Shown here: positions 1-64,000 of the stretch, piece by piece
How the letters are laid out: every line of letters begins with the position of its first letter
How positions within the stretch are numbered: the first letter of the stretch is position 1
From: an uncultured Acidobacteriota bacterium
Lineage (GTDB): Bacteria; Acidobacteriota; Vicinamibacteria; Vicinamibacterales; UBA2999
Reading direction: 5' to 3'
DNA: 64,000 nt
Assembly: GCA_963789815.1 (NCBI GenBank)
Contig: CAWBMG010000013.1
Coordinates: forward strand, 729,569-793,568
Notes under the pieces: generated by a model
The model's input: the letters and a program-made list of their open reading frames with translations, nothing else
Told to the model about the DNA's origin: nothing
Database searches by the model: none
Program-made: the position numbers and the translations under genes

Positions 1-409
1 CGTTGTTCGATTGGCAATTCAGTGGGTTGGATTTCCCCGTGCCTCGCTGATCGACGAGCACAATGTCTCGGTCGCGCTGGACGCCGCGAAACAGTGCCTG
101 AACCTGAGGGGCCAATTGCGCAGCACCTTGGCCCGGACCTCCCGCGAGGAAGAACAACGGATCGGGCTGCACGTCGCTGCCGATCGAAGGCAGTACGACG
201 ATATTGAGGGCGATGCGGCGGCCCGACCTCGACTCACGATTCTCGAAGACTTCGACGTGTCCACAGTACGCGTCGGTCGGTCCCTCGGCGCTGTTGCACG
301 AATGCAACCGGTCCAGCCCGCCCGGCGCCGATGTGCCGGTGCATGCACCCGAGATGATCATGGTTGCGAGCGCGAGGAGGGTCACGGGCGCGCGAGTCAC
401 CGGGGCCAC
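1..409 (-). CDS. alpha/beta hydrolase (S33 aminopeptidase-like), probable lipoprotein; C-terminal part lies beyond the left edge
   Basis: My own minus-strand translation; the ORF track omits it because there is no stop in the window. GTG at 409 gives MAPVTRAPVTLLALATMIISGAC (lipobox-like), followed by LFFLAGGPGQGA and IVLVDQRGTGKSNPL motifs typical of alpha/beta hydrolases. Confidence 0.6.
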   Translation of the reverse strand, partial: MAPVTRAPVTLLALATMIISGACTGTSAPGGLDRLHSCNSAEGPTDAYCGHVEVFENRESRSGRRIALNIVVLPSIGSDVQPDPLFFLAGGPGQGAAQLAPQVQALFRGVQRDRDIVLVDQRGTGKSNPLNCQSNN

Positions 410-445
410 CGAGTGCAGCGCGCGCGCAGGTGTAGGATACCGTCC

Positions 446-2542
446 GTGTGGCTTCGCGCGGCTGTCGTCGTCTTGTCCGGTGTGTTGGTGTACACCAATG
501 CACTCTCGGGACAGTTTCTCTTCGACGATGAGAATGCGATTGTCACCAATTCAACTATTCGGCAACTCCAGCCTCTGACTGTACCGCTCAGTCCGCCGCG
601 CGACACGCCGGTCGCCGGACGGCCGCTCGTCAATCTCACATTTGCGCTGAACTACGCAAGCACAGGCCTTGATGTGCGGGCTTATCGCCTGACAAATCTC
701 GCAGTGCATTTGTTAGCAGGTCTCGTGCTGTTCGGCATCGTTCGGCGCAGCTTGCTAGGGCCGAAGCTGGCGAGCCACTTCGGTGCGCAATCGCTCACGC
801 TCGCTTGGGCGTGTGCGCTCGTGTGGACGCTTCACCCGTTGAACACCGAAGCCGTGAACTATTTGGCGGAGCGGACAGAGTCTCTGATGGGTCTTTGCTA
901 TCTGCTGACCGTGTACTGCGCGATTCGCGGAGTGAAGGGGTCAGGGCTCAAGGCTCAAGGCTCAGGGCTCAAGGCTCAAGGCTCAGGGCTTAAGGCTCAG
1001 GGCTCCGGGTTGTCGGCGTGGGACTTTGCGGCGGTCTTGGCGTGCACGGCAGGAATGGCATGTAAGGAATCGATGGTGACCGCGCCCTTCATCGTGGCGT
1101 TGTACGACCGCGTGTTCCTGTTCGACTCGGTGAAGGACGCTGTTCGACGGCGATGGCATGTGTATGCGGGACTTGCCGCGTCGTGGTTAGTTCTGGCGCT
1201 GCTGCTGTCCGGACAGCCGCGAACATCAGCCGGGTTTGGGTCCGGGACTGATCCCTGGACGTACTTCCTGAATCAGATGGACATCATCGTCCGGTACCTT
1301 CGGCTGAGCGTGTGGCCCCAAGGACTCGTGCTCGACTACGGGCTCCCACAGTCGCTCACACTCGCCGATGTTGTGTGGCCGGCCGGGTTCCTGACCGCTC
1401 TGGGCTTGGCCACACTCATTGCAATCCGCTATAGGCCGTTCGTCGGGTTTCTCGGGGCATGGTTCTTCATTACGCTTTCCCCGACGTCGAGCTTCGTCCC
1501 GATTGCCACCGAGGTCGGTGCCGAGCGACGCATGTATCTACCGTTGGCGGGGCTCGTGGTGTTGGCGGTTGTCGGTTCGTACGCCCTCATTGCTGCGCGC
1601 GCCGGAAGACCCACAGTCGTCGCGCCCGCCTTGCCTCGACGAACCCGCGGAGACACACCCCTCGACGACGCTCGCGAAAGTCGACGGGGGGAGTCGAGGA
1701 GCAGTCGTAGCTCGAAGAGCGCCCGTGTCTCGACGCCTCCTATGGCCGTGGCAACACGCCTGGGGATCGGAGTGCTCGTGAGCGTGTGCGCGTTGCTCGC
1801 CAGTGGGACCATCGCTCGCAACCGAGAATATCGATCGCGTCTGTCGATGGCGCAGACCATCGTTGACAGGCGCCCGCACGGCCGCGCGCACTTTCTACTT
1901 GGATCGGAGTTGGTGTCGGCAGGAGAGCACGACCGAGCGATGGCGGAGCTGCGACTCTCGGCCCGCGACTACCCCGGAGCGCATTACGCCTTGGCCACGG
2001 AGCTTCTGTTCGCGGGCCAGCTCGACGAGACGATTACCCACGCGAAGGAGTTCATCCGCCAGAGGCCGAACGACTCCGCGGTGGTCCCGGCGCGCGAGTT
2101 GCTGGCGCGCGCGCTCGGCTCGAAGGGGGACCTCGACGGGGCAGCCGAACAGTTCGCTCTGATTGTTCAGCGGGTGCCTCAGCACGCCGTTGCTCAGGCG
2201 TCTCTCGGGGATATTCGCCTGCGACAGAGACGCCTGGACGAGGCCATCAGCCACTTCGAATCGGCTCTCAAAGTTCAGCCTACTGACTCGATTCTCCTGG
2301 GGAAGCTCGGTTTGGCACTGGCCCAGGCCGGAAGGATGAGCGAGGCGACAACGGTTCTCGAACGAGCCGTGGCGGGTCGGCCAGCCGACGTCGGTCTCGC
2401 GAACATGCTAGGGCAGGCACTTGCGGCCCAAGGGCGCTACGCCGAAGCTTTGACGTATCTTCGACGAGTGGTCCAGCTCCTGCCAGGTGACGCCCAAGCC
2501 GCCCGTAACCTCTCGGCGGCCGAGAGGTTGGCCACCAAGTAG
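446..2542 (+). CDS. TPR-repeat membrane protein with an N-terminal polytopic PMT_2/DUF1736-like glycosyltransferase-type domain
   Basis: In-frame GTG at 446 within ORF 11..2542, placed after the divergent hydrolase start. N-terminus VLVYTNALSGQFLFDDENAIV plus multiple TM segments. The C-terminal third carries TPR-like repeats (AHYALATELLFAGQLDE, AVAQASLGDIRLRQRRLDEAI). Start position is uncertain. Confidence 0.75.
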   Translation: MWLRAAVVVLSGVLVYTNALSGQFLFDDENAIVTNSTIRQLQPLTVPLSPPRDTPVAGRPLVNLTFALNYASTGLDVRAYRLTNLAVHLLAGLVLFGIVRRSLLGPKLASHFGAQSLTLAWACALVWTLHPLNTEAVNYLAERTESLMGLCYLLTVYCAIRGVKGSGLKAQGSGLKAQGSGLKAQGSGLSAWDFAAVLACTAGMACKESMVTAPFIVALYDRVFLFDSVKDAVRRRWHVYAGLAASWLVLALLLSGQPRTSAGFGSGTDPWTYFLNQMDIIVRYLRLSVWPQGLVLDYGLPQSLTLADVVWPAGFLTALGLATLIAIRYRPFVGFLGAWFFITLSPTSSFVPIATEVGAERRMYLPLAGLVVLAVVGSYALIAARAGRPTVVAPALPRRTRGDTPLDDARESRRGESRSSRSSKSARVSTPPMAVATRLGIGVLVSVCALLASGTIARNREYRSRLSMAQTIVDRRPHGRAHFLLGSELVSAGEHDRAMAELRLSARDYPGAHYALATELLFAGQLDETITHAKEFIRQRPNDSAVVPARELLARALGSKGDLDGAAEQFALIVQRVPQHAVAQASLGDIRLRQRRLDEAISHFESALKVQPTDSILLGKLGLALAQAGRMSEATTVLERAVAGRPADVGLANMLGQALAAQGRYAEALTYLRRVVQLLPGDAQAARNLSAAERLATK
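938..1012. repeat. in-frame 21-nt tandem repeat encoding (GSGLKAQ)x3 plus GSGL inside the TPR membrane protein
   Basis: GGCTCAGGGCTCAAGGCTCAA units read directly. The same GGGCTCAG/AAGGCTCAG motif forms the intergenic array at 15141-15259. Confidence 0.9.
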
Positions 2543-2545
2543 TAG

Positions 2546-2566
2546 CTGAATCAGCCTCTGATTCAG
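2546..2566 (+). terminator. perfect 9-bp hairpin just after the stop codon, with no U-tract
   Basis: CTGAATCAG-CCT-CTGATTCAG sits 4 nt after the TAG at 2540-2542. No T-run follows, so terminator function is uncertain. Confidence 0.35.
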
Positions 2567-2606
2567 ACACTGCAATTCCCCCCTAGCCCCCTTCCCCTCG
2601 TCCCCC

Positions 2607-2612
2607 TATAAT
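2607..2612 (+). promoter_or_regulatory. -10-like TATAAT 13 nt upstream of the GntR start, implying a very short leader
   Basis: Exact TATAAT hexamer in the 82-bp gap before the ATG at 2625. No clear Shine-Dalgarno sequence lies between them. Confidence 0.3.
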
Positions 2613-2624
2613 GGGCACGTAAAA

Positions 2625-3371
2625 ATGGTTGCACTGACCGGATCCCGGCAACCGTCAAGCCTCGCCTCCGAGGCCTATAGTGTCGTGCGTCAACGGATCT
2701 TGCGTGGCGACATCGGACTTGGACAAGCGGTTTCGCGCCGCAAACTGGCCGCCGAGTTGAACATGAGCTTCCTGCCAGTGTCGGAAGCGCTCCTGCGACT
2801 CGAGTTCGAGGGCTTGCTCGAGAGCCGTGCGCGCGCCGGCACACGAGTCCGCATTCCCTCTCAAGAGGACATCAAGGGACATTATGTTGTCAGGGAGGCG
2901 CTGGAACTGCAGGCCGCGGCTCGATTCACTCAGCTTGCGACGGCCAGCGAACGCGCGGAGCTTCAGGTGCTTGCCTTGCGTGTCGACGCCCTGTCCACAC
3001 AATCTGATCGTCCCCTGTACGTAGGCACGCACAACAAGTTCCACCTTCGCATCGCCCAGGCGGGCCGGTGCCCTGCTTTACTCGAAGCCATCGAGAAAAC
3101 TCACGCCCTGGCGTCCATCTGGTTTTGTGCGATGCAGCAGTCCACGACGGATGGCACGCCGACTCGTCATCAATTCCTGGCCGAGGCGCTCGTCAGCGGC
3201 GATGAGGCGCGTGCCTCGCAAGCCATGCGCCAGCACCTGGAGGTCGGGCTGCGTCACGCTCTCGAGGTGCTTCAGCCGTACTTCAAACTGCGGAAGTTGA
3301 CGGGGAAGACCTTTTTCCGCACGGACCGGAATCTGAAGCCACCCGCCCCGAGTCTTCCGACGCCAAGCTAG
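2625..3371 (+). CDS. GntR/FadR-family transcriptional regulator (wHTH plus FCD-like domain)
   Basis: N-terminus YSVVRQRILRGDIGLGQAVSRRKLAAELNMSFLPVSEALLRLEFEGLLESRARAGTRV matches the GntR wHTH pattern. The C-terminal domain is helical. Confidence 0.9.
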   Translation: MVALTGSRQPSSLASEAYSVVRQRILRGDIGLGQAVSRRKLAAELNMSFLPVSEALLRLEFEGLLESRARAGTRVRIPSQEDIKGHYVVREALELQAAARFTQLATASERAELQVLALRVDALSTQSDRPLYVGTHNKFHLRIAQAGRCPALLEAIEKTHALASIWFCAMQQSTTDGTPTRHQFLAEALVSGDEARASQAMRQHLEVGLRHALEVLQPYFKLRKLTGKTFFRTDRNLKPPAPSLPTPS

Positions 3372-3414
3372 GACACTCTCGACAGACGCTATTCACGCGG
3401 CCCGCGTGCGTGTG

Positions 3415-3443
3415 TTGACAGAGTATCAATCGAAGGCCAGAAT
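3415..3443 (+). promoter_or_regulatory. sigma70-like promoter candidate (TTGACA, 17 nt spacer, CAGAAT) upstream of the secreted-protein/TBDR genes
   Basis: Perfect -35 hexamer at 3415-3420 and a weak -10 at 3438-3443. CAGAATA (3438-3444) and TATTCTG (3468-3474) form a 7-bp inverted repeat that could be an operator. Confidence 0.35.
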
Positions 3444-3504
3444 AAGGGGTCGCGGTGTGTGTAGTGATATTCTGCGCACTCTGACTTTTGCTGGAGGTTG
3501 TTCG

Positions 3505-3909
3505 ATGCGGACCAAGTTTGCTGTCGTAGTTGCCGGGATTGTCTTGCTCGCGGGCGTGCGTCCGCTCGTGGCGCACCATTCGTTCTCGGCCGAGTTCGAT
3601 GCCAATAAGCCGTTCAAGATGACCGGGACGGTAACCAAGGTTGAGTGGATGAACCCCCACACCTTCTTCTACATCGACGTCGTCGATGAGAAGACCAAGA
3701 AGGTGACCAATTGGGCGATGGAGATGGGGAGCCCCAACGGTCTCATGCGGCAGGGTTGGTCGCGAAACACCATGAAGATCGGCGACCAGGTCATTGTTGA
3801 AGGCAGCCTCGCAAAAGACGGGAGCCCCACTGGCAACGCCCGCGCAGTAGTGATGGCCTCTACGGGCCAGAAGCTCTTCGCCGCGTCGAGCCAGGGCGCC
3901 ACGCAGTAA
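3505..3909 (+). CDS. small secreted protein, resembles the DUF6152 group
   Basis: GGAGG lies 7 nt before the ATG at 3505. Signal peptide MRTKFAVVVAGIVLLAGVRPLVA is followed by HHSFSAEFD. Product is about 134 aa. Confidence 0.8.
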   Translation: MRTKFAVVVAGIVLLAGVRPLVAHHSFSAEFDANKPFKMTGTVTKVEWMNPHTFFYIDVVDEKTKKVTNWAMEMGSPNGLMRQGWSRNTMKIGDQVIVEGSLAKDGSPTGNARAVVMASTGQKLFAASSQGATQ

Positions 3910-3924
3910 CGCGAGGAGCGTCTC

Positions 3925-4956
3925 TTGAACAACAGGATTCAGACCGCGCTCGCTGGCGCGACGGCAGCGTTCGTGTTCTCGACGACGGTTTGGGTCACTG
4001 AGGCGCAGCAGGGCGCCGCGATACCAGGTCAGCCTCAGCCCGCGGCCGATGGACAATCGGGCCGCGGGCGGGGCCGCCAAACCGGCCCGGTGCTTCCGAC
4101 ACCACGCCTACCCGACGGCACCGTGAACTTTGGTCGAGTGCCGGGTGAGAAGGGTACCTGGAACGTCCCGTACATCACGAACATGGCGATGCGCGTCATT
4201 GGTCCTGATGGCCAGTTGCTGCCGGAGATCGTGACGTATCAGCAGGCGCAACAAGCGGCGCGCGCTGGCGGGGCTGGTGCGCGAGGCGCCGGCGGCGGTG
4301 GCGGTCGCGGTGGCTCCAAGTCTGAACCCTGGATGCCGTGGATGCCGTGGTCCGCGGCTGTGTACGACTACAACTCCGCAAACGAATCCAAGTACGACCC
4401 TGAAGGTTACTGCCTGCCACCTGGTGGTCCCAGGATGATGGCGACGCCCTATCAGATGGAGATCATTCAGCTGCCCGAGCACAAGCGCATCGTGATGATC
4501 TTCGAAGGCGCGACGCACATCTGGCGCGAGATCTACATGGACGGTCGCAAGTTCCCCGAAGGTGACGCCCTCAACCCGACGTACCTTGGCTACTCGGTCG
4601 GCCATTGGGAAGGCGACACGCTCGTCGTCGAGAACAAGGGCTTCAACGAGAACAGTTGGTTCGACTACTTCGGCCATCCGCATACCGACCAGATGCACGT
4701 GATCGAGCGGTGGACACGCCCGAACAAGCAGACGCTGCACTACGAAGCGACCGTCACCGATCCGGGCGCTTATACCCGGCCGTTCACGATCGCCTGGGAC
4801 ATTCCCTTCAATGCGACGAGCGAGTTGCCCGAGTACATCTGTCAAGAGAACAACCGGTACTTGAACCGGCTCCAAGACGATCACGGTCAGCCAATCTTTG
4901 GACCTCGTCCGCAGCCTGGTCGGCGTCCTGCGGGCGGCAGCCGGGGAACGAGATAA
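3925..4956 (+). CDS. uncharacterised secreted protein, paralogue family type A (GHWEGDTLVVE motif)
   Basis: TTG start, signal peptide, Gly/Ala/Arg-rich linker. The conserved C-terminal domain is shared with 10748..11719 (WxGDTLVVE, RxTR, YEATVxD, EYxCxExN). Confidence 0.8.
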   Translation: MNNRIQTALAGATAAFVFSTTVWVTEAQQGAAIPGQPQPAADGQSGRGRGRQTGPVLPTPRLPDGTVNFGRVPGEKGTWNVPYITNMAMRVIGPDGQLLPEIVTYQQAQQAARAGGAGARGAGGGGGRGGSKSEPWMPWMPWSAAVYDYNSANESKYDPEGYCLPPGGPRMMATPYQMEIIQLPEHKRIVMIFEGATHIWREIYMDGRKFPEGDALNPTYLGYSVGHWEGDTLVVENKGFNENSWFDYFGHPHTDQMHVIERWTRPNKQTLHYEATVTDPGAYTRPFTIAWDIPFNATSELPEYICQENNRYLNRLQDDHGQPIFGPRPQPGRRPAGGSRGTR

Positions 4957-4958
4957 GG

Positions 4959-5366
4959 ATGCGGTTCGGAGTTCTACCGTCGTTGGTACTCGCGGGCCTG
5001 TTGTGCCTGCCGGCAACGGCTGGGGCGCAGTTTGGCCACCCCATGAAGGGTCAGTGGAGTGGAGAGTGGGGTGCCAAGGACGGCCCTCAGCGCCTTCTCC
5101 TCAATCTTGAATGGGACGGGAAGGCGATCACTGGCGTGATCAACCCGGGGCCCGCCGCCGCCGTCGTGAAGTCCGTGACGTTCGACTACACAAATCCCTC
5201 GGCCTGGGTCGTCAAGATCGCCGCCGAGGGCAAGGACGCCTCAGGCAAACCGATCCCGATTGCTGTGGATGGCAAGTTGGAGAACATCGGGGCGTACTAC
5301 AAGCACTTCCACGGCACCTGGACACAGGGCGGCCAAAAGGGCGAATTCGCGGTCACGCGAAACTGA
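4959..5366 (+). CDS. small secreted protein of unknown function
   Basis: ATG at 4959, 2 nt after the upstream stop. Signal peptide MRFGVLPSLVLAGLLCLPATAGA. The rest of the supplied 253-aa ORF is out-of-frame overlap. Confidence 0.7.
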   Translation: MRFGVLPSLVLAGLLCLPATAGAQFGHPMKGQWSGEWGAKDGPQRLLLNLEWDGKAITGVINPGPAAAVVKSVTFDYTNPSAWVVKIAAEGKDASGKPIPIAVDGKLENIGAYYKHFHGTWTQGGQKGEFAVTRN

Positions 5367-5620
5367 CCAGGCGGCGTTCCGTCGCCTTTGGTGTTTCTAT
5401 CTACAGATCGCCGATTTATCGGCACTCTTGCCAAAACGGGAATCGCCGTAAAGGCGATCTTGCGGGCGCCCCGAGTGCTAACATACGTCGGCTAAGCCGT
5501 TTAGCGACGGGGCTATACGGCCGGGCGATCGAAGAGGACGTTCCCGAAGGCAACGAACGATCCGACGGTAACAGAGCGCGGGGTCAGGAATAAACACGAC
5601 ACATGATGGAGGTTCGTTAA

Positions 5621-8600
5621 ATGCGTGCATCTGTTCGGATCGCACACGTGCTGGCTTGGTTGGTCCTCGTACCGACCTTGGCGTTTGCACAGGCGTCGAT
5701 CACAGGGATCGTCAGGGATACTTCCGGCGCCGTGCTCCCCGGAGTCACCGTGGAAGCGGCAAGCCCCGAGCTCATCGAGAAAGTACGAACTGTTGTCACC
5801 GATGGCAGCGGCCAGTATCGCATCGTCGACTTGCGCCCCGGCATCTACTCGGTCACCTTCGGGCTGCCTGGCTTCAATACCGTCAAGCGCGAGGGTATCG
5901 AGCTGACAGGGAGCTTCACTGCGGCTATCAACGCCGACATGAAAATCGGGTCGATCGAGGAAACGATCACCGTCACAGGCGAGACGCCCATCGTCGACAC
6001 GCAAAGTGTCCGGCGTCAGGTCACTGTATCGAATGAGCTCATTTCGGCGATGCCGGCGGCGCGCTCGTACGCCGGTGTGATGATGCTCATTCCCGCGACG
6101 ACGACACAGGCGGGCGGTAACCTCGACATCCAGGTCACGCCCGGCATGCTCGTGTTCGGCGGCGCAGGCGGCCGGAATAACGAAGCGCGCATCCAGGTGG
6201 ATGGCTTGAACACCGGCGCGGCGTTCAACGGAGCCGGCGTCTCGAGCTACGTCCCCGACATTAGCAATGCCCAGGAAATCTCCATGACCACGTCCGGTGG
6301 CATGGGCGAGGCGGAAGTTGGTGGGCCGTCGTTCAGCATCGTCCCGAAAACGGGCGGCAACTCGCTCAAGGGCAGCGTCTACGCTTCGAACATCACCGAT
6401 GGAATGGTCGGCGACAACTACACCGACGAACTCAAAGCGCGTGGCCTCGTGACACCAGGTAGGCTATTCAAGTTGTGGGACTACAACCTTGGCATCGGTG
6501 GACCGATCAAGAAGGACACCGTGTGGTTCTTCTTCCAGTTCCGTGACGAAGGCAGCCATCGCACGATTCCGGGCATGTTTGCCAACGCGAACATGGGCGA
6601 CCCGACGAAATGGACGTATGTCGCAAACCAGAGTCTGCCGGCCGTTGCGGCGGGAAGTTGGCGGAATGCTGCGTTACGTTTGACGTTCCAACCGACACCG
6701 CGCAACAAGTTCAACGTGTTCTGGGACCAGCAGATGCCCTGTCAGGGAGCAGGATATCTTGGTACCGACGCTGGATGCCGCCAATCAGGTCCTGGCGAGA
6801 TCATCTGCGGCGCGGCGGGAGCTTCCAATCCTCCATGCAGCGCGATCGCGGCGCCCGAGAACGGAACGTATCTGAGCGGCTACGGGCAGCGGGTGCAGCA
6901 AGCGACCTGGACGTCGACAGTGACGAACCGGCTCCTCCTCGAGTCTGGTTTCGGCACCTACCTCAGTCAGTGGGGCGGCACACCGCACCCCGGCAGCAAT
7001 TTCACCGAGCTCGTGGGCGTGACCGAGCAGTGCACGGCAGGCTGCGCGGCTAACGGTAACATCGCGGGCCTCCAGTACCGCTCGGGCACCTATCGGCAGA
7101 ACCTCCAGGGCACCTTCGGTTGGCGCGGCTCGGCGTCATACGTAAGCGGCGCGCAGAGCATGAAGTTCGGTTACCAGGGAGGCTACCTGAAAGACAACCA
7201 GTACACCTACACGAACAACCAGTTCGTGTCGTACCGGTTCAACAATGGCGTTCCGAATCAGATTACCGAGAACATCAATTCCTTCCCCGCTCAGCAGCGC
7301 GTCCGGTACGACGCGTTTTACGCGCAGGATCAGTGGACGCGCGGACGGTTTACCGTTCAAGGGGCTATTCGGTACGACCACGCCTGGAGCTACTTCCCAG
7401 AAGCTACCGTTCCCGTGCAGCGTTTCGTGGCGACGGCGATCACCTATCCCGAAACGAAAGGTGTAACCGGATACCACGACATCACGCCCCGCGGCGGCGT
7501 GGCGTGGGACGTGTTCGGGACCGGAAAGACCTCGGTCAAGGTCAACGTCGGCAAATACCTGCAGGCCGCGCAGAACGGCTTGACCTACGGCCAGTTGCGA
7601 CCGACGTCACGCCTGACCACGACGACGACCCGCACGTGGACCGATGCGAACTCGAACTACGTGCCGGAGTGCGACTTGACGAGCCCGGCCGCCAACGGTG
7701 AGTGCGCGGCGATTGGGATCGCGGCCTTCGGGAGCAACGTGTTCACGAGCACGCTCGACGAGAGGCTGGTCAACGGTTGGGGCGTCCGCCCGGGTGACTG
7801 GCAGTACGGCGTGTCGATCCAGCAAGAGCTTCTGCCGCGCGTCTCGGCCGAGTTCGGCTTCAACCGTCGTTGGCTCACCAACTTCGTGGTGACCGACAAC
7901 TTGCTGCAGCCAGCGAACGAGTTCGGGACGTTCAGCATTGTCGCGCCCGTCGATCCGCGGCTACCGTCGGAAGCGTCGGGCCGGACCATCTCTGGTCTCT
8001 ACAATGCGAATCCGAGTGTTTCGACGTTGCAGAACGAGCTTCAGGCTCTGGCCGGCGATTTCGGGGACTACTCCCGAAAGTCGAAGGGATTCCTGTTCAA
8101 CATCAGCGCGCGGCCCCGCAACGGGTTGGTGTTCCAGGGAGGGATGAGTACAGGCGAAACGCGCACTGACTATTGTGACGTCAGGGCCGTCCTGCCGGAG
8201 CAGCTCACGGCGGGGCCAGTGACTGTGGAGAGCTATACGCCGACCAATCCGTGGTGCAACTTCTCGACCGGTTGGGTGACGCGGTATACGGGCCTCGGTT
8301 CGTATGTGGTCCCGAAGGTCGAAGTGCAGGTCTCCGGCACCTTCAGGAGCGACCAAGGCGGCATTCTGATGGCGAACTACAACGCGACGAGCGCACAGAT
8401 CGCGCCGTCGCTGGGTCGGCCGCTCTCGAACGCGGCGCCCAACGTCAGCGTCAACTTGATCGAGCCGGGCACGCTGTATGGCGATCGGGTGAACGAGATC
8501 GACCTTCGATTCGCAAAGATCCTGAGGTTCGGCCGAACACGGACCAACGTCGGATTCGATGTCTACAACATCCTGAACTCGGCGCCGATTCTGACTTACA

Positions 8601-8695
8601 ACCAGACCTATTCGCCAACGAGCACCACATGGCTGACGCCGAACTCGGTACTCCAGCCGCGCTTCTGGAAGTTCAGCGTGCAAGTCGATTTCTAA
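5621..8695 (+). CDS. TonB-dependent receptor with N-terminal carboxypeptidase-regulatory-like domain
   Basis: Signal peptide followed by ITGIVRDTSGAVLPGVTVEAASPELIEKVRTVVTDGSGQYRIVDLRPGIYSVTF (CarboxypepD_reg type). Plug-like region, long beta-barrel, C-terminal aromatic residue (VQVDF). Confidence 0.9.
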   Translation: MRASVRIAHVLAWLVLVPTLAFAQASITGIVRDTSGAVLPGVTVEAASPELIEKVRTVVTDGSGQYRIVDLRPGIYSVTFGLPGFNTVKREGIELTGSFTAAINADMKIGSIEETITVTGETPIVDTQSVRRQVTVSNELISAMPAARSYAGVMMLIPATTTQAGGNLDIQVTPGMLVFGGAGGRNNEARIQVDGLNTGAAFNGAGVSSYVPDISNAQEISMTTSGGMGEAEVGGPSFSIVPKTGGNSLKGSVYASNITDGMVGDNYTDELKARGLVTPGRLFKLWDYNLGIGGPIKKDTVWFFFQFRDEGSHRTIPGMFANANMGDPTKWTYVANQSLPAVAAGSWRNAALRLTFQPTPRNKFNVFWDQQMPCQGAGYLGTDAGCRQSGPGEIICGAAGASNPPCSAIAAPENGTYLSGYGQRVQQATWTSTVTNRLLLESGFGTYLSQWGGTPHPGSNFTELVGVTEQCTAGCAANGNIAGLQYRSGTYRQNLQGTFGWRGSASYVSGAQSMKFGYQGGYLKDNQYTYTNNQFVSYRFNNGVPNQITENINSFPAQQRVRYDAFYAQDQWTRGRFTVQGAIRYDHAWSYFPEATVPVQRFVATAITYPETKGVTGYHDITPRGGVAWDVFGTGKTSVKVNVGKYLQAAQNGLTYGQLRPTSRLTTTTTRTWTDANSNYVPECDLTSPAANGECAAIGIAAFGSNVFTSTLDERLVNGWGVRPGDWQYGVSIQQELLPRVSAEFGFNRRWLTNFVVTDNLLQPANEFGTFSIVAPVDPRLPSEASGRTISGLYNANPSVSTLQNELQALAGDFGDYSRKSKGFLFNISARPRNGLVFQGGMSTGETRTDYCDVRAVLPEQLTAGPVTVESYTPTNPWCNFSTGWVTRYTGLGSYVVPKVEVQVSGTFRSDQGGILMANYNATSAQIAPSLGRPLSNAAPNVSVNLIEPGTLYGDRVNEIDLRFAKILRFGRTRTNVGFDVYNILNSAPILTYNQTYSPTSTTWLTPNSVLQPRFWKFSVQVDF

Positions 8696-8746
8696 CTACC
8701 TCGTAGGGCGGGTCTTGCTGTTGAGACCCGCCTCCCTTGACTCCAG

Positions 8747-8780
8747 GAGCCGGGCTCGATTTCAGCCCGGCTCTTTTCTT
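8747..8780 (+). terminator. intrinsic terminator downstream of the TBDR gene
   Basis: GAGCCGGGCT-CGATTTC-AGCCCGGCTC followed by TTTTCTT. A second GC hairpin precedes it at about 8707-8732. Confidence 0.75.
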
Positions 8781-8793
8781 GTACGAGCTGTAG

Positions 8794-8829
8794 GTCTTCG
8801 TGACCTTCGTGTCTTTCGTGCGCTTCGTG
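8794..8829. repeat. four tandem 9-mers (nnCTTCGTG) immediately upstream of the ligJ start
   Basis: GTCTTCGTG ACCTTCGTG TCTTTCGTG CGCTTCGTG read directly. They occupy the position where an RBS would be expected. Confidence 0.85.
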
Positions 8830-8830
8830 G

Positions 8831-9871
8831 TTGAATATCAGAGACATGGTCATCGATTGCCACGGGCACTACACCACGGCGCCGAAAGAGCTTCAGGCGT
8901 TTCGCGACGAGCAGATCTCCGGGCTGAAGAATCCCTCCCACGTGCCCTCCAAGCGCCCGCTCTCGATCAGCGACGATGAGCTTCGAGAGAGCGTTCAGCC
9001 TCAGCTGAAATTCCAAAGCGATCGAGGCACAGATCTCACGATCTTCTCGCCGCGTGCGTCTGCAATGGCGCATCACATCGGCGACGCGACGACCAGCGCA
9101 CACTGGTCGGAGCACTGCAACGACCTGATATTCCGCGTCTGTGGTCTCTTTCCGGAGAACTTCGTAGGCGTCTGTCAGCTTCCGCAGACACCTGGCGTGG
9201 CGCCCAGCAACGTCATCGGCGAGCTGAAGCGGTGCATCACCGAGCTCGGGTTTGTGGGCTGCAACCTGAATCCGGATCCATCGGGCGGCCACTGGAACTC
9301 GCCTCCCTTGACTGACAAGGCCTGGTATCCCGTTTACGAGAAGCTCGTCGAGCTCGACGTGCCGGCGATGGTCCACGTCAGCGCGTCGTGCAATCCGAAC
9401 TTCCACGCCACGGGCGCGCATTACATCAATGCCGACACGACGGCGTTCATGCAGTTCCTGACGGCCGACCTCTTCAAGGATTTTCCTACGCTCCGCATGA
9501 TCATTCCCCACGGCGGTGGCGCCGTTCCGTACCACTGGGGCCGGTATCGCGGCCTCGCTCAAGACATGAAGCGTCCGCCGCTCACCGATCTGATTCGCAA
9601 CAACGTGTTCTTCGATACGTGCGTCTACCATCAGGCTGGAATCGACCTGCTGATGAAGGTGGTGCCGGCCGAGAACATCCTGTTCGGGTCCGAGATGGTG
9701 GGGGCCGTGCGCGGGATCGATCCCGAAACAGGCCACTACTACGACGATACCAAACGATACGTCGACGGCGCAGCGATCGGCGACGCCGACCGCCGCAAAA
9801 TCCTCGAGGGAAACGCGAGGAAAGTGTATCCACGAATCAATAGGAAGCTTGGCGCCGTCCGCGGTGGCTGA
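8831..9871 (+). CDS. ligJ: 4-oxalomesaconate hydratase (amidohydrolase_2 family, LigJ-like)
   Basis: Near-colinear with my recollection of Sphingobium SYK-6 LigJ: IDCHGHY, IFSPRASAMAHH, NLNPDPSGGH, VPAMVHVS, IIPHGGGAVPYHWGR, FFDTCVYHQ, ILFGSEMVGAVRGIDPETGHY. The start could instead be the ATG at 8846. Confidence 0.9.
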   Translation: MNIRDMVIDCHGHYTTAPKELQAFRDEQISGLKNPSHVPSKRPLSISDDELRESVQPQLKFQSDRGTDLTIFSPRASAMAHHIGDATTSAHWSEHCNDLIFRVCGLFPENFVGVCQLPQTPGVAPSNVIGELKRCITELGFVGCNLNPDPSGGHWNSPPLTDKAWYPVYEKLVELDVPAMVHVSASCNPNFHATGAHYINADTTAFMQFLTADLFKDFPTLRMIIPHGGGAVPYHWGRYRGLAQDMKRPPLTDLIRNNVFFDTCVYHQAGIDLLMKVVPAENILFGSEMVGAVRGIDPETGHYYDDTKRYVDGAAIGDADRRKILEGNARKVYPRINRKLGAVRGG

Positions 9872-10012
9872 AGCCGTCCGCGGGGGCTGAAGCCCCCGCG
9901 CTACAGGTGCCCGTAGCGCGCACGCTTTAGCGTGCGCGAGCGGCAAAGTACCTGTAGCGCGCACGCTTTAGCGTGCGCGAGCGGCAAAGGCAACGCGAGC
10001 GGCAAAGGCAGC
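9863..10012. repeat. intergenic hairpin/tandem repeat block (GGCTGAAGCC hairpin plus two 41-nt units, each with an internal palindrome)
   Basis: CGGGGGCT-GA-AGCCCCCG hairpin. GTAGCGCGCACGCTTTAGCGTGCGCGAGCGGCAAAG occurs at about 9913 and 9954, then a GCGAGCGGCAAAGGCA tail. Confidence 0.85.
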
Positions 10013-10014
10013 AG

Positions 10015-10698
10015 ATGAAACCAACAATCGTTCGAAACATTCCGCGGGCCGACGCTGACGCCGTTCACGTGCTCGGAGAGCTGGGCGTCGCCACGGTGCA
10101 CGAGGCACAGAGCCGGACCGGCCTGATGCGGCCGTACATGCGCCCGATCTACCCATTGGCCAAGGCCGCCGGCACAGCCGTCACCGTCCTGTGTCACCCA
10201 GGCGACAACTTGATGATTCACGCTGCGATGGAACTGTGCCGCAAGGGCGACATCCTGGTCGTAACGACCACGTCCGAGTCGACCGACGGCATGTTCGGTG
10301 AACTGCTGGCCGTTTCGGCGCGCGCTCACGGCGTGACAGGACTCATCATCGATGCCGGTGTTCGAGACGTTGCGGATCTGACGACGATGGCGTTTCCAGT
10401 GTGGTCGAAGGCCGTGTCGGCGCAGGGCACCGTCAAGAGCACCGCAGGCTCCGTCAACGTTCCCGTCGTGTGCGCCGGCGCCATCGTAAAGCCGGGCGAT
10501 GTGATTGTCGGCGATATCGATGGCGTGGTCGTTGTGCCGACGCAGCTCGCTGCCGAGGTCGCACGCCTTGGAAAAGAGCGGGTGGCGAAGGAAGAGAAGG
10601 CGCGAGAGCGCCTGCGCAACGGTGAGCTCGGCCTCGATTTCTACGGGCTGCGTGCGAAACTGACCGAGTTGGGCGTCAAATACGTGGATGAGGAGTAG
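10015..10698 (+). CDS. ligK: 4-carboxy-4-hydroxy-2-oxoadipate aldolase/oxaloacetate decarboxylase (RraA-like, LigK/GalC-like)
   Basis: ATG at 10015 is the 15th codon of ORF 9973..10698; the upstream part is repeat-derived. GVATVHEAQSRTGLM, GDNLMIHAA, GLIIDAGVRD, SAQGTVK and GDIDGVVVVP match the LigK pattern as I recall it. Confidence 0.9.
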   Translation: MKPTIVRNIPRADADAVHVLGELGVATVHEAQSRTGLMRPYMRPIYPLAKAAGTAVTVLCHPGDNLMIHAAMELCRKGDILVVTTTSESTDGMFGELLAVSARAHGVTGLIIDAGVRDVADLTTMAFPVWSKAVSAQGTVKSTAGSVNVPVVCAGAIVKPGDVIVGDIDGVVVVPTQLAAEVARLGKERVAKEEKARERLRNGELGLDFYGLRAKLTELGVKYVDEE

Positions 10699-10747
10699 GC
10701 AAAGGGAGCTGGGTAGCTAGTTAGCTGGGGACCTGGGGATTTGATGG

Positions 10748-11719
10748 ATGAGTAGGCGCGCGCTTCTGTTAGTCATGCTGGCTTCGACACCTGCGGCTGC
10801 TCAAAACCCGGCCACGGACGTGGCGCCGAGGGCACCCGGCTACATGGTGCCGCGGACGCCGTGGGGAGACCCCGACATCGAAGGCATCTGGCCGAGCACA
10901 GAGTACGTGAGTGTGCCGCTGCAACGACCGCAGCAATTCGGATTGCGCACCGTGTTGACCGACGAGGAAGTGACTCAACGGGCGAAGCAGGAACAGGCTC
11001 AGAAGGAAGGCTTCGAACGCGACGGCGCCGGTGGTCCTACCGGGGCGCCAGGGCACTGGCTCGAATGGGGTAAGACGCAGCGGCAAGCCTCGCTCATCGT
11101 GGACCCGCCGAATGGACGCATGCCGGCACTCACTCCGGAAGGGCAGGCTCGCGCAACCGCTGCGCCCGTGGGAACCTTTGGCAACCGGCCCCTCAATGGG
11201 CCGAGCGACTTCACGATGTGGGAGCGGTGCTTTACGCGGGGCGTGCTGGGTTCGACGCTGCCGGTGCTCTGCAACAGCGGCATCGACATCACGCAAGGCC
11301 CGGGCTACGTCGCGATCCGATACGAGATGATCCACGACCATCGCGTCATTCCGCTGGGTGCGGCGAAAGTCTCTCCGGCGATCAAGCAGTACATGGGCGC
11401 TGCGCGTGGGCGCTGGGACGGGGACACGCTCGTCGTCGAGACAACCAACTTCACCGACAACAAGCTCGGAGTAGGAATCAGCGGCGGCGGGGCGCCGGGC
11501 AGCGACGCGCTCCGACTCACCGAGCGCTTCACCCGGGTGTCGCGCGACACCATTCGCTACGAAGCAACGGTCGATGACTCTCGCACGTGGACAGCCCCAT
11601 GGACGGTGGCGTTTCCGCTGAGGTTGACGCCCTCGTACGGCATGCACGAGTACGCGTGCCACGAAGGGAACTACGGCCTGTTGAACGCACTGAGCGCCGC
11701 CCGCGCATCGGAGAAGTAG
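10748..11719 (+). CDS. uncharacterised secreted protein, paralogue family type A
   Basis: Signal peptide MSRRALLLVMLASTPAAAQ. C-terminal domain RGRWDGDTLVVETTNF, LTERFTRVSRDTIRYEATVDD and HEYACHEGN is homologous to 3925..4956. Confidence 0.8.
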   Translation: MSRRALLLVMLASTPAAAQNPATDVAPRAPGYMVPRTPWGDPDIEGIWPSTEYVSVPLQRPQQFGLRTVLTDEEVTQRAKQEQAQKEGFERDGAGGPTGAPGHWLEWGKTQRQASLIVDPPNGRMPALTPEGQARATAAPVGTFGNRPLNGPSDFTMWERCFTRGVLGSTLPVLCNSGIDITQGPGYVAIRYEMIHDHRVIPLGAAKVSPAIKQYMGAARGRWDGDTLVVETTNFTDNKLGVGISGGGAPGSDALRLTERFTRVSRDTIRYEATVDDSRTWTAPWTVAFPLRLTPSYGMHEYACHEGNYGLLNALSAARASEK

Positions 11720-11798
11720 AGCGGGCCCTTAAGGGCCCGCGGGTCCACCGGCAGATCCAGCCTATAATCTCGTTCGAACTCATTTGAAAGGAGTCTCA

Positions 11799-12293
11799 AT
11801 GGGCATCCGTGTGGTTATGGCTCTCGTTCTGGCCGGGTCGGTTGCGACAATCGCCTGCGGGGGAGGTGCGCCTTCGAACGAAGCTCAGCCTGCGGCGGCG
11901 CCCGCAGCCTCCGCCGACGCGTCGCACACCGAGCACGCGGCCGGTCAGGGACGCGTGTTCTTCATGCAGCCAGCGAGCGGCGCGACGGTGAAGAGCCCGG
12001 TGCAGTTCGTGTTTGGCAGCGAGGGATTCGCGATTGCCGCTGTTCCGGCGGGCGAAGTCAAAGAGGTTCGTGCCGGCACGGGCCACTTCCACCTCGGCGT
12101 TGACACCGATTGCCTGCCGGTAGGACAGGCCATCCCCAAGGCCGCTCCGTGGATCCACTTCGGCGACGGCAAGAACATGATCGAGATGCAGCTCGCGCCC
12201 GGGCCGCATAAGTTCGCCGTGCAAGCTGGGGACGACCTGCACCAGACCATCGCCGGCCTCTGCGAAACGATCTCGATCACTGTGGCTGGGTAG
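11799..12293 (+). CDS. DUF4399-like lipoprotein
   Basis: AAAGGAG lies before the ATG at 11799. Signal ends in IACGG (lipobox). GHFHLGVD, WIHFGDGKNMIEMQLAPGPH and AGDDLH fit the DUF4399 pattern. Confidence 0.75.
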   Translation: MGIRVVMALVLAGSVATIACGGGAPSNEAQPAAAPAASADASHTEHAAGQGRVFFMQPASGATVKSPVQFVFGSEGFAIAAVPAGEVKEVRAGTGHFHLGVDTDCLPVGQAIPKAAPWIHFGDGKNMIEMQLAPGPHKFAVQAGDDLHQTIAGLCETISITVAG

Positions 12294-12424
12294 AGGAAAC
12301 GGAGGGGGCGGAGGGAACGGGATCACACGGAGCCACGGAGGAACGGAGATAAACAGAGAGTCTTTACCTCCGTGTCTTCGTTCCTCCGTGTGATCCCGTT
12401 CCCTCCGTCGCCTCCCTCCCCTCC
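12294..12424. repeat. long inverted repeat (GGAGGGAACGG/CACGGAG motifs) between convergent genes; the right arm lies inside the antiporter 3' end
   Basis: GGAGGGAACGGGATCACACGGAG...GGAGGAACGGAGA is mirrored by ACCTCCGTGTCTTCGTTCCTCCGTGTGATCCCGTTCCCTCC around an AT-rich centre at 12349-12366. Confidence 0.9.
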
Positions 12425-14139
12425 GCGGTCGGTGCGCCGAACAGTTCCTCTCGCACCCGCGCCCGCTCCCGGTCGATTTGATCGGGCGTCGCGCCCAGCC
12501 GGCGAAGAACGGCTTCCGTCATCGCCAACGCCACCTCGCCCTCTCCGGAAAACACCTGCTCGGCTCCCGCGCTGCGAAGCGGCGGCACCTCGCGCAGATT
12601 GACGCCGCGAACGAAGATGTGCACGTTTGGATTGAGCTCGCGTGCGCTTTTGATGACGTCTGGTGAGCCGGCGCCGGCGCCGCTGACGATGAGCGTGTCC
12701 GCGTGGCGCAAGCCCGCAGAGACCAGGATGTCCTGATACCGTGCGTCGCCGTAGATCGCGGACACACCTGCCTCGCGAAGGTTTCTGACGGCGTCCATGT
12801 TCAGCTCGACCACCGTTGGCGCGATGCCGTTCTCCTGCAGGAGCCTCGACACCGTCCGTCCCGTCGGGCCATAGCCGATGACAATCGCGCGCTCGCTCGA
12901 ATCAAGCGACGACGAGACTCCGGCGTCGGGCATCGTGGGATCCACGGCAGGCCGTCGAAACCAGCGGCGTTCCGACAACCAGTTCCCGAGCGGCTCGATT
13001 CCCTTGAATACCAGCGAGTTCAGAGTGATAGACGCGATGGCGACAGTAACGACCACATTCGTCGCTTCGTCCGGGACGATCCCGAGGGTGCGCCCGAGAG
13101 CAATCAGTATGAAAGAGAACTCGCCAACCTGTCCGCGGGACAACGACACGGTCAGGACCGTCCGGATCGGGTAGCGCATCAGCAGCAGGACGAGCGCCGA
13201 CACTGCCGGTTTGACCACTATCACGATCGCAAAGGCGCTGGCCGCAAAGGCGGAGGAGCCGACGAGCGCAGCCGGGTCGAGCAGCATACCGACGGACACG
13301 AAAAAGAGGACGGCGAACGCGTCCCGCATCGGCAGCGCTTCGGTCGCCGCGCGCAAGCTGTAGTCCGACCGGCCCACGACCATTCCCGCGAGGAAGGCGC
13401 CGAGCGCCATCGAGACTCCGAACACGGTCGCCGAGCCCACGGCAATGCCGAGTGCCAGGACGAGCACGGTGAGCGTGAACAACTCGCGCGAGCGGGTCGC
13501 CGCCACGCGGTCGAGGACCATGGGGATGATGCGACGTCCGACGATGGCGGCAAACGCGACGAGCCCGGCCACTTTCAACAGCGTCAGTGCCAGATCGACC
13601 GCGACGCGAGACGCCGAGGCGGCGGTGGCGAATGTTGGCAGGAGGACGAGCACGACGACCGTGAAGACGTCCTCGACCACGAGCCATCCGACCGCGATGT
13701 GGCCGGCAGGTGTGTGCAGTTCGCGGTTGTCCGAGAGCACGCGCACGAGAACCACGGTGCTTGCGACAGAGAGCGCGAGGCCGAAGACAATGGCGCCCGG
13801 CCACCCCCACCCGAACGCGTGCGCCGCGAGTGCGCCGAGGGCCGTCGTGGCCGCGCCCTGCACGATGGCGCCGGGAATGGCCGTGCGGCGAACTGCGAGC
13901 AGTTCCTCGAGATGAAACTGCAACCCGACGCCGAACATCAGCAGGACGACGCCGAGCTCGGCAAGCTGCTCCGCGAGCCCCGCGTTGGCCACAAATCCCG
14001 GCGTATACGGACCCACGACGACGCCGGCGATCAAATAGCCGACGATGGGGGAGAGACCCAGCCGCTGCGTGATGTAGCCGAAGACAAGGCCAGCCCCGAG
14101 GCCCCCCGCCAGCGTAAGCACGAGTTCGACTCCATGCAT
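12364..14139 (-). CDS. monovalent cation:proton antiporter-2 (CPA2, Kef/YbaL-like) with C-terminal TrkA-N/RCK domain
   Basis: Start taken at MHGVELVLTLAGGLGAGLVFGYITQRLGLSPIVGYLIAGVVVGP. About 12 TM segments, then IVIGYGPTGRTVSRLLQENG (Rossmann GxGxxG). Confidence 0.85.
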   Translation of the reverse strand: MHGVELVLTLAGGLGAGLVFGYITQRLGLSPIVGYLIAGVVVGPYTPGFVANAGLAEQLAELGVVLLMFGVGLQFHLEELLAVRRTAIPGAIVQGAATTALGALAAHAFGWGWPGAIVFGLALSVASTVVLVRVLSDNRELHTPAGHIAVGWLVVEDVFTVVVLVLLPTFATAASASRVAVDLALTLLKVAGLVAFAAIVGRRIIPMVLDRVAATRSRELFTLTVLVLALGIAVGSATVFGVSMALGAFLAGMVVGRSDYSLRAATEALPMRDAFAVLFFVSVGMLLDPAALVGSSAFAASAFAIVIVVKPAVSALVLLLMRYPIRTVLTVSLSRGQVGEFSFILIALGRTLGIVPDEATNVVVTVAIASITLNSLVFKGIEPLGNWLSERRWFRRPAVDPTMPDAGVSSSLDSSERAIVIGYGPTGRTVSRLLQENGIAPTVVELNMDAVRNLREAGVSAIYGDARYQDILVSAGLRHADTLIVSGAGAGSPDVIKSARELNPNVHIFVRGVNLREVPPLRSAGAEQVFSGEGEVALAMTEAVLRRLGATPDQIDRERARVREELFGAPTAEGREATEGTGSHGGTKTRR

Positions 14140-14157
14140 CGGAGCATCGTACTTTTT

Positions 14158-14334
14158 CAACTCCCGATTCCCAATTCCCAACTTCCAAGCCAGATGAAAC
14201 CACACGCTCGAATGGAGGCAATGGGAGTTGGACGAGCGAACAATTGGGAGTTGGACGAGCGAGCAATTGGCAGTTGGACTAGCGAAGTAGTTGGGAGTTG
14301 GACAAGCGAAGTAGTTAGGAGTTGGGTGTGGGTG
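14158..14334. repeat. CCAACTCCC/GGGAGTTGG family element: short left arm plus 4.5 tandem 23-24-nt units
   Basis: Units GGGAGTTGGACGAGCGAACAATT (14223), GGGAGTTGGACGAGCGAGCAATT (14246), GGCAGTTGGACTAGCGAAGTAGTT (14269), GGGAGTTGGACAAGCGAAGTAGTT (14293) and AGGAGTTGGGTG (14317). The opposing CCCAATTCCCAACTTCC arm is at 14158-14190. Confidence 0.9.
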
Positions 14335-14340
14335 TTTCTT

Positions 14341-15135
14341 CTAGATCGAGGCCGAGGACGTCAGGAATTTCAGCACAGAGGACGTGAACGCCTCGGCTTG
14401 CTCGACGTTACTCAGGTGAGCGCTGTCGAGCGTCACCATACGCGCGCCAGCAATCCTCGCCTGGATGAACTGCAATGCGTCGACGGGCGTCGACGTGTCG
14501 CTGCTCCCCGCCACTGCCAGAACCGGGCAGCGGATCCCAGGGATGGCTTCGCGAAGATCGGCGTCGCGCAGCGCGGCGCAGCAACCAAGATAACCGGCTG
14601 GAGAGCACGACTGCAGCATCGTTCGAAATCGCTCGACCGTCTCCGGGTCGCGCTCTCGGAAGCCCGGAGAAAACCACAAAAGCATGGCGCGCTCGGCGAC
14701 AGCGGACATGCCATGTTCGCGCACGAGCGCGATGCGCTCTGTCCACGACTGGACGCTGCCGATCCGCGCCGCGGTATTGGCCAGCACCAGGCTCTTCACA
14801 CGCGGTGAGGCGTGCACGCCAAGCCACATCGCCGTGAGACCCCCGAGCGAGAGGCCGCAGACGTGGGCAGAATCGATGCCCTCGGCATCGATGACCGCCA
14901 GCGCATCGTGAGCGAGTTGCCCGATGGTGTAGTCGCCCGTGGGCACAGACGAGCGCCCGTGACCACGGGCGTCGATTCGAATGACACGATAGACGGCCGA
15001 AAACTCAGGAAGCTGGCGTGACCAGAGCTCGCGCGTGCTGCCGATCGAGTTCAAGAAAAGCAGGGCCGGCGCGGTCGCGGGCCCCGCGACGTCGTAGCTG
15101 ATCGTCGCGTCGCTCGTCTTGACGGTGTGCTCCAT
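14341..15135 (-). CDS. alpha/beta hydrolase, 3-oxoadipate enol-lactonase (PcaD)-like
   Basis: 264 aa with LLFLNSIGS, RGHGRS, the nucleophile elbow GLSLGG and a C-terminal SAHLSNVEQ. This is the typical PcaD-type layout. Confidence 0.8.
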   Translation of the reverse strand: MEHTVKTSDATISYDVAGPATAPALLFLNSIGSTRELWSRQLPEFSAVYRVIRIDARGHGRSSVPTGDYTIGQLAHDALAVIDAEGIDSAHVCGLSLGGLTAMWLGVHASPRVKSLVLANTAARIGSVQSWTERIALVREHGMSAVAERAMLLWFSPGFRERDPETVERFRTMLQSCSPAGYLGCCAALRDADLREAIPGIRCPVLAVAGSSDTSTPVDALQFIQARIAGARMVTLDSAHLSNVEQAEAFTSSVLKFLTSSASI

Positions 15136-15140
15136 CTCTT

Positions 15141-15259
15141 AGGGCTCAGGGCTCAGGGCTCAGGGCTCAAGGCTCAGGGCTCAGGGCTCAAGGCTCAGGG
15201 CTCAAGGCTCGGACTCACGGCTTAGCCGGCTTAAGCCCTGAGCCGTGAGCCCTCAAGCC
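15141..15259. repeat. GGGCTCAG/AAGGCTCAG tandem array with an opposing CCCTGAGCC arm (hairpin element)
   Basis: About 9 tandem 7-8-mers at 15141-15211, then GCTTAAGCCCTGAGCCGTGAGCCCTCAAGCC. Same motif as the in-frame repeat at 938-1012. Confidence 0.9.
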
Positions 15260-15260
15260 G

Positions 15261-16442
15261 TTAGTGCTTCTGCCCAGCCATGGCCTGCTGACCACGCTTG
15301 TGGCTGGTCGAGAAGATCACGTGCAGCGACATCAGCGCCTGAAGCGGGTGCGCACCGGCGTCGGCGAGCGGACCAACGTGCTCGCTCACCTTTCCTCCCT
15401 GACCCACGTTGATGAGCTCGCGGGCAGCGGTTCGCTGTGCGCCCCGCAGCTCGTATTGGTCGGCAACCGCCTCGAAGTCGTTCAGGATCCGGCTGCGAAG
15501 CTCCGCGCTGTGCCGCGACTCGAACAGCAGTTTGTTCAGCCCATAGGCCTCTGATGGCGGGTGCTTGTAGAACTGGAAGCCCTGATTCAGGAACTTGAAC
15601 CCGCCGTACTGCTCGGCGGCTTTCATGGGCGCGTTCTTCCGTTCCCGTTTCGGGAGAAAGCGCATCATTCCCAGTCCGTGATGCCACGTCGGGATGTAAT
15701 CGATGAGCTCGCCTTCGAGCGCGCCGGTGGCACCGAACATGACTGCCCAGCTGAGCATCTCGGTGTTGCCGACCTCGTCGAGCTGTGTACCGGTCATGTT
15801 GAGGAGCGCGTCGGCATTCCCCGTTTCGAATTGCGCCAGAAGCCACCGATCGAAGTCGAACTCGGGATTGAGATACTTGTTCGTGCCCGGGAAGTGAGAC
15901 ATGCCGCCGCTGGCAATGATCGCGACGCGCTCCTTTCGGCCCTTCACGATATCGGCGATCGCCTTGCCAAGCGCCGCCGCGCGCTTCGGAGTCGGCAAGG
16001 GCGGGACGTACACGTTCGTGAAGAACGGCACCACGGGGATGTTGCGTTTGCCGATGACGTACTCGAACGGAATCGAGAACGCGTGGCCGAGCTCTGCATC
16101 CTCCGAGTAAGCCATGTCGAAGTTGTGATCGACGACCAGCTTGTTGAGGATGTCTTCGGCCATCTCCCGGTGGATCGGCAGGTTGTGCTCGCGGCCCGCG
16201 AACTTCGCAATTGCCCGGTCGCCCGCCACGATCGCAAATGACGGAATACAACTGACCGAAAACGTCTCGACGTGATCGGCGCCGAAAAAGAGAATCACGT
16301 CGGGCTTGGTCTCGTCGAGAACCTTGCCGAGCTCCTGCATCCCACGGCCCGCCTGATCGAGCTGATCCGGATCTTCGTCGGGCGGCCTGGTAAACATGTA
16401 TGGCGTGTGACAGGTGCCGACTGCTGCGACGATTTCGCCCAT
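15261..16442 (-). CDS. class III extradiol ring-cleavage dioxygenase, fused LigB-like N-domain and LigA-like C-domain (gallate/protocatechuate 4,5-dioxygenase type)
   Basis: N-terminal 280 aa carry LigB-fold hallmarks (GADHVE, ASGGMSH). The C-terminal roughly 100 aa, AYGLNKLLFESRHSAELRSRILNDFEAVADQYEL, resemble the LigA small subunit. This fusion architecture is known from GalA/DesB. Confidence 0.8.
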   Translation of the reverse strand: MGEIVAAVGTCHTPYMFTRPPDEDPDQLDQAGRGMQELGKVLDETKPDVILFFGADHVETFSVSCIPSFAIVAGDRAIAKFAGREHNLPIHREMAEDILNKLVVDHNFDMAYSEDAELGHAFSIPFEYVIGKRNIPVVPFFTNVYVPPLPTPKRAAALGKAIADIVKGRKERVAIIASGGMSHFPGTNKYLNPEFDFDRWLLAQFETGNADALLNMTGTQLDEVGNTEMLSWAVMFGATGALEGELIDYIPTWHHGLGMMRFLPKRERKNAPMKAAEQYGGFKFLNQGFQFYKHPPSEAYGLNKLLFESRHSAELRSRILNDFEAVADQYELRGAQRTAARELINVGQGGKVSEHVGPLADAGAHPLQALMSLHVIFSTSHKRGQQAMAGQKH

Positions 16443-16457
16443 TGAACTTTGCTCCTA

Positions 16458-16556
16458 CCGTAGGGCCGGTCCTATGGACCGGCCAGCCGGCACGTCCGAA
16501 AGGACGTGCCCTACGCGTCTTCTCGGCACGTCCGAAAGGACGTGCCCTACGTGCCC
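16458..16556. repeat. GCCCTACG-family hairpins (GGCCGGTCC-TAT-GGACCGGCC, and 2x GGCACGTCC-GAA-AGGACGTGCC-CTACG)
   Basis: Three perfect 9-bp stem hairpins read directly. The last CCCTAC overlaps the ligC stop codon. Confidence 0.9.
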
Positions 16557-17488
16557 TACCGATTCATCGCCTTATCGATCTTATCCAACAACGCCATCGT
16601 CGGAACGACGCTGGTCGCGCTCGATTCCGGCTCGCGTCCTTCACGGATCGCGCCCACGAACTCGATATCCTGGCGGTCGAAGGCCGGCATCCCGTCGAGC
16701 GCAACCTCCTTCCCGTCGCTATCGGTCATCGAGTCCCGGTAGATCTTGTAGGTGTCTTCCTCTCCGATGTAGCGGTAAAACCCGCCGAATGGGCCCTTGT
16801 TGTTGAACGACATCGCCATCGTGAAAAGCGGCCCCTTCTTCGACTTCATCGCAATCGATAGATCCATCGGGATCTTGAGCTCCGGGTGATCCGGTCCCTT
16901 CTGCCCCCACACCTCCCAGTTCGGCTCGTCGAGCACCCAGTGTGCGAGATCGACCGAATGGCAGCCATGGTGCCACAGCAGATTGTCCACCCACGACCGC
17001 GTCTGACCGTGCATGTTGAGGTTGGTGCGCCGGAAGAAATAGGTTTCGACGACCATGTGATGCAGGTGGAACGAGCCCTCTTGGATGCGACGGCGGATCT
17101 CGCGGTGAGGGCTGGAGAACCGCCGTGTGTGCGTGACCATGCACACCTTGCCCGCGGTCTTGGCGGCTGCGAGCATGTGCTGCGCGTCCGGTAGATTGAG
17201 GCTCATCGGGATTTCGACCTGGACGTGCTTGCCTTTCGAGAGCGCAAGGATCGTCTGATCGTGGTGCTGGTCACTCGGCGTCGTCAGGATCACAGCGTCA
17301 ACGCCGGGGCGGTCGATGCACGCTTCGAGGTTGGCGGACGAGAACGGGATGTTCCATTTTCCCGCGAACCCTTTTCCGCTCTCTTCAGTGCGCGCGGCCA
17401 CCGAGACCACCTTGACGCCTTCGATCTTGGCCAGGGCCTTCACGTGAATCTCGCCCATTGCCCCAGTGCCGGCCAGACAAATCTTCAT
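16556..17488 (-). CDS. ligC: Gfo/Idh/MocA oxidoreductase, 4-carboxy-2-hydroxymuconate-6-semialdehyde dehydrogenase (LigC)-like
   Basis: MKICLAGTGAMGEIH, GKHVQVEIP, VCMVTHTRRF, TYFFRRTNLNMHGQTRSWVDNLLWHHGCHSVDL, SFNNKGP and FVGAIREGREP track SYK-6 LigC as I recall it. Confidence 0.85.
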   Translation of the reverse strand: MKICLAGTGAMGEIHVKALAKIEGVKVVSVAARTEESGKGFAGKWNIPFSSANLEACIDRPGVDAVILTTPSDQHHDQTILALSKGKHVQVEIPMSLNLPDAQHMLAAAKTAGKVCMVTHTRRFSSPHREIRRRIQEGSFHLHHMVVETYFFRRTNLNMHGQTRSWVDNLLWHHGCHSVDLAHWVLDEPNWEVWGQKGPDHPELKIPMDLSIAMKSKKGPLFTMAMSFNNKGPFGGFYRYIGEEDTYKIYRDSMTDSDGKEVALDGMPAFDRQDIEFVGAIREGREPESSATSVVPTMALLDKIDKAMNR

Positions 17489-17509
17489 TCAGCCTCCAAA
17501 AGACTCGTC

Positions 17510-17608
17510 AACTCCCAACCACTATCGCTTGTCCAACTCCCAACTCCCAATTGCCTTCGAGCGTCCTTGGGAGTTGGGCCAGCGTCAGAAGTTGGGAGTT
17601 GGAAGTTA
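17510..17608. repeat. CCAACTCCC/GGGAGTTGG family inverted-repeat element
   Basis: CAACTCCCAACC...GTCCAACTCCCAACTCCCAATTG is opposed by CTTGGGAGTTGGG...GTTGGGAGTTGGAAGTT. Confidence 0.9.
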
Positions 17609-17624
17609 GAACATCGCGGTCGCT

Positions 17625-18557
17625 CTATTCATCGACCAAGCGTGCAGGGTTTGTTACTGCCATGGTCCTCACCTCGTCGATCGAGAATCCGGCGTCCAAC
17701 AGCCGCTGCGCGAACATCGCGAACCCGGCGGCGACGGGCGGGTTGATGGTCTGCCCCAGATCCGTCGCGAGGAGCGTCCGCGACACGCCCGTCTTCCGAA
17801 TGTTCGCAAACGCGACATCCCACGGGGCCTTGTTCGTGTAGGTCGTCGTGAAGCAGTGTTCGATGATCGCGCCCAAGTCGGCGAGCTCCTTTTGCTCCTC
17901 GCCGCTCAGGTTTTGCGACGGGAACTCGGCGTGCGTGACAAGGACCTTTTTGAGTCCCATCTCCTTCGAGGCGCGGACGAGGGCAAAAATCTCACGGCGA
18001 CCGAGGTGGCCCGTGGCCAGGATCATGTTGTGCTTGGCGATGCGTTCGAGACATCGGCGAGCAGCGTCGACGAGGTTGCCGGACTCGTCGATGACAGAGA
18101 GCGGCGGTGGCGAAATTCCCTCGGCCGCTAGCTCGCGCTGAATCTTGGCCCAGAAGGGCAGCTTCTCGCTGCCGCCGTCGAGTCGCCCTGCGGTTTCGTT
18201 CGCAGCGTCAACGGTGGGCATCCAGACGATCTTGCAGCCGGACCGGCCTGCCAGCTCGACCGCGACTGGATTAAGGCCCCCGACGCTGTGATTGAGCGTG
18301 ATCGCGCCGAAAGCCTTGATGCCAGGGACGGCCTTCGTGACCACCTGCGCCCGTTCTCCGGTCTGGATGTAGTGCGACTTGAGCACGAACCCTTTCATCC
18401 CGTGGGCCAGAAATTCCTTGGCGAGATCGAGGTCGTCGATTCGCCGGGCGATCACGTCCGGTCCGACGTGGACCTGCAGGTCGTATCCGCCCTCCAGGCA
18501 TTTCCAGGCGGCATCAGAGACAGGTGTGGCTTCGTTCGCGGGCGTCAATGTGGTCAT
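17625..18557 (-). CDS. metal-dependent TIM-barrel hydrolase-like protein (amidohydrolase-related; resembles the uncharacterised DUF6282 group)
   Basis: Start at MTTLTPANE (ATG 18557), forming an ATGA overlap with the upstream gene stop. Motifs DLQVHVGPD, KSHY, VWMPTVDA, ATGH and THAEF suggest metal ligands on a barrel. The family assignment is from memory only. Confidence 0.65.
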   Translation of the reverse strand: MTTLTPANEATPVSDAAWKCLEGGYDLQVHVGPDVIARRIDDLDLAKEFLAHGMKGFVLKSHYIQTGERAQVVTKAVPGIKAFGAITLNHSVGGLNPVAVELAGRSGCKIVWMPTVDAANETAGRLDGGSEKLPFWAKIQRELAAEGISPPPLSVIDESGNLVDAARRCLERIAKHNMILATGHLGRREIFALVRASKEMGLKKVLVTHAEFPSQNLSGEEQKELADLGAIIEHCFTTTYTNKAPWDVAFANIRKTGVSRTLLATDLGQTINPPVAAGFAMFAQRLLDAGFSIDEVRTMAVTNPARLVDE

Positions 18558-19555
18558 TGGCTTAGAGGCATCTCCTCGGTATCTATCTCTGGAAGGATTG
18601 AGGCGTTGTACCGTGGGCCGGATACAGTCATCGGGTTGATGAGCGCCTCCAGCCGTTCGAGCGTGCGCGCGTCCAGCCGCACGCGCGTCCCACCGGTATT
18701 TTCTCTCAGGTGGTCCAGCCGCGTCGTCCCCGGGATGGGAATGATGTGGTCGCCCCGCGCCAGCAGCCAGGCGAGGGCTAGCTGCCCCATGGTGCATCCG
18801 TTGTCACGAGCGATGACGGCAAGTCCATCCAGAAGACCGAGGTTCTTGGGGAAGTGCTCGGCCTGGAAACGGGGCATTCCGAGCCGGATGTCTTTCGGAG
18901 GGAGTGTCGAGACGTCGCGAAGCTCGCCCGTCAGGAAACCCCGCGCCAGAGGACTGAAAGCGACAAACGCTATGCCGAGCTCCTTGCACGCCTCGAGGAC
19001 GGCGACCTCCGGGTTCCGCGTCCATAGCGAGTATTCGGTTTGCAGCGCGGTAATCGGGTAGACGCGATGAGCCTTGCGGATGGTCGGCGCCGAGACTTCG
19101 CAGAGGCCAATCGTCTTGACCTTACCCTCTTTCACCAGGTCCGCAAGCGCGCCCACGCTCTCTTCGATCGGCACCCGCTTGTCCCAGCGGTGGAGGTAGT
19201 AGAGATCGATCACATCGGTCTGAAGGCGCTCGAGGCTCTCCTCGCAGTTTTTTCGAATGACCTCAGGCCGGCCGTCGATCGAGCGCTGGCCCTGCTCGTT
19301 ACGAAACATCCCGCCCTTACTCGCCAGCACGAATTCGTTGCGGCGGCCTCTGAGCGTATTTCCAATCAGGGTTTCGTTCGCACCGAAGCCGTATAACGCT
19401 GCAGTGTCGAAGTGCGTGCACCCGAGCTCCAGGGCTTTCAACAACACGGGGGCTGCCGCCTCAGGCGCGGGTGGAGTGCCATACGCATGGGACAGGCTCA
19501 TGCACCCGAGAGAGATTGCGGAAACGTCAAAAGGACCGAGCTTACGCGTTTGCAT
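18554..19555 (-). CDS. aldo/keto reductase
   Basis: Start at MQTRKLGPFDVSAISLGCMSLS. HFDTAALYG, LASKGG and LYYLHRWD are AKR signatures. Confidence 0.85.
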   Translation of the reverse strand: MQTRKLGPFDVSAISLGCMSLSHAYGTPPAPEAAAPVLLKALELGCTHFDTAALYGFGANETLIGNTLRGRRNEFVLASKGGMFRNEQGQRSIDGRPEVIRKNCEESLERLQTDVIDLYYLHRWDKRVPIEESVGALADLVKEGKVKTIGLCEVSAPTIRKAHRVYPITALQTEYSLWTRNPEVAVLEACKELGIAFVAFSPLARGFLTGELRDVSTLPPKDIRLGMPRFQAEHFPKNLGLLDGLAVIARDNGCTMGQLALAWLLARGDHIIPIPGTTRLDHLRENTGGTRVRLDARTLERLEALINPMTVSGPRYNASILPEIDTEEMPLSQ

Positions 19556-20174
19556 CGCGTCCTTCCGGTCGCCCGGGCTTCTCCGACCCGGCAAGCCACG
19601 CTTTGCCTTCCGCGTATAGCCTTTCAACGACGGGTCCGCGCAGTCCGGGAAGGTCGGCCTTTACCTTGAACCCGTTCTTCGACTGCAGGTAGCCAAGGTG
19701 CCGATAGCCCTCGGGGAAGCGCGCGAGCAGTTCAGCGTCGAGCGCGAGCGTCGCCGCCGGGTCCACGGGATCCAACCGGTCCTTCTCGTAGATTGGCTGG
19801 CGGCGCACGATTCCCCAACGTTCGCCACGTCTTTCGAGAAAGTCATAGAACCGACCCGTGCACACGACGTCCACGAGCACTCCCTCGACTGCTGCCCGCT
19901 GGTTGATTGTCATCTTGGTCTGTGAAACTGCACGGACGCCTGCGATGTCGCACGTGAAGCCGCCAAGGAAGTGAAGAATGCTTACGCCCCGCTCGAATCC
20001 TTCACGGCTGACCTCGATGAATGCGCGTGCAGGCCCTTGAAACCATGTGGCCGTCATCCACCCATCGTCATGCCAGACAGTCGCAAAGCGATCCCAATCG
20101 CCGGCGTCACGCCAGAGCGCCCAGTTCTCGATGACCTCCCGGATTGCGAGGCGGTCTTTCGTTGCGTCGTCCAT
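19542..20174 (-). CDS. NTF2-like (SnoaL_4-type) protein
   Basis: DRLAIREVIENWALWRDAGDWDRFATVWHDDGWM is the typical SnoaL-like N-terminus. Overlaps the AKR start by 14 nt. Confidence 0.7.
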   Translation of the reverse strand: MDDATKDRLAIREVIENWALWRDAGDWDRFATVWHDDGWMTATWFQGPARAFIEVSREGFERGVSILHFLGGFTCDIAGVRAVSQTKMTINQRAAVEGVLVDVVCTGRFYDFLERRGERWGIVRRQPIYEKDRLDPVDPAATLALDAELLARFPEGYRHLGYLQSKNGFKVKADLPGLRGPVVERLYAEGKAWLAGSEKPGRPEGRDANA

Positions 20175-20184
20175 AAGTCCTCAA

Positions 20185-20264
20185 CCACGAAGGGCACGGA
20201 GATCACTAAGGGATTCTCCGTGACCTTTGTGTTCTCCGTGGCTCATCTCTCCGTGTCTTCGTGG
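20185..20264. repeat. CACGGAG/CTCCGTG family inverted repeat between two same-strand genes
   Basis: CCACGAAGGGCACGGAGA is opposed by TCTCCGTGTCTTCGTGG, with extra CTCCGTG copies in between. Confidence 0.85.
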
Positions 20265-20265
20265 C

Positions 20266-21171
20266 TTAAGTATTCCTGAGCCGATTGCGCATCGTCCCGA
20301 TTCCCTCGATTTCGGTCTCGAGCACATCACCATCCTGCAGGTACTCGGGCGGCGTGCGTCCCATGCCGACGCCTTCGGGTGTGCCTGTCGCGAGGATGTC
20401 GCCGGCCTCCAGCGTCAGGCCCTTCGAGAGCCACTCGATGATCGAGTCGACACGGAAGATCATGTCACCGGTGTTTCCATCCTGTTTTGTGACTCCGTTG
20501 ACCCGGCACGTCAACCGCTTCGTCTGGGGGTCGCCGAACTCGTCGGCGGTTACCACCAGCGGCCCCATGGGGCAGAAGCTGTCGAGGCTCTTGCCCTTGA
20601 AAAACTGCAGGTGCTGCTGCTGCAAGTCGCGCGCGGTGACGTCGTTGATAACCGTGTACCCGAAGACGTGGCCCAGGGCGTTGGCCTTCGGAATATTGAG
20701 GCCACCGGTGCCGATGACGACGCCCAGTTCCACCTCCCAATCCACCTGACTCGTGAGCGCGCTGTGGACCTGCACGTCAGCGAACGGTCCACAAACGCTG
20801 GTGACGGCTTTCGTGAAGAGCACAGGGGCCGTCGGAATCTTCGCCTCTTGACCGCGGGCTCGAGCGGCCTCTCGAGCGTGCGCCGCGTAGTTCCGGCCGA
20901 GACAGAAGACATTCTTGGACGGGCGAGGTATCGGCGCGTGCAGGCGGACTTCGGCGAGCGCGTGCGCGGCGGGGCGACGTGCGTCCGTCGCAAGCTCCCG
21001 CATTCGGCGCCATGCCTCCGGACCTTGCTGAATGAGCGTTAGGAGTGAGTCGGGCAACGGTCCCTTCCATCGCCCCTCGGCGAGCGCGCTCGCCGGATAG
21101 ACGCGGTCATCATCGACGACCCCGAGACGCGCCGTGGAGTCCGTTTCAAGCGAAAACGTGGCGTATTTCAT
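20266..21171 (-). CDS. fumarylacetoacetate hydrolase (FAH) family protein
   Basis: NVFCLGRNYAAHA, DWEVELGVVIG, GYTVINDVTARD, KSLDSFCPMGP and GDILATGTPEGVG are FAH C-terminal domain motifs. Confidence 0.85.
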   Translation of the reverse strand: MKYATFSLETDSTARLGVVDDDRVYPASALAEGRWKGPLPDSLLTLIQQGPEAWRRMRELATDARRPAAHALAEVRLHAPIPRPSKNVFCLGRNYAAHAREAARARGQEAKIPTAPVLFTKAVTSVCGPFADVQVHSALTSQVDWEVELGVVIGTGGLNIPKANALGHVFGYTVINDVTARDLQQQHLQFFKGKSLDSFCPMGPLVVTADEFGDPQTKRLTCRVNGVTKQDGNTGDMIFRVDSIIEWLSKGLTLEAGDILATGTPEGVGMGRTPPEYLQDGDVLETEIEGIGTMRNRLRNT

Positions 21172-21333
21172 GTGGATTCGAAGACTCGGTGTGATCTGTC
21201 AGTGTGGCGAAAGGGCGCTCTGCCGGAGTATACTCCCGGCCAATTGACGCCTAAGTCGGGCTCTCAGTCTGTCGGGGGAGCAGGGCCCATCGGGGCGAAC
21301 TCTACAGACCAGTATTCATTCAGGAGGGTCAGG

Positions 21334-24300
21334 ATGAGACGCGCACTCCGCGGATTATTCAGCGGGCTTGTCGTTGTGCTCCTAGCCGCCGACGCTTCAA
21401 TGGCGCAGGTGGGTTCCACATCTCAGATTAACGGTACCGTGCGGGATTCAAGCGGAGGTGTCCTGCCGGGTGCAACTGTCGTTGGTATCCAGACCGAGAC
21501 CGGATTTCGGCGAGAGTCTGTCACCGACACAAACGGGTCGTATACCTTGCCGAACCTACCGGTCGGTCCATACCGCCTGGAAGTGTCGCTCTCAGGGTTT
21601 CGGACTCTTTCGCAAACCGGCATCGTCCTCCAGGTCAACGCCAATCCGGAGGTCAACCTCGTACTGCAGTTGGGCGAACTGACCGAGACGGTGTCCGTCG
21701 AAGCCTCCACACCGCTCGTCGAGACTCGGAGCCCCGGCATCGGGGCGGTCATCGAGAACGAGCGTATCGAGGAGTTGCCACTCAACGGACGGAACGCGGC
21801 CGATCTCATCACGATCGCGGGCGCGGCGGTTCCCCTGCCCCAGCTCAACGCGACCAGCCGTAGCATGACGGGCGGTCAGGCTTACTCGGTCGCTGGCGGA
21901 CAGGGATTCGGTGTGGCATTCCTGCTCGATGGTGCCACGCACAATAACCCTTACGACAATTTGAACCTTCCGCTCCCGTTCCCCGACGCGCTCCAGGAGT
22001 TCCGGGTCGAGACCAGCTCGACTACGGCCAGCAACGGGATGCACTCCGGCGCCTCCGTGAACGTGGTGACGAAGTCAGGCACGAACCTCTACCACGGCGA
22101 CCTCTTCGAGTTCGTTCGCAACCACAGGTTCAACGCGACCAACCGCTTCAATCAGATCAACGCGACTACGGGCGAGCGCGCCGACGACGGTCTGAGCCGG
22201 AATCAGTACGGCGGCACGATCGGCGGGCCGCTCAAGACCGACAAGATCTTTTTCTTTGGCGCCTACCAGGGCACTCGGCTACGCGAGACCCCGGCCGACT
22301 TGTTCAATTTCGTGCCGACGGCCGCGATGCTCGCCGGCGACTTCACGCAGTACGCATCCGCGGGCTGTAATACTGGCGGCGCGGTGACCTTACGCGGGCC
22401 ATTCGCGGGCCTTGGCAACCGGATCGATCCGGCCAGGTTCAGCCCGGCGGCGCTGAAGATTGCCGCGCAACTGCCCACCACCACCGACCCGTGCGGCCGC
22501 GTCACATACAGCCGCAGCCGTCCGACGGACGAGCAGCAGTACATCGGCAAGGTGGACTTTCAGCTGAGCCAGAACCAGACGATCTTTGGTCGCTACATCA
22601 TGACCAACAACACGGTGACGCCGCCCCTCCAGCTGCAGCCCGAGAACCTCCTCGTGTCGAGTCTAGGAGGGGGTGAAAGGAAGGCCCACACCTTCACCGT
22701 CGGCGATACGTTGGTCTTGAGCAACAATACGGTCAACGCGATTAGATTCGCTTTCAACTACACCGACGTTCACCGCACGCACGAGCCGATTGGGTTCTCG
22801 GCGCCGGATCTGGGCATCAAGACCTTCAGCTATATCGAGGATTACCTGCTGGTCAACGTCCAGAATGGAGGCTTCCAGCTCGGCGGCGGTACCGAGAGCG
22901 AGGCTAGGTTCAAGACGCCGTCGTATCAGGTCAACGACGACCTGACGATGATCAAGGGGAATCACCAGTACGGCCTAGGCGCGAGCGTGGCGTTCTGGTC
23001 GTCCCTGTCACAGGCCAACGTGCGTTCGCCGGGTCAGTTCACGTTCAACGGCACGATCACCGGCTTGCCGCTCGCCGACTTCCTGACCGGCAGCCTCGCC
23101 CAGTTGATCCAGGCGACGCCCAACTCGCTCGACATGCAGCAGTTGTATCTCGGGCTCTACGCGCAGGACACGTGGAAGCTGTCGCCGAGGGCGACGCTCA
23201 ACTACGGCGTCAGGTGGGAGCCCGGACTGGCGCAGCAGATCAGGAACGGCGCAATTTACAACTTCAGCACCGACCGATTCCTGAAAGGCGAGAAAACGAC
23301 ACAGTACACGAATGCTCCTCCGGGATTCCTCTATCCCGGAGATCCGGGGTTTGTGAACGACAAGGCGGGCATGGAAGATCACTGGCTTCAGTTCTCGCCG
23401 CGGGTCGGGTTTGCGTGGGATCCGAAGGGTGACGGCCGGATGTCGATTCGTAGCGGCTATTCGCTGGCCTACGACTTCGTGAACGCGCAGTTCCATCTCA
23501 ACACATCGGTCGCGCCTCCCTTCAACGCCGAGGCTCGTGTCGACAACCCGGTCGGCGGCTTCGACAACCCCTGGCTCGGGACAGGCAATGAGACGTTCTT
23601 CCCGTTCACGACGGGTAAGGATTCGCCGTTTCCGTTGACCGGACCGTACATCTCGATTCCACCCGACATCGAGCCCCCACGCCAACAAACATGGAACATC
23701 GCCGTTCAGCGTCAGATCGGCGACAACCTGGCGGTGTCGGCAACCTACCTTGGCAGCTACTCCGATCGCCTGTGGAATGTCCTGTCGTTTAACCCGGGCG
23801 TCTACATTCCCGGGAATTGCACGCTGCAAACGCCCACAGGGCCTCAGACGTTCACTCCCTGTTCGACGAATGCGACGCTCAACAACCGCCGCAAGCTGAC
23901 GATGGCCAACTTCGAAACAGGCAAGTACTTGGGTGTTGTGGACGAGCACACCGCGCTTGGCGAGCAGAGGTATAACGGCATGCTTCTCAGCTTCCAGCGG
24001 CGCAGCGCCAATGGAGTCAGCCTCAACGCCAACTACACGCTGTCGAAGTGCAAGGGCCATCCCACTCAAGGTGGAACCACACCGAACGTTGGAAGCGGCT
24101 ACGTCAACCCCGACGACATCGACTACGACTATGGCTTCTGCGACCAGGACCGCCGGCACCTCTTCAACCTGACTGCGGGCGTCCAAACGCCGGAGTTCTC
24201 GAACGCAGGTCTCCGAGCCGTTGCCTCCGACTGGCGTGTGTCCGGAATCCTGCGGTTGTTCTCCGGCCGAGCGCTCAACGTCACGGTCGCGAGCGACCCG

Positions 24301-24666
24301 GCGCGGACCGGCATTGGCAACCAGCGAGCGAACCTCTCGGGCGATCCGTACGGCGACGGGTCGTACAACAACTTCCTCAACCCGGCGTCGTTCACGACGC
24401 CCGCGCTCGGCACGCTCGGTAACTTCGAGCGCAATTCGATCAACGGTCCGGTGCAGAAGGGCGTGGACCTGGCCGTCGTGCGGTCCTTCCGGTTCAATAA
24501 CACCCACCGCATCGAGGCGCGCATCGAATCGTTCAACGCGTTCAACTGGTTCGTTCCGGACAATATCAATCCCCTCGTCGTCAATCGCGACAACGTCTTG
24601 TTCGGACGAATCACAGCTGCAGGTGACCCGCGTATCATGCAGTTCGCGCTGAAGTACAGTTTCTAA
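21334..24666 (+). CDS. TonB-dependent receptor with carboxypeptidase-regulatory-like domain
   Basis: AGGAGG lies before the ATG at 21334. Signal peptide, then INGTVRDSSGGVLPGATVVGIQTETGFRRESVTDTNGSYTLPNLPVGPYRLEVS, a plug, a long barrel and a terminal aromatic residue (LKYSF). Confidence 0.9.
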   Translation: MRRALRGLFSGLVVVLLAADASMAQVGSTSQINGTVRDSSGGVLPGATVVGIQTETGFRRESVTDTNGSYTLPNLPVGPYRLEVSLSGFRTLSQTGIVLQVNANPEVNLVLQLGELTETVSVEASTPLVETRSPGIGAVIENERIEELPLNGRNAADLITIAGAAVPLPQLNATSRSMTGGQAYSVAGGQGFGVAFLLDGATHNNPYDNLNLPLPFPDALQEFRVETSSTTASNGMHSGASVNVVTKSGTNLYHGDLFEFVRNHRFNATNRFNQINATTGERADDGLSRNQYGGTIGGPLKTDKIFFFGAYQGTRLRETPADLFNFVPTAAMLAGDFTQYASAGCNTGGAVTLRGPFAGLGNRIDPARFSPAALKIAAQLPTTTDPCGRVTYSRSRPTDEQQYIGKVDFQLSQNQTIFGRYIMTNNTVTPPLQLQPENLLVSSLGGGERKAHTFTVGDTLVLSNNTVNAIRFAFNYTDVHRTHEPIGFSAPDLGIKTFSYIEDYLLVNVQNGGFQLGGGTESEARFKTPSYQVNDDLTMIKGNHQYGLGASVAFWSSLSQANVRSPGQFTFNGTITGLPLADFLTGSLAQLIQATPNSLDMQQLYLGLYAQDTWKLSPRATLNYGVRWEPGLAQQIRNGAIYNFSTDRFLKGEKTTQYTNAPPGFLYPGDPGFVNDKAGMEDHWLQFSPRVGFAWDPKGDGRMSIRSGYSLAYDFVNAQFHLNTSVAPPFNAEARVDNPVGGFDNPWLGTGNETFFPFTTGKDSPFPLTGPYISIPPDIEPPRQQTWNIAVQRQIGDNLAVSATYLGSYSDRLWNVLSFNPGVYIPGNCTLQTPTGPQTFTPCSTNATLNNRRKLTMANFETGKYLGVVDEHTALGEQRYNGMLLSFQRRSANGVSLNANYTLSKCKGHPTQGGTTPNVGSGYVNPDDIDYDYGFCDQDRRHLFNLTAGVQTPEFSNAGLRAVASDWRVSGILRLFSGRALNVTVASDPARTGIGNQRANLSGDPYGDGSYNNFLNPASFTTPALGTLGNFERNSINGPVQKGVDLAVVRSFRFNNTHRIEARIESFNAFNWFVPDNINPLVVNRDNVLFGRITAAGDPRIMQFALKYSF

Positions 24667-24698
24667 GACCTTCCCTGGGCGCGATCGCACTGACGATG

Positions 24699-25001
24699 GT
24701 CGGTGCGATCGCGCCGCTTGTCGGTGCAAATCTCCTAACGCGGTCGGTGCAATCGCACGGCTTGTCGGTGCAATCTGGCGCACGCGTGTTGGTGCAATTC
24801 CGCTGACGCTCGTCGGTGCAAGGCGAACCACTGACGCAGGTCGGTGCCATCTTGGCGCCGCGTGTCGGTGCGATCCGTCTCGCGTTTGGAGGTGCAATCC
24901 GGGTGCAATCGCGCAACTTGTCGGTGCTGTCCGACGTGGCATGTCGGTGCAAGCAGGCTGACGCCTGCTGGTGTAAGGGAACTAACGCTTGTCGGTGCCG
25001 C
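24699..25001 (+). repeat. tandem array of about 14 units, period 21-28 nt (two shorter), conserved core GTCGGTGCAAT
   Basis: Core starts at 24699, 24720, 24743, 24764, 24788, 24812, 24840, 24864, 24889, 24902, 24920, 24943, 24970 and 24991. The last unit encodes the final residues (GTDKR) of the adjacent gene. Confidence 0.95.
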
Positions 25002-25377
25002 GCTGCTTTCGGGCGACGTCCAGTCGATTGGCCCTGAGGCTGCCTATCGCGGCATACAGGCGGCGCGTCAGCGTTCGGATTGGGGCCAGTTCCTCTGCGG
25101 AGACGTAGCCCTTCAGCTGGGCGCTCCGCAGCGTGTCGGTCACCTCGTTCAGCGACCGGCGGGATACTTCCAAGAAGCGCGCGAACTCGCGCGGCGACTC
25201 GCACCCGAATCCCTCTGCAATATTGCGGCAGATCGAATCGATCGCGTCTTCGGCCTGGCCTCGATGTTTGAAGTCGCGTGAGAACTGTGGGCGCCGGGTG
25301 AACGCGAAAGCGGCAACTCTCAGCTCGTCGGCGAGCTGCCACGCGATGAGCTCCGTGTAGTGCCGCGCACCTGCCAT
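24982..25377 (-). CDS. four-helix-bundle protein (23S rRNA intervening-sequence protein family, PF05635/TIGR02436-like)
   Basis: YTELIAWQLADELRVAAFAF, AIDSICRNIAEGFG, REFARFLEVSRRSLNEVTDTL matches the family pattern (W-Q-x-A, NIAEG, F-L-x-x-S-x-x-S-x-x-E). Start could be M at 25377 or 25398. Confidence 0.8.
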   Translation of the reverse strand: MAGARHYTELIAWQLADELRVAAFAFTRRPQFSRDFKHRGQAEDAIDSICRNIAEGFGCESPREFARFLEVSRRSLNEVTDTLRSAQLKGYVSAEELAPIRTLTRRLYAAIGSLRANRLDVARKQRGTDKR

Positions 25378-25485
25378 ACGGAGGTGATGGCAGAACACAT
25401 GCCAATGGAACCGCGCGCTTCGTCAACAACTTGCGGCCACCATCGCGCAAAATCTCCAATCCCGCGGCGACCACGGTTGGCAGGT

Positions 25486-25716
25486 TTTGCACCAACAAGC
25501 GCTAGTTCAAATTGCACCGACCTGCGTCAGTGAATAGCACCGACAATTTGCAGGCTTGCACCGACAAGCAAGATAGATCGCACCGACGAGCAAGGTCAGC
25601 TTGCACAGTCTTCCGTCAGCCCGCTCGCACCGACATGCAACATCGGATCGCACCGACCAGCCGTGCGATTGCACCGACAAGTTGTGCGATCGCACCTGCT
25701 GCACGTCGGATCGCGC
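25486..25716 (-). repeat. tandem array of about 10 units of the same repeat in opposite orientation (ATTGCACCGAC on the plus strand)
   Basis: GCACCGAC-type cores at 25489, 25514, 25537, 25558, 25580, 25603, 25627, 25650, 25671 and 25692, spaced 21-25 nt. The array ends 1 nt before the MFS stop codon. Confidence 0.95.
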
Positions 25717-27090
25717 CTAGTGCGCTACGGTTACCTCTGCGCTTCTCTTGCCGATGTCTCGCCCCATCACATACATCAACGCGAATATCGTTATCGTCGA
25801 GATCAGAGCTGGAACAGCGGCGGCCAGGAAGAGCTGCTGCGGCCCCCATTGTCGTCCCAGTAGCACGCCGCCGATGTACGGCCCCACGATGGCGCCGATG
25901 CGTCCGACACCGAGCGCAGCGCCAATGCCGGTGGACCGGAGATACGTGGGATAAAACGTCGCTTCGAGCGTGTTCATGCCCGGCTGGCCACCGATCACGC
26001 ACCAGCCGGCGACGAAGACGATCACGCACAGCAGGCCGAGGCTGATGCCCGGCTGTCCGATGAAGGCGATGCTGAGGGTCGCGAGCGCAAATGTCAGCGT
26101 GAGCATCGGCAGGAATCCCCGGCGGGCGATGAGCCACGCCAGACCGAACGTGCCGATCGTGCCGCCGACCTGCAAGAGCGTTCCCACGAGCACCGCAGTC
26201 TGTGTGCTGTAGCCCATGCCGGTGACGACAGTGGGAAGCCAGTTGGAGAGAGAGTAGAGGTTCAGCAGGTTCATGAAGTTGACGATCCACAGTAGGACCG
26301 TGGCCAAGCCTCGTCCTTCCCGAAACAGATGAACGAGCGGCACACCGGCTCGGCTCGCCTCATTCGCGACGTAACGAGTCTTGGCGTCAACACGCATCGA
26401 AGGGTCGAGCTTTTTGAGCCAGCGCGCCAACTGGTCGAGCCGTGTCCTCCTGACCGCAAGAAACTGGAGCGACTCGGGCAAGCCCCAGATCATCGCCAAC
26501 GCGATGACGAGCGGGATCGAGCCGCCGAAAATGAACACCGAGCGCCAGCCGAACGCGGGAATCAACCACGCGGCGACGAATCCACCGATCGCCGCGCCCG
26601 CCGTGAACCCCACCGTGATGCACATGGTCAGCGTTACGCGGCTGCGCTTGGGGCTGAACTCGCCGACCAGTGCGGTGGCATTCGGGATGATGCCGCCGAG
26701 GCCCACGCCCGCAATGAGACGGATCCAGAGAAGTTGCTGAACGTTCTCCGCGAACGTGGTCACGATCGTCATGACCGAAAAGAACAACGTGGCGCCGATG
26801 AGGACCGGTCGTCGTCCGATTTTGTCGGACAGCATGCTGAATCCGATCGATCCAAACAGCACTCCGAGATTCCCCGCGGCGAAGACCGGGCCGAGCAGCG
26901 ATCCGGCGATTCCCCACTCGCGGATGACCGCGGGGGCTGTGTAGCCCAATGCCTGGACGTCGAAGCCGTCCATGATGAGGCACAGCATGCTGAGCGTGAA
27001 CACGCGCACGTGGAGAGGGCCGATCGGGCTGTTTTCCAGAATCTCGCTGAGATTGACCGTTTCGGCCGCGCGGCCCGGCGTGTTCATCAT
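25717..27090 (-). CDS. MFS transporter, aromatic acid:H+ symporter (PcaK/AAHS-like)
   Basis: DGFDVQALGYTAPAVIREWG, LSDKIGRRPVL and 12 TM segments fit the AAHS family pattern. Confidence 0.85.
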   Translation of the reverse strand: MMNTPGRAAETVNLSEILENSPIGPLHVRVFTLSMLCLIMDGFDVQALGYTAPAVIREWGIAGSLLGPVFAAGNLGVLFGSIGFSMLSDKIGRRPVLIGATLFFSVMTIVTTFAENVQQLLWIRLIAGVGLGGIIPNATALVGEFSPKRSRVTLTMCITVGFTAGAAIGGFVAAWLIPAFGWRSVFIFGGSIPLVIALAMIWGLPESLQFLAVRRTRLDQLARWLKKLDPSMRVDAKTRYVANEASRAGVPLVHLFREGRGLATVLLWIVNFMNLLNLYSLSNWLPTVVTGMGYSTQTAVLVGTLLQVGGTIGTFGLAWLIARRGFLPMLTLTFALATLSIAFIGQPGISLGLLCVIVFVAGWCVIGGQPGMNTLEATFYPTYLRSTGIGAALGVGRIGAIVGPYIGGVLLGRQWGPQQLFLAAAVPALISTITIFALMYVMGRDIGKRSAEVTVAH

Positions 27091-27195
27091 GCGCTCCTAG
27101 GCGTGTGAGGTGGGCTGTCGGGGTGTTATGTCAGTGCTAAGATTCACGACGTGCGAAGTATACTCGGCACCCGGATTCTCCTTCGCGAGGGTTCC

Positions 27196-28161
27196 ATGAA
27201 GTACGTCATGCGAGCCGCTATCACTGGGTACGCTTTCCTGGCGGCGACGCTCCTGAGCGTTCCCGCATCGGCTCAAGTCGACTTGGCAGGTGAGTGGGCT
27301 CCTGTGCGCGGCGAGGACAACACGGGCAACCCGGAGCTTGGCGATTGGGTCGGGATCCCGATGAACGATGCGTCACGTCTGCGGTCGTCCGCGTGGGACG
27401 CATCCATCTACACTTTGCCAGAGTGGCAGTGCCGCCCGCACGGCAGCGCCTACATCTCGAGGGGACCTTCGCAGCTCAAGATCTGGAAGGAAGTCGATCC
27501 GGTTTCACGAGAGACCTCGGCTTGGCATTTCGAGTGGCTCCGATCCGTCGATCGCCCCATCTACATGGACGGGCGTCCGCATCCGTCAGCGAACGCCGCG
27601 CACACATGGGCGGGGTTCTCGACCGGCGAGTGGATGGGCAACACGCTCCGCGTTCGCGTGACCCATCTGAAAGAGGAGTATCTGCGGCGCAACGGGGTGT
27701 TTCACAGCGACAAGATCGAAGTCACCCAGTATTTGATCCGCCGAGGTAACTACCTCACCTTCGTGGTCGTCGCCTACGACCCGGTCTACCTGACCGAACC
27801 GATCATTCGGAGCACCGAGTACCAACTTGCGCTCAGCCAGCAGCTTCCTCCATACCCGTGCACCGTGGTGACGGAAGTCGATCGACCGAAGGGCGTTGTG
27901 CCCCACTATCTGCCAGGCACGAACCCCGACGTCGCCTGGTTCGCGAATCGTTACAACATTCCGCTCGACGTCATCATGGCTGGCGCCGCAAATATGTATC
28001 CGGAGATTCGAACGAAGATTCCGCGATCGAGGGGCGGCTTCGGGCCCGAGTTGCCTCCGCCCGCCGCCCAGCCAGCCCAGCGTCCTTCGACCCGCCCAGT
28101 GGCACAAGGCTCAGGACGCCCTGAGGCTACCCAAGGGCGCCGCGCCGGAGCGGGGCAATGA
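27196..28161 (+). CDS. uncharacterised secreted protein, paralogue family type B
   Basis: Start at MKYVMRAAITGYAFLAATLLSVPASAQ. Core IYMDGRPHP, GEWMGNTLRVRVTHLKEEYLRRNGVFHSD and DPVYLTEP is related to 29374..30165 and more distantly to type A. Confidence 0.75.
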   Translation: MKYVMRAAITGYAFLAATLLSVPASAQVDLAGEWAPVRGEDNTGNPELGDWVGIPMNDASRLRSSAWDASIYTLPEWQCRPHGSAYISRGPSQLKIWKEVDPVSRETSAWHFEWLRSVDRPIYMDGRPHPSANAAHTWAGFSTGEWMGNTLRVRVTHLKEEYLRRNGVFHSDKIEVTQYLIRRGNYLTFVVVAYDPVYLTEPIIRSTEYQLALSQQLPPYPCTVVTEVDRPKGVVPHYLPGTNPDVAWFANRYNIPLDVIMAGAANMYPEIRTKIPRSRGGFGPELPPPAAQPAQRPSTRPVAQGSGRPEATQGRRAGAGQ

Positions 28162-29315
28162 GGCTCGATGACATCTGCGGGCGCGTTGCGATCCTGGTGG
28201 TCACCGTCGCGACGTTGGTGACGGTACACGCGCAGCAGCCCACCATCCAGCCGTCGAAGCTCGTGCGAGCGCCGATGATTCAATCGCCGCCCGCCGGCGA
28301 AATCGAGACGCTCCCGATTCGCGGCAACCTATACGTGCTGTTCGGTGCGGGTGGAAACATTACGGTGTCGGTTGGCACCGACGGTGTGTTGCTGGTGGAT
28401 GCCGGATTGGCCAACATGACCGACAAGGTGGTGGCGGCCGTCCAGCGGTTGCAGCGAGAGTGGGCCGCAGGCAACGAGCCGAAGCCACTCGGGTGGGGTG
28501 CGGAAACGCGTTCGTCAGTCGTCGATCGTCACATCTCCGCCCCGCCCAAACCCATTCGTTACATCATCAACACGCACATGCATCCCGATCACGTGGGCGG
28601 GAATGAAAAGCTCCGAAACGCCGGCCGCACCTTCACCGGCGGCAACGTGGCTGGCGACATTCGCGACTCGACCGAAGGTGCAGCGATACTGGCGCACGAG
28701 AACGTCCTCATCAGAATGACGCAGAACGGCGAAAGCGTCCCGGCCCCGTCCTCCGACTCGCTGCCGACGGACACGTACTACGTCGACTACTACAAGCTGA
28801 GCCACTACTTCAACGGCGAAGGCGTGCAGTTGATTCACATGCCGAACGCACACACCGATGGCGATTCGATTGTCCATTTCCGCGGAACGGACGTCATCGC
28901 GCTCGGTGACCTGATGTCCACCGAGTCCTATCCAATCGTCGATGTGGCCAGGGGCGGCAACATCAACGGGATCATCGATGCGATGAACAAAGTGCTCGAC
29001 ATGTCGATGGTGGAGTTCCGTCTCGAGGGCGGGACGATGATCGTGCCTGGCCACGGCCGCCTCGTCGACTCGGCAGACGTGGCCTACTACCGCGACATGC
29101 TCACGATCATCCGCGATCGCGTGCAGGACATGGTCAAGAAGGGCATGTCGCTCGAGCAGGTGAAAGCCGCCAAGCCGAGCGGCGACTACGACTCCGAATA
29201 CGGCGCCACCTCCGGTATGTGGACGACCGACATGTTCCTTGAAGCGGTCTTCAAGAGTCTCGACGGCGGCAAGACGCCCCCACCAAAGGCGGGTGGGGCG
29301 GGTAAGGCAAGGTAG
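28158..29315 (+). CDS. secreted MBL-fold metallo-hydrolase
   Basis: ATGA overlap with the upstream stop. N-terminal signal/TM segment. INTHMHPDHVGGN (HxHxDH motif) with later H/D ligands. Confidence 0.85.
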   Translation: MRLDDICGRVAILVVTVATLVTVHAQQPTIQPSKLVRAPMIQSPPAGEIETLPIRGNLYVLFGAGGNITVSVGTDGVLLVDAGLANMTDKVVAAVQRLQREWAAGNEPKPLGWGAETRSSVVDRHISAPPKPIRYIINTHMHPDHVGGNEKLRNAGRTFTGGNVAGDIRDSTEGAAILAHENVLIRMTQNGESVPAPSSDSLPTDTYYVDYYKLSHYFNGEGVQLIHMPNAHTDGDSIVHFRGTDVIALGDLMSTESYPIVDVARGGNINGIIDAMNKVLDMSMVEFRLEGGTMIVPGHGRLVDSADVAYYRDMLTIIRDRVQDMVKKGMSLEQVKAAKPSGDYDSEYGATSGMWTTDMFLEAVFKSLDGGKTPPPKAGGAGKAR

Positions 29316-29373
29316 GGCAGGTGGGTCGCGTAGGGCGGGTCCTGGTTTCTCGGCCCGCCGTCTTCGGACAAGC

Positions 29374-30165
29374 ATGAAACTCTTGTTGCCAATCGTATTG
29401 TCGCTGTCGATCGCCGCGCCTGCTGCGGCGCAGCAGCCTCCGGCCCAAGGTGGGCGCGGCGGCCAAGCGCCTCAAGTTCCCCCAACCGCGCGCGCAAACG
29501 CGCCGCTCGATCTCACTGGCCAATGGGTGTCTCTCGTTACCGACGATTGGCGCTGGCGCATGGTGACGCCTCCGAAAGGTGACGTGCTCTACCTCCCGGT
29601 GAACGAGGCCGGCCGCCAAATGGCGCAGCAATGGGACGCGGCTCGCGACGCAGCCTCGGGTGAGGCCTGCCGCGCCTATGGCGCGGGCGGCATCATGCAC
29701 CTGCCAGGCCGACTCCGCATCTCCTGGGACAACGACAACACGTTGAAGCTCGAAACCGACACGGGCCAGCAGACGCGTGTCTTCGCCTTCGGCAACTCAC
29801 AACCACCAGCCGGTGAGCCCACGTGGCAAGGTTTCTCGGCTGCGGCGTGGGAGGTGCCCGGTGGTGGTGGGCGTGGAGGTCGAGGCCGCGGTGCAGTAGG
29901 TCCCGCGACGCGGCCAGGCTCGTCCCTCCGCGTCACAACGAAGGGGATGCGGTTGGGCTACTACCGCCGGAACGGCGTCCCGTACGGCCCAAACGCCACG
30001 ATGACCGAGTGGTTTACGACAATCACGGAGCCGGATGGCAATACTTATCTCCTGGTGACCAAGATCCTCGAAGACGCGCAGTACATGAATGCGCCGTACG
30101 TTCGAACCGTGCAGTTCAAGAAGGAAGTCAGCACGACGGGGTGGAATCCGACACCATGCAGCTAG
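29374..30165 (+). CDS. uncharacterised secreted protein, paralogue family type B
   Basis: Start at MKLLLPIVLSLSIAAPAAAQQ. LRVTTKGMRLGYYRRNGVPYGPNATMTEWF and YLLVTKILEDAQYMNAPY parallel 27196..28161. Confidence 0.7.
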   Translation: MKLLLPIVLSLSIAAPAAAQQPPAQGGRGGQAPQVPPTARANAPLDLTGQWVSLVTDDWRWRMVTPPKGDVLYLPVNEAGRQMAQQWDAARDAASGEACRAYGAGGIMHLPGRLRISWDNDNTLKLETDTGQQTRVFAFGNSQPPAGEPTWQGFSAAAWEVPGGGGRGGRGRGAVGPATRPGSSLRVTTKGMRLGYYRRNGVPYGPNATMTEWFTTITEPDGNTYLLVTKILEDAQYMNAPYVRTVQFKKEVSTTGWNPTPCS

Positions 30166-30199
30166 CTCCACCTAGCTACCCACCTTAGCAGCACGAAGA

Positions 30200-31111
30200 A
30201 TGAGATTGTGCCGATTTGGAGATGGTCGACTAGGGGTTGTCGAGGGCGCGCTCGTCAGAGACGTGACGCCTGCGCTCGATGTATTGCCCGGCCTGCGCTA
30301 TCCGTTCCCCCGACACGACGTGCTCATCGAGAATCTGAACGACGTGGTTGCGCGCGTCCGCACAATTGCGGCTGACGCCCCGACGATCCCACTCGACGGC
30401 CTCGCGTTGCTCAGTCCGGTCGCCAATCCCGGCAAGCTCATTGCCGCTCCTGTCAACTACCAGAAGCATCTCGATGAAGTTCGCGGCGACGCGCAGCTGC
30501 ACAATAACAACCCTGGCCATACGCTCACGATTCACAACGCTGGGGTCTTCCTGAAAGCCACCAGCTCACTGGTTGGCCCGGGAGAGGGCGTCGTCATTCG
30601 AACCGCCGACCGGCGCACCGATCACGAGATCGAGCTGGCCTTTGTCATCGGCCGCACCGCCTGTCGCGTGTCCCGCAGCGAAGCCATGCAATACGTCGCT
30701 GGATACGCGATTGGGCTCGACATCACGATCCGGGGTTCGGAGGATCGGAGCTTCAGGAAGTCGGCCGATAGCTACAGCGTTCTCGGTCCGTGGCTCGTGA
30801 CCGCTGACGAGATTCCGCAGCCCGGTTTGCTCGATCTCGAGCTGAGCGTCAACGGCGAGCGGCGTCAACAGTCGAACACCAGGTACCTCATTCTCGGTGT
30901 CGCCGAGCTGATCGAGTTGGCGTCTTCGTTCTACACCCTCTATCCGGGCGACGTCGTGTTCACCGGAACACCGGAGGGCGTGAGTCCCATCGAGCCCGGC
31001 GACAAGATCGTCGCGACCATTGCCACGATTGGGACGATGGAGGTCAACGTGCGGGCCACCGACACGAGTGGGGCGTCGGCTGCCGCTGGCGTGGCCACCA
31101 CGTCGGCCTAG
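30200..31111 (+). CDS. FAH-family hydrolase (candidate maleylpyruvate/fumarylpyruvate hydrolase)
   Basis: KLIAAPVNYQKH, DHEIELAFVIG, GYAIGLDITIRG, KSADSYSVLGP and GDVVFTGTPEGV. Sits directly upstream of the gentisate dioxygenase. Confidence 0.8.
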   Translation: MRLCRFGDGRLGVVEGALVRDVTPALDVLPGLRYPFPRHDVLIENLNDVVARVRTIAADAPTIPLDGLALLSPVANPGKLIAAPVNYQKHLDEVRGDAQLHNNNPGHTLTIHNAGVFLKATSSLVGPGEGVVIRTADRRTDHEIELAFVIGRTACRVSRSEAMQYVAGYAIGLDITIRGSEDRSFRKSADSYSVLGPWLVTADEIPQPGLLDLELSVNGERRQQSNTRYLILGVAELIELASSFYTLYPGDVVFTGTPEGVSPIEPGDKIVATIATIGTMEVNVRATDTSGASAAAGVATTSA

Positions 31112-31176
31112 GGGACGGAGCACCAACCAACCAATGGCTACCACCAACCACAAGCTACCAGCTACAGGCTAGACAC

Positions 31177-32247
31177 ATGGAGAGCGCGACTACGACACGA
31201 GCCTACGCCCAGCGACCTGAGCTCACGCCAGAGCGGGAGGCCTTCTATTCGAAATTGGACGCCAAGAGCGCGGCTCCCTTGTGGGAAGTGATGGGCGTGA
31301 TCATCCCGCCTCACCCCACGCCTCAAGCACTGCCGGTGCTCTGGAGCTACGCCGAGTTACGCCCTCTCCTGTTCGAAGCAGGGCAGCTTCTCACGCCACA
31401 GGAGGCGGAACGGCGTGTGCTGATCCTCGAGAACCCGGGCTTGCGAGGAGAATCGCGCGTCACGGGCAGCCTCTACGCGGGTCTGCAATTGATTCTTCCG
31501 GGAGAGACGGCGCGTTGCCATCGCCACGCCGCATCGGCCCTGCGATTCGTCGTCGAAGGAACGGGCGCCTTCACGGCCGTGGAAGGCGAGCGCACGACGA
31601 TGCACCCGGGAGACTTCATCCTCACGCCCTCGTGGACGTATCACGACCATGGGAATCCCGGTGACGAAGCCACGGTCTGGCTCGACGGTCTGGACGTGCC
31701 CATCGTCAACCTGTTCGACGCCAGCTTTGCCGAGCACTTTCCGGGCTACGTGCAACCGAACACAGTTCGTGACGGCGACTCGCTCGTACGGTACGGCGCC
31801 AACATGTTGCCTGTCGACTATACGTCTTCAGGTCTCGCGTCGCCCATCTTCAACTATCCGTACTCGCGGAGCCGCCAAACGCTCGAGGATCTCTATCGCA
31901 ACGGACCGGTGCACGCGAGCCACGGAGTGAAGCTACGATTTGTGAATCCGTCCAACGGCGGCTATCCCATGCCCACCATTGGTGCATTCCTGCAGCTGCT
32001 GCCTGCAGGTTTCAGAGGCGAGCCCCACCGCTCGACCGACGCGACGGTGTTTTCGGTTGTGGAAGGCCGTGGCCGCTCACGAATCGGCGACACGACGTAC
32101 ATGTGGGGCCCTCGCGATATCTTCGTCGTGCCGTCATGGATGAGCGTAGCGCACGAGGCAGACGAGGAGGCCGTGCTGTTCAGCATGTCTGACCGTCCCG
32201 CTCAGCAGACACTCGGACTGTGGAGAGAACAGGTTCCCGCAGTGTGA
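31177..32247 (+). CDS. gentisate 1,2-dioxygenase (bicupin)
   Basis: PLWEVMG, LENPGLRG, LYAGLQLILPGETARCHRHAASALRFVVEG, TMHPGDFILTPSWTYHDHGN and VWLDGLDVP are characteristic GDO motifs. Confidence 0.9.
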   Translation: MESATTTRAYAQRPELTPEREAFYSKLDAKSAAPLWEVMGVIIPPHPTPQALPVLWSYAELRPLLFEAGQLLTPQEAERRVLILENPGLRGESRVTGSLYAGLQLILPGETARCHRHAASALRFVVEGTGAFTAVEGERTTMHPGDFILTPSWTYHDHGNPGDEATVWLDGLDVPIVNLFDASFAEHFPGYVQPNTVRDGDSLVRYGANMLPVDYTSSGLASPIFNYPYSRSRQTLEDLYRNGPVHASHGVKLRFVNPSNGGYPMPTIGAFLQLLPAGFRGEPHRSTDATVFSVVEGRGRSRIGDTTYMWGPRDIFVVPSWMSVAHEADEEAVLFSMSDRPAQQTLGLWREQVPAV

Positions 32248-32255
32248 TCGTGACA

Positions 32256-32335
32256 AATCCCAACTCCCAACTCCCAATTCCCAAAAGTCGGGGTGGGCCC
32301 TGCTTGGGCGTTGGAGGTTGGAAGTTGGGAGTTGC
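32256..32335. repeat. CCAACTCCC/GGGAGTTGG family inverted-repeat element
   Basis: AATCCCAACTCCCAACTCCCAATTCCC is opposed by GGAGGTTGGAAGTTGGGAGTTGCC. Confidence 0.9.
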
Positions 32336-32341
32336 CAAAGC

Positions 32342-33097
32342 ATGAGTGTGCGCACCTACCGAATAGGCCAGATCGTTCCGAGCTCCAACACGACGATGGA
32401 GACGGAGATTCCGGCAATCCTGAGGGCGCGGGAAGCCGTCGAGCCCGAGCGCTTCACGTTTCATTCCAGCCGTATGCGGATGAAGAAGGTGACGAAAGAG
32501 GAGCTCGCGGCGATGGACGCCGACTCCGATCGCTGTGCCGCGGAACTGGCCGATGCGCGCGTCGACGTACTTGGCTATGCATGCCTCGTTGCGATCATGA
32601 GTATGGGCAAGGGGTATCACTGCCAATCGCAGTCGCGGTTGCAGTCGGTGACGGCCAACGAGGGGTCGCCGGCTCCCGTGGTGACCAGCGCCGGCGCGTT
32701 GGTGGATGGTCTGAAGGTGCTCGGCGCGAAACGTATCGCGATGGTCGCTCCGTACATGAAGCCGCTTACGCAGATGGTGGCCGACTACATCGAGCACGAA
32801 GGTTTCGAGGTGGCAGACGCCATTGCGCTCGAGATTCCGGACAACCTGGAAGTCGGGCGGCAAGACCCGATGGCGCTCGTGGACATCTACAAGCGCCTCA
32901 ATCTGAACAACGTGGACGTCCTTGTTCTTTCCTCGTGCGTGCAGATGCCGTCGCTCGCGGCTGTCCCGATTGTCGAGCGCGAATGCGGCCTGCCGGTCAC
33001 GACGGCCTCAATCAGCACGACCTATCAGATGCTCCAGAAGCTCGGGCTTCGAACGTACGCGCCGGACGCGGGCGCGCTGCTGTCAGGACGATACTAA
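32342..33097 (+). CDS. maiA: maleate cis-trans isomerase (Asp/Glu racemase superfamily)
   Basis: Start at MSVRTYRIGQIVPSSNTTMETE. GYACLVAIM, RIAMVAPY and VLSSCVQMPS carry the two catalytic-Cys contexts typical of maleate isomerase/arylmalonate decarboxylase. Confidence 0.8.
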   Translation: MSVRTYRIGQIVPSSNTTMETEIPAILRAREAVEPERFTFHSSRMRMKKVTKEELAAMDADSDRCAAELADARVDVLGYACLVAIMSMGKGYHCQSQSRLQSVTANEGSPAPVVTSAGALVDGLKVLGAKRIAMVAPYMKPLTQMVADYIEHEGFEVADAIALEIPDNLEVGRQDPMALVDIYKRLNLNNVDVLVLSSCVQMPSLAAVPIVERECGLPVTTASISTTYQMLQKLGLRTYAPDAGALLSGRY

Positions 33098-33102
33098 GTC
33101 GC

Positions 33103-33870
33103 ATGAAACGGTTCTTGAAAGTCCTGAGCGCGATCGTGTCCCTGCTCATTCTCGCGATCGGTGGCCTCGTGGCCGCGACCTTCATGGGGCGGCGAGGAGT
33201 TACTGACGGCCAGGACGTCCACGGCGCCCGAATCGTCGCAGACGGATTCTCGAGCCTGGCGATCGTTCCTGTCGGGGAGCGCGAGGTGCTTCTCGTTGAT
33301 GCGGGACAAGACACTGGAGGCGAAGCGGTTCTTGCCGAGCTTTCGCGACGAGGCCTTTCAGTCGATGCCGTTGCGGCGATTTTCCTCACGCACGGTCACG
33401 CCGATCACACAGGCGCGATCAAGCTCTTCCCGAAGGCACAAGTGATGGCGCTTGAAGCGGAGGTGCCTGTCGTCGAGGGACGGCAGGGGACTCGGGGGCC
33501 GCTGACCCGCTTGTTCCCGGTGAGCCCGACTGGTGTGACGGTGACGCGCCCACTACGCGACGGGGAGACCGTCGCGATCGGCGACGTCTCTGTGCGGGTC
33601 TTTGCCGTCCCTGGGCACACGGTTGGCAGCGCCGCATACCTCATGAACCAGGTGCTGTTTGTGGGTGATTCGGCCGACGTCGCGAGTGACGGTGAGATTC
33701 AGGGGGCGCCGTGGATCTTCAGCGACAACCAGGGAGAGAATCGCGCGTCGCTCCGTCGGATGGTGCAACGGCTTCAGCAGGAAGGCGCTGCCGTGCAGGC
33801 CATCGTTCCCGCACATTCGGGGCCTGTTGAAGGTCTTGCCCCGTTGACGGCGTTCGCACAATCGAACTGA
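33103..33870 (+). CDS. MBL-fold metallo-hydrolase with N-terminal membrane anchor
   Basis: The real gene is the last 255 codons of supplied ORF 32293..33870. MKRFLKVLSAIVSLLILAIGGLV, then LTHGHADHTG and VPGHTVGS. Confidence 0.8.
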   Translation: MKRFLKVLSAIVSLLILAIGGLVAATFMGRRGVTDGQDVHGARIVADGFSSLAIVPVGEREVLLVDAGQDTGGEAVLAELSRRGLSVDAVAAIFLTHGHADHTGAIKLFPKAQVMALEAEVPVVEGRQGTRGPLTRLFPVSPTGVTVTRPLRDGETVAIGDVSVRVFAVPGHTVGSAAYLMNQVLFVGDSADVASDGEIQGAPWIFSDNQGENRASLRRMVQRLQQEGAAVQAIVPAHSGPVEGLAPLTAFAQSN

Positions 33871-33919
33871 GCATCACTTCGCGGGCCGAAAAGTGCATCG
33901 GCCTCGTCCAAGAAGAGGG

Positions 33920-35245
33920 TCAGCGTTCCGCGATGGCGTACAGGTTCTTGTAGCCGCGCAAATACATGACGTTGTCGACGAGCGCCGGGGACGCGTCGAA
34001 CCCGTCGTTGAGCGCGTTGCTCGCGAGCACTTCGAACGTGGACCCGTTGCGGATGACGACTGTCGTGCCGTCGCGCCCTGGGAAGTACACGCGGCCGCGC
34101 GCGCCCACAGGCGAGGCAAAGACGTTGGGGACACCATCGAGTCGCTGGAGAGTGTAGTGAGGCTTGCCGCTCTTGGCGTCGAAGGCCGAAAGAATCCCGG
34201 AGTTGGACTTCAGGAAGTAGAGAACACCGTCGTACAGGATTGGTGAGGGGACGTACGGCGTGTCGCGATTGAGCGTCCAGAGAATCGCTCCGGTGCCGTC
34301 GATGTCTCCCTTCGCCTCGGCCACACGGATCGCCTTGAGGTCGTTCCCTTGGAAGCCGCTCATGAGATACACGATGCCGTCCTCGGTGACGGGAGATGGA
34401 ATCGGATTCATGGTGAGTCCATCGCTCTCCCACACGACGCTGCCAGTTTCGAGATCGTAGCTGCGCGTGCGCTGCATGGCCGGCACGACCACCTGAGGCC
34501 GCCCGTTCACCTCCACCACCAGGGGCGTCGCCCACGTGTCGATCTCTTTGCGGGGCACGCGCCACAACTCCTTGCCGTCACGAGCATCGAGCGCCGCGAC
34601 CCACGACTCGCCACCGAGATGGTCCCAGACCACGACGAGCGTGTCGCGGTGTAGCACAGGCGTAGAGCCTTCGCCGAATTGGTTGCGCATCCGCTTGTCG
34701 CCGAGATCCTTTTCCCAGATCGGCGTCCCGTTCATGTCGTAGGCATAGAGGCCGAACGACTCGAAGTAGGCAAAGACGCGCTGGCCATCGGTGATCGGCG
34801 AGCCGGACGCCCAGGTGCCATTTTCAAAATGCGTCCCCTCGTGCGGCTCCTGTTCCCGGGCCACACGCTCCCACATCGTCTTGCCAGTCCTGCGATCCAG
34901 TGCCATCACGACGAAGCGGTGCATCCCACGCTGCTGCACGCCGCCGCGCGGTTGGTGTTGAGCATCGCCAATGACACCAACAGGCACGGCGCTCGTCACA
35001 AACAGATGGTTACCCCATACGACGGGCGAGGAGGAACCCCGCCCGGGGATCTCGACCTTCCACAGAATGTTTTGTGTTTCGCTCCATGTCGTTGGAGGGT
35101 TTGCCGTGTTCGACACGCCCTTCGCGTACGGGCCGCGCCACTGCGCCCAATAGCGCTCGGCGTCGGAGCTCTGTGCTCCAGCCAGCGAGCCCAGCATCAG
35201 GGTGATGCTCACGGCGGTCAGAGTGGTTCCTCGGGTGCCAGACAT
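33920..35245 (-). CDS. PQQ-like beta-propeller repeat protein (BamB/PQQ_2-like), secreted
   Basis: Start at MSGTRGTTLTAVSITLMLGSLAGAQ. RYWAQWRGPYAKG N-motif, followed by repeated propeller blades. Confidence 0.85.
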   Translation of the reverse strand: MSGTRGTTLTAVSITLMLGSLAGAQSSDAERYWAQWRGPYAKGVSNTANPPTTWSETQNILWKVEIPGRGSSSPVVWGNHLFVTSAVPVGVIGDAQHQPRGGVQQRGMHRFVVMALDRRTGKTMWERVAREQEPHEGTHFENGTWASGSPITDGQRVFAYFESFGLYAYDMNGTPIWEKDLGDKRMRNQFGEGSTPVLHRDTLVVVWDHLGGESWVAALDARDGKELWRVPRKEIDTWATPLVVEVNGRPQVVVPAMQRTRSYDLETGSVVWESDGLTMNPIPSPVTEDGIVYLMSGFQGNDLKAIRVAEAKGDIDGTGAILWTLNRDTPYVPSPILYDGVLYFLKSNSGILSAFDAKSGKPHYTLQRLDGVPNVFASPVGARGRVYFPGRDGTTVVIRNGSTFEVLASNALNDGFDASPALVDNVMYLRGYKNLYAIAER

Positions 35246-35267
35246 CGTTCGGGAAACTCCTCCCTGG

Positions 35268-35372
35268 GATTTACGAATCGACGAATTTACGTATTTACGA
35301 ATTGATTGGAGAATTCGCCAGCGACGCATTTCATCGCGATTCGACGATTCGTAGATTCGTCAATTCGTCAAT
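35268..35372. repeat. ACGAAT/ATTCGT family inverted-repeat element overlapping the 3' end of the TPR-like gene
   Basis: TTACGAATCGACGAATTTACGTATTTACGAATTG is opposed by CGATTCGACGATTCGTAGATTCGTCAATTCGTCAAT. Confidence 0.85.
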
Positions 35373-35968
35373 CTCTTGACGTGCACTCGCGCGACCATGT
35401 GCATATAGCCTCCGGCGCCTGCGTATCGATCGGCGGCGGCATTCGTGATGTGCTCGCGCGCGCGTCGGCCATCGCCAAGCGCCTCGTAGTACAGGCCGAC
35501 GTAGAGCTGCGCGTAGAACTCAGCGCCGGGTCGCGAGCCGCCGGCGGCAAGCACCTGCGCGGGCTCCAGCGTCCCGCGGAGCATCTCGTAAACCTGTCGC
35601 ATCGGGACGCGCGCGTCTGGACCGACCGGCAGAAGCGCCGCCTTGGCGCGCGCGGGTGATTCCTCGCGAGCCACGCAGAGAAAGTGCCACGCGGCATTCT
35701 CCACATCGTCCGGATTCACGGTGCGATGCGCTTCGAACTGGAGGCGGCAGTCGCGGTAGCGGCCGGCGTAGTAGAGCGCGATCCCACGTTGCCACAGCTG
35801 CGGCATCACCTGGGGCGCGATCTTGACGAGCTCATCGAAGCTCGCCACCGATTCGGCGATGCGACCGCGCTCGAACTCCGCCACGGCGCGATCCAAGAGT
35901 GCGCGTGGGTCGGATGGAGCTTGAGCTGCAAGCGTGGCGCCGAGAGCAACCAGTATCAGACTCAGCAT
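35360..35968 (-). CDS. secreted TPR-like (NlpI-like) protein
   Basis: Start taken at MLSLILVALGATLAAQA, because the upstream extension is a GCCCTACG-family hairpin. Helical-repeat content (GRIAESVASFDELVKIAP, ALYYAGRYRDC, YVGLYYEALGD). Confidence 0.6.
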   Translation of the reverse strand: MLSLILVALGATLAAQAPSDPRALLDRAVAEFERGRIAESVASFDELVKIAPQVMPQLWQRGIALYYAGRYRDCRLQFEAHRTVNPDDVENAAWHFLCVAREESPARAKAALLPVGPDARVPMRQVYEMLRGTLEPAQVLAAGGSRPGAEFYAQLYVGLYYEALGDGRRAREHITNAAADRYAGAGGYMHMVARVHVKRLTN

Positions 35969-36018
35969 GGGCCAGGCCGGTCCCAAAGGACCGGCCCTAC
36001 GAGCACGGAAGGATGATT

Positions 36019-37248
36019 TCATTGTTTCCGCAGATCCAGACAGACCAACGTGTTCTCGTTCCGCGCGAATAGGAAACCATCCGCGAGCGCTGGGAAGGCA
36101 CGTACGACGGCGGGTAGCACTTGCGCGCGGGCAAGCGGCTTGAACGCGTCGGGGGAGGCCGCCGCGAGGACGAGCTCACCGCCTTCGCGAAGGATGAGAA
36201 GGCGATCGCCCGCGAGCATCACACTTCCCGCCAGGAATCGTTCCTGGCTCCAGCGCACCTTCCCTGTCAGCATCTCGACGGCGCGGAAACTGGGCCCGAA
36301 CTCCTGCCGCCCGTGGTACCCGTAGAGGAATCCGCCGAATTGCACGCTCGTGGCGTAGTGGTTCGACAACACGTCGTCTGAGGCCCACACCTCCACGAGG
36401 TTCGATCCCTCCAGACGGAGCACACCGGCGCCGGGCCCGTACTGGGCAGAAACAAAGATCAAGTTGCCGACGACGATGGGCGTGGCCGCGTTCACCGACG
36501 CGGCCATTCGGGCCCGCCACGCGCGGCGGAATTGCACGCGACCCGTTACCGGGTCGAGCCCCACGAGCGCCGCCCGTGTCAGGAAGATCGCGTACCGATG
36601 GCCGTCAATCGTCGCGCCCACAGGAGACGAATAGCTCGCCTCGTCCTCGGTCGCTGTCCACAGCACTTTGCCACTCTTGGCGTCGAACGCGACGATGCCG
36701 GCGCCCTTTCCACCGACGTTGGCGATCACCCTGCCTTCTTCCACAAGCGGAGATCCGGCAGCACCAAAGAATCCTTTTGCCACGCCGAAACGGGTTGTCG
36801 TGTCCTCGCTCCAGAGCCGCGTGCCTTTTGCAAGGTCAACGGCGTGGAGCTGTCCTTGCGCCCCGAAGGTGTACACGACCCCGTCAGCAACGACTGGCAC
36901 CGCGCGCGGACCCTCGTCGAAACCGAAATCATCACGGTAGGTCGTGGGGTAGGCGTACTGCCACTGTCGCATGCCGGTGCGAGGGTCGAGGGCTTCCACT
37001 ACTTCTTGGTTGTTCACGCGATGAAAGAGGATGACGTGACCTTGCGCCACGACCGGTCCGCTGAATCCTTGCCCCACTTGTTTGCGCCACAGAACCGGAG
37101 GTCCAGTGGTAGGCCATTTGTCCGCGAGCGCCGGCCCCCGATAGACGCCGTCGCGGCCCGAGCCGAGGAATTGCGGCCAGTCTTGTGCGGCCGTCACCGC
37201 GCCAAGCACGAGCGTAATCACGGCGCAGCAGAGCAAGCAGTAGCGCAT
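36019..37248 (-). CDS. PQQ-like beta-propeller repeat protein, secreted
   Basis: MRYCLLCCAVITLVLGAVTAAQDWPQFLGSGRDG followed by repeated blades. Confidence 0.85.
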   Translation of the reverse strand: MRYCLLCCAVITLVLGAVTAAQDWPQFLGSGRDGVYRGPALADKWPTTGPPVLWRKQVGQGFSGPVVAQGHVILFHRVNNQEVVEALDPRTGMRQWQYAYPTTYRDDFGFDEGPRAVPVVADGVVYTFGAQGQLHAVDLAKGTRLWSEDTTTRFGVAKGFFGAAGSPLVEEGRVIANVGGKGAGIVAFDAKSGKVLWTATEDEASYSSPVGATIDGHRYAIFLTRAALVGLDPVTGRVQFRRAWRARMAASVNAATPIVVGNLIFVSAQYGPGAGVLRLEGSNLVEVWASDDVLSNHYATSVQFGGFLYGYHGRQEFGPSFRAVEMLTGKVRWSQERFLAGSVMLAGDRLLILREGGELVLAAASPDAFKPLARAQVLPAVVRAFPALADGFLFARNENTLVCLDLRKQ

Positions 37249-37262
37249 CGACTGGCAGTATA

Positions 37263-37325
37263 GGGGTCAGATCTTGAATTTTGCAAAGCAGGGCGTTCGC
37301 AGACGCAAAAAGCACGATCTGACCC
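37263..37325. repeat. GGGGTCAGATCTTGA-type palindromic element (diverged copy)
   Basis: GGGGTCAGATCTTGAATTTTGC ... GCAAAAAGCACGATCTGACCC. Related to the elements at 47214 and 57517. Confidence 0.85.
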
Positions 37326-37350
37326 TCCCGATGGTGACAGAATCCTTCCC

Positions 37351-39984
37351 ATGCGCTTGACCCTCGGCTCGCGGCTCGGCACTTACGAGATCGAAGAGAC
37401 CATCGGCGCAGGCGGGATGGGTGAGGTCTATCGAGCGGTCGATACGCGGCTGCACCGCTCCGTCGCGATCAAAGTTCTGTCTTCCGAGCTCGCCGATCCG
37501 TCCGCGCGCAGGCGCTTCCAACAAGAAGCAAAGATGGCTTCCGCCCTCAACCATCCACACATTCTGACTGTGCACGAGGCGGGTGAATTCGAAGATCAGC
37601 AGTATCTCGTCAGCGAATTCGTCGACGGCGGGACCCTCAAGCAATGGGCGCAGACCGAGCAGCGCTCCTGGCGGCAAATCGTCAATCTTCTCGTGGGCGT
37701 GGCTGATGCGTTGGCCACGGCGCACGCTGCCGGCATTCTGCACCGCGACGTCAAGCCGGAGAACATCCTGGTGACGAAGAGCGGCTACGCCAAGCTTGCT
37801 GACTTCGGGCTTGCGAAGCTCGACCATGCCGAAGGCGATGCGATGACCCGCGCCGTCACCCAGGACCGCACGCGCCCGGGGGTCGTCGTCGGCACGATCG
37901 CCTACATGTCACCGGAGCAGGCGTCGGGAAAACCCCTGGATGCCCGCAGCGACATCTTTTCCTTTGGCGTGGTGCTCTACGAGCTCCTCGCGAGTCGGCG
38001 ACCGTTCAGTGCGACGACAGATCTCGAATTGCTGCAAGCGATTCAGCATCGCACGCCTGAACCACTCGACCAGACTCTCCCCGCGAACCTTCGGATGACG
38101 GTCGAAAAGACTTTGGAAAAAGACCCTGCGGAGCGTTACCAGGCAATGCGGGAGATGGTCGTCGATCTACGCCGGATCTTGCGGCAAGAGCACACGATAA
38201 CGGCCGTAGCTCCGGCCGTCCCGGCCGCGAGCGTTCTGCCAGCGCGGGGCTCGCGCTGGCTCGTGGCGGCAGCCGCCGTGCTAACCCTCGGTGTTGGTGC
38301 GTGGCTCTGGAGTCGCGAGGGCGGCCAGCCGGCCGGCACGACAGCACCCACTGACAACCCACTCACGAACGCACAATTCACGCGTCTCACTGATTTCGAG
38401 GGTGACGAGATGGATCCCGCCATCTCTCCCGACGGCAGGTTCGTGACCTTCATCGCCGACCGCGATGCTGGCCGGTTCGACGTCTGGATGGGCCAGGTGG
38501 GCACCGGGCGATTTGTGAATCTCACCCAGGGCGGAACAACGGACTTTCGCACCAACCGCGTGCGCAGTGTCGGGTTTTCGGCTGACGGCGCCGATATCTG
38601 GCTGTCCGGCGGGCCGGACAGAAGGTTGCGGATGCTGCCCTTGACCGGTGGCACTCCCCGGCCTTTCCTTGGCGATAAAGCGATCAATGTTGCCTGGTCC
38701 CCCGATGGCGCGCGAATGGTCTACCACACGCGCGACGATGGTGATCCGATCTTCATCGCCGATCGCGATGGCGGCAACGCTCGCCGAGTTTTCGGCGATC
38801 GGCCAGGCGTGCACAATCACTACCCGGTCTGGTCGCAGGATGCTCGATGGATCTACTTCGCCGCCAGTGTGTCTGGGATCGCCGACGTGATGGATCTGTG
38901 GCGCATTCCTGTATCAGGCGGCCAGTCCGAGCAGATGATGCGCCTCAACACCGAAGTGCGAACACCGGCGCCAATCAACGCCCGAACAGTCTTGTACGTC
39001 GCGCCTGCCGCCGACGGCTCCGGTCCGTGGCTCTGGGCGCTCGACGTGGAGCGCAAGAGTGCACGTCGCGTCACCGTTGGCCTGGAGCGGTACACATCCG
39101 TGTCCGCAACCCCCGACGGTGCGCGGGTTGTGGCCAGTGTTGCCAACCCCACTGCAAATCTCTGGGTCGTGCCCATTCTGAATGGCATTGCGGAAGACCG
39201 TGATGTCACCAGGTTCCCGCTTCCGTCGGTTCGTGCGTGGGCGCCACGTTTTGCAGACCGAACGCTGTTCTATCTGTCCTCGCGAGGCGGGGGCGATGGC
39301 TTGTGGCGTCTTCAGGATGGGCAGGCGCAGGAGATCTGGAAGGGCTCGGATGGAGCCCTGCTCGAGGCCCCGGCGGTGTCCGCAGACGGCCGCTCGGTGG
39401 CATTTGGCCTTCGGCGCCAGGGACGATTGCAGTTGTATCGACTGTCGGCCGATGGCGGCGACCTCCAACGGTTGGCCGATGGCATGGATGTCCAGGGATC
39501 GGCCGACTGGTCGCGTGACGGCAAGTGGATTGCGACGGGCGGCGTCGATGCGAGTGGGCCCGGGCTCTTCAAGATTCCAGTCGACGGTGGCACACCGGTT
39601 CGCCTCGTGACGGGTTTTGCGTTCAATCCGGTTTGGTCGCCGGACGGGGGCATGATTGTGTACGCTGGACCCGACGTGGCCGCGGAAGCGCCATTGAGGG
39701 CCGTCCGACCAGACGGGACCTCGGTCGATCTCCCTCCAGTCCTAGTCGCGGGATTGGGCGAACGCATCCGCTTTCTTCCGAATGGCAACATCGTCTATAT
39801 GCGCGGGGGGTTCAGGCAGGATTTCTGGCTTCTCGACCTGGCGACGAAACAAACACGCCAGCTCACGAAGCTCAACGACTCGGCAGCGCTGCGCACCTTC
39901 GACATCACGCCGGACGGAAAGCGTATCGTGTTCGATCGGAAGCGGGACAACTCTGACATCGTTCTCATCGACCTGAAAAGGTAG
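37351..39984 (+). CDS. Ser/Thr protein kinase with TM segment and C-terminal TolB/WD40-like beta-propeller
   Basis: GAGGMGEVYRA, AIKVL, HRDVKPENILV, DFGLAK and YMSPEQ in the kinase domain. TM segment WLVAAAAVLTLGVGAWLW. Repeated SPDG/WSPDG propeller motifs. Confidence 0.9.
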   Translation: MRLTLGSRLGTYEIEETIGAGGMGEVYRAVDTRLHRSVAIKVLSSELADPSARRRFQQEAKMASALNHPHILTVHEAGEFEDQQYLVSEFVDGGTLKQWAQTEQRSWRQIVNLLVGVADALATAHAAGILHRDVKPENILVTKSGYAKLADFGLAKLDHAEGDAMTRAVTQDRTRPGVVVGTIAYMSPEQASGKPLDARSDIFSFGVVLYELLASRRPFSATTDLELLQAIQHRTPEPLDQTLPANLRMTVEKTLEKDPAERYQAMREMVVDLRRILRQEHTITAVAPAVPAASVLPARGSRWLVAAAAVLTLGVGAWLWSREGGQPAGTTAPTDNPLTNAQFTRLTDFEGDEMDPAISPDGRFVTFIADRDAGRFDVWMGQVGTGRFVNLTQGGTTDFRTNRVRSVGFSADGADIWLSGGPDRRLRMLPLTGGTPRPFLGDKAINVAWSPDGARMVYHTRDDGDPIFIADRDGGNARRVFGDRPGVHNHYPVWSQDARWIYFAASVSGIADVMDLWRIPVSGGQSEQMMRLNTEVRTPAPINARTVLYVAPAADGSGPWLWALDVERKSARRVTVGLERYTSVSATPDGARVVASVANPTANLWVVPILNGIAEDRDVTRFPLPSVRAWAPRFADRTLFYLSSRGGGDGLWRLQDGQAQEIWKGSDGALLEAPAVSADGRSVAFGLRRQGRLQLYRLSADGGDLQRLADGMDVQGSADWSRDGKWIATGGVDASGPGLFKIPVDGGTPVRLVTGFAFNPVWSPDGGMIVYAGPDVAAEAPLRAVRPDGTSVDLPPVLVAGLGERIRFLPNGNIVYMRGGFRQDFWLLDLATKQTRQLTKLNDSAALRTFDITPDGKRIVFDRKRDNSDIVLIDLKR

Positions 39985-39990
39985 GACAAG

Positions 39991-41238
39991 GTGCATCGAA
40001 CCGCCCTGCCCGCGTTCGCCGTGATGTTGATGTCTGCGGTGCTGGCAGCCGAGGACTGGCCGCAGTTCCGGGGCCCGACTGGACAGGGCCACTCGACCGA
40101 GCAGGGTCTTCCGCTCCAGTGGAGCGAGTCGAGCAACGTGGTGTGGAAAACGCCCGTGCCAGGACTCGGATGGTCGTCACCGGTTGTGGCGGGTGGCCGA
40201 GTGTGGCTGACGGCGTCGGTCGAGCAGCGGCCGCCACGGGGTAGGGCGTCGATGTCTCTACGAGCTCTCGCATTCGATGTGGAGACGGGTCGTCAAGTCG
40301 TGGACGTTGAACTGTTCCGGCTCGACCGGACACAGCTTCTCAATCCGAAGAACAGCTTCGCGTCTCCCACGCCGATTCTCGAAGGCGATCGGGTTTACGT
40401 CCACTTCGGCGCGGACGGAACCGCCGCCATTGCGTCGTCCGGCGAAATCTTGTGGAAGACGCGACTGCCGTACGAGTCGCAACATGGAGGCGGTGGATCA
40501 CCTGAACTCCACGGCGATGTACTCATCATCAATTGCGACGGCAACGGTGGGGAAGCGTTCGTCGTGGCGCTCGACAAACAGACCGGCAAGCAGCGCTGGA
40601 AACGGCAGCGTCGTACGCCCGCAGATCAGGCCTACACGACGCCGCTGACGATTCGCGTCGGCGACCGCGATCAGATCGTGTCGGTCGGAGCGTATCGGGC
40701 AGCGGGCTACGATCCGGCCTCCGGCCAGGAGATCTGGCGTGTGAGCTACGACGATGGATTCTCGAACGTGCCGCGACCGGTGTATGGCCACGGGCTCGTC
40801 TTCATCGCGACCGGCTTTCAGCAGCCCACGCTCATTGCCGTCCGGCCCGACGGAGAAGGCGACGTGACGCGCACTCACGTCGCCTGGACCCTTCGGAGGG
40901 GCGCGCCGTTCACACCCTCGCCCATCCTCGTCGGCGATGAGCTGTTCGTCGTCAACGACACGGGCATCCTCACGTGCGTCGATGCTCGAACCGGCGCCAT
41001 CCACTACCAGCAGCGGCTCCCCGGCAACTACTCCGCGTCGCCCATCTGGGCGGACGGGCGGATCTACTTTCTGAGCGAAGAAGGCGTGGCAACGGTGATT
41101 GCGCCGGGAAAGGTCTTCAGCAGGATGGCCGTCAATCAGCTCGATGGGGCCACCTTGGCCTCGATTGCGGTGTCTGGGGGATCGCTTTTTATTCGCAGTC
41201 ACTCCCATTTGTACCGGATTGCCCGCCCGCGACCCTGA
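39991..41238 (+). CDS. PQQ-like beta-propeller repeat protein, secreted
   Basis: Signal peptide followed by EDWPQFRGPTGQGHS and repeated blades. Starts 7 nt after the kinase stop. Confidence 0.85.
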   Translation: MHRTALPAFAVMLMSAVLAAEDWPQFRGPTGQGHSTEQGLPLQWSESSNVVWKTPVPGLGWSSPVVAGGRVWLTASVEQRPPRGRASMSLRALAFDVETGRQVVDVELFRLDRTQLLNPKNSFASPTPILEGDRVYVHFGADGTAAIASSGEILWKTRLPYESQHGGGGSPELHGDVLIINCDGNGGEAFVVALDKQTGKQRWKRQRRTPADQAYTTPLTIRVGDRDQIVSVGAYRAAGYDPASGQEIWRVSYDDGFSNVPRPVYGHGLVFIATGFQQPTLIAVRPDGEGDVTRTHVAWTLRRGAPFTPSPILVGDELFVVNDTGILTCVDARTGAIHYQQRLPGNYSASPIWADGRIYFLSEEGVATVIAPGKVFSRMAVNQLDGATLASIAVSGGSLFIRSHSHLYRIARPRP

Positions 41239-41315
41239 GGATGTAGACTTCATGAGCTTTGCGCACCGCGCAAGCCCAATGTTGACATCGCGGCTCAGCC
41301 GCCCGGGAGCTACTT

Positions 41316-42593
41316 ATGGATATGGTCGATCGCGTTAAGAAGATCTGCCTTTCGCCGCAGACCGAGTGGTCCGTGATTGCCACGGAGACCACGCCGACGG
41401 CGAGCCTGATTACGGGTTACGTTCTGCCGCTCGCGGGCGTCGGTGCCGTTGCCGGACTCATCGGACGGTCCCTCATCGGAATGAGCCTACCGTTCATAGG
41501 GACCTACCGCACGCCGCTCGGCACCGGACTCGCACTCGCGTTGTTCGCCCTTGTCAGCGCGGTCATCGGCGTCTTCTTGATTTCGATAATCATCAATGTC
41601 TTGGCGCCGAATTTCAGCGCCGAGAAGAATAGCGACCAGGCCATGAAAGTGGCGGTGTACTCGTTCACACCGGCATGGGTCGCAGGCATATTCCAGATCC
41701 TGCCGGCGCTCGGGATCCTCGCCATCCTTGGCGCACTGTACGGCCTCTACCTGCTGTACCTCGGTCTTCCACGACTGATGAAGTGTCCCGAGGACAAGGC
41801 CATTGGCTACACAGCCGTCGTCGTGATCTGCGCCATCGTGGTGAGCGTGGTTCTCGGCGCTGTCAGCGCCGCGATTGTCGGCACAGGCATGGTGGCCTCG
41901 GGCGGGCTGACGGGTGCGCTCGGCGGGATCACCGGCGGCGCGGTCGGCGGTTCGGTGGCGTCGAGTCCAGAGCTTCAGGTCGACCCGAATAGCACGCTCG
42001 GCAAGTTGCAACAGCTCGGCAAAGGGCTCGAGGAGAGCGCAAAGAAGGCCGAGGCGGCGGAGAAGCGCGGCGACACGAATGCACAGGTGGCGGCGGGCCT
42101 TGAAGGACTCGGCGCGCTCCTTGGTGGGGGCAAGCGAGTCGATCCCATCGACATCGCCCTGCTGAAGCCACTCGTGCCCGACACATTCGCGGGTCTTCCC
42201 AAGACGAGCAGCAGCGCGGAGAAAACCGGCATGGGCATCATCATGGTGTCGAAAGCCGAAGCGACCTACGGTGATGGTGCCGAACGGCAAGTCACGCTCG
42301 AGATCACCGACACGGGCGGTGTGAGCGGCTTGATGGGACTCGCCAGCTGGATGGGCGTGCAGGAAGACAAGGAAAACAGCGACGGGTACGAGCGAACGCA
42401 AAAAGTGGACGGACGTTTGACCCACGTCAGGAGCTCCAAGAGCGGCGACGACGAGTTCGCGGTCGTCATCGGTGAGCGCTTCATGGTCGGCGCCAAGAGC
42501 CGATCGCTTGACGTGAATGCGTTGAGGACCGCGGTGGCCGGACTCGACCTTGGCAAGCTGGAAGCGATGAAGGATGTGGGAGCGCAGAAATAG
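41316..42593 (+). CDS. Yip1-domain membrane protein with a long C-terminal soluble extension
   Basis: ICLSPQTEWSVIATE N-terminus and five TM segments typical of Yip1/DUF1282. Roughly 210 aa of hydrophilic C-terminus. Confidence 0.75.
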   Translation: MDMVDRVKKICLSPQTEWSVIATETTPTASLITGYVLPLAGVGAVAGLIGRSLIGMSLPFIGTYRTPLGTGLALALFALVSAVIGVFLISIIINVLAPNFSAEKNSDQAMKVAVYSFTPAWVAGIFQILPALGILAILGALYGLYLLYLGLPRLMKCPEDKAIGYTAVVVICAIVVSVVLGAVSAAIVGTGMVASGGLTGALGGITGGAVGGSVASSPELQVDPNSTLGKLQQLGKGLEESAKKAEAAEKRGDTNAQVAAGLEGLGALLGGGKRVDPIDIALLKPLVPDTFAGLPKTSSSAEKTGMGIIMVSKAEATYGDGAERQVTLEITDTGGVSGLMGLASWMGVQEDKENSDGYERTQKVDGRLTHVRSSKSGDDEFAVVIGERFMVGAKSRSLDVNALRTAVAGLDLGKLEAMKDVGAQK

Positions 42594-42704
42594 ATCATTG
42601 ATGATCGATGATTGATGATCGATGATATTGATTGATGATCGATGATATTGATTGAGACGTCGATGACAATCATCGTTCATCAATCATCGTTCATCGATGA
42701 TTTT
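42594..42704. repeat. GATGATCGATGA family element (tandem roughly 20-nt units, then the opposing ATCATCG arm)
   Basis: GATGATCGATGATATTGATT appears twice plus partial units at 42594-42655. This is opposed by CAATCATCGTTCATCAATCATCGTTCATCGATGA. Confidence 0.9.
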
Positions 42705-42706
42705 TC

Positions 42707-42850
42707 TTAGCCGTTCGGTGCGACGCGCCGAAGATTTGAGCCAGTTCTTCTGCGTCGAACAAGCTGAGTGTCTGGCAGTCCTTGGATAAATCGAATGGAG
42801 AGGTCTGCGAACGCATCCGTGCGATTTTGAAGCTCGTCGGCTTTGCTCAT
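42707..42850 (-). pseudogene. truncated remnant of a four-helix-bundle (IVS-protein family) gene
   Basis: MSKADELQNRTDAFADLSIRFIQGLPDTQL matches the family N-terminal pattern L-x-x-R-T-x-x-F-A-x-x-x-I-x(5)-L-P-x-T. It then degenerates and stops after 48 codons at the repeat array. Codon GC3 is weak, and the region is visibly lower in GC than its neighbours. Confidence 0.4.
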
Positions 42851-42981
42851 GCCGAGAAGCAGGCAACGCAAATGCCAGACAGTCGGAGCAACCTGAAACC
42901 GTGCGATCACTCACCGATTCAAGGATGATGCGATCCCCCAATGCTCCGATGTCGCAATCAATGCTCAAATCATGCGGTTCC

Positions 42982-43030
42982 CGATCATCAATTCTTCAAT
43001 CATCAATCATCGTTCATCGATCATCGATGG
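42982..43030. repeat. ATCATCG/GATGAT family array (single orientation)
   Basis: GATCATCAATTCTTCAATCATCAATCATCGTTCATCGATCATCGATG read directly. Confidence 0.85.
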
Positions 43031-43035
43031 TTCCC

Positions 43036-44379
43036 TCAGTCTGGCAACTCCGCCGTTTGGGGCTCCGGTAACCAGAAGCTGGCGATGACGCCGATGACGT
43101 AGGCGATTGTCCCCACAACCGCACAAGCGTACGCCAGCCGGATCGGCAGGGAGCCGCCCGGCATCGACGTCACGAGCGACGTGGTCACGAGCGCGGCGCA
43201 GGTGCCAATCATCCTGCCTCCGACATTGGCCGCGAAGCTCTCACCAGTGCCGCGCAAGTGCGTCGGATAGACGCGGGGCAGATAGTTGCCCCAGAAGCTG
43301 AACTGCGCGATCGTTGCCAACCCCACAAGGAAAATCCCCCACTGCGCCATCGTAAGCCCCATGCTCGGGGTGAGCAAGAACACGATCGGAAGGAACACGA
43401 GTCCTGGGATCTGGAAGACATAGAGCAGCCGGCGACGGCCGACGATGATAGTGGCGAGCGCGGCGAGGATGACGCGGCCAGCCAACCCGCCGAATTCCTG
43501 ATAGGAGGACACGCCGCTGATCGTCTGCTCTCTCGCGACGCGGTCCAAGCCCCGCACTTCCTCGAGGCCCGGGATGATGCGGGGCATCTGCTGGATCGCT
43601 CCGAATGCCGCGGCGTAGGCGCACGCCATCATCACGGTCGTCACGATCGTCGTCCGTCGGAACTCCGGCGTGAACAAAGCGGCGAAGCTGGGGCGCTTCA
43701 GCGTGCCTGCCTTCTTCTTCAATTGCCACGTTGGAGAGTCGGGCAGAAACGGGCGGATGACGATCAGTGGGATCGCCGGAATGATTCCCGACATCAGCGT
43801 GTAACGCCACGCGACCTGCTCTCCGTGGATGAACGGGAACGACTGCTCGTAGGTGACGATCAGGTAGTACGCGCCGGCGACCATGATTCCGCCGAACGAG
43901 CCGAACGCCTGCGTGTAGCCGATGACCCGCTCTCTCAGCTTCGGATCCGGGAACAATTCCGCCAGCCAGGCTACGGCAGCGACGAACTCTACGCAGACGC
44001 CGACGAACATGCAGCACCGCCAGAACAGGAGATGCCAGACTGTCGTCGAGTAGCCAGCAAAGAATGCGGAAAAAGCATAGAGCAGGATGCTCCAGACGAG
44101 CACGCGGCGTCGGCCGAAGAGGTCAGTCAGGTAACCGCCGAGCAAGCCAAAGATGCCGCCTGCGACTGCTGGCACCCACTGCATCCAGCTGACCCAGTCG
44201 TTTACGAGCAGACTGTCCGGCGCGACGGCGAGCAGTTCGGACAGCGCCGGCCGAACGATGAGCGGCAGCATCAGCAGCGTGTAGGAGTCGAAAGCGAACC
44301 CGATTCCGGCGATGATGCAGATGAGCCACTGCACCGGGGTGATGGCCGAGGTCTTGTGAGTGCTCTGTGGGTCCGCCAT
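43036..44379 (-). CDS. MFS transporter
   Basis: 447 aa, about 12 TM segments, with DLFGRRRVL between TM2 and TM3. Confidence 0.85.
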   Translation of the reverse strand: MADPQSTHKTSAITPVQWLICIIAGIGFAFDSYTLLMLPLIVRPALSELLAVAPDSLLVNDWVSWMQWVPAVAGGIFGLLGGYLTDLFGRRRVLVWSILLYAFSAFFAGYSTTVWHLLFWRCCMFVGVCVEFVAAVAWLAELFPDPKLRERVIGYTQAFGSFGGIMVAGAYYLIVTYEQSFPFIHGEQVAWRYTLMSGIIPAIPLIVIRPFLPDSPTWQLKKKAGTLKRPSFAALFTPEFRRTTIVTTVMMACAYAAAFGAIQQMPRIIPGLEEVRGLDRVAREQTISGVSSYQEFGGLAGRVILAALATIIVGRRRLLYVFQIPGLVFLPIVFLLTPSMGLTMAQWGIFLVGLATIAQFSFWGNYLPRVYPTHLRGTGESFAANVGGRMIGTCAALVTTSLVTSMPGGSLPIRLAYACAVVGTIAYVIGVIASFWLPEPQTAELPD

Positions 44380-44533
44380 TCATCTCCTCGTGATTGTGGG
44401 CGTAATGATACCTACAAGCGGTTTCGAACCTGACGCCGCGGTCAGGCTAGAGCCCGGCCACAGGTTTTGAACCGGTACTACGCCAGTCGCCGTCAAACCA
44501 TGACATGGCGCCGGCCCGTTATACTTAGCCCTC

Positions 44534-45658
44534 ATGAGTGTTTCTCCACAGGTTTCGGCCGCTGCATCGGAGGCCCATGTCCGTGCCGCTCGTGAGGCTC
44601 TGGACGCGTGGGTGCGAGAAGTCGTGGCCTGGCATTTCGATCCGTCAACAGGGTCCCCCTTCTGGCTCGAATACGCGTCGAAGCTCGGTTGGGATCCTCG
44701 CAAAGAGGTTCGTGGCTTCGCCGATCTGAAGCGCCTCGGTCCGTTCGAGGACGAGTGGCTTCGTGGTGGGCCTGTCGAGCGATGGGTGCCGAAGGGGTTG
44801 GCGGGCAAGCCCGTCTTCGTCTTCGAGACAGGTGGAACGACTGGCACTCCGAAAACGCGCGTCGCGTGCGAGGACTTCCGCACCGACTACGAGATATTCA
44901 GTACCACGCTCCCGGACGAGTTCTTTCCGAGAGGGTCCAATTGGCTCATGCTCGGCCCCTCGGGGCCGCGCCGTCTTCGCCTCGCGGTCGAGCATTTAGC
45001 GCAGCATCGAGGAGGAATCTCGTTTTGCGTCGATCTCGATCCTCGCTGGGTCATCAAACTGATCAAGAAGGGGTGGAGCGAGCACCTACAGGCATACAAA
45101 GACCACGTCATCGATCAGGCCGTCACCATCCTTCAGGCGAATCACGACATCCGGTGCATGTTCACCACGCCGAAGCTGCTCGAGTCGCTGGCGCTTCGGC
45201 TCGAGTCGATGGGAACCACGATTCGTAAGGCCGGTATTACTGGCATCTTCTCTGGCGGCACTGAATTCACGCCCCAGTGGAACCGCTTCGCGCACGAAGA
45301 GTTGCTTGACGGCGCGTATATGACGCCGACGTACGGGAATACGCTGATGGGTCTTGCCGCGAGCGCGCCCAGCGGGCCGCACAACAACTACAAAATTGCT
45401 TACTACGCGCCGCAGCCTCGCGCCGTCGTTGAAGTAGTCGAATTTGACGATGCCGACCGGACCGTCGAGTACGGTCAGACCGGGCGCGTCAAGCTGACCA
45501 CGCTGACCAAAGAGTTCTTCATGCCTGGTTTTCTCGAGCGCGACGAAGGTGAGCGCGAGCCTCCTTACGAGCGCTACCCGTGGGACGGTGTCAGCGGTGT
45601 CCGACCGTATCGCGCTTTCGCCTCTACGACGACGGTTGGGGTGTACCGAGAGTCATGA
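44534..45658 (+). CDS. adenylate-forming enzyme (ANL superfamily; PaaK/LuxE acyl-protein-synthetase-like)
   Basis: FETGGTTGTPK corresponds to the ANL phosphate-binding motif (T/S-S/G-G-T-T-G-x-P-K). At 374 aa it is similar in size to LuxE/PaaK-type enzymes. Subfamily assignment is tentative. Confidence 0.65.
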   Translation: MSVSPQVSAAASEAHVRAAREALDAWVREVVAWHFDPSTGSPFWLEYASKLGWDPRKEVRGFADLKRLGPFEDEWLRGGPVERWVPKGLAGKPVFVFETGGTTGTPKTRVACEDFRTDYEIFSTTLPDEFFPRGSNWLMLGPSGPRRLRLAVEHLAQHRGGISFCVDLDPRWVIKLIKKGWSEHLQAYKDHVIDQAVTILQANHDIRCMFTTPKLLESLALRLESMGTTIRKAGITGIFSGGTEFTPQWNRFAHEELLDGAYMTPTYGNTLMGLAASAPSGPHNNYKIAYYAPQPRAVVEVVEFDDADRTVEYGQTGRVKLTTLTKEFFMPGFLERDEGEREPPYERYPWDGVSGVRPYRAFASTTTVGVYRES

Positions 45659-45788
45659 CAACTCCCAACTTCCAACTACTGGCGCTTGACCAACTCCCAA
45701 TGGCGCTTGACCAACTCCCAACTCAATTCGAATCAGAGCGAAGGGTTTTGGAGTTTTTGGAAGTTGGCAATTTGGGAGTTGGGAGTTA
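45659..45788. repeat. CCAACTCCC/GGGAGTTGG family inverted-repeat element with internal 21-nt tandem
   Basis: TGGCGCTTGACCAACTCCCAA appears twice, opposed by TTGGAAGTTGGCAATTTGGGAGTTGGGAGTT. Confidence 0.9.
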
Positions 45789-45791
45789 GCC

Positions 45792-47228
45792 ATGCTTCAT
45801 CTTCCCGTCCTCCGCTGGGGACAACCCTATACAAGCATGGAGGTCGACCAGGTCGTGCACTTTGCGACCGGTGAGCCGATCGCGAGCGTGAGCCGCGCCA
45901 ACGGTGGCCTCGTACAACGCGACATGCGAAAGGCTTCGCGCGCCCGCGAGGTGCTGCGTGAGATCCCGATCGACGACCTCATCGCTCGCGTGGCGAAAGC
46001 CGGCGATCTCTATATGAACAGCACGTTGCCGATGGGTGACGGCACGCAGTCGGCAGACGAATTCGTGCGTGCGCAATCGGCCACCACGGGCCTTCCCGAA
46101 CACATGTGCCGCGCGAACATGAAGAAGAACGCGTTCGTGCTGAGCGAGATGCGCAACATCCTCGCATCGCTGACGCGCGGCCTCTCGCTGGACGTGCTGA
46201 CGACCGGGTACGGTGAGGAGCGCGGCGTTCCGATCAGTTATCAGGCCCAGAGCCCTGTGCTGGGCCTTGTGCTGCCCTCGAACTCACCTGGCGTGCACAC
46301 GCTCTGGCTGCCCATCATCCCGATGCAGCTCGGCTTGGTGCTCAAGCCCGGGCCCCAGGAGCCATGGACGCCGTATCGGATGGCAGAAGCGTTCTTCGCA
46401 GCCGGCGTTCCCCGTGAGGCAATTTCTATCTACCCCGGAGAGGCCGATGTTGGTGCGGCCGTGCTCGACGCGGCACCCCGTAGCCTCATCTTTGGTGGCA
46501 CGGCGACCGTCGATCGCTACCGAGGCAATCCGCGTGTGCAGGCGCACGGGCCAGGGTTTTCAAAGATCCTTTTGGGCGACGATCAGGTGGATCGTTGGGA
46601 GAGCTACCTCGATGTGATGGTCGAGAGCGTCTTCATCAACAGTGGCCGGAGCTGTATCAACTGTTCGGGTATCTGGGCGAGTCGCCACACGCGCGAGATT
46701 GCCGAGGCGCTGGCCCGTCGGTTGGCGGATGTCCGTCCGTTGCCGCCCGAAGATCCCAATGCGGGCCTGGCGGCGTTCACCGTGCCCGGAGTAGCGGAGG
46801 CGATTTCACAGTCCGTTGATGCGGACCTTCAGGCCCCAGGCGTTGTCGATGTGACGGCGAAGTACAGAAACGAAGCCCGTGTCGTCAAGCAGGGTCGCGC
46901 CGATTACCTGCTACCGACCGTCGTGCATTGCGACTCGCCCGATGCGGCGGTGGCGAAGAAGGAGTTCATGTTTCCGTTCGTGACGGTGGTCGAATGTCCC
47001 GAGGTACGGATGCTCGAGGCGATCGGTCCAACGCTCGTGTGCAGCGCCATCACGTGTCAGCCCGAGTTCCGTCGGCGCTTGGTGGATGCCGTCCACATCG
47101 ATCGCCTGAACCTGGGCCCCGTGCCGACGACTCGATTGAACTGGCTCCAACCGCACGAGGGGAACATCGTCGAGTTCTTGTTCCGTGCACGGGCGTTTCA
47201 AACAGCAGAGATGGGGGTCAGATCTTGA
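45792..47228 (+). CDS. aldehyde dehydrogenase superfamily protein (LuxC acyl-CoA reductase-like)
   Basis: VLKPGPQEPWTP, IFGGTATV and FINSGRSCINCSG (catalytic Cys context) are ALDH-fold motifs. 478 aa, immediately downstream of the adjacent adenylating enzyme. The last 5 codons and the stop lie inside a palindromic repeat. Confidence 0.7.
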   Translation: MLHLPVLRWGQPYTSMEVDQVVHFATGEPIASVSRANGGLVQRDMRKASRAREVLREIPIDDLIARVAKAGDLYMNSTLPMGDGTQSADEFVRAQSATTGLPEHMCRANMKKNAFVLSEMRNILASLTRGLSLDVLTTGYGEERGVPISYQAQSPVLGLVLPSNSPGVHTLWLPIIPMQLGLVLKPGPQEPWTPYRMAEAFFAAGVPREAISIYPGEADVGAAVLDAAPRSLIFGGTATVDRYRGNPRVQAHGPGFSKILLGDDQVDRWESYLDVMVESVFINSGRSCINCSGIWASRHTREIAEALARRLADVRPLPPEDPNAGLAAFTVPGVAEAISQSVDADLQAPGVVDVTAKYRNEARVVKQGRADYLLPTVVHCDSPDAAVAKKEFMFPFVTVVECPEVRMLEAIGPTLVCSAITCQPEFRRRLVDAVHIDRLNLGPVPTTRLNWLQPHEGNIVEFLFRARAFQTAEMGVRS

Positions 47229-47304
47229 TTTTTGCGTGCGGTGGCAGCTTCTTTTGGACTGAGTCAGGAGGTCCCGCCGCGCGCAAAAATCAAGATCTGA
47301 CCCC
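47214..47304. repeat. GGGGTCAGATCTTGATTTTTGCG palindromic element (23-nt arms, 45-nt loop)
   Basis: Left arm 47214-47236, right arm CGCAAAAATCAAGATCTGACCCC 47282-47304. Confidence 0.95.
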
Positions 47305-47318
47305 ATTGCAGCTTTGAA

Positions 47319-48629
47319 ATGAAGATCCTCTCGATTACGGCGGGCGCGGCGGGGATGTACTGCGGGAGTTGTTTTCGGGACAATGCGCTCGCCGCCGAGC
47401 TGATGTCGCGGGGCCACGACGTCACGCTTGTCCCCGTTTACACGCCGACGCGCACGGACGAGCCCAACGTGAGCCAGCGTCGCGTGCTCTTTGGCGGCAT
47501 CAGCGTGTACCTGCAGCAGCATTCTCGCTTGTTCCGGCGGCTGCCGCGCGTCGTGGATCGAATGTGGGACGCCCCCGGCGTCATCAAGGCATTTGCCAAC
47601 CGGTCGGCCACGACCGACCCGACGCTGCTCGGCGATCTCACGATCTCCACGCTGCAGGGCAAAGACGGCGTCCTTGGCCGCGAGTTCGAGAAGCTCGCGG
47701 AGTGGATGCGGGACGAGCCTGTGCCAGACGTCATCAACCTCCCGAACTCGATGCTCATCGCCCTGGCGGCGCCGCTGCGTGAAGCCTTCGGACGCCCGGT
47801 GTGCTGCACGCTCCAGGGCGAAGAGCTGTTCTTGAACGGCTTGCACTCGCCCTATCGTGAACGCGCCATTGAGTTGATCCGCAGTCACGTACCACACGTC
47901 GACCGCTTCATCGCCGTCAGCGACTACTGCGCCAGGTTCATGGCCGAGTTCCTTCGCATCCCCGAACGCCGCATCTCGGTCGTGCCACTCGGCATCAATG
48001 TCGCCGGCTACGAGCGACGCCAGAGCGAGAGCGACACGTTCCGCGTCGGCTACTTCGCCCGTGTCTCGCCGGAGAAGGGCTTGCATGTGCTGGCCGACGC
48101 GTACGTCCGACTCCGGCAGCGCGCACCGAAGGCGCGAATGCGACTGGATGCGGCCGGGTACATCTCGCCCGCGCAAGAAGGCTATTTGACCGACGTTCGC
48201 GGTGTGCTCGAGCGGGCGGGGCTGGGCGGAGAGTTCACCTATCGCGGCGAGATCGACCGGGCCCACAAGATCACGTTTCTTCAAGGCCTGGATGTGCTTT
48301 CGGTTCCCGCCACCTACGATGAGCCGAAGGGCATTTTCCTGCTGGAGGCGATGGCGTGCGGTGTCCCAGTCGTTCAGCCTCGGCGTGGCGCGTTTATCGA
48401 GATCGTCGAACGCACAGGTGGCGGCGTACTGGTGCGACCAGACGATCCAGCCAGTCTCGCGGACGCGTTGTACGATCTCGCGCAGGATCGCGTGAAGACG
48501 ACGGCGTTGGGCCAGCTCGCCTTCGACGCGGTGCACGCGCGCTACACGATCGCGAAATCCGCAGACGAGTTGCTCGACGTGTATCGTGGCGTTACATCAT
48601 CGATGATCGATGAACGAATGACCGGATGA
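47319..48629 (+). CDS. GT4-family glycosyltransferase (GT-B fold)
   Basis: MKILSITAGAAGMYCGSCFRDN N-terminus. C-terminal EPKGIFLLEAMACGVPVV (E-x7-E-type motif). Confidence 0.85.
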   Translation: MKILSITAGAAGMYCGSCFRDNALAAELMSRGHDVTLVPVYTPTRTDEPNVSQRRVLFGGISVYLQQHSRLFRRLPRVVDRMWDAPGVIKAFANRSATTDPTLLGDLTISTLQGKDGVLGREFEKLAEWMRDEPVPDVINLPNSMLIALAAPLREAFGRPVCCTLQGEELFLNGLHSPYRERAIELIRSHVPHVDRFIAVSDYCARFMAEFLRIPERRISVVPLGINVAGYERRQSESDTFRVGYFARVSPEKGLHVLADAYVRLRQRAPKARMRLDAAGYISPAQEGYLTDVRGVLERAGLGGEFTYRGEIDRAHKITFLQGLDVLSVPATYDEPKGIFLLEAMACGVPVVQPRRGAFIEIVERTGGGVLVRPDDPASLADALYDLAQDRVKTTALGQLAFDAVHARYTIAKSADELLDVYRGVTSSMIDERMTG

Positions 48630-48713
48630 AATCATCGATGAACGATGATCGATGATCGGATGATTTTTCATCGATGATTTGAGATCAATCATCGGTCATC
48701 GTTCATCGTTCAT
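48595..48713. repeat. GATGATCGATGA family element overlapping the glycosyltransferase 3' end
   Basis: CATCATCGATGATCGATGAACGAATGACC ... ATCATCGATGAACGATGATCGATGATCGGATGA ... CAATCATCGGTCATCGTTCATCGTTCAT. It encodes the terminal SSMIDERMTG of the GT. Confidence 0.9.
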
Positions 48714-48715
48714 AG

Positions 48716-49405
48716 ATGGGAAGTATGCTGACCGTCTCCAACCTCACCAAGCAGTACCCATCGCCCGCCGGGCCGCTGACCGTGCTCTCAGACGTGTCCC
48801 TGTCGCTGCAGCCAGGTGACGCGGCAGCGATCATGGGACCGTCGGGCAGCGGCAAGAGCTCGCTCCTCTACGTGCTCGGTGCGCTCGAACCGCCTTCCGC
48901 CGGGAGTGTCACGCTCGGAGGCGTCAACCCATTCGGCCTCCGCGCCACGGAGCTCGCTGATTTTCGCAATGCCAGGGTCGGTTTTGTTTTTCAGGACCAC
49001 TGCCTTCTCCCGCAGTGCTCGGTGCTCGAGAACGTGTTGGTCCCGACTCTGGTTGCGCGTGGTGCCGGTGGCGGAGCTGGAGAGGACGCGCGTCGCGCGC
49101 AGACGCTCGTCGAGCAAGTCGGCCTGACAGGGCGGAGCGACCATCGGCCAGGTCAGTTGTCGGGGGGCGAGCGGCAGCGCGTATCGGTGGCCCGCGCGCT
49201 CATTCGCCAGCCAGACCTCCTGTTGTGCGATGAGCCCACCGGGAATCTCGACCAGGCGTCGGCGTCCATCGTTGCGTCGCTCTTGCTGGACTTGCATCGG
49301 CAGCAGCGGAACATCCTGATCGTGGTGACGCACAGCGCGAAGCTGGCAGCGGAGTTCCCGATCCGGTTCGAGATCGTCGATTCGCATCTGCATCGAGTGT
49401 CGTGA
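48716..49405 (+). CDS. ABC transporter ATP-binding protein (LolD/MacB-type)
   Basis: Walker A GPSGSGKSS, signature LSGGERQR, Walker B LLLCDEPTGNLD, H-loop VTHS. Confidence 0.9.
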   Translation: MGSMLTVSNLTKQYPSPAGPLTVLSDVSLSLQPGDAAAIMGPSGSGKSSLLYVLGALEPPSAGSVTLGGVNPFGLRATELADFRNARVGFVFQDHCLLPQCSVLENVLVPTLVARGAGGGAGEDARRAQTLVEQVGLTGRSDHRPGQLSGGERQRVSVARALIRQPDLLLCDEPTGNLDQASASIVASLLLDLHRQQRNILIVVTHSAKLAAEFPIRFEIVDSHLHRVS

Positions 49406-49414
49406 CCCAAGGCG

Positions 49415-49729
49415 ATGGCTGTTGCGCCCGCCGATCTGCTCGTGCTCATCAGAGAAGGGCGTCCCCCAGTCGTTCTCGACGTGCGCTCTGATGCGGAATT
49501 CGCGCAGGGCCACGTCCCTGGCGCGATCCATATTCCGTTCTGGCAGTTACCTCGTCGGGCGAATGACATCCCGAGCCGCCATGGCGATCCGGTCGTGGTG
49601 TACTGTGGACACGGGCCGCGCGCGTGGTATGCGGCGGCGGCGTTGCGCCGGTGCGGCTTCGAGCGTGTTCAGCTTCTCGAGGGCCACATGTCGCAGTGGA
49701 AGCGCGCTGGCCTTCCAGAAGAGCGTTGA
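49415..49729 (+). CDS. rhodanese-like domain protein
   Basis: VLDVRSDAEFAQGHVPGAIHIP and the active-site loop VVYCGHGPRA. Confidence 0.85.
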   Translation: MAVAPADLLVLIREGRPPVVLDVRSDAEFAQGHVPGAIHIPFWQLPRRANDIPSRHGDPVVVYCGHGPRAWYAAAALRRCGFERVQLLEGHMSQWKRAGLPEER

Positions 49730-49743
49730 CTCAGGATGGACGC

Positions 49744-51025
49744 ATGACTGACGTAGGTGCTCGTGTCTGGCCGGCGCCGCGCGAAGGTGAGCGGTTCTAC
49801 TATGGCTGGATCGTGCTGGCCGTGGCTGCGCTCGCGATGGTGGCGACGCTGCCGGGGCGTACCCAGGGCCTTGGCCTTATTACCGAGCCGCTCCTTCGAG
49901 ATCTCGGGATAAGCCGTGTCGCCTTCGCGCAGGTGAACCTTGTGGCCACTCTCGTCGGCTCGCTGTTCTGCTTCGGCGTTGGCCGGTTGATCGACCGCGT
50001 CGGCAGCCGCGTCGTGCTGACGGTCACTGTGCTTCTCTTGGGGACTGTCGTTCTGACGATGAGCCGGGTAAGCGGCCTTGCCGCGATGCTCGTGCTCGTC
50101 ACGCTGACGCGCGGCTTCGGGCAGAGCGCGCTATCTGTCGTCAGTCTGGCGATGGTCGGCAAGTGGTTTCGGCGGCGTCTCACGCGCGCGATGGCCGTGT
50201 ACGCACTGGTGATGAGCATCGGTTTCATGGCGGCGTTCCCCGCCGTGGGCGCGCTTGTGCTGGGGAGCGGCTGGCGCACGGCCTGGGCTGCCATCGGGGC
50301 GTGTCTGGTGTTCGGAGTTGCGCCGATTGCGTGGCTGTTCGATCGCTCCTCGCCGGAATCGCTTGGCCTCGAGGTGGACGGTGGCGGCGATGTTGTCGAG
50401 CAGCGGGACGTCGCCCATGCGCAGGCGACTCTGGCGGAAGCCGTGAGGTCGCCTGCATTCTGGGTCTTCGCCTTGGCCAGCTCTTTGTACGGCCTTGTCG
50501 CGTCGGGGATTGGCCTTTTCAACGAGTCGATCCTGGCGCAACGCGGATTCGAGCCGCAGGTCTACTACACCGCGCTCGCGGTTACAGCGATCACTGGTTT
50601 GGCCGGGAACTTCGCCGCCGGGGCATTCGCCGATCGCGGTTCACTCCGCCATGTGCTCGTTGCCGCACTGCTGCTCATGACACTCGGTCTCGCCGCGTTG
50701 GCTCATGTGACGACCGTGGCGCATGTCATCGCACAGGCCATCGTCATGGGAATCGCCGGTGGCTTCGTGATGGTCGTGTTCTTCAGCTTTTGGGGGCGCG
50801 CGTATGGACGCACGCATCTCGGGCGTATCCAGGGTGCGGCGCAGGCCATGACCGTGGTTGCCTCCGCCGTCGGACCGCTGTTTCTGGCCCTTATGCGTGG
50901 AGACGACCGGCTCGTACGCCGTAGCGTTCTATCTGCTCGCAGCGGTCGTCGCCGCTCTTGCCGTCGCGGCTGTTGTCGTTCCCATCCCACCAGGCGCACT
51001 CGGCGCCCCCGTCGTCGCACGATAA
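49744..51025 (+). pseudogene. MFS transporter whose reading frame shifts +1 near 50893 (frameshift or sequence error)
   Basis: From 49744 the frame gives 11-12 TM segments up to AVGPLFLAL, then an Arg-rich non-membrane stretch. The +1 frame from 50894 reads CVETTGSYAVAFYLLAAVVAALAVAAVVVPIPPGALGAPVVAR with a stop at 51023-51025, which is a normal last TM helix. Confidence 0.7.
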
Positions 51026-51072
51026 GGCGTCATGCGACCCACAAGTGCCCCCCAGGTCGGTCGCTGAGACAC

Positions 51073-54000
51073 ATGCTTCGTTTTCTCATTCTTCGCAGCC
51101 TGACCTACTACTGGCGCACGAACGTTGCCGTCGTTCTGGGCGTGGCCACGGCGGTGGCGGTTCTGGCAGGCGCGCTGCTCGTCGGTGAGTCGGTGCGGGG
51201 CAGCCTGCAGGACCTTGTCCTGCAACGGTTGGGTCGAACCGACATCGTCCTGACCTCCGCAGGGTTTTTCCGCGAACAGCTCGCGACAGATATCGAAACT
51301 CAATCGGAATTCCCAGCCACCTTCAGCGGTCTCAGCCCGCTCGTCATTGCTCAAGGAGTGGTCACGGCTCAAGAGAGCGGACGACGGGTGGGGCAAGTGT
51401 TGGTTTATGGGATCGACGACCGCTTCTGGCGGTTTCATGGAGTGAACGGCGTGTCAGGCCCCAGCGACCGCGAGGCTCTACTCAGCCCGGCGTTAGCCTC
51501 GCAGCTTCGTCTCGAGCAGAAGGACGCCGTTCTCGTCCGGGTGCAACGTCCAACCGACGTTCCCCTCGAGTCGCTCCATGGCCGCCGCGACGACGTGGGT
51601 CGCACGCTGCGCCTGATCGTTCGCGCCGTCGTCCCGACTGGCCTGCTTGGTGAGTTTTCCTTGGCGCCCCAGCAGGCCGACGTGAAGGCGGTGTTCGTGC
51701 CGCTGTCACGCCTTCAGCAGGAGCTCGAGGTCGAAGGGCGTGTGAACACGCTTCTTGTGGCAGCTCGCGCCGGCCGCGAAGCTGGCGCATCGGAGGCCTT
51801 CGAACTGCTCGTCAACGCGCGCGCCTCGCTCGAGGACGTCGGCCTGACCGTGCGCGCGCTCGAGGATCGTCATGCTCTCGTCGTGGGGTCGGCGGCAGGC
51901 GTGCTCGAAGACCGCCAGGCATCCGCGGTTCTACAGGCGCTCAGTGGCACCGGTATGAGCGGCCAACCACTGTTCACCTATCTCGCGAACACGATTCGAC
52001 TTGGAGGTGAAGAGGAAGGGGAGGAACGGGAGGCCAAGGAGAAAGAGGAAAGGGAGAAGGGGGAAAGGGGGAAGGGGGAAAGGGAGACGGAGAGCGAAGG
52101 CAGTCATGAGCTCCCATACTCGCTGGTCACGGCCATTGATCTGCGCGCCGTGTCCCCGTCGGTCTCGACGTCGCCTGATGCCGACGGCCGACCACCCATT
52201 CTGCTGAACACGTGGGCCGCTTCCGATCTCAAGGCTCGCCCGGGGGACGTGGTAACGATGACTTACTACGTGTGGGCAGAGCCCGGGCTACTCGTGACGC
52301 GCAACACCGAGTTTCACCTGGCCGGTGTCGTGCCGATTGAGGCCGCCGACCGTGACTTCGCACCGGCCTTTGCCGGCATCACGGACTCCGTCTCTCTTTC
52401 CGACTGGGACCCGCCCTTTCCGATCGACTTGCGTCGCGTTCGTCCCGCGGACGAGGACTATTGGAAGCGCTATCGCACGACGCCGAAGGCGTTTGTGCCT
52501 CTCGAAGTCGGCCAGCGGCTCTGGCGGTCGCGCTATGGCGCGCTCACATCCGTGCGCGTGACACCCGCGGCCGGCCAGTCGTTCGAGGACTCGCGGCAGG
52601 AACTCGCGACCCGGCTGCGAAGCGCGATCGATCCCGTATCGACTGGTATGGCCGTCCGTGCTGTGCGCGCAGACGGACTGACTGCCTCGCACGGCGCGAC
52701 GGACTTCGGCGCCTACTTCACCTATTTCAGCTTCTTTCTGGTGGTTTCAGCCCTGTTGCTCGCGGCGCTCTTCTTCAGGCTCGGCGTCGAACAGCGTGTG
52801 CGCGAGGTTGGCCTGCTTCGCGCAGTCGGGTTCGGTCCAAGGGCAGTCAGGCGGCTGTTCTTGGGAGAAGGCCTACTTCTCGCGATAGTCGGGAGCATGC
52901 TGGGAGTAGCCGGTGCGATCGCGTACGCCGGGTTGATGATGGCGGCCCTCAGGTCCTGGTGGGTGGATGCCGTTGGCACAACGTCACTCACGCTTCACAT
53001 CTCAGCGACGTCGCTGCTGACCGGTGCCGTCGGCGGCATCGCGGCCGCGGTTGTCTGCATCTGGTGGACGTTGCGGGCGCTTGGGCGCATTTCGGAACGG
53101 AGTCTCCTCGCCGGAAATGTGACACTCGACGACAACTTCCAACTTCCAACTTCCCAACTCCCAAGGAACCCAGCCACCCAGCTACCTAGCTATCTCGCTA
53201 TCCGCCAGCGGCGATTACTTCTCGCGACGATCGCGCTCGTCATCATCGGCATAGCGCTGCTGCTGTCTGCCGCGGCGGGCAGAGCGGCTCCGGCAGGGGC
53301 CTTCTTTGGCGCCGGCTCATCGCTTCTCGGCGCGGCGCTCTGTGTGAGTCTGTTCATGCTCCGGCGGCAGCCTCGACACCCAATCGAAGGGCGCGGCTGG
53401 CTTCCGGTTCTTCGTCTGGGCCTTCGAGGCGCCACGTATCGTCCCGGTCGTAGCGTCTTGTCGATTGCGGTGATCGCCTCGGCCACGTTCATCCTCATTT
53501 CCGTGGACGCCTTTCGACGCGACGGCCGGCTCGCCGATGGCGGCCGGCAGTCCGGCGTTGGTGGGTACTCCCTCATCGTCGATACGCTGCTCCCCGTGGT
53601 CAACGACCCCAACACAATCGAGGGTCGCAACGCGCTGAGCCTCTCGGCCCTGGACGCCGCCGTCACCATCGAGCCGTTCCGCCTACTGCCCGGAGACGAT
53701 GCGAGCTGTTTGAATTTGTACGAGCCGACGAACCCGCGCATTCTGGCGGCGCGCGACCGGTTCATCGATGACGGACGCTTCGTGTTCAGCGACTCCCTTG
53801 CCTCGAGTGGTGCGGAACGGGCGAATCCATGGCTGTTGTTGCGGCGTCGCGAAACCGACGGCGCGATTCCCGTAGTCGCCGATGCCAACTCGATGACGTA
53901 CGTCCTCCACCGCCAACTGGGCCAAGACATCGTCCTGCGGCGCGGGACAGGAGAAGTGCGTTTGCGACTCGTTGGCGCATTGCGCGACAGCATCTTCCAG

Positions 54001-54576
54001 GGAGAGCTGTTGATGTCGGAGTCCAATTTCCTGCGCGTGTTCCCGGAGCAAGAGGGTTATCGGGTGCTGCTGGTCGAAGACCGAATGGGACGAACCGATG
54101 AGGTGGCGAGAACGATCGAGGGAGCGTTGTTGGATCTTGGAGCCGACGCGACGGGGACAGGCGAGCGCCTGGCTCAGTTTCACAGGGTCGAGAACACGTA
54201 TCTGTCCACGTTTCAGACGCTCGGAGGCCTGGGGCTGTTGCTCGGTACGGTTGGGCTTGCGGCGGTCCTTCTTCGTAACGTGCTGGAGCGGCGTCGAGAG
54301 CTGGCGCTGCTCGGCGCCGTCGGTTATCGTCGAAGTCACTTCACGTCAATGATCGTGGTTGAGAACATGCTCCTTGTCGGCTGCGGCCTCGTCTCAGGGG
54401 CATCGTGTGCATTGTTGGCGATTGCGCCTGCCGCGGCAGAACGGGGCAGCGCGCCATTCACGACTGGCGCTGCGCTGTTGCTGGTTGGTGTGATGGCGAC
54501 TGGGCTGCTCGCATCGATCGTCGCGATTCGTGCCGCGATCCACGCGCCGCTTCTCGAGTCGCTGAGGTCTGAGTAG
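51073..54576 (+). CDS. large ABC transporter permease with duplicated FtsX-type domains
   Basis: Start at [44 protein letters not shown]. Two TM4 bundles are separated by large periplasmic domains. Contains two repeat-derived in-frame insertions. Confidence 0.8.
   Translation: [1167 protein letters not shown]
52003..52100 (+). repeat. 98-nt polypurine tract inside the permease CDS encoding [33 protein letters not shown]
   Basis: I counted 6 pyrimidines in 98 nt. GGGGAAAGG-type units are related to the GGAGGGAACGG intergenic family. Confidence 0.9.
53134..53200. repeat. CCAACTTCC/CCAACTCCC plus CCAGCTACCTAGCTA motifs read in frame inside the permease CDS
   Basis: AACTTCCAACTTCCAACTTCCCAACTCCCAAGGAACCCAGCCACCCAGCTACCTAGCTATCTCGCTATC encodes [23 protein letters not shown]. 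Confidence 0.9.
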
Positions 54577-54652
54577 CTAGGTTGCTAGGTAGCTGGGTAG
54601 CTGGGGTGTTTGGGAGTTGGACAAGAATTAGTTGGGAGTTGGGAGTTTCCGA
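54577..54652. repeat. TAGCTGGGTAGCT and GGGAGTTGG motif block
   Basis: GCTAGGTTGCTAGGTAGCTGGGTAGCTGGGG followed by TTTGGGAGTTGGACAAGAATTAGTTGGGAGTTGGGAGTT. Confidence 0.9.
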
Positions 54653-55921
54653 TTGAGCCTCGCTCGTCTCGTGTTCGTCGCTGTGCTCGTGGCTCTCGCC
54701 GACGTGCCGCTTGGGGCCGAGAACTGGCCGCAGTGGCGTGGGCCGTCGCTGAATGGGACGAGCGCCGAGACCAACCTGCCCGTGCGCTGGTCGACCACCG
54801 AGAACATCACCTGGAAGCTTGCGCTGCCCGAGCGCTCGGGATCCACGCCGATCGTCTGGGGGGACCACGTCTTTCTGAGCGTTGGTGAGGGATCCGACCT
54901 CTCGTTCTGGGCGCTAGATCGCGCGCGAGGCACGGTACGGTGGAAGCGGCCTCTCGGCAATGGCAACCGGCGGATGATGAAGCAGCAGATGTCATCACCC
55001 TCACCCGTGACCGATGGCCGATCGGTGTGGGTGATGACGGGCACCGGACTGCTCAAGGCGTTCGACTTCGCCGGCCAAGAGCTCTGGTCGCGCAGCATCC
55101 AGCAGGACTACGGACGGTTCGGCCTCTTGTGGGGCTACGCCTCGTCGCCGCTGCTCTTCGAGGATTCGCTGTACGTGCAGGTGCTGCACGGCATGATGAC
55201 TGACGACCCGTCGTACATCCTGCGAATCGACAAAGCCACTGGCAAGACACTCTGGCGGGTCAATCGACTCACACGGGCTCGCTCGGAATCGCCAGACGCG
55301 TACACCACACCGGCGCTCCTGCGATACGGAACCACGACAGAGATCGTGATCACCGGCGGCGACGTGGTCACGGGACACGATCCGGCGAGCGGCAAGGAAC
55401 TGTGGCGCGCAGACGGCCTGAATCCTCAGAACGACGGGAGTTACCGGCTCGTCGCATCGCCGGTCGTGCATGGCGAAATGATCGTTGCGCCGTCGCGCGA
55501 GCGGCCGATGCTGATGCTGAAGGCTGGCGGTCGGGGCGACGTGACGAAGTCTCACGTGCTCTGGACGTTTGGCAATGGCCCCGATGTTCCGACGCCGGTC
55601 ACCGATGGGACCTATGTGTATTCCATCAATGATCGGGGCATCATGTACTGTCTGGATGCGAAGACGGGGAAGACTACTTATGGTCCTCAGCGGCTGCGGA
55701 GCGCGTCGTACAGCGGCTCGGCGGTGCTCGCCGATGGCAAGTTGTACATAACCGACGAAGACGGTGTAACGAGCGTGGTGCAGGCCGGTCCGAAGTTCGC
55801 GCTGCTCGCCGAGAACGATCTGAGTGATTACACGCTCAGTTCACCCGCTATCTCCGACGGTCAGATTTTTGTGCGGACCGCGGCGTACCTGTATGCAATC
55901 GGATCAAGGAGACAGAAATGA
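54632..55921 (+). CDS. PQQ-like beta-propeller repeat protein, secreted
   Basis: Signal peptide followed by [13 protein letters not shown]. The annotated TTG at 54632 lies inside the repeat, so the alternative TTG at 54653 ([11 protein letters not shown]) is equally plausible. Confidence 0.85.
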
Positions 55922-55925
55922 ATCA

Positions 55926-56010
55926 ATTCCCAACTCCCAAACGGCCCAACTCCCAAACAGCTTGGGAGTTCTTGGGCGTTGGACAAGCATGAGTTGGGAG
56001 TTGGGAGTTG
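55926..56010. repeat. CCAACTCCC/GGGAGTTGG family inverted-repeat element
   Basis: ATTCCCAACTCCCAAACGGCCCAACTCCCAAAC is opposed by CTTGGGAGTTCTTGGGCGTTGGACAAGCATGAGTTGGGAGTTGGGAGTTG. Confidence 0.9.
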
Positions 56011-56021
56011 ACTGAGGAGAA

Positions 56022-57506
56022 ATGGTTCCGAAGGTACTGAAAGCGGTCGCGCGCGCGGCGGGAGTTCTCCTCGTGATTGGCGGCGTGTTGTACCTGTTCT
56101 TTGGTCTTCGGGTCGTGCTGGATGGCGGTAGCATGCCCCACCTGCGGTTTGTCGAGTCCTCCCAGCAGCAGGCAGAACGCATTCAGCGACATCGAGATGC
56201 TCAGCGAGCACAGGCACCCCCGGTTGGCACACCACCCGTCACCGCGGCACTGCCAACAGAGACTGGCGCTGCTGTCGCCGGTGCGGTAGCCGAAGCGCTT
56301 CAACCCTCGGCAGGATCCACGGCTCCGCCAACGTCCTCCGAACCGCCGTACTGGACGGACTTCCGCGGCCCGCGCCGCGACGGCGAGTATCGCGAGAGTG
56401 CCCTCATCGCCACCTGGCCGGCGGGCGGGCTGACGCCAATGTGGAAGCAGCCAGCTGGCGCCGGATACGCGTCATTCGTCGTCGCTCACGGACGCGCATT
56501 TACGATCGAACAGCGGGGCGCCTCAGAAGTGGTGGCGGCGTACGATGTGATCACGGGTCGAGAGCTGTGGACCAATACCTGGAACGCAGAGTTCCGCGAG
56601 TCCTTGGGCGGTGACGGTCCGCGCGCCACGCCCACGTGGGCGAGTGGCCAGGTCTTCGTGCTGGGGGCAAAAGGCGAGCTGCGCTCCCTGGACGATGCCA
56701 GCGGCCGAGTGGCATGGCGGACCAACATCCTCGAGGACAGTGGCGCCACCAACCTTCAGTGGGGTATGGCGGCCGCTCCTCTCGTGGTGGACGACACCGT
56801 CATTGTTCTGCCAGGCGGGCCGAGCGGACAGTCGGTGGTTGCCTACGATCGTCGCACCGGCAAGCGCGCGTGGTCGGCATTGGGGGATCAGCAGGGTTAC
56901 TCGTCCCCGATGCTCGTCACAATCGGCGGCGTGCGACAGATCCTGGTGTTCAGCGCGACGCGGCTCATGGGTCTTGCCATTGGACGCGGCGAGCTGCTGT
57001 GGGAATACCCCTGGATCGGACCGATGGGCATCAATGCCGCGCAGCCGCTCCTCGTCGGAGAGAACAGGATCTTTTTGTCGTCGGGATACGGAACCGGTGC
57101 CGCAGTGATCGAGATCGCTGGAGGCGCCGGCAGTTTTTCGGTGCGCGAAGTCTGGCGCAACACTCGCATGAAGAACCGATTTGCGAGTTCGGTCCTCTAC
57201 GAGGGTGTTATCTATGGGTTCGACGAATCGATTCTGGCCGCTGTGGACGCGGCGACTGGTGAGCTCAAGTGGAAAGCGGGTCGGTACGGCTACGGACAAC
57301 TGTTGCTCGCCGACGGCCATCTGATCGTGCTCAGCGAAGACGGAGACCTTGCCCTCGTGCGCGCGAGGCCAGACCGTCATGAAGAGTTGGCGCGCTTCCC
57401 GGTGCTGCAAGGCAAGACGTGGAACCCCCCGGCGATTGCCGGTGGGTATCTCCTCGTGCGCAACCTGGCGGAAATGGCAGCGTTCGATCTGAGGTCGGTG
57501 CGCTGA
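56022..57506 (+). CDS. PQQ-like beta-propeller repeat protein with N-terminal TM anchor
   Basis: GAGGAG RBS. TM segment AAGVLLVIGGVLYLFFGL, a linker, then PYWTDFRGPRRDG and propeller blades. Confidence 0.8.
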   Translation: MVPKVLKAVARAAGVLLVIGGVLYLFFGLRVVLDGGSMPHLRFVESSQQQAERIQRHRDAQRAQAPPVGTPPVTAALPTETGAAVAGAVAEALQPSAGSTAPPTSSEPPYWTDFRGPRRDGEYRESALIATWPAGGLTPMWKQPAGAGYASFVVAHGRAFTIEQRGASEVVAAYDVITGRELWTNTWNAEFRESLGGDGPRATPTWASGQVFVLGAKGELRSLDDASGRVAWRTNILEDSGATNLQWGMAAAPLVVDDTVIVLPGGPSGQSVVAYDRRTGKRAWSALGDQQGYSSPMLVTIGGVRQILVFSATRLMGLAIGRGELLWEYPWIGPMGINAAQPLLVGENRIFLSSGYGTGAAVIEIAGGAGSFSVREVWRNTRMKNRFASSVLYEGVIYGFDESILAAVDAATGELKWKAGRYGYGQLLLADGHLIVLSEDGDLALVRARPDRHEELARFPVLQGKTWNPPAIAGGYLLVRNLAEMAAFDLRSVR

Positions 57507-57516
57507 CGGTGCCAAC

Positions 57517-57579
57517 GGGGTCAGATCTTGATTTTTGCGCGAAGGAGACTTGCAGGCGCAAAAATCAAGATCTGACCCC
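57517..57579. repeat. GGGGTCAGATCTTGATTTTTGCGC palindromic element (24-nt arms, 15-nt loop)
   Basis: Arms at 57517-57540 and 57556-57579 are perfectly complementary. Confidence 0.95.
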
Positions 57580-57594
57580 CCTGATAGGTTACTC

Positions 57595-58881
57595 ATGTCC
57601 ATGATCCGTTCCTGTGCGATCGTCGCGGTGCTCGTGTTGATGTCGTGGCCATTGGTTGGTCTGAATGGCCAGGAGTCTGCGCCCGCAGTTCGGATGATCG
57701 CCGACGAAGGCGAGGGCGGGAAGTATTGGCCCCGGTGGCGTGGCGCGTCCGGCCAAGGCTTGGCTGCGGGCACCGGCTATGCCGACACATGGTCACCGAC
57801 CGAGAACGTGCTGTGGAAAACGCCGCTGCCTGGCCGCGGCAATTCGTCCCCGATCATCTGGCGAGATCGGATCATCCTGACCACGGCGTACGACAACGGC
57901 AGACGACTATCGGTGTTGGCGTACCGTCTGTCTGACGGCGTGCAGATGTGGGAGGCCTTTGCGCCGCAAGGCCGCGTCGATGGTGATTCCCACTACAAGA
58001 ACGGCCACGCTTCGTCGACGGCGGCAACTGACGGCGAGCGCATCTACGTGTCGTTTGGCACCCGCGGGCTCTTCGCGTTCGATCTCGACGGAAAACTACT
58101 CTGGCAGCGAGACCTCGGACCGATGGATGCGTATCACGGCACGGCTGGATCTCCGCTTCTGTACAAGAACCGCGTCATCCTCTACCAGGATCAGTTCTCG
58201 GGATCGTTTGTCGCGGCCTTCGACACGCGCACCGGCCAGCAGGTCTGGCGGACGGCTCGAAATGCGTCGGCGGGATGGGGCACCCCCATCGCAGTTCGAG
58301 TCGTCGATCACGACGAGATCATCGTCAACAGCCAGCAGGCCGTGCAGGCGTATGACCCCGCGAATGGCCAGGAGTTGTGGCGCTGCGGGGGAATGAGCTA
58401 CGAGGTCATTCCGACGCCCGTGGTCGGGTTTGGCATGGTGTTCTGTTCGTCGGGACGCGCGGGCCCGACCCTGGCGATCAGGCCAGGAGGGAAGGGGGAC
58501 GTCACACGCACTCACCTGGGCTGGAGCAGTCCTCGCGGGTCGCCATTTGTCCCGTCGCCCATCCTTTATGGCGACCACCTGTACATGGTCAACGACATGG
58601 CGAGCATCGTCACCACCTTCGAGGCGACAAGCGGCAAGGTGATGTGGCAGGGGCGGCTCGGTACGGCGCAGCGCGAAGGCTTTTCCGCGTCGCCGGTCGC
58701 CGTGGACGGCAAGGTGTTCTTCACCAACGACGATGGTGAGACGTTCGTGTTGAAGGCGGGCGGAGCTTTCAACCTGCTGCACGTGAACAAGCTCGACGAG
58801 CGTGTCCTCGCGTCGCCGGCGCTCGTGGACGGGCGCTGGTACTTTCGAACCGACCGTCACCTCATGGCGATCGGGCGATAG
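57595..58881 (+). CDS. PQQ-like beta-propeller repeat protein, secreted
   Basis: Start at MSMIRSCAIVAVLVLMSWPLVG; the upstream extension is repeat-derived. KYWPRWRGASGQG followed by blades. Confidence 0.85.
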   Translation: MSMIRSCAIVAVLVLMSWPLVGLNGQESAPAVRMIADEGEGGKYWPRWRGASGQGLAAGTGYADTWSPTENVLWKTPLPGRGNSSPIIWRDRIILTTAYDNGRRLSVLAYRLSDGVQMWEAFAPQGRVDGDSHYKNGHASSTAATDGERIYVSFGTRGLFAFDLDGKLLWQRDLGPMDAYHGTAGSPLLYKNRVILYQDQFSGSFVAAFDTRTGQQVWRTARNASAGWGTPIAVRVVDHDEIIVNSQQAVQAYDPANGQELWRCGGMSYEVIPTPVVGFGMVFCSSGRAGPTLAIRPGGKGDVTRTHLGWSSPRGSPFVPSPILYGDHLYMVNDMASIVTTFEATSGKVMWQGRLGTAQREGFSASPVAVDGKVFFTNDDGETFVLKAGGAFNLLHVNKLDERVLASPALVDGRWYFRTDRHLMAIGR

Positions 58882-58885
58882 GGAA

Positions 58886-58935
58886 CGCTCCCACTCCAAA
58901 ACTACTGACGCTTGACCAACTCCCAACTCCCAAAC
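58886..58935. repeat. CCAACTCCC family, single-orientation copy
   Basis: CTCCCACTCCAAAACTACTGACGCTTGACCAACTCCCAACTCCCAAAC. It shares the GCGCTTGACCAACTCCCAA unit with 45659-45788. Confidence 0.85.
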
Positions 58936-58954
58936 GCCAAGAGAACTCGATGCT

Positions 58955-59764
58955 CTAACGCCGCCGGACCCGCTGCAGAAAATCGAGAACGGCCCGCGTA
59001 AATTCCTCAGGCCTCTCCCAGAACACACCATGAGCGGCGGCTGGAATCTCGGTCACTTTCGTTCCCGGGATGTGCCTGGCGAGTGTCCGCGAGTATCGTG
59101 GCGGTGTGAGATTATCTTCCGCGCCCACAATGACATGCGTCGGAGCCTGGATGGCTCCCAGTCGATTCCGCGCATCGTGGCTCAGGACGGCGTCGCACTG
59201 ACGTCCAAAGCACGCCGCCGATTGCGGAAACGGGGCGTCGCGAATCATCTGGAGAAAAGAGAGCAACGGCTCCGGCGCCGCGAAGTACCGGTATGTGAAA
59301 AGCCACGGGCTAATGGTTCGTATCAGGTCGTCCGTCGCACCATTCGGCCGGAGCCTCTTCCAGGACGTGATGATTCCGCCGAGCCACGAGTCGACGACTG
59401 GCACTGTGCACACCAGCGTCAGGCTCAACACCCGTTCGGGATAGTTGATGGCGAGCTCCTGCGCGACCATGCCTCCCATGGATGCGCCAAGAATGTGCGC
59501 TGACGAAATGCCCAGCTCGTGCATGAGCGCCGCCGTATCCTCGGCCAGCCGGCGTATGTCGTACTCCTGAATCGTGCTCGAGTCGGTCTGACCGGCGTCA
59601 CGGTTGTCGAAGACGAGGCATTTGTAGCCAGCCGCCCCGAAGGATGGCACCTGCAGGGCCCACGCGAGATGGTCGCCGCTCAGTGATGAAATCAGGACCA
59701 GCGGAGTTCCCGTTCCTTCGTACTCGTAGTACATGCGCAGGCCCTGGACGTGTATCTTGGGCAT
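58955..59764 (-). CDS. alpha/beta hydrolase
   Basis: Start at MPKIHVQGLRMYYEYEGTG; the rest of the supplied 393-aa ORF overlaps the next gene out of frame. Nucleophile elbow GASMGG and C-terminal AAHGVFWERPEEF. Confidence 0.85.
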   Translation of the reverse strand: MPKIHVQGLRMYYEYEGTGTPLVLISSLSGDHLAWALQVPSFGAAGYKCLVFDNRDAGQTDSSTIQEYDIRRLAEDTAALMHELGISSAHILGASMGGMVAQELAINYPERVLSLTLVCTVPVVDSWLGGIITSWKRLRPNGATDDLIRTISPWLFTYRYFAAPEPLLSFLQMIRDAPFPQSAACFGRQCDAVLSHDARNRLGAIQAPTHVIVGAEDNLTPPRYSRTLARHIPGTKVTEIPAAAHGVFWERPEEFTRAVLDFLQRVRRR

Positions 59765-59768
59765 CGGT

Positions 59769-62207
59769 TTACTCAGCTCGGAGCATGGCGACAGGATCGA
59801 CCCGCGCGGCGCGGCGGGCGGGCAAGTACGAAGCCAGTGCCGACGCGCCAACGAGCAAGAGGGCAGCGGCAAGCAGAGACGTGGGATCGAGTGGTCGAAC
59901 GTCGAACAGCAAGCCGCCGAGCGCCTGGCTCGATGCGACCGCGCACGCCAGGCCAATCGCGGCCCCGAGCCCGGCCAGCCGCAGCCCCTCCCCCAGCACG
60001 AGGCTGCGCACGTCCGAGGCCGTTGCACCGAGCGCGACGCGGATGCCGATCTCCTTGTAGCGTTGCCGTACGTGGGCGGTGACCACCGCATACAACCCGA
60101 TTGCGGCGAGCAGCAACGCCGCAATGCTGAACACACCGATCAGAAAGGCATTGAAGCGCGGACGTGCGAGAGGTCGCTCGAGCATTTCCGAGAACGGCGC
60201 CACGCGCATCACCAGCACGTCGGGACTCAGCGCGCGCACGCGGTCTCGCGCGACTTGTGCCACCTGCGGCAAAGGCAAGGCTGTGCGTAGCACGAGCATC
60301 TGGGCGCCGACAATGAACTGCTCCGCGGGCAGGTAAAGAGTCGGGCGTGGCTCTGCCAACTCACGATACCGCGTGACCCTCGCGACGCCCACGACGGTGC
60401 GCCACGGGTCCTTCGAATCGAGTCCCCCAAACTTCATGCGCTTGCCAATCGGATTCTCGCCGGGCCACGTGCGTGCGGCGACGTCCTCGCTCACGATGGC
60501 AACATCGGGCGCGCCCTGCCGATCCGCCTCGGTGAAGCCTCGCCCGCGCACGAGTGCTACCTCGAACGTGGCGAAGTAGTTCGGATGGACCGACTCCAAA
60601 TTGAGCCCGGGGTTCTCAGCGGTCCGATCCGCCGTCTGACCCTCCGCGGTGAACGCAGGCAAGTCCCACCCGCCCGTGCCGGCAAATGGCAATGTGTGGA
60701 CGGGCGTCGCGCCTGCGATACCTGGCGCAGCCTCGAGCCGTTCGACGATGTCGTTGAGGAACTGGAGGTGACGTGCACGCTCGGCGGACTTCGCAGGTGG
60801 GATCGTGAGCTGCACGAAGACCATCCGGTCTGCCGCGAGTCCCATGTCCACGGCCTGGAGGTGGAGGAGGCTACGTGTGAGCAGGCCCGCTGCCGCGACG
60901 ACCGTCACGGCGAGTGCAACCTGTGCGACGACCAGCGTCTTGCGTCCTCGCCGCACACTATTTCCGGTTGCGCCGCGCCCGCCGCTCCGCAGTTGTGAGG
61001 CGAGATCCACGCGCGTGGTGGCAAGGGCCGGCCAGAGCCCGGCCAGCGCGACGGTGAGAGCAGCGACCGCAATGGCGAACACGGCGACGCCCGAATCGAT
61101 TCGAATCGAGTCGACGCGCGGGAGCCCACCCGGAATCAGAGCGACGATCGCTTGCAGAGTCCACGACGCTACCGCCAGCCCGACCACGGCTGCAGCGGCC
61201 GCCAGGACGACGCTTTCTGAGATCAGGTGGCGCGCCAGCCTACCGCGGCCGGCGCCAAGCGCTGCGCGCACTGCCAGTTCCGGCCCCTTCGTTTCACCTC
61301 GCAGGAGCAACAGATTCGCCACGTTCGCGCTCGCGATGAGCAGCACGAGGCCGACGGCGGCAAACAGCACCAGCATCGCTCCTCGCACGTCTCCCACGAT
61401 CGTGTCCTTGTAGGAGCGCACCACCGGTGTCAGCCGCCCTTGGAGCATGCCAGGTTGTGGCTCTGCCTTGAGTTGCGGGATGATCGTCCGCAGCTCGCTC
61501 GTCGCTTGCTCAATCGTCACGCCCGGGCGCAGCCTGGCGATGAGATCGACGTTCACATGAAAGGCGGGGTTCGTCACCGTCGACATCGATGCGGCCGTCG
61601 TCATCCACGCCTCAGAGCCGCGTGGGTACTCGAACGCCGCCGGCATCACGCCGACAATCCTGAACCGCCGCTCTCGGAGCGTCAGTGTGCGTCCGAGGAC
61701 TTCGGGCGAGCCGCCATACCTCCGTTGCCAGAGCCCGTTGCTGATGACGAGCACGTTCTCTGCGCCCGTCACGGCGTCTGCGGGGCCGAGCGCGCGGCCG
61801 AGGATGGGCGCGACACCTACGACGCTGAAGAAGTCTCCGGTCACCGATACGGTCGTGACGAAAGTTGCGGATCCGTTCTCGACCGCGACGGAGGGTTGGG
61901 CGCCATTGTAGTCAACGCCCGCGACGCGCTCGAGGAGGCGGCTCTCCTTGCCGAGCACGTCGATCTCTGTCACTTCAAACGGCCAGTGCCCGACCCCCGA
62001 CGAACGCAGCTCCTGCCAGGCGACGATCAACCGGTCCTGCTCTCGGACTGGTAGCGGCCGCAGCAACACACCCTGAATGAGGGCGAACATGACCGTGGTG
62101 CCGGCCATCCCCACCGCGAGCGTCAGCACCGCCGCTACGGTGAATCCCTTCGCGCGTCGCAATCCACGCCACGCAAGCCACAGATCCTGGCGCCATTGCT
62201 CGAACAT
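59769..62207 (-). CDS. duplicated MacB/FtsX-type ABC permease with no adjacent ATPase (acidobacterial duplicated orphan permease-like)
   Basis: Start at MFEQWRQDLWLAWRGLRRAKGFTVAAVLTLAVGMAGTTVMF. Two MacB_PCD-like periplasmic domains and two FtsX TM bundles. No ATPase gene is adjacent. Confidence 0.85.
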   Translation of the reverse strand: MFEQWRQDLWLAWRGLRRAKGFTVAAVLTLAVGMAGTTVMFALIQGVLLRPLPVREQDRLIVAWQELRSSGVGHWPFEVTEIDVLGKESRLLERVAGVDYNGAQPSVAVENGSATFVTTVSVTGDFFSVVGVAPILGRALGPADAVTGAENVLVISNGLWQRRYGGSPEVLGRTLTLRERRFRIVGVMPAAFEYPRGSEAWMTTAASMSTVTNPAFHVNVDLIARLRPGVTIEQATSELRTIIPQLKAEPQPGMLQGRLTPVVRSYKDTIVGDVRGAMLVLFAAVGLVLLIASANVANLLLLRGETKGPELAVRAALGAGRGRLARHLISESVVLAAAAAVVGLAVASWTLQAIVALIPGGLPRVDSIRIDSGVAVFAIAVAALTVALAGLWPALATTRVDLASQLRSGGRGATGNSVRRGRKTLVVAQVALAVTVVAAAGLLTRSLLHLQAVDMGLAADRMVFVQLTIPPAKSAERARHLQFLNDIVERLEAAPGIAGATPVHTLPFAGTGGWDLPAFTAEGQTADRTAENPGLNLESVHPNYFATFEVALVRGRGFTEADRQGAPDVAIVSEDVAARTWPGENPIGKRMKFGGLDSKDPWRTVVGVARVTRYRELAEPRPTLYLPAEQFIVGAQMLVLRTALPLPQVAQVARDRVRALSPDVLVMRVAPFSEMLERPLARPRFNAFLIGVFSIAALLLAAIGLYAVVTAHVRQRYKEIGIRVALGATASDVRSLVLGEGLRLAGLGAAIGLACAVASSQALGGLLFDVRPLDPTSLLAAALLLVGASALASYLPARRAARVDPVAMLRAE

Positions 62208-62552
62208 GATCACCACTCCCTCAACCACCTCGCTGCCACTGGTGCCCGCCGCATGGGCATCCAAGGTCGTTTGACGTTCTGACGGCGCGGGTATGCCAGC
62301 CGGCGCCTCCTGGTTCCGCCCGCCGAAGAATCTCGCTCCGGCTCGCATCCCTTCCGCGGGCGCGTCGACTATGAGCTGACTCGGGGCGGAGTCTGTCAGG
62401 CGCAATCGGACCGCCAGTGGTCATTCGTACGTCCGGGAGCGCATGGACGAAAGTCGACTCGGAAGTCTCGCTCCGCTCCATTCTCGTGTCAGTGGGGCGG
62501 CGGGCTCCACAAGTCGGCGCCGGCTGGCACACCCGCACCGTGAGCGCGTGCA

Positions 62553-63302
62553 CTATCGTCTGAAAGGAGCCGCTCGCTCACGCGGCAACGGCTTCCCGAG
62601 GTGAACGGCCACGTGCGATCCTACCGCCACAAATGCTGATCGTGGGGTGGGAGAGAGAACCTCCGCAAAGCGAGGACCGTAGAGGTGCTCGCTGGGCCCA
62701 CTAAACGTCGCCGAGCGACTCTCCCACACCTGCCAAGCAGGGTGTTCCACTTCGTACTCCATAGTGCTCGCGTCGCGCTGACGCGTGTAGCCCCAGTAGT
62801 GCTCGGTGATGAACGCCGCTTCCGAACCCTCCGTCGCTCGGTGCGCTGCCCCTGACACCTCTGCTCCCAACGAGAATGCGTGACCGCGATACCGCCATGA
62901 GTACGTTGCCGATCCTCCAGTGTCCGCCGACAAAGCCACGTCATGCGACATCGGGACGGCTACGTAGGGCTCGTTGTAAACATATCGAGCCACTGTCGCG
63001 ATTGCGAGGCGGGGCACCAGCTCTCGGATGAAGACCACGGCGCGCCGGACGACGCCGGATGGCGTGGTCCGCCGGACGTAGAAGCGCAGGTTCACCTCTT
63101 CGAACGTCCGGTGAAAGGGGAGGGGAATACCGCGCACGAGCGTATCTCTGAAGAGGAAGCCGACCAGGCTGACAAGCGTGTGCCCGTCCCATTCGTCGAG
63201 CACGGTACCCTCCGGCACCAGAGGCTCGAGCAACTCGCGCGGGCATACGTAGTTGAGAAGAACCAGATGCTCCCATCGAGCCGTCAGGAAGGGACGAGCC
63301 AC
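62553..63302 (-). CDS. DUF2071 (YqjF-like) domain protein
   Basis: MARPFLTARWEHLVLLNYVCPRELLEPLVPEGTVLDEWDGHTLVSLVGFLF and FEEVNLRFYV fit the DUF2071 pattern. Confidence 0.8.
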   Translation of the reverse strand: MARPFLTARWEHLVLLNYVCPRELLEPLVPEGTVLDEWDGHTLVSLVGFLFRDTLVRGIPLPFHRTFEEVNLRFYVRRTTPSGVVRRAVVFIRELVPRLAIATVARYVYNEPYVAVPMSHDVALSADTGGSATYSWRYRGHAFSLGAEVSGAAHRATEGSEAAFITEHYWGYTRQRDASTMEYEVEHPAWQVWESRSATFSGPSEHLYGPRFAEVLSPTPRSAFVAVGSHVAVHLGKPLPRERAAPFRR

Positions 63303-63348
63303 AGTCGTCAGCTGGAGCTCTTCAGCCTGCTGTCGGATCCTGTGGCGC

Positions 63349-63786
63349 TCACGCGCGCAGGTAGTCGCCCTGCCAGTTCTTGATCTTCAGCTTGATGTCC
63401 TTCCTCGTCGACACGCTGCCGGCGAGTATCTGACGCGTCAGGTCGGCCAGCTCAGCGTCACTGGCAAAACGCAGTGCCACAAGCTGGTCGCGTGTGAGTT
63501 CTTTGATGCGGCTCTGCAGGTCCGGCGGAAGCAGCTCGCGCAGACGCAGGCGCATTTCAAGGCAGATAACCCGATCCTGCACGGTTACGACCATCGCTCT
63601 CGACAACAAGGCCGCCACAACGAGCGCCGCCGCCACGAGGCAAGCGAATGCGGTGCCGATCGATAGACTCGTCCACGCGTTCCACACGGCGTTAATGAAA
63701 TTGACCATCAGCACCGGCATCACAAAGAAATGAAACGGTGGAAAGAAACGAACGTGGTTCTTGTAGGTCTGTACGGTCTCCGACAT
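63349..63786 (-). CDS. small membrane protein, resembles the DUF6526 group
   Basis: QTYKNHVRFFPPFHFFVMPVLMVNF N-terminus, two TM segments and a charged C-terminal tail. Family name is from memory. Confidence 0.6.
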   Translation of the reverse strand: MSETVQTYKNHVRFFPPFHFFVMPVLMVNFINAVWNAWTSLSIGTAFACLVAAALVVAALLSRAMVVTVQDRVICLEMRLRLRELLPPDLQSRIKELTRDQLVALRFASDAELADLTRQILAGSVSTRKDIKLKIKNWQGDYLRA

Positions 63787-63818
63787 AGCTGTTCCTCCCT
63801 GCGTGCGGAACCGGGACG

Positions 63819-64000
63819 CTACTTCTTGACGAACTTGTGCAGCACCGCATTCACCGTGTCGGCGACGTAGATTTCTCCCTTTGCACCAAAGGTCAGATAG
63901 TGCGCCTCGCCGAATTGACCGAGCTCTTTGCCGGGCTGGCCGGTAGCCGCCAGTGCCTTCCCGTTCTTGTCCAGTCGCAGAATCTGCCCCGCGAACCCGC
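63819..64000 (-). CDS. NHL-repeat-like beta-propeller protein, C-terminal fragment (rest lies beyond the right edge)
   Basis: My own minus-strand translation: GFAGQILRLDKNGKALAATGQPGKELGQFGEAHYLTFGAKGEIYVADTVNAVLHKFVKK, stop at 63819-63821. The G-x-F-x-x-P-x-x-(V/I)-A-V-D-like NHL pattern is present. Confidence 0.5.
   Translation of the reverse strand, partial: GFAGQILRLDKNGKALAATGQPGKELGQFGEAHYLTFGAKGEIYVADTVNAVLHKFVKK

Follow-up and report, generated by a model that had tools for sequence, protein, structure and literature searches.

Intergenic-type heptamer repeats occur in frame inside genes and at gene ends of a Vicinamibacterales bacterium

INTRODUCTION

The intergenic gaps of the Vicinamibacterales DNA analysed here (a stretch of 64,000 nucleotides from an uncultured soil bacterium of the Acidobacteriota, called the window below) are crowded with 7-nt tandem arrays, mostly paired into hairpins, and hold in addition one palindromic element. 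An original prediction held that such motifs also run through genes without breaking the reading frame and supply several C-termini. It offered two explanations: either insertions are tolerated only when they preserve the frame and fall in loops or termini, or the genes are being remodelled by repeat expansion. Are the same motifs really found within genes, where do they sit in the encoded proteins, and by which process did they get there? The presence of intergenic motifs inside ORFs with the frame kept proved to be mostly real: of the eight proposed cases, six are borne out by the DNA, one is borne out in part and one is marginal. With a probability of about 0.7, we attribute them to a repeat-prone genome filtered by selection, in which repeats remain within genes when their length is divisible by three, their orientation is stop-free and their site is permissive.

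RESULTS AND DISCUSSION

Heptamer arrays in the window and in related DNA

The intergenic share of the window amounts to 7.5%, yet nearly all arrays sit there, including ∼20 of the ∼22 arrays of period 7 (TRF). The genome is like its relatives in this respect, with many short tandem arrays, mostly of 7 nt, and small palindromes, some families being present at many loci. Among related loci totalling 1.34 Mb, mostly from Acidobacteriota, seven was the commonest repeat period. We surveyed ∼0.93 Mb of GC-rich DNA, made up of this window and of fetched related loci that are mostly from Acidobacteriota. Of 94 strong period-7 arrays, 91 lay outside ORFs under a conservative rule; for arrays with a period divisible by three, the figures were 71 outside versus 55 inside. 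The rule for ORF membership is strict by design and makes the in-gene count (3/94) a lower bound, as it misses the array at 53133 and those in three related loci (L010, L020 and L066).

Several motif families coexist in the window (CAACTCC, AGGGCTC, ATCATCG, CTCCGTG, GGTAGCT and others), and CAACTCC arrays occupy about eight loci within the 64 kb and are found in other genomes too. TRF gave copy numbers of 9.3 (941-1005), 11.9 (15141-15222), 4.4 (53133-53164), 6.9 (42600-42646) and 9.3 (48599-48664). The intergenic elements fold (z from -3.8 to about -11), whereas the in-gene arrays are unstructured (z of -1.3, 0.07 and 0.46) and lack an inverted partner. No Rfam family matched anywhere in the window. 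We considered the intergenic hairpins as classical intrinsic terminators and rejected this, as a consensus scan returned 17 sites against 12.6 expected, only one of them in an array.

Heptamer repeats have been reported as short tandemly repeated repetitive (STRR) sequences in cyanobacteria, GGGAATC in Xanthomonas, GGGGAYT in Nostoc and TAACTGA in Beggiatoaceae (PMC4692102; PMC4679880). These bacterial repeats are strongly intergenic, at times form inverted pairs, often overlap a stop codon or lie no more than 50 bp from one, and vary between related strains (PMC4692102; PMC4679880). The arrays described here share the 7-nt units, the intergenic bias, the inverted pairs and the stop-codon overlap. 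With at least three head-to-tail 7-nt units (TRF) and a mainly intergenic location, they can be classed among the STRR-like heptanucleotide long simple sequence repeats. However, the genomes in those reports belong to other phyla and each have a single motif family or a few, whereas many families coexist here; what is new are the in-frame coding copies and the comparison with homologues. In the literature searched, we found no description of heptamer-array hairpins in intergenic gaps of Acidobacteriota. By this search, these hairpins and whatever generates them appear to be undescribed for this phylum, and they constitute the more interesting follow-up.

An intergenic-type array in a PMT/TPR membrane protein gene

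Repeat segments were compared with the intergenic DNA of the window, 300 random coding segments serving as the chance baseline. The longest exact matches to intergenic DNA were 26, 15, 24, 15, 20 and 13 nt, against ∼8-10 nt for random coding segments in the same test. The longest of them involves the following features.

446-2542, plus strand: gene of a 698-aa PMT-like membrane protein with C-terminal TPR repeats (ORF, Pfam TPR families, homologues)
938-1012, plus strand: in-frame heptamer array within this host gene (TRF, codon view, homologue comparison)
15141-15253, no strand assigned: intergenic AGGGCTC/AAGGCTC array with inverted partner, a hairpin (TRF; inverted repeats I10-I19)

The host protein has 3923 homologues, some of them called protein O-mannosyl-transferase or TPR protein. 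About nine AGGGCTC/AAGGCTC heptamers (phased TCAGGGC/TCAAGGC) are translated in it as (GSGLKAQ)x3 followed by GSGL. TRF describes 941-1009 both with period 7 (9.3 copies) and with period 21 (3.3 copies, 93% matches), and the identity within the array is 0.94 at lag 21 versus 0.855 at lag 7. A loop that otherwise has ∼9 residues gains ∼21-22 aa. The GSGLKAQ repeat is missing from 29 of the 29 homologues compared, and homology resumes on both sides. In the AlphaFold model the repeat is a coil with pLDDT <50 (residues 173-186) between helices 140-161 and 191-206, and at the RNA level the array has no structure (z -1.3).

The 26-nt exact match joins this array to the intergenic one at 15136-15260 and was equalled by 2 of the 300 random coding segments, which probably span a short gap between two genes. 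The intergenic array at 15141-15253 (fold of -64.7 kcal/mol, z -5.9) is linked by direct-repeat family D1 to positions 915-1026; the two unit variants that are mixed in the array at 941 are also those mixed at 15141, 14 kb away. The predicted in-frame GSGLKAQ repeat of intergenic type is thus confirmed by TRF, by the flanking homology and by the match itself. Other homologues have different inserts in the same loop, e.g. a palindromic GGGGTCAGACCCC-type element in the gene of P0014.

Two repeat sites of different history in an FtsX permease

51073-54576, plus strand: double FtsX / MacB-like permease, 1167 aa, start MLRFLILRSL (Pfam FtsX, MacB_PCD)
52003-52100, plus strand: purine-rich tandem repeat of 15-nt and 9-nt units, encoding EEGEEREAKEKEEREKGERGKGERETESEG (TRF, homologues)
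53133-53200, plus strand: composite of a CAACTTC/CAACTCC array and an AGCTACC-type array, in frame as NFQLPTSQLPRNPATQLPSYLAI (TRF, codon view, linker alignment)
54574-54650, no strand assigned: inverted intergenic copy of the permease composite element (alignment; TRF 54569-54605 and 54630-54647)

Full-length homologues of this permease measure 1110-1174 aa, and the identical gene call is present on contig L001, which is 99.2% identical to the window. A 1650-aa 'FtsX permease' ORF (49624-54576) was rejected; it is really a frameshifted MFS gene joined to the 1167-aa permease that starts at 51073. The frameshift of this neighbouring MFS gene falls outside any repeat. A gene-model artefact was also considered for the three internal sites of the PMT/TPR and permease genes and dismissed, since same-frame homology lies on either side of each.

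The first permease site, with a 15-nt unit that is 88% matched (TRF), separates two beta strands of the periplasmic domain by a lineage-specific insert of ∼30 aa. This E/G/K/R block is missing in every homologue of ≤69% identity and measures ∼10 aa in P0122, the closest non-identical homologue (80-82%), and L001 is exactly one 15-nt unit shorter at this position. The longest stretch that it has in common with intergenic DNA is 11 nt, which 78 of 300 random coding segments also reached; that the block is an intergenic motif is therefore not shown, and it may be an independent in-gene slippage product. The predicted tandem repeat in the permease is real, but its intergenic identity was not borne out and the gene model had to be replaced.

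The second site lies in the hypervariable linker that joins the two FtsX halves and consists of (CAACTTC)x3 plus CAACTCC, followed by the AGCTACC-type stretch. Here the claim of an in-frame intergenic motif is upheld: 53134-53200 shares an exact 15 nt with intergenic DNA, a length reached by 3 of 300 random coding segments, and a 47-nt part of 53133-53200 is complementary (85%) to intergenic positions 54574-54620, at a distance of 1373 nt. The inverted copy begins at the permease stop codon. The C-terminus LRSE is conserved though the stop codon falls within the array; thus, some arrays may be seeded from the gene end, and not the gene end from the array.

In other genomes the permease linker carries other heptamer arrays (L066, L010, L020, L021 and L009) or an 8-nt array (L011); across genomes, the linker heptamers are CAACTCC, CAGTCGG, CAAATCC, CGAACGT and CTTCGCG. 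NSQLPT-like peptides occupy the linker in several Vicinamibacterales homologues on separate branches and are decayed in P0122. Segments shared with orthologues could indicate ancestral protein sequence, and in part this applies to 53134-53200; however, the NSQLPT-like peptides are CAACTCC translations themselves and other lineages have unrelated heptamers, so that the linker segment still derives from repeats and is either old or recurrent. From these alignments, the linker insert does not reflect a recent event. The expectation of lineage-specific insertions agrees with the homologues for the PMT/TPR array and the E/G/K/R block, but is contradicted in part at the linker.

As for position in the fold, both permease sites are low-confidence excursions or coil in the AlphaFold model (low pLDDT at residues 313-343 and 661-708), a poor model overall (mean pLDDT 54.8) that we used for local secondary structure only. 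Together with the PMT/TPR coil, this agrees with the predicted location of the inserts in loops.

The in-gene repeats might instead be selected functional modules that were recruited for their benefit, as proposed for Borg amino-acid tandem repeats. GSGLKAQ and the E/K/G/R block would then serve as linkers, flexible or charged, and other repeats as new C-terminal tails, tuning the function of membrane proteins. In favour of this, the hosts belong to the membrane or envelope, as they do in Borgs (PMC9879509), the insert in the permease linker persists in P0122, if partly decayed, and in other branches, and the PMT/TPR array has a higher identity at lag 21 than at lag 7. However, the same sites hold unrelated sequences depending on the lineage (different heptamers, REP-like peptides or nothing), most homologues lack any insert, insert lengths vary freely and the positions are the least conserved ones. 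Moreover, the cognate intergenic array at 15141 is likewise periodic at 14 and 21 nt. We therefore regard recruitment for a function as unlikely.

According to another reading, each in-gene repeat was born locally by replication slippage, and its likeness to intergenic arrays reflects a shared 7-nt mutational bias. The different heptamers that lineages carry in the identical linker, the lack of an intergenic family matching 52003-52100 and the array starting on the conserved C-terminus at the permease stop fit well with such an origin, and a proposed cause of heptamer over-representation is slippage of the polymerase (Mrazek et al. 2007, in the passage citing it in PMC4692102). However, local birth does not readily account for one heptamer with two shared unit variants at both 941 and 15141, for the recurrence of CAACTCC arrays within 64 kb and in other genomes, for the 47-nt composite of two different arrays duplicated in inverted orientation, or for a palindromic element that is dispersed and presence/absence polymorphic (see later in the text). 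As a general explanation, it seems quite improbable to us.

Borg in-ORF repeats also keep the frame, evolve fast, originate independently in homologous proteins and lie in disordered regions of membrane or extracellular proteins (PMC9879509). The PMT/TPR residues 173-186 and the permease residues 313-343 and 661-708 (poor model) are disordered regions of the same kind. By contrast, Borg in-ORF units are divisible by three, perfect and A-rich, whereas the basic unit here has 7 nt, the arrays are imperfect and the unit is read in three phases to give a 7-aa repeat. Of the in-gene units divisible by three, the 21-nt super-unit is 93% and the 15-nt unit 88% matched (TRF). About half of the Borg repeats lie in ORFs, but a few per cent of our heptamer arrays do (a lower bound), and the host here is a bacterial chromosome.

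Repeat-written C-termini

12293-12423, no strand assigned: hairpin with 61-nt arms between convergent genes (inverted repeat I1)
47214-47304, no strand assigned: palindromic element GGGGTCAGATCTTGATTTTTGCG...CGCAAAAATCAAGATCTGACCCC, copy 1 (inverted repeat I3; fold of -69.1 kcal/mol, z -11)
48596-48719, no strand assigned: ATCATCG/GATGAAC array hairpin (TRF; inverted repeats I7, I8 and I21-I24)
24982-24999, minus strand: GTDKR*, last five codons and stop of a 23S_rRNA_IVP four-helix-bundle gene (codon view; PF05635)
35337-35369, no strand assigned: imperfect 8-nt array downstream of a TPR-like gene (35360-36022, minus strand; TRF, codon view)

Repeats had also been proposed to supply five C-termini. 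For the Na+/H+ exchanger-TrkA_N antiporter (12364-14136, minus strand), the predicted origin from the right arm of an inverted repeat was confirmed: the arm at 12363-12423 of the strongly folding hairpin (-95.5 kcal/mol, z -11.3) encodes the last ∼20 codons. After the conserved ELF, the tail has 23 aa here versus mostly 1-11 aa in 77 metagenome homologues, which points to a real extension of roughly 12-22 aa derived from the hairpin arm.

The aldehyde-dehydrogenase-like (ALDH-like) gene (45792-47228) takes its end from the palindromic element, although the contribution is four terminal codons plus the TGA stop, not five codons; these are the first 15 nt of 47214-47304 and are identical to the remaining palindrome copies. 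Homologue tails after FLFRARAFQ have 2-10 variable residues. In the GT4 glycosyltransferase gene (47319-48629), the 5' arm of the next hairpin (48596-48629; fold of the whole, -60.1 kcal/mol, z -4.6) encodes SSMIDERMTG and the stop, and the 3' arm extends to the ATG of the following gene (48716). The proposed derivation of this tail from an intergenic array holds, with a 20-nt exact match to 42594-43035 that none of 300 random coding segments reached. As homologue tails after DVYR have 8-18 variable residues, the glycosyltransferase and ALDH-like proteins appear to have had already variable tails of normal length replaced by repeat DNA, with nothing added. The notion that repeats supply C-termini is thus correct as an extension for the antiporter, but describes a replacement in the other two proteins.

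For the remaining two genes, the comparison is that of the DNA alone. The GTDKR* segment of the four-helix-bundle gene is one unit of the flanking GCACCGACAAG array, with arrays on both sides, and its 13-nt match to the array at 24667-24981 (0/300) confirms the predicted repeat origin. The KRLTN end of the TPR-like protein is a marginal case: the array overlaps merely the stop and about two codons, and the match of this tail to intergenic DNA was not above chance (234/300).

A dispersed palindromic element and strain polymorphism

57507-57579, no strand assigned: second copy of the palindromic element (missing from L001; fold z -8.7)
37263-37326, no strand assigned: third, more diverged copy, between divergent genes (inverted repeat I25; pattern match; direct-repeat families D18 and D19)

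The GGGGTCAGATCTTGA element thus has three dispersed copies with terminal inverted repeats, as do MITEs or elements resembling Rickettsia palindromic elements (RPEs), and its arms provide five exact 15-nt copies in the window against 0.08 expected. No copy of the palindrome GGGTCAGATCTTGA was detected in 164 related loci. Over the 9 kb that the window shares with L001 (99.2% identity) there are only four indels, which include a TT indel, the 15-nt unit of the permease block and a whole palindromic element; heptamer-array copy number does not change. The 70 nt missing from L001 (57507-57576) most probably represent a presence/absence polymorphism, and less probably a hairpin that collapsed when L001 was assembled. 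The sequence CTGAC at both junctions of this copy fits a duplication and a microhomology-mediated deletion equally.

According to the part of PMC10969869 that cites Ogata et al. 2000, RPEs and other intragenic MITE or REP insertions (ERIC, BOX) are small dispersed hairpin-forming non-coding elements that also occur in frame in ORFs, at positions compatible with the fold. The palindrome resembles them in overlapping the 3' end of the ALDH-like gene, in being presence/absence polymorphic and in the related-looking palindrome in frame in the PMT/TPR loop of P0014. That gene has the only internal in-frame palindrome; in the window, no internal in-frame copy adding a peptide, the hallmark of RPEs, was found, the coding part being restricted to the end of the ALDH-like gene. 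Furthermore, RPEs form one family of ∼100-150 bp encoding a conserved peptide, whereas the repeats here are mostly 7-nt arrays with many unit sequences, their in-gene copies are one-armed, and one junction pair shows no more than the 5-nt CTGAC as a possible sign of transposition.

These strain differences bear on whether the in-gene heptamer arrays are contingency loci, in which gain or loss of one 7-nt unit would shift the frame and switch a membrane protein off or on, as simple sequence repeats do in the phase variation of pathogens. The unit is not a multiple of three, the PMT/TPR gene contains about nine near-identical copies, repeat length does change between near-identical strains of this genome, and the neighbouring MFS gene is frameshifted, albeit outside repeats. 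However, the sole polymorphism observed (15 nt) keeps the frame, and we saw no frameshifted allele. The arrays mix two unit variants imperfectly and have a best in-gene period of 21 nt, and at the permease linker they comprise few copies (3-5) and have decayed in relatives. Phase variation of this type is not known as a trait of free-living soil bacteria. We consider such a switch highly improbable.

A proposed filtered leakage of repeats into genes

The interpretation that we prefer remains that of a repeat-prone genome filtered by selection. A one-armed copy would now and then land in coding sequence or grow within it. It would survive selection if the net gain is a multiple of three (e.g. 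nine heptamers, 63 nt, or 15-nt or 21-nt units), if the orientation of the array is stop-free in all three phases in which the 7-nt unit is read, and if it falls in a loop or linker with structural freedom. Copies that survive would be translated as disordered low-complexity loops, which may later drift or alter their length through in-frame slippage. At gene ends, hairpins that abut or overlap the 3' end would overwrite a non-conserved tail and supply the stop codon, as the glycosyltransferase, the ALDH-like protein and the four-helix-bundle protein suggest; in the antiporter, the arm would have been read through until a stop appeared, yielding a longer protein. We infer the direction of events, insertion or local expansion, and assume that the inserts are near-neutral.

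Both explanations of the original prediction find support. Frame-preserving tolerance in loops and termini is favoured by coil or low pLDDT in the AlphaFold models (the permease model being poor) and by the lineage-specific inserts, and remodelling by repeat expansion by the one-unit difference of 15 nt in L001. Tolerance and ongoing remodelling are two halves of one process, and the window offers a clear, though precedented, case of junk-like DNA reshaping proteins.

A wider reading is that Acidobacteriota possess an active, possibly enzyme-driven maker and spreader of 7-nt arrays and hairpins that goes well past passive slippage and continually seeds envelope and transport proteins with new disordered loops, linkers and C-terminal tails, where in-gene arrays might act as frame-switching contingency sites. 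We give it a small chance of being right and keep it open because of the inverted composite duplication around the second half of the permease, the recolonised linker and the dominance of period 7 across related genomes. If true, it would be a bacterial chromosomal counterpart of Borg tandem repeats.

Consequences for annotation

Non-coding repeats are able to provide new loops and tails in an abundant, little-studied soil phylum, and the inserts amount to a clean natural experiment that shows where membrane proteins tolerate insertion. For annotation, several long ORFs of the window are inflated by repeat read-through or frameshift (e.g. 49624-54576, and N-terminal extensions at 14158, 32318, 35269 and 54632). 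NSQLPT and GSGLKAQ in Acidobacteriota proteins look like translated intergenic repeats and not domains. The same presumably applies, by back-translation, to SGFSRT, RLKADTTY and KAGHY in proteins of this phylum.

Short repeats in the intergenic DNA

The window has a G+C content of 62.9%, and its best named protein matches are to Vicinamibacterales (phylum Acidobacteriota). According to a hand-made gene model, only ∼7.5% of it is intergenic, and nearly all of this fraction consists of short repeats. We found 7-nt tandem arrays (units CAACTCC, AGGGCTC/AAGGCTC, ATCATCG/GATGAAC, CTCCGTG/CTTCGTG and GGTAGCT), some arrays of 8-nt units and a 21-23-nt GTCGGTGCAAT-type unit. The usual layout is an array followed by its inverted copy, so that the spacer folds as a long hairpin, and 10 intergenic elements fold with z-scores of -3.8 to -11.3 relative to shuffles. 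No Rfam family matched any of the intergenic elements, and a terminator check ruled out that the hairpins are classical intrinsic terminators.

The CAACTCC/GGGAGTTG family occupies ∼8 loci in 64 kb and also occurs in other Vicinamibacterales genomes:

17509-17601, intergenic
32254-32334, intergenic
45659-45800, intergenic
55922-56015, intergenic
11965-11996 of L066, a related locus

The 3' arms of this family (GGGAG, GGAG) often stop a few bases upstream of start codons, and from this proximity its hairpins could mask ribosome-binding sites. The hairpin at 48596-48719 extends to the ATG at 48716. In addition, ∼315-nt arrays of GTCGGTGCAAT-type units in inverted orientation flank both sides (24667-25716) of a 23S_rRNA_IVP four-helix-bundle gene (24982-25398, minus strand), a layout like that of a cassette bounded by long composite terminal repeats.

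A palindromic element, GGGGTCAGATCTTGATTTTTGCGC...GCGCAAAAATCAAGATCTGACCCC (arms GGGGTCAGATCTTGATTTTTGCGC), is present in three copies:

57507-57579
47214-47304
37263-37326

L001, a metagenome contig 99.2% identical to the window over 9 kb, lacks the copy at 57507-57576 in otherwise equally conserved sequence, with CTGAC at both junctions. Judged from sequence, the element thus appears to behave as mobile DNA. Since none of 164 related loci contains a copy, it looks young, lineage-restricted and MITE/REP-like.

An in-frame heptamer array in a membrane protein gene

The original prediction held that intergenic motifs are read in frame inside genes and supply several C-termini. This was largely confirmed, the exceptions being a permease block (in part) and one C-terminal tail (see later in the text). 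The clearest in-frame array, at 938-1012, lies in the following gene:

446-2542, PMT-like membrane protein with C-terminal TPR repeats

TRF places the array at 941-1009 and reports a period of 7 (9.3 copies) as well as one of 21 (3.3 copies, 93% matches); the codons spell three GSGLKAQ heptapeptides and a further GSGL. Both of its unit variants recur in the intergenic array 15141-15222, with which it shares an exact match of 26 nt, compared with a mean of 9.9 nt for random coding segments of equal length. As predicted, the insertion is lineage specific: in an alignment, none of 29 homologues (50-59% identity) carries it, and from the conserved 'IR' to the conserved 'W' the window protein has 31 intervening residues where most homologues have ∼9, indicating that the repeat adds ∼21-22 aa. 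The expected location in a loop was also borne out by an AlphaFold model (mean pLDDT 83), in which the segment is coil, with pLDDT <50, and connects helices 140-161 and 191-206. Judging by where the DD motif lies and by the positive-inside rule, this loop is probably cytoplasmic. Other inserts occupy it in several homologues; in the homologue P0014 the insert is, at the DNA level, a palindromic GGGGTCAGACCCC-type element that keeps the frame. The original list may have missed one more in-gene case, a small AGGGCTC-family hairpin (CAAGGCTCAGGACGCCCTGAGGCT) at 28105-28133; its host gene, 27151-28161, encodes a low-complexity C-terminal tail (…AQGSGRPEA…), and the hairpin lies within it.

Two repeats in the FtsX/MacB-like permease

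The permease had been described as a 1650-aa protein (ORF 49624-54576), a model that we rejected because two genes are involved. Relative to the near-identical L001, an extra single A at 50893 throws an MFS transporter gene out of frame, and its ORF therefore continues into the permease; this A is either a sequencing error or the sign of a pseudogene. The permease itself starts at 51073 and, at 1167 aa, is similar to its homologues.

The E/G/K/R block at 52003-52100 is a true purine-rich tandem repeat inside this gene (15-nt and 9-nt units, TRF). Intergenic DNA matches it over at most 11 nt, which is not above chance, so we regard it as a tandem repeat of the gene itself and not as the intergenic motif initially proposed. 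All homologues with ≤69% identity lack it and read 'R-GDREIPYSL', and P0122, which among non-identical homologues is the closest (80-82% identity), has ∼10 aa of it. The suspected length polymorphism was found, the block of L001 being shorter by exactly one 15-nt unit. In a permease model of poor overall quality, the block forms a low-confidence excursion between two beta strands of the periplasmic domain that are predicted with confidence.

The second segment, 53133-53200, sits in the hypervariable linker joining the two FtsX halves and consists of (CAACTTC)x3 plus CAACTCC, then an AGCTACC-type stretch. Its part 53154-53200 and intergenic 54574-54620, which starts at the permease's own stop codon, are inverted copies, 1373 nt apart and 85% complementary over 47 nt. 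This counterpart identifies the segment as a copy of a composite element and not merely local slippage. The inverted pair brackets the entire second half of the gene and could permit long-range RNA pairing or DNA inversion, or else be a relic of element spread. Arrays at the same linker in other genomes are:

L066, CAACTCC heptamers
L010, CAGTCGG heptamers
L020, CAAATCC heptamers
L021, CGAACGT heptamers
L009, CTTCGCG heptamers
L011, an 8-nt array

The linker of homologues also contains peptides such as RLKADTTY, SGFSRK and KAGHY, which, to judge by back-translation, are putative translated palindromic repeats. NSQLPT-like peptides, the translation of CAACTCC, are scattered over several distinct branches of a quick tree and appear in decayed form in P0122, so the linker insert is old, recurrent or both.

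C-termini and ORF starts in repeat DNA

The antiporter (Na_H_Exchanger and TrkA_N domains, Pfam) has 23 residues beyond the conserved '...RERARVREELF', compared with mostly 1-11 in 77 metagenome homologues. As proposed, a hairpin (61-nt arms, -95.5 kcal/mol) encodes this tail with its right arm and truly lengthens the protein, by roughly 12-22 aa. The four-helix-bundle protein (PF05635) also ends as described, its final five codons and stop equalling one unit of both flanking arrays. The glycosyltransferase tail is indeed repeat DNA (an ATCATCG/GATGAAC array with a 20-nt match to another locus), but it adds no length: 13 residues follow 'DVYR', against 8-18 unconserved residues in homologues, which points to replacement rather than addition. 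In three homologues of this protein (gene 47319-48629), P0255, P0311 and P0338, the glycosyltransferase forms a single fusion with the downstream ABC ATPase; an 86-nt repeat hairpin lies between the two genes in the window. The ALDH-like protein ends in 'TAEMGVRS*' after 'FLFRARAFQ' (2-10 variable residues in homologues) and does terminate in the palindromic element, which supplies four codons and the TGA, not five and a stop. The case of the TPR-like protein is marginal, as an imperfect 8-nt array covers only the stop and about two codons, with similarity not above chance.

Some mechanical ORFs are prolonged at the 5' end across repeat arrays or a REP-like hairpin (e.g. GIGNRELK, MRRWRILQSIRKYVNSSIRK, FRARRAGPLGPAWP):

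14158-14186
32311-32334
35269-35303
35974-36001
54630-54647

More plausible starts with Shine-Dalgarno-like sequences follow a short way downstream, so these extensions are probably 5' untranslated repeats, which could inflate automatic annotations.

Generality and proposed filtering of in-gene copies

Period 7 outnumbers every other tandem period in 1.34 Mb of related loci, mostly Acidobacteriota (241 arrays, versus 204 of period 9 and 54 of period 6). Heptamer arrays of many different sequences directly follow stop codons in many homologous loci (L003-L162, ∼1.6 Mb of related Acidobacteriota DNA), for example:

L093, CAGCTAC
L104, GCACCTG
L085, GTCGATT

The habit is phylum-wide and not peculiar to this genome. 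Under a strict ORF rule applied to ∼0.93 Mb of GC-rich DNA (related loci plus the window), 91 of 94 strong period-7 arrays fall outside ORFs; for arrays with a period divisible by three, 71 are outside and 55 inside. Inside genes, the arrays have a single arm and are unstructured (z -1.3, 0.07, 0.46), and, as the sequence itself shows, they stand in the orientation open in all three phases: AGGGCTC is open and its complement has TGA, AGCTACC is open and GGTAGCT has TAG. This combination fits a repeat-prone genome in which selection would retain inserts, assumed to be near-neutral, of length divisible by three, in stop-free orientation and at permissive sites. Overall, it supports the initial interpretation of frame-preserving tolerance in loops and termini, with remodelling by repeats. 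The copies would arise either by insertion of a transferred copy, for which the shared unit variants, dispersed families and duplicated composite speak, or by local growth, favoured by the array starting on the permease's conserved LRSE-stop and by the unmatched E/G/K/R block.

A full-text literature search returned no description of such repeats in Acidobacteria, which does not prove their absence. Polymerase slippage has been proposed for bacterial heptamer over-representation (Mrazek et al. 2007, cited in PMC4692102, PMC4679880). The closest precedents are Rickettsia palindromic elements and other intragenic MITEs (PMC10969869), Borg tandem repeats, which make disordered amino-acid repeats and can begin in an ORF end (PMC9879509), and the intergenic heptamer repeats of Xanthomonas, Nostoc, other cyanobacteria and Beggiatoaceae, in some cases overlapping a stop codon (PMC4692102, PMC4679880). 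What sets the window apart is its phylum, the many motif families that occur side by side and a 7-nt unit translated in three phases. The principle is the same.

Follow-up and report, generated by a model that had tools for sequence, protein, structure and literature searches.

Exported protein pairs in three-gene cassettes near aromatic catabolic genes of an uncultured Acidobacteriota bacterium

Gene content of the locus

The window analyzed here is a 64,000-nucleotide stretch from an uncultured Acidobacteriota bacterium (GCA_963789815.1, CAWBMG010000013.1:729569-793568), in which four exported proteins, A1, A2, B1, and B2, are surrounded by two groups of genes. The type A group is preceded by a GntR/FCD regulator (2625-3371, + strand; Pfam GntR and FCD), whose position is kept in loci L002, L003, L160, and L166. 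A promoter-like site at 3415-3443 is followed by a small exported DUF6152 protein (3505-3909, +; PF19649, 107.6 bits against a gathering threshold of 27), A1 (3925-4956, +), the exported 135-residue protein sm135 (4962-5366, +), which turns up repeatedly with the module, a terminator-like hairpin (5369-5387), and the TBDR-like outer-membrane barrel OMP1 (5621-8695, +; Pfam CarboxypepD_reg and OMP_b-brl_4). A 135-residue secreted protein had been listed in a preliminary description of this DNA; it is real and lies at 4962-5366, while the mechanical ORF at 5111-5593 is a wrong-frame artefact. No Pfam match was found for sm135, and with an hhalign probability of 5% it is not homologous to the family as a mini-version of the barrel.

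Past OMP1 and a hairpin at 8745-8775 come a cytoplasmic LigJ-like Amidohydro_2 enzyme (8831-9871, +; Pfam), the cytoplasmic 4-carboxy-4-hydroxy-2-oxoadipate aldolase LigK (9973-10698, +; TIGR02798, 318 against a cut-off of 304.5), A2 (10748-11719, +), which starts 50 bp past LigK, and a DUF4399 protein with a lipobox-like TIAC (11799-12293, +; PF14347, 59.3 bits). The earlier naming of LigJ holds at the level of the Amidohydro_2 match, but has no NCBIfam equivalog match behind it. Domain search places a LigB-type extradiol dioxygenase (15261-16442, -) and a LigC-like GFO/OxRdtase_C dehydrogenase (16556-17488, -) in the context of this cluster, and both are syntenic in L001, L002, and L173. Orthologs of A2 at 60-67% identity keep the order DUF6152-LigJ-LigK-A2 and have LigB and LigC close by. 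In L001, a close relative, the A cluster lacks an OMP.

The type B group contains OMP2 (21172-24666, +; Pfam CarboxypepD_reg and OMP_b-brl_4 barrel, with a weak Plug match), whose orthologs in some relatives stand immediately before B1, an MFS transporter of the aromatic-acid/H+ symporter family (25717-27090, -; TIGR00895, 354 bits, below the cut-off of 418.55) that is divergent from B1, and a cassette opened by B1 (27196-28161, +) and closed by B2 (29374-30165, +). Between the two lies an exported metallo-beta-lactamase-fold hydrolase, MBL (28158-29315, +; Lactamase_B 56 bits, HMHPDH motif, signal peptide), joined to B1 by the previously reported ATGA overlap at 28158-28161. An FAA-family hydrolase (30200-31111, +; domain search) and gentisate 1,2-dioxygenase (GDO; 31177-32247, +; TIGR02272, 523.3 against a cut-off of 442.1) follow. 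The neighbors named earlier, i.e., the GntR/FCD regulator, DUF6152, DUF4399, exported MBL, LigK, gentisate 1,2-dioxygenase, and aromatic-acid MFS, are all confirmed.

The best NCBIfam match of the cassette MBL is the SoxH-like "quinoprotein relay system zinc metallohydrolase 2" (TIGR04559), which it resembles as an exported MBL-fold protein with an unassigned substrate, located near quinoprotein-type genes. However, its score of 79.8 bits against a cut-off of 280 makes it a non-member, and the B1/B2 flanks are foreign to the TIGR04559 system.

Homology and predicted structure

The four ORFs encode related proteins. According to BLASTP, A1 and A2 are homologous (77 bits, E 2e-20), with aligned motif pairs GHWEGDTLVVEN/GRWDGDTLVVET, ERWTRP/ERFTRV, YEATVTD/YEATVDD, and EYICQENN/EYACHEGN, and so are B1 and B2 (E 2e-17), with LRVRV..EYLRRNGV/LRVTT..GYYRRNGV and YDPVYL/EDAQYM; the motifs quoted in the preliminary description are thereby recovered for both types. 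The distant kinship it proposed between the types is borne out by A1 against B1 (BLASTP, E 7e-14) and by the comparison of A and B profiles (hhalign, 97.8% probability, E 7e-13), B1 and B2 being the divergent members; A2 against B2 alone gives BLASTP similarity below significance. Chance or an ORF artefact is ruled out by these E-values and by thousands of conserved homologs. All four proteins carry Sec signal peptides, as was claimed, with a basic-hydrophobic-AxA|Q pattern read by eye from the sequence; the sites are of the signal-peptidase-I type, with neither a lipobox nor a Cys at +1.

As for the fold, the AF2 model of A1 has a pLDDT of 71.7 and eight strands at 177-296 (DSSP), and that of A2 a pLDDT of 83.9, a pTM of 0.83, and eight strands at 179-292. 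The barrel blocks of both models mostly have pLDDT 70-98, with one A1 block dipping to the high 60s. The best PDB matches reported by Foldseek are FABP, CRBP, and streptavidin (probability 0.98-0.99, target TM about 0.45-0.5, none with E <= 1e-3). The models show an N-terminal wrap followed by an eight-stranded beta-barrel whose resemblance to calycins is weak, and the earlier lipocalin/calycin guess is weakly supported.

Calycins (FABP/CRBP, lipocalins, and avidins) have a closed up-and-down barrel of 8-10 antiparallel strands; the C-terminal domain of about 120 residues is likewise modeled as an eight-stranded antiparallel barrel, and the conserved G-x-W and conserved Arg residues recall the calycin signature, in which the Trp packs on a conserved basic residue that closes the barrel. 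Unlike calycins, to which they show no sequence similarity, the family proteins add about 170 residues of N-terminal wrap and a pair of conserved cysteines, their hosts are Gram-negative bacteria that export them, and they come in heteropairs that look obligate and are accompanied by a third gene. The two conserved cysteines probably form a clamp disulfide.

G46-x-W48 is conserved in types A and B, and R263 is found in all A-type and B1-type sequences and is absent from B2. Across 67 A-type sequences the polar residues Q183, H196, R199, E259, R263, Y271, D277, E301, E306, and N308 are invariant, and most of this set is absent from type B. The set could fit a catalytic or metal site as well as a putative binding site.

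Family size and constant companions

A superfamily profile search returned 24,504 clusters at 50% identity, and the copy number per genome is several. Neither the four proteins nor the family profiles have any sequence or profile match in Pfam, NCBIfam, or PDB; the superfamily is very large and uncurated, and no database describes it. A family of at least 24,000 clusters at this identity that lacks a Pfam or NCBIfam model leaves a considerable gap in annotation. Acidobacteriota and Gemmatimonadota rank with the most abundant bacteria of soil, yet the larger part of their periplasmic proteome awaits functional assignment. Unlike periplasmic solute-binding proteins of ABC, TRAP, and TTT systems, the family proteins have no SBP domain in Pfam or NCBIfam, and no ABC or TRAP permease is present in the cluster.

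A-type members were scanned in 80 genomes of Acidobacteriota, Gemmatimonadota, and Gammaproteobacteria. In 59/80 loci another paralog is located no more than 1.5 kb away, and in 47/80 DUF6152 is; sm135 is found within 5 kb in 11/80. The 22 strict trios, taken from 22 genomes, separate two subclasses, with scores of 289 bits for X-X and 207 for Y-Y vs 73-77 for X-Y. A1 belongs to X (median score 113 bits to X vs 71 to Y), and A2 to Y (167 to Y vs 77 to X). The constant companions of the family are a second paralog and DUF6152, not TBDRs or aromatic genes.

In the DUF6152 proteins, H24, H25, P51, and H52 are invariant among 41 homologs and Ala precedes H24 in at least 90% of them, so that cleavage at the putative site LVA|HH would leave a mature His-His N-terminus. 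Histidine-brace copper proteins such as CopC/PcoC and LPMOs begin with His and bind copper via the N-terminal amine and imidazole plus a second His. DUF6152 resembles them in being small and exported, with an invariant His as the predicted first mature residue and another invariant His downstream; however, no homology to CopC or LPMOs was detected, and its combination of His-His with N-P-H is peculiar to it. H25 and H52 are candidate second metal ligands. No papers on DUF6152, DUF6644, or PF19649 were found.

Several redox-type genes are also enriched in the 80-genome scan. The density of cytochrome-c/PQQ-type genes falls from 8.2 per 100 kb within 1 kb of a family gene to 0 at 7.5-10 kb, and that of DUF6644 from 5-6 to about 1 with distance. 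Other recurrent neighbors encode cytochrome c'-like proteins and a cytochrome-c fusion bearing HH..HxH..M motifs. A plasmid of Novosphingobium humi carries two DUF6644 genes divergent from a family member annotated as "hypothetical protein", which is followed by DUF6152; strain G5 of this species is a cultured carrier that makes genetic tests feasible.

The type B cassette was surveyed through B1 orthologs (59-89% identity) on 80 soil metagenome contigs, with denominators that vary by feature. MBL comes next after B1 in 62/63 loci and B2 next after MBL in all 39, the divergent MFS is directly upstream of B1 in 50/62, and gentisate dioxygenase lies within 5 kb downstream in 24/29. An OMP is directly upstream of B1 in 10/62 and within 3 kb in 18/31. 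The B1-MBL-B2 cassette is also duplicated as a unit, and in L086-88 it moves without OMP or GDO. These 80 B-type loci are orthologous and therefore represent few independent events. X/Y pairing, the DUF6152 partnership, and the B1-MBL-B2 cassette are real invariants that the preliminary description had missed.

Interpretation

The reading we tentatively favor is that pairs of unlike family proteins bind a ligand in the periplasm on behalf of a partner metalloprotein. The four genes encode Sec-exported soluble periplasmic proteins of one superfamily, each with an N-terminal wrap that has an invariant G-x-W, an eight-stranded calycin-like barrel, and two conserved cysteines. These proteins would not act alone, and they belong to three-gene cassettes of two anciently diverged paralogs and one metal-type partner: X (A1), Y (A2), and DUF6152 in one, and B1, the MBL hydrolase, and B2 in the other. 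We infer that the members form a complex in which the barrels, as small-molecule binding subunits, would pick up their substrate, an organic acid or a hydrophobic compound, in the periplasm and pass it to the metalloprotein for processing. In the window's Vicinamibacterales-like clade both cassettes have been recruited into uptake/catabolism operons, in which genes of the gentisate pathway and of the protocatechuate/gallate 4,5-cleavage lower pathway are joined by a TBDR-like OMP and an aromatic-acid MFS; the substrates there are probably aromatic acids or conjugates.

The preliminary description had instead proposed a utilisation locus in which the family acts as a dedicated TBDR accessory for aromatic-acid uptake, which would amount to a SusD-like role in a PUL-like setting; we consider this unlikely. 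Synteny speaks for it: dozens of soil contigs keep the order OMP2 > (MFS <) B1 > MBL > B2 > FAA > GDO, an OMP stands directly ahead of B1 in L003-5, L089, and L160-171, the window has the order DUF6152-A1-sm135-OMP1, and Holophagales, Vicinamibacteraceae, and Ca. Multivorans have the arrangement cytC-PQQ > X > Y > DUF6152 < TBDR >. There is also a precedent for import of a lignin-derived aromatic through a TBDR, namely the uptake of DDVA by DdvT/DdvK of Sphingobium SYK-6 (PMC6874591). As in SusC/SusD PULs and the DdvT/DdvK system, the window joins an outer-membrane barrel, an inner-membrane MFS, cytoplasmic enzymes, and a local regulator in one co-directional cluster. The TBDRs named in the preliminary description are CarboxypepD_reg and OMP_b-brl_4 proteins: both have the large C-terminal barrel (PF25183 OMP_b-brl_4, 583.5 bits for OMP2 and 70.3 for OMP1), but the Plug (PF07715) match of OMP2, although at the expected position 193-293, is sub-threshold (E 0.019, 15.9 bits against a cut-off of 23.9), and OMP1 has none. 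Across the family the proposed link is not supported, with an OMP within 1.5 kb of a family gene in only 7/80 genomes and an OMP plus TBDR density of 5.1 per 100 kb beside family genes vs 2.0-2.5 at 5-10 kb, which is only about a 2-fold difference, on small counts. Homologs of LigJ/K/B/C, GDO, and FAA are entirely missing within 1 kb, and each occurs within 5 kb in at most 2/80 loci. Cassettes without OMP, as in L001 and L086-88, point the same way. SusD, moreover, has an all-alpha TPR-like fold, a lipobox Cys, and a gene that as a rule lies beside its TBDR, whereas the window contains no SusD-like lipoprotein, the family models are soluble beta-barrels with signal-peptidase-I sites, and the family is mostly found away from TBDRs, its adjacency being limited to the B1 ortholog clade. 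Given the clade synteny of B1 and A2 orthologs and the weak family-wide association, the utilisation-locus idea is therefore partly supported, as a clade-specific arrangement and not as a property of the family: operons for OMP, LigJ/K, and gentisate stably contain the cassettes in the Vicinamibacterales-like clade.

Two observations weigh against the ligand-binding heteropairs. The A-type polar set, mostly lost in type B, may equally be a catalytic or metal site, and the type-A barrels could themselves be periplasmic enzymes (e.g., a hydrolase, lyase, or isomerase) acting through the invariant His/Glu/Tyr/Arg, with type B as degenerate non-catalytic partners of MBL. Calycin-fold enzymes do exist, such as allene oxide cyclase and lipocalin-type PGD synthase, and one family protein (P0490) is fused to a VOC/glyoxalase domain; nevertheless, these proteins show no similarity to any enzyme family, and an enzymatic role would leave their strict association with another paralog and with DUF6152 unexplained, which makes such an activity improbable. 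The neighbors outside the clade, i.e., cytochrome-c/PQQ-type propellers, DUF6644 membrane proteins, and cytochrome c'-like proteins, point to redox chemistry over simple substrate hand-over. According to a further reading, X/Y/DUF6152 would be a periplasmic redox/metal module in which DUF6152 uses its N-terminal His-His and the histidine of N-P-H to bind a metal such as copper, with the barrel pair as scaffold or chaperone and electrons supplied by the propellers or DUF6644. The invariant histidines, the densities that drop with distance, the recurring cytochromes, and the Novosphingobium locus are consistent with it; on the other hand, metal binding by a protein unrelated to CopC or LPMOs is putative, redox partners are found in only 15-30% of loci, no DUF6644 or cytC-PQQ gene adjoins the cassettes in the window, and the B cassette has a hydrolase in place of DUF6152, so we regard it as quite doubtful. 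There is also a small chance that X/Y/DUF6152, and by analogy B1/MBL/B2, are unrecognised periplasmic metalloenzyme complexes, in which a DUF6152 N-terminal-histidine metal centre is fed by cytochrome-c/PQQ-type propellers or DUF6644 while the barrel heteropair holds the substrate. If true, this would be a new extracytoplasmic oxidative/processing system with a wide distribution among Acidobacteriota, Gemmatimonadota, and Proteobacteria of soil. A role as PQQ or cofactor chaperone, considered because of the PQQ-type neighbors, was rejected: the PqqU paper gives no link, and a single-cofactor role sits badly with the enormous diversity of paralogs in the family.

A fixed three-gene cassette, in place of isolated hypothetical proteins, offers a concrete unit for testing, and the predicted His-His N-terminus of DUF6152 a specific biochemical hypothesis. 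The location of the cassettes in this clade, together with an OMP, inside protocatechuate/gallate and gentisate operons bears on the uptake and pre-processing of lignin-derived aromatics by soil oligotrophs. The heteropair reading is also supported by fused proteins, in which a family domain (FAM) is joined to a second one in tandem (FAM-FAM) or to the hydrolase (FAM-MBL), and PF26061 is annotated on the N-terminal extension of some A2-like fusions.

Homology, predicted export and fold

All four open reading frames of the preliminary description, A1 (3925-4956), A2 (10748-11719), B1 (27196-28161), and B2 (29374-30165, all + strand), are present in the window. Pairwise BLASTP aligns the C-terminal motifs reported for the type A pair (A1 and A2: 77 bits, E 2e-20, 37% identity across the C-terminal 123 residues), and B1 and B2 share 231 aligned residues (E 2e-17). 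The more distant kinship proposed between the types also holds: A1 matches B1 with E 7e-14, and comparing the B-type alignment with the A-type alignment, profile against profile, yields a probability of 97.8% (E 7e-13, 105 columns). A2 and B2 alone have no significant BLASTP similarity. By the profile match, the four proteins form a single superfamily with two subtypes.

The signal peptides ascribed to all four can be read from the sequence, each protein starting with a basic and a hydrophobic stretch and an AxA cleavage motif followed by Q; no lipobox is seen in these N-termini. Export is thus predicted, and a conserved Cys pair in each protein (one in a C-x-P/x-G motif, the other near the C-terminus) is consistent with an exported, disulfide-bonded protein.

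None of the four has a Pfam-A or NCBIfam match at E ≤ 0.1, or a match among PDB sequences, profile searches included. Each has thousands of homologs, every one labelled "hypothetical protein", with MAGs of Vicinamibacterales, Acidobacteria, and Gemmatimonadetes as named sources. Searched against 1.84 billion representatives, the superfamily profile retrieves 24,504 clusters (50% identity) at E ≤ 1e-3; a stricter cut-off of E ≤ 1e-10 leaves 12,397.

As for structure, the AlphaFold2 models of A1 (pLDDT 71.7) and A2 (pLDDT 83.9, pTM 0.83) share an N-terminal wrap that includes a long helix, a disordered loop rich in Gly, and an antiparallel barrel of eight strands modelled with confidence; a C-terminal helix terminates the A2 model. 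Foldseek against the PDB reports calycins only (streptavidin, CRBP II, FABPs, and CpeS). The fold search suggested earlier thus points to a calycin-like barrel, but through weak matches: the probability reaches 0.99, yet E-values lie between 5e-3 and 1e-2 and the target TM is about 0.45-0.5. The predicted A1/A2 fold resembles calycins, its placement in the calycin superfamily being unproven.

Genomic context of type A genes

Using type A patterns, 80 loci were collected from 80 species genomes of Acidobacteriota (Bryobacterales, Terriglobia, Vicinamibacterales, Holophagales, and Ca. Multivorans), Gemmatimonadota, Gammaproteobacteria (including Pseudomonadales, Steroidobacteraceae, and Ca. Rariloculaceae), and one Burkholderiaceae. 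All were annotated using the window's proteins plus HMMs derived from the neighbour clusters that recur. Within 1.5 kb of the matched gene lie a second family member in 59/80 loci, a DUF6152 gene in 47/80, a cytochrome-c-fused PQQ-type propeller (cytC-PQQ) in 15/80 (24/80 within 5 kb), and a homolog of the small exported protein sm135 in 7/80; a DUF6644 membrane protein is found within 5 kb in 11/80. Per 100 kb, DUF6152 genes number 18 at <1 kb but 2-3 at 5-10 kb, and cytC-PQQ genes 8.2 at <1 kb but 0 farther out.

Most often the genes run (cytC-PQQ) X > Y > DUF6152 > (DUF6644 x2, cytochrome c'-like), where X and Y are two type A subclasses. Among 22 strict trios, each from a different genome, X-X and Y-Y comparisons between genomes reach 289 and 207 bits, whereas X-Y scores are just 73-77 bits, same genome included, which argues that X and Y are two subfamilies of ancient split, retained side by side. 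A1 is X-like (113 bits to X vs 71 to Y) and A2 is Y-like (167 bits to Y vs 77 to X), so with DUF6152 (3505-3909, +) the window holds a complete trio, interrupted by sm135, the outer-membrane protein OMP1, LigJ, and LigK. An independent cultured example in RefSeq is a Novosphingobium humi G5 plasmid, where two DUF6644 genes are divergent from a hypothetical protein, followed by a "hypothetical protein" of 302 aa, clearly in the family (hhalign 99.7%, E 2.5e-25), and then by a DUF6152 protein; this cassette has the accessions WP_290010862.1 / WP_273620494.1.

Individual homologs vary in architecture. P0363 is a tandem fusion of two family domains, and P0200, P0203, and P0361 are Y-type, A2-like proteins of 479-595 aa with an additional N-terminal domain of ~270 residues labelled PF26061. 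Near X/Y/DUF6152 modules, L066 (4435-5802, -) and 5 other loci encode a 455-aa protein with an N-terminal cytochrome-c motif (CQACH) and HH...HxH...M motifs, which we take to be reminiscent of PHM/DBH-type copper monooxygenases. In locus L047 (Proteobacteria bacterium UBA1148) the module has expanded locally to an extreme degree: 20 kb contain about six family members together with five DUF6152-like genes. Two MAG contigs titled Klebsiella (L044 and L080) are probably mis-binned or mislabelled; their X-Y pairs are of a type characteristic of soil Acidobacteriota or Gammaproteobacteria.

The B1-MBL-B2 cassette

B1 orthologs (59-89% identity) were found on 80 soil metagenome contigs. The gene of MBL, an exported metallo-beta-lactamase-fold hydrolase, is next after B1 in 62/63 and B2 then follows in 39/39; B1, MBL, and B2 are a fixed cassette. 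In the window, MBL (28158-29315, +) is predicted to be exported, carries an HMHPDH motif, and shows the described ATGA overlap with B1. P0426 is a fusion of a B-type protein with MBL.

On these contigs, an MFS gene is divergent and directly upstream of B1 in 50/62, and gentisate 1,2-dioxygenase (GDO) lies ≤5 kb downstream in 24/29. The outer-membrane protein OMP2 is directly upstream of B1 in 10/62 and within 3 kb in 18/31. A further B1'-MBL'-B2' copy often comes after GDO; the cassette therefore duplicates as a unit. In loci L086-88 it is flanked by a beta-propeller gene on one side and an asparaginase on the other, and OMP and gentisate genes are absent.

The position held in relatives by the second cassette is occupied in the window (32293-35329) by a gene for a 525-aa protein (32293-33870, +), whose MBL domain is confined to residues 320-491 behind a ~300-aa N-terminus without assignment, and by a convergent gene for a PQQ_2/BamB-like propeller (33920-35329, -).

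Link to aromatic catabolism in the window's clade

Most neighbours named in the preliminary description are borne out: GntR/FCD, DUF6152, DUF4399, an aromatic-acid-type MFS, exported MBL, LigK, and GDO, the last two each exceeding the NCBIfam cut-off. The two putative TBDRs, OMP1 (5621-8695, +) and OMP2 (21172-24666, +), are CarboxypepD_reg + OMP_b-brl_4 outer-membrane proteins; the Plug hit is sub-threshold in OMP2, and OMP1 gives none. The ligJ assignment has an Amidohydro_2 match but nothing beyond it.

Close relatives of A1 (77-88% identity) preserve the order DUF6152-A1-small protein(s)-LigJ-LigK-(A2)-DUF4399 ... LigB-LigC, and in L001 the A cluster has no OMP. Orthologs of A2 (60-67% identity) occur as DUF6152-LigJ-LigK-A2 with LigB, LigC, and FAA nearby and A1 missing. 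Both LigJ and LigK lack a signal peptide, so these operons combine cytoplasmic enzymes with exported proteins, the same mix as in utilisation loci. The utilisation-locus picture drawn earlier (OMP, periplasmic accessories, MFS, and cytoplasmic enzymes) is therefore fair for the clade's loci but does not define the family: the co-occurrence is conserved in the clade, whereas each of the ring-cleavage homologs LigJ/K/B/C, GDO, and FAA is within 5 kb in just 0-2/80 loci family-wide, and an OMP within 1.5 kb in 7/80.

Possible roles of the cassettes

The reading we prefer, with a chance somewhat below even, sees the barrels as heteropairs that bind ligands in the periplasm and serve a partner metalloprotein, recruited here for aromatic substrates. 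The analysis establishes homology, signal-peptide sequences, fold class, cassette architecture, and synteny; ligand binding, complex formation, and chemistry are inferred from there: a heteropair would bind a ligand in the periplasm and would work for DUF6152 or MBL, and the window's clade would have recruited the cassettes to aromatic substrates. A dedicated TBDR accessory would suit the clade's conserved loci; given the family-wide OMP count, and an OMP+TBDR density that drops only from 5.1 (<1 kb) to 2.0-2.5 (5-10 kb) per 100 kb in the 80 loci, it is unlikely. Barrels that are themselves enzymes are an equally improbable alternative. Type A sequences have in common an invariant set of polar residues (A2 numbering: Q183, H196, R199, E259, R263, Y271, D277, E301, E306, and N308). 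Type B retains part of it (R199, R263, and D277 in most sequences), besides core positions, e.g. G-x-W and the C-terminal Cys.

Less probable still is a redox or metal module with DUF6152 at its centre. It would accommodate both the cytC-PQQ neighbour and DUF6152 itself; the type B cassette has a hydrolase, MBL, in that place. In an alignment of 41 DUF6152 homologs, H24-H25 is invariant immediately past the A-x-A cleavage site, so the mature protein would begin His-His. In the N-P-H52 motif, P51 and H52 are invariant and N50 is kept in at least 90%, while D32 and E73 are nearly invariant. Histidine-brace copper proteins are typified by a His at the N-terminus, and mature DUF6152, with its presumed cleavage site, would likewise have one, making a histidine-brace-like copper protein a lead rather than a result. 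No PDB relative of DUF6152 and, by literature search, no paper on it was found.

No curated family, structure, or paper was found covering the four proteins or the X/Y/DUF6152 and B1/MBL/B2 cassettes. We rate the window's loci as TBDR-linked catabolic loci, a known kind, plus an uncharacterised accessory system. It is doubtful that the cassettes are new metalloenzyme complexes; if true, they would be categorically new.

Other features of the window

The 135-aa secreted protein described earlier, sm135, is real and encoded at 4962-5366 (+), a gene of 134 aa. A mechanical 160-aa ORF at 5111-5593 (+) was rejected as a wrong-frame artefact with an Arg-rich nonsense translation. Homologs of sm135 adjoin the module in 11/80 loci; no Pfam family was matched, and the N-terminus is invariant (Q-x-G-x-P..G-x-W-x-G). 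Terminator-like, GC-rich hairpins with T-rich tails immediately follow the sm135 and OMP1 stop codons, at 5369-5387 and 8745-8775 (+). They may divide the co-directional genes into three sub-operons, namely DUF6152-A1-sm135, OMP1 by itself, and LigJ-LigK-A2-DUF4399, the hairpin scan overall being not above shuffled expectation.

Between DUF4399 and the alpha/beta hydrolase-LigB-LigC block, the aromatic cluster is interrupted by a Na+/H+ exchanger of Kef type (12364-14205, -), which has a TrkA_N domain; an overlapping 701-aa + strand ORF has no Pfam match and is probably spurious. A DUF6282 protein (17625-18797, -; 219 bits) adjoins the LigC-like dehydrogenase; AKR, SnoaL_4, and FAA hydrolase genes come next. 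On many soil contigs this block is found in synteny with OMP2, and it may provide a hydrolase step missing from the 4,5-cleavage pathway.

Follow-up and report, generated by a model that had tools for sequence, protein, structure and literature searches.

Heptanucleotide hairpin arrays and REP elements between the genes of a soil acidobacterium of the Vicinamibacterales

The intergenic hairpin-forming repeats in a 64,000-nt stretch of DNA (hereafter the window) from a soil acidobacterium of the Vicinamibacterales (Acidobacteriota) are of three unrelated kinds: (i) arrays of 7-nt units together with an inverted copy; (ii) REPs; and (iii) family D, a pair of arrays with longer units. The best explanation, to which we assign a probability of about 0.6, is that the heptamer hairpins are dispersed elements, remodelled by slippage and transcribed in the manner of REPs, that family D is a separate kind, and that families E, F and J are REPs, E being served by a RAYT-like transposase. 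The preliminary description had given ten motif families (A–J) a single architecture and had suggested one element type as a possibility; this does not hold, because it mixed the three kinds, and E, F and J are REPs that conserve sequence.

Repeat content of the window

All motif families described initially were found, each within ~30 nt of its reported position (Table 1), and their presence beyond chance and mostly between genes was confirmed. Tandem repeat analysis (TRF) detects 16 non-overlapping period-7 arrays in the window, compared with 1.68 per dinucleotide shuffle (maximum 6), i.e. an enrichment of ~10 times; period-21 arrays number four, compared with 0.04 per shuffle. The motif GGAGTTGG occurs 23 times (2.5 expected). 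Intergenic DNA makes up 7.4% of the window and holds 19 of 22 period-7 arrays and 25 of 38 arrays of period 6–9 (binomial p = 1e-19). On folding, 16 of 17 stretches have z-scores from -3.9 to -11.3 and none of 200 shuffles folds equally well; the sole exception (14150–14299) is a truncated piece of an element. Of the 35 gaps that measure 40 nt or more, ~26 contain some repeat or palindrome by our reading of the gap table, which is roughly three quarters rather than nearly every gap as first proposed.

The repeats of families A, B, C, G, H and I are short-period tandem arrays with units mostly of 7 nt and sometimes 8–9 nt. In most cases an inverted copy follows the array, and the two form a long imperfect stem of 25–60 bp in DNA or RNA. 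The architecture thought to be constant (tandem motif, loop, reverse complement) is found at 11 two-armed loci (the hairpins of families A, B, C, G and I in Table 1), but not in the E, F and J palindromes, family D, six single arms or three arrays that lie in frame within coding sequence.

Family D consists of two arrays of 21–23-nt units, 417 nt apart and inverted, one on each side of a small gene (24982–25398) of the 23S_rRNA_IVP family (Pfam PF05635). Some units of the first array contain a small palindrome (GGTGCGATCGCACC). This arrangement around the orthologous gene is conserved in L120, a related contig that is syntenic with the window.

Table 1. Repeat elements and one terminator in the window (MFE, RNA folding energy in kcal/mol)
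Feature	Positions	Strand	Evidence	Context
B-family array, in frame in coding sequence	941..1009	+	TRF period 21, 93% matches	Translates to GSGLKAQ x 3; loop of membrane protein with C-terminal TPR repeats
GTAG REP, family F, GTAGGGCGGGTC...GACCCGCC	8702..8734		Pattern match	Near-identical REP in L120
Canonical intrinsic terminator, 12-bp stem then T-run	8745..8783	+	Only convincing one in scanned parts	
G-family single arm, CTTCGTGAC x 3.8	8796..8829		TRF	Directly 5' of amidohydrolase gene
Three REP-like palindromes (J and neighbour), each GTAG/CTAC-tagged	9873..9989		MFE -86.5, z = -7.99	
H-family single arm, GCTGGGTAGCT-type units	10704..10745		Sequence; below TRF threshold	
G-family hairpin, CACGGAG / CTCCGTG type units	12293..12423		61-nt arms, 82% complementary; MFE -95.5, z = -11.25	Convergent gap, DUF4399 and Na+/H+ exchanger genes; right arm extends into 3' end of exchanger ORF
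A-family hairpin; left arm 4 heptamers (CAATTCC/CAACTCC), right arm 4.6 copies of 23-nt composite unit GCAATTGGGAGTTGGACGAGCGAA	14158..14334		TRF; 14150–14340 MFE -58.1 (+ strand), -47.7 (- strand)	
B-family hairpin, GGGCTCA x 11.9 followed by AGCCCTG x 2.9	15141..15256		TRF; MFE -64.7, z = -5.88	Spans LigB–hydrolase gap, from 5 nt past stop codon to 6 nt short of next start
Three GTAG REPs, family F	16458..16551		MFE -63.2, z = -5.80	LigB–LigC gap
A-family hairpin, CCAACTC ... GGGAGTTGG	17509..17611		35-nt arms, 83% complementary; MFE -54.1, z = -5.34	Between LigC and DUF6282 genes
G-family hairpin, CACGAAG/CACGGAG ... CTCCGTG/CTTCGTG	20183..20266		MFE -33.5, z = -4.25	Between FAA hydrolase and SnoaL-like genes
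D array, ~14 units of 21–24 nt, core GTCGGTGCAA(T)	24667..24981		TRF periods 21, 44	
D' array, reverse-complement units TTGCACCGAC	25399..25716		TRF period 21	
GTAG REP, family F	29329..29361		Pattern match	
H-family single arm, C-rich strand CAGCTAGCTCCACCTAGCTACCCACC	30161..30195		Sequence	
H-like single arm, ACCAACC / AGCTACC units	31121..31171		TRF periods 7, 14, 17	
A-family hairpin	32251..32337		34-nt arms, 79% complementary; MFE -46.3, z = -4.92	Flanked by stop codon of cupin dioxygenase gene and in-frame ATG (32342) of following gene
I-family hairpin, 8-nt units ATTTACGA ... CGATTCGT	35265..35372		TRF period 8, 4.4 + 4.1 copies; MFE -39.1, z = -3.88	
GTAG REP, family F	35971..36001	minus	Pattern match	
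E REP, diverged copy	37263..37325		MFE -27.8, z = -3.89	Divergent gap
C-family hairpin, GATGATC ... CATCGTT	42592..42703		42-nt arms, 83% complementary; MFE -58.6, z = -5.43	Past Yip1 gene in convergent gap; among few hairpins followed by T-run; tip (42682–42702) has terminator-like score
C-family single arm, CGATCAT x 6.6	42982..43028		TRF	
A-family hairpin	45659..45790		TRF; MFE -51.6, z = -4.20	First base directly past stop codon (45658), end 1 nt from ATG at 45792; final GGGAG 6 nt from that ATG
E REP, stems extended to 39 nt	47214..47304		MFE -69.1, z = -11.03	Left arm overlaps stop codon of aldehyde dehydrogenase
C-family hairpin	48596..48718		TRF; MFE -58.6, z = -4.01	Overlaps 3' end of glycosyltransferase ORF and start of ABC ATPase gene
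Purine-rich array, 7–9-nt units (GGAACGG, GGAAAGGG)	52003..52087	+	TRF	In frame within FtsX-type permease ORF; translation GGEEEGEEREAKEKEEREKGERGKGERETE
A array (CAACTTC x 4.4) and H array (ACCCAGCT x 3.1)	53133..53202	+	TRF	In frame, same permease ORF, past first FtsX domain; translation DDNFQLPTSQLPRNPATQLPSYLAIRQ
H array (CTGGGTAG x 4.6) then A array (AGTTGGG)	54569..54647		TRF	No partner in own gap
A-family hairpin	55922..56013		MFE -50.5, z = -6.36	Separates two tandem PQQ_2 beta-propeller paralogues
E REP, perfect 24-nt arms GGGGTCAGATCTTGATTTTTGCGC	57517..57579		100% complementary; MFE -44.9, z = -9.59	
A-family single arm with composite unit ACTACTGACGCTTGACCAACTCCCAACTCCCAA	58895..58935		TRF	Convergent gap

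REPs and a RAYT-like transposase

The plain palindromes of families E, F and J show no iteration and are ordinary REPs, with a GTAG tag in F and J. The E half-site has six matches in the window (0.47 expected), and the GTAGGGCNNGTC pattern has 16 at one mismatch or fewer (3.9 expected), seven of them exact. The LigB–LigC gap of L120 also contains three REPs, of another subtype.

The E arms, in the form seen at 57517, recur in conserved form in at least 120 stretches of metagenome sequence, where the loop between them measures 0–90 nt. In two related soil contigs (L233 and L189), Y1_Tnp / REP_Tyr_transpos-like ORFs lie between E arms, and homologous stretches with E arms occur in two others, one containing a stop codon (L242) and one degenerate (L252). 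Family E thus appears to be a REP served by a RAYT-like Y1 transposase, the gene of which is absent from the window and is flanked by E arms in the related contigs. The initial observation that the window contains no RAYT is borne out for the one RAYT type searched for by tblastn and for the ~48 ORFs scanned against Pfam. The accompanying suggestion was to look for RAYT genes flanked by the motifs; the E arms flank such genes in related contigs, whereas no heptamer array was found to flank a Y1 transposase in the window or in ~1.7 Mb of loci.

Arm order, probable copying and turnover of the heptamer hairpins

The arm order is fixed within each heptamer family. For GGGAGTT hairpins, the C-rich arm comes first in all five cases in the window and in 37 of 38 in high-GC loci, most of which are titled Acidobacteriota or Vicinamibacterales; the order was also uniform (6/6) in a sample chosen without regard to the GGGAGTT motif. 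At 12293, 50 of 61 positions pair in the native register compared with 30 of 53 after an 8-nt shift, and these arms are therefore true inverted copies. Since the heterogeneous arms at both 12293 and 42592 pair in the native register only, an inverted duplication is indicated. Pairing at 32251 is register-independent (27/34 in the native register and 21/27 after a 7-nt shift).

The A-family loci share the 23-nt composite unit and stretches of 27–38 nt, which favours copying between loci over the independent amplification of seeds that was originally envisaged. The composite unit is genome-specific, with at least six loci here and only one match in 1 Mb of other loci. Unrelated gaps are linked by 27-nt identities (e.g. 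45674–45700 and 58900–58926, 96%), and 55972–56009 matches 54610–54647 over 38 nt (92%), although this last pair lies upstream of tandem paralogues and gene duplication may be its simple cause. Similar relations exist in other families: the in-frame array at 941 is 94% identical to 15141–15203 over 63 nt, and the single arm at 42982–43028 is 88–92% identical to 48684–48719. The arrays at 54569 mirror those that lie in frame 1.4 kb upstream, at 53133–53202 (54584–54620 against 53154–53190, 89% over 37 nt in reverse complement). Arms or whole hairpins have thus probably been copied between loci. Nor are the seeds arbitrary as had been supposed: GGGAGTT fits the Xanthomonas GGGANTN consensus, and the same motif with the same 37:1 arm order recurs across many Acidobacteriota MAGs. 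The contrast drawn with sequence-conserving classical REP families was overstated, because every heptamer family conserves its own sequence too.

Comparison with relatives indicates turnover. The best LigB homologue (91% identity) is in a Vicinamibacterales MAG. The orthologous LigC–DUF6282 gap holds three different heptamer hairpins, i.e. CAACTCC/GGAGTTG in the window, GGTTCGT/GAACCAC in L120 and TGATTGA/AATCACC in L124, consistent with the proposal that architecture is kept while the motif differs. Where the window has a B hairpin of about 115–125 nt, the orthologous gap of L120 measures 10 nt and has no element. Among relatives with ~90% identical LigB, arrays have evidently been swapped for other motifs or are missing in orthologous gaps. 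They also gain and lose whole units, L126 lacking 2 x 18 nt (36 nt, two units) compared with seven sister contigs of one population. No pair of an empty and a filled site with highly identical flanks was found. Hairpins of the form [CAACTCC]n-spacer-[TTGGGAG]n and other motif pairs occur across many Vicinamibacterales and Acidobacteriota MAGs.

Two other readings of these data should be considered. The arrays could be local, neutral by-products, in which polymerase slippage, known for its bias towards 7-nt units, amplifies any seed, in keeping with the initial idea of arbitrary seeds, and intrastrand template switching adds the second arm, with neither function nor movement between loci. The unit-number polymorphism within one population, the different motifs in orthologous gaps, the many low-copy motifs of relatives and the lack of preferential sense-strand folding (see below) are what it would lead one to expect, and neither target duplications nor a transposase were found; moreover, a heptamer excess is general in bacteria and is ascribed to polymerase slippage (Mrazek 2007, as cited in PMC4679880). 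However, random inverted duplication predicts arm orders of ~50:50 rather than 37:1, 5:0 and 6/6, and the composite units and 27-nt identities common to unrelated gaps, the recurrence of the same few heptamers in many genomes, the two-armed B element opposite a 10-nt gap and the depletion of arrays in divergent gaps make this reading unlikely. We regard as slightly less probable again that the arrays are strict non-autonomous mobile elements (REPIN/MITE-like), the whole hairpin being moved by an enzyme in trans, e.g. an HUH/Y1 transposase recognizing the periodic stem. Fixed arm order, shared internal variants, the B hairpin missing from L120, a REP–RAYT system (E) and GTAG REPs in the same lineage, and the occurrence of GTAG in the units of H and in the composite unit of A would all fit. 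Yet the array loci show neither target duplications nor conserved termini, lengths are not uniform, the loops of copies are unrelated and many loci have single arms; no array-linked enzyme was found in the loci and window searched for Y1 genes, and no association with mobile elements was found for the heptamer repeats of Xanthomonas (PMC4692102).

In our preferred mechanism, arms or entire hairpins would be copied between loci by some mobilizing activity or gene conversion, the copied arrays would then be remodelled by slippage, and the second arm would be made or repaired through inverted duplication (template switching).

Genomic position, possible functions and known relatives

Arrays occur in 33 of 68 co-directional gaps, 11 of 18 convergent gaps and 4 of 21 divergent gaps (Fisher p = 0.013; 107 gaps, with gene calls partly made by hand). 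They extend from 0–13 nt past a stop codon to 1–20 nt short of the next start or occupy convergent gaps. A preference in position, for which a test had been suggested, is thus apparent: divergent gaps are avoided and arrays adjoin stop codons. Judging from this position, the heptamer elements are most likely transcribed, as REP/BIME elements are, into intercistronic or 3'-end RNA stem-loops. The arrays mostly lack U-tracts, and sites that resemble canonical terminators are no more frequent than in shuffles. The difference between sense and antisense folding ranges from -17.7 to +10.4 kcal/mol and varies in sign, and the sense strand is not favoured, which counts against selection on the transcript, as such selection predicts a bias. 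The hairpins might act as barriers to 3' exonucleases or as ends of factor-dependent termination, and translation of neighbouring genes might be coupled where the 3' arm covers a ribosome-binding site. Such coupling is not general, because the Shine–Dalgarno-like arm comes first in some families and because several elements have only one arm or lie in convergent gaps.

It is very improbable that the arrays serve as G-quadruplex/i-motif regulators, as proposed for the G-rich heptamers of Xanthomonas and Nostoc, or as arrays of sites for single-strand-binding proteins, such as a cold-shock protein, or Rho bound to the arm that is rich in C and free of G. The (GGGCTCA)n arrays of family B do have four or more G3 tracts separated by 4-nt loops, GGGAGTT matches the Xanthomonas consensus, the CCAACTC arm is C-rich, G-free, rut-like and first in transcription, and each cold-shock protein reportedly binds one heptamer (PMC4679880). 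However, A arms mostly have two or three GGG tracts and families C, I and D none, a stable duplex stem (-40 to -95 kcal/mol) leaves neither arm free, and the G-rich arm comes first in G and B, hence there is no single polarity rule.

The closest known relatives of the heptamer hairpins are the GGGANTN heptanucleotide 'long SSR' repeats of Xanthomonas and the STRRs of cyanobacteria. The Xanthomonas repeats show convergent pairing and lie close to stop codons; few occur in divergent gaps, and they lack conservation across species (PMC4692102). The arm order of GGGAGTT hairpins in the window is opposite to that in cyanobacteria, where, a planctomycete included, the C-rich arm came first in none of six cases. 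On these comparisons, the heptamer hairpins appear to be the acidobacterial counterpart of the Xanthomonas and cyanobacterial heptanucleotide repeats, which would extend a poorly understood repeat class to a new phylum, the Acidobacteriota.

Repeat classes and their genomic setting

Tandem arrays are far more frequent in the window than expected by chance: we found 16 arrays of period 7 versus 1.68 per dinucleotide shuffle (an approximately tenfold excess), and four arrays of period 21 versus 0.04. Intergenic DNA, which makes up 7.4% of the window, holds 25 of the 38 arrays with periods of 6–9 nt and 19 of the 22 with period 7 (p = 1e-19). When 17 elements were folded, 16 had z scores of −3.9 to −11.3 with no shuffle as stable; the exception is an incomplete piece of an element. 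A gap table read by eye places a repeat or palindrome in about 26 of the 35 gaps of at least 40 nt, and 11 loci are two-armed, i.e. consist of an array and its own inverted copy. The preliminary description had recognized at least ten motif families and listed ten (A–J), which it placed in nearly every intergenic gap and described as sharing one constant hairpin architecture. All ten were found where it had placed them, and the observation is real and statistically strong, but it lumps three classes and overstates their uniformity: (i) arrays of 7–9-nt units (families A, B, C, G, H and I, hereafter heptamer-array hairpins); (ii) family D; and (iii) the short extragenic palindromes (REPs) E, F and J. 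A single element type is therefore not borne out. The tandem–loop–inverted architecture holds at the 11 two-armed loci; elsewhere there are single arms, plain palindromes and arrays within coding sequence.

The window has a G+C content of 62–63% and contains a protocatechuate-4,5-cleavage-type gene cluster (LigB, a LigC-like dehydrogenase, an RraA-like aldolase and amidohydrolases), together with CarboxypepD_reg/OMP beta-barrel receptors, six PQQ_2 beta-propeller paralogues, MacB/FtsX permeases and a Ser/Thr kinase. We treat its source as a member of Vicinamibacterales (phylum Acidobacteriota), because the top homologue of its LigB (91% identity) lies in a Vicinamibacterales MAG on contig L120, which is syntenic with the window. 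No tRNA genes were found in the window by a tRNA scan, and Rfam covariance models gave zero matches at the gathering threshold across its whole length. In the window, the DUF4399 and hydrolase genes are separated by a Na+/H+ exchanger gene (12364–14148) that is missing from this position in L120, and a receptor gene is placed differently in the two; the lig-type cluster has therefore been rearranged between relatives with 91%-identical LigB. The six PQQ_2 (BamB-like) paralogues form two clusters (33920–41238 and 54632–58881), and the gaps between their tandem copies contain A hairpins and E REPs.

Family D consists of two inverted arrays of ∼315 nt each that bracket a gene of the PF05635 family (23S_rRNA_IVP; 23S rRNA intervening-sequence protein). 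The same arrangement around this gene is present in L120; in the related contig L124, which is without the PF05635 gene, similar D-type units flank a neighbouring hydrolase gene. Within some D units is GGTGCGATCGCACC, and this contains the cyanobacterial HIP1 octamer GCGATCGC.

The REP component (E, F and J) is ordinary. On their sequence, F and J are members of the GTAG-REP class, being non-iterated palindromes of 25–40 nt with a GTAG tag; GTAGGGCNNGTC has 16 matches with at most one mismatch in the window versus 3.9 expected, and seven sites are exact F sites. Tyrosine transposases associated with GTAG REPs have been reported in Acidobacteria (Di Nocera 2013, PMC3733652). Family E, with three copies in the window, has a 22–24-nt arm (GGGGTCAGATCTTGATTTTTGC) plus its complement. 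A metagenome scan found the arms near-invariant in at least 120 stretches, around a centre of 0–90 nt. Unlike GTAG REPs, these arms begin with GGGGTCAG and carry neither a GTAG nor a CGTC tag. In contig L233, E arms at 484(+) and 1585(−), 1.1 kb apart, enclose an ORF with hits to Pfam Y1_Tnp (45 bits) and to NCBIfam REP_Tyr_transpos (REP-associated tyrosine transposase, RAYT; 77.8 bits, slightly below the cutoff of 80). L189 is similar, with a RAYT-like ORF that scores 75 bits, while L242 and L252 contain degenerate-looking copies of the E-flanked transposase. Because E arms flank such ORFs, E appears to be the REP of a RAYT-like transposase. Another contig (L162) has four E copies in 12.6 kb. 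The window itself contains no RAYT-like gene, as had been stated. The search that the preliminary description proposed, for RAYT genes flanked by any of the motifs, gave such genes for E in related contigs but not for the heptamer arrays, which flank no RAYT-like gene among the related loci examined. Within these loci, the six families of heptamer-array hairpins do not belong to a REP/RAYT system.

Repeat features of the window and of related contigs (L-numbers)
Feature	Location	Motif or content
D array	window, 24667–24981	∼14 units of 21–24 nt, core GTCGGTGCAA
D' array	window, 25399–25716	reverse complements of D units
Family A		CCAACTC/GAGTTGG, heptamer array
Family B		GGGCTCA, heptamer array
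Family C		GATGATC, heptamer array
Family G		CACGGAG/CTTCGTG, heptamer array
Family H		CTGGGTAG, tandem array of 7–9-nt units
Family I		8-mers around ACGAAT, 8-nt array
E-bracketed RAYT-like Y1 genes	L233, 484–1605; L189, 508–1593; L242; L252, 215–1316	C-terminal helix-turn-helix
LigC–DUF6282 gap	window; L120; L124	A hairpin; GGTTCGT/GAACCAC hairpin; TGATTGA/AATCACC hairpin
LigB–hydrolase gap	window; L120; L124	125-nt B hairpin; 10 nt, element-free; not comparable
LigB–LigC gap	window; L120; L124	three REPs; three REPs of another subtype; single-arm GGTAGCT array

Gap preference and possible roles of heptamer-array hairpins

In co-directional gaps, the elements span from 0–13 nt past the stop codon to 1–20 nt ahead of the next start, and in some cases the last GGGAG lies at Shine-Dalgarno distance from the start (e.g. 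starts at 45792 and 32342). Counted over the window together with six relatives that have gene annotation, arrays occupy 33 of 68 co-directional and 11 of 18 convergent gaps; of the divergent gaps, only 4 of 21 hold one (Fisher p = 0.013). The gap-type comparison proposed in the preliminary description gave 4/21 divergent versus 44/86 other gaps occupied. Since this distribution matches that of REP/BIME elements and of the heptamer repeats of Xanthomonas, we infer that the hairpins are probably part of transcripts and act there as stem-loops, either between cistrons or at 3' ends; translational coupling is possible at some junctions. RNA stability was compared between the sense and antisense strands as a sign of RNA-level selection; the differences have mixed signs and the sense strand does not fold better, which weakens this reading and leaves RNA-level and DNA-level constraint unseparated.

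The heptamer-array hairpins lack U-tracts, and terminator-like sites number 9 versus 14.7 and 17 versus 12.6 in shuffles of the two segments scanned (8000–27999 and 40000–59999); the canonical-terminator reading is rejected because of both results. Two sites alone have the form of an intrinsic terminator: a classical-looking one at 8745–8775 and, at 42682, the tip of the C hairpin. Sigma-70-like promoters in the same two segments are at or below the shuffled level. G-quadruplex formation is likewise rejected as a general explanation: in sequences read directly, four or more G3 tracts occur only in B; each A arm contains two or three, and families C, I and D lack them.

Members of the intergenic families are also found in frame within coding sequences (941–1009, 52003–52087 and 53133–53202). 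The first encodes three copies of GSGLKAQ in a TPR membrane protein, and the other two add stretches rich in glutamate, lysine and glycine, or of QLP type, to an FtsX-type permease. The in-frame A + H array at 53133–53202 is mirrored across 1.4 kb by an H + A array just past the stop codon (54569–54647; 89% over 37 nt), and the two enclose the C-terminal half of the permease. A single stop-free ORF of 1650 codons (49624–54576) runs from an MFS transporter domain into the permease; it may be a true fusion, or a pair of genes with no stop codon in the sequence between them. Such ORF extension and blurred start and stop calls are a general effect of repeat arrays in the window. As the arrays also add low-complexity peptides, they matter for the annotation of Acidobacteriota MAGs.

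Arm order, copying and turnover

Which arm comes first, 5' to 3', is a real property of a two-armed element, because an inverted repeat reads alike on both strands. In the GGGAGTT family, the C-rich arm is first in all five window cases (5:0) and by 37:1 in high-GC loci, most of which are titled Acidobacteriota or Vicinamibacterales; the sole exception is a Gemmatimonadaceae MAG. A sample chosen independently of the GGGAGTT motif gave the same order in 6/6 cases. Low-GC loci have the reverse order (C-rich first 0:6), namely five cyanobacteria (L005, L048, L081, L092 and L101) and one planctomycete (Stieleria, L041). A single order is likewise seen for other families among the copies read, with CACGGAG first in four copies and the GATGA-type motif first in two. 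Shine-Dalgarno sequestration as a cause of arm order suits A but not G or B, so that at most it may apply locally.

At least six A-family sites in the window have in common a 23-nt composite unit, TTGGGAGTTGG(A/T)C(A/G)AGCG..AGTAG, and the segments 45674–45700 and 58900–58926, from unrelated gaps, are 96% identical over 27 nt. The composite unit has only one match in 1 Mb of other loci and is therefore genome-specific rather than a lineage-wide signature. The arms at 12293 and 42592 are true inverted copies, because they are heterogeneous and yet pair in the native register only (50/61 versus 30/53 shifted, and 36/44 versus 28/44 shifted, respectively). Pairing is independent of register in the A hairpin at 32251 and in the B hairpin. 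Taken together, the fixed arm order, the shared composite units and the true inverted copies argue that the families would have descended by copying of arms or of whole hairpins, with slippage acting on top. Mobility of the MITE type is rejected for these hairpins: the flanks of five A hairpins are without target-site duplication, their lengths and loops differ and no conserved termini were seen around them. Neither target duplications, conserved ends nor an array-associated enzyme were found around heptamer arrays in the A hairpin flanks and loci examined.

A scan with CCAACTCCCAACTCCCAA, using one genome per species, gave matches in Vicinamibacterales and other Acidobacteriota MAGs, many cyanobacteria, planctomycetes and Chloroflexi, among the matches listed; the window itself is not among the loci obtained from this A-motif scan or from the E scan. 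Across the Acidobacteriota loci, this motif is almost always arranged as [CAACTCC]n, a 2–150-nt spacer and [TTGGGAG]n. The same loci contain further motif pairs: ACGGAGAA/TCCTCCGT, CACAGAGG/CTCGGTGT, TGTTGAT/CAACAAT and CGGTAGC/GGCTACC.

Arrays are poorly conserved at orthologous loci of L120 and L124. Eight contigs of one population, otherwise >99.7% identical, were also compared: L126 (11186–11436) has exactly two 18-nt units fewer than L124 (11186–11472) in one hairpin arm, the variable right arm being built of GGACGGACCAAGGACTCC units in these contigs of one soil population. This unit-number polymorphism is the only one, and no case of presence or absence of a hairpin was found in the population sets L124–133 and L257–265. 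The comparison of orthologous gaps proposed in the preliminary description gave another motif, or no element, in relatives, and no presence/absence case in the population sets compared. The two-unit difference and the swapped gaps imply that arrays change by whole units and, over longer times, are replaced. The proposal that arbitrary short seeds are amplified stands insofar as the architecture outlives the motif at a given gap, but the motifs are recurrent families with fixed polarity.

A broader and tentative reading, to which we would give roughly one chance in five, is that the heptamer-array hairpins constitute a separate class of non-coding replicating element: the whole two-armed hairpin would be copied, with a lineage-fixed polarity, and would have spread into stop-to-start intervals. 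Polarity would then be C-rich arm first in Acidobacteriota and G-rich arm first in cyanobacteria and Xanthomonas; some activity would spread hairpins into stop-to-start intervals, where they would do the work of terminators and coupling structures. If true, such replication would explain the long-noted heptanucleotide excess across bacterial phyla. Vicinamibacterales, an abundant and little-studied soil lineage, have, as the window shows, the heptamer class at high density (several families in 64 kb), usually as stop-to-start hairpins beside which canonical terminators are scarce. The question of origin is testable through (i) arm order, which is constant for each family but opposite in different phyla; and (ii) orthologous gaps, where the architecture is kept and the motif is swapped.

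Comparison with known repeat systems

The arrays in the window show a tandem 7-nt excess, intergenic and stop-proximal placement and pairing (11 loci), as heptanucleotide long SSRs or STRRs do. The heptanucleotide excess among the long SSRs of bacterial intergenic DNA has been known since 2007 (Mrazek 2007, as summarized in PMC4679880). Detailed descriptions are limited to Xanthomonas, Beggiatoaceae and a few cyanobacteria, and there is no accepted origin or function. Literature searches yielded no account of heptamer repeats in Acidobacteria or Vicinamibacteria.

Pneumococcal BOX elements have a variable number of ∼45-nt tandem units bracketed by sequences that pair in a stem-loop (boxA and boxC). 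They resemble the window elements in being modular, intergenic and able to form a stem-loop with variable tandem units. However, the pairing modules of BOX are distinct from its repeated module, whereas in the window the repeat units themselves form the stem.

As in REP/BIME and REPIN–RAYT systems, the extragenic palindromes of the window lie 3' of genes, form clusters and, at conserved positions, are species-specific. The GTAG tag is present in F and J, and in relatives E arms lie on both sides of a Y1 transposase. The REP niche is also occupied by the heptamer hairpins, which, like REPINs, seem to act as two-armed units. Unlike REPs, their stems are periodic and variable in length, GTAG occurs only within H units and the A composite unit, and they have no known transposase.

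The TAACTGA repeats of Beggiatoaceae are one-motif heptamer arrays at many intergenic sites, end beside start codons, are scattered across phyla and are of unexplained origin, all of which recalls the window. They are almost all direct and lie upstream of genes (169 direct sets versus one inverted; MacGregor 2015, PMC4679880), whereas the window elements are stop-to-start hairpins. Cyanobacterial STRRs and the GGGGA(C/T)T repeats of Nostoc are also intergenic heptanucleotide arrays with several families per genome, and CCAACTC/GAGTTGG arrays are present in Rivularia, Nostoc, Chamaesiphon and Calothrix, among the matches listed. Cyanobacterial arrays are mostly direct and few are paired, in contrast to the often paired arrays of the window, and all six paired low-GC cases, including the planctomycete, have the reverse of the Acidobacteriota order.

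The GGGAATC/(GGGANTN)n repeats of Xanthomonas are the closest description. They occupy ∼185 sites, 70–75 of them in convergent pairs (∼40%) that could form stem-loops, lie near or overlapping stop codons with 7–8% in divergent gaps, and are neither conserved among related species nor associated with mobile elements (Rehm et al. 2015, PMC4692102). The window has the same 7-nt intergenic arrays, inverted pairing, stop-codon proximity and rarity in divergent gaps, and the family A unit GGGAGTT fits the GGGANTN consensus. Four or more G3 tracts, which define only the Xanthomonas/Nostoc subclass, are absent from the window families except B, so that most of these are without G-quadruplex potential. 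The window further differs in having at least six motif families in 64 kb versus one, a GGGAGTT family with the C-rich arm first versus 'convergent' G-rich arrays, and some arms built from 18–23-nt composite units, and in belonging to the phylum Acidobacteriota. In brief, what is new relative to known heptamer repeats is the coexistence of families, the opposite arm order, the 18–23-nt composite units and the phylum in which they occur.
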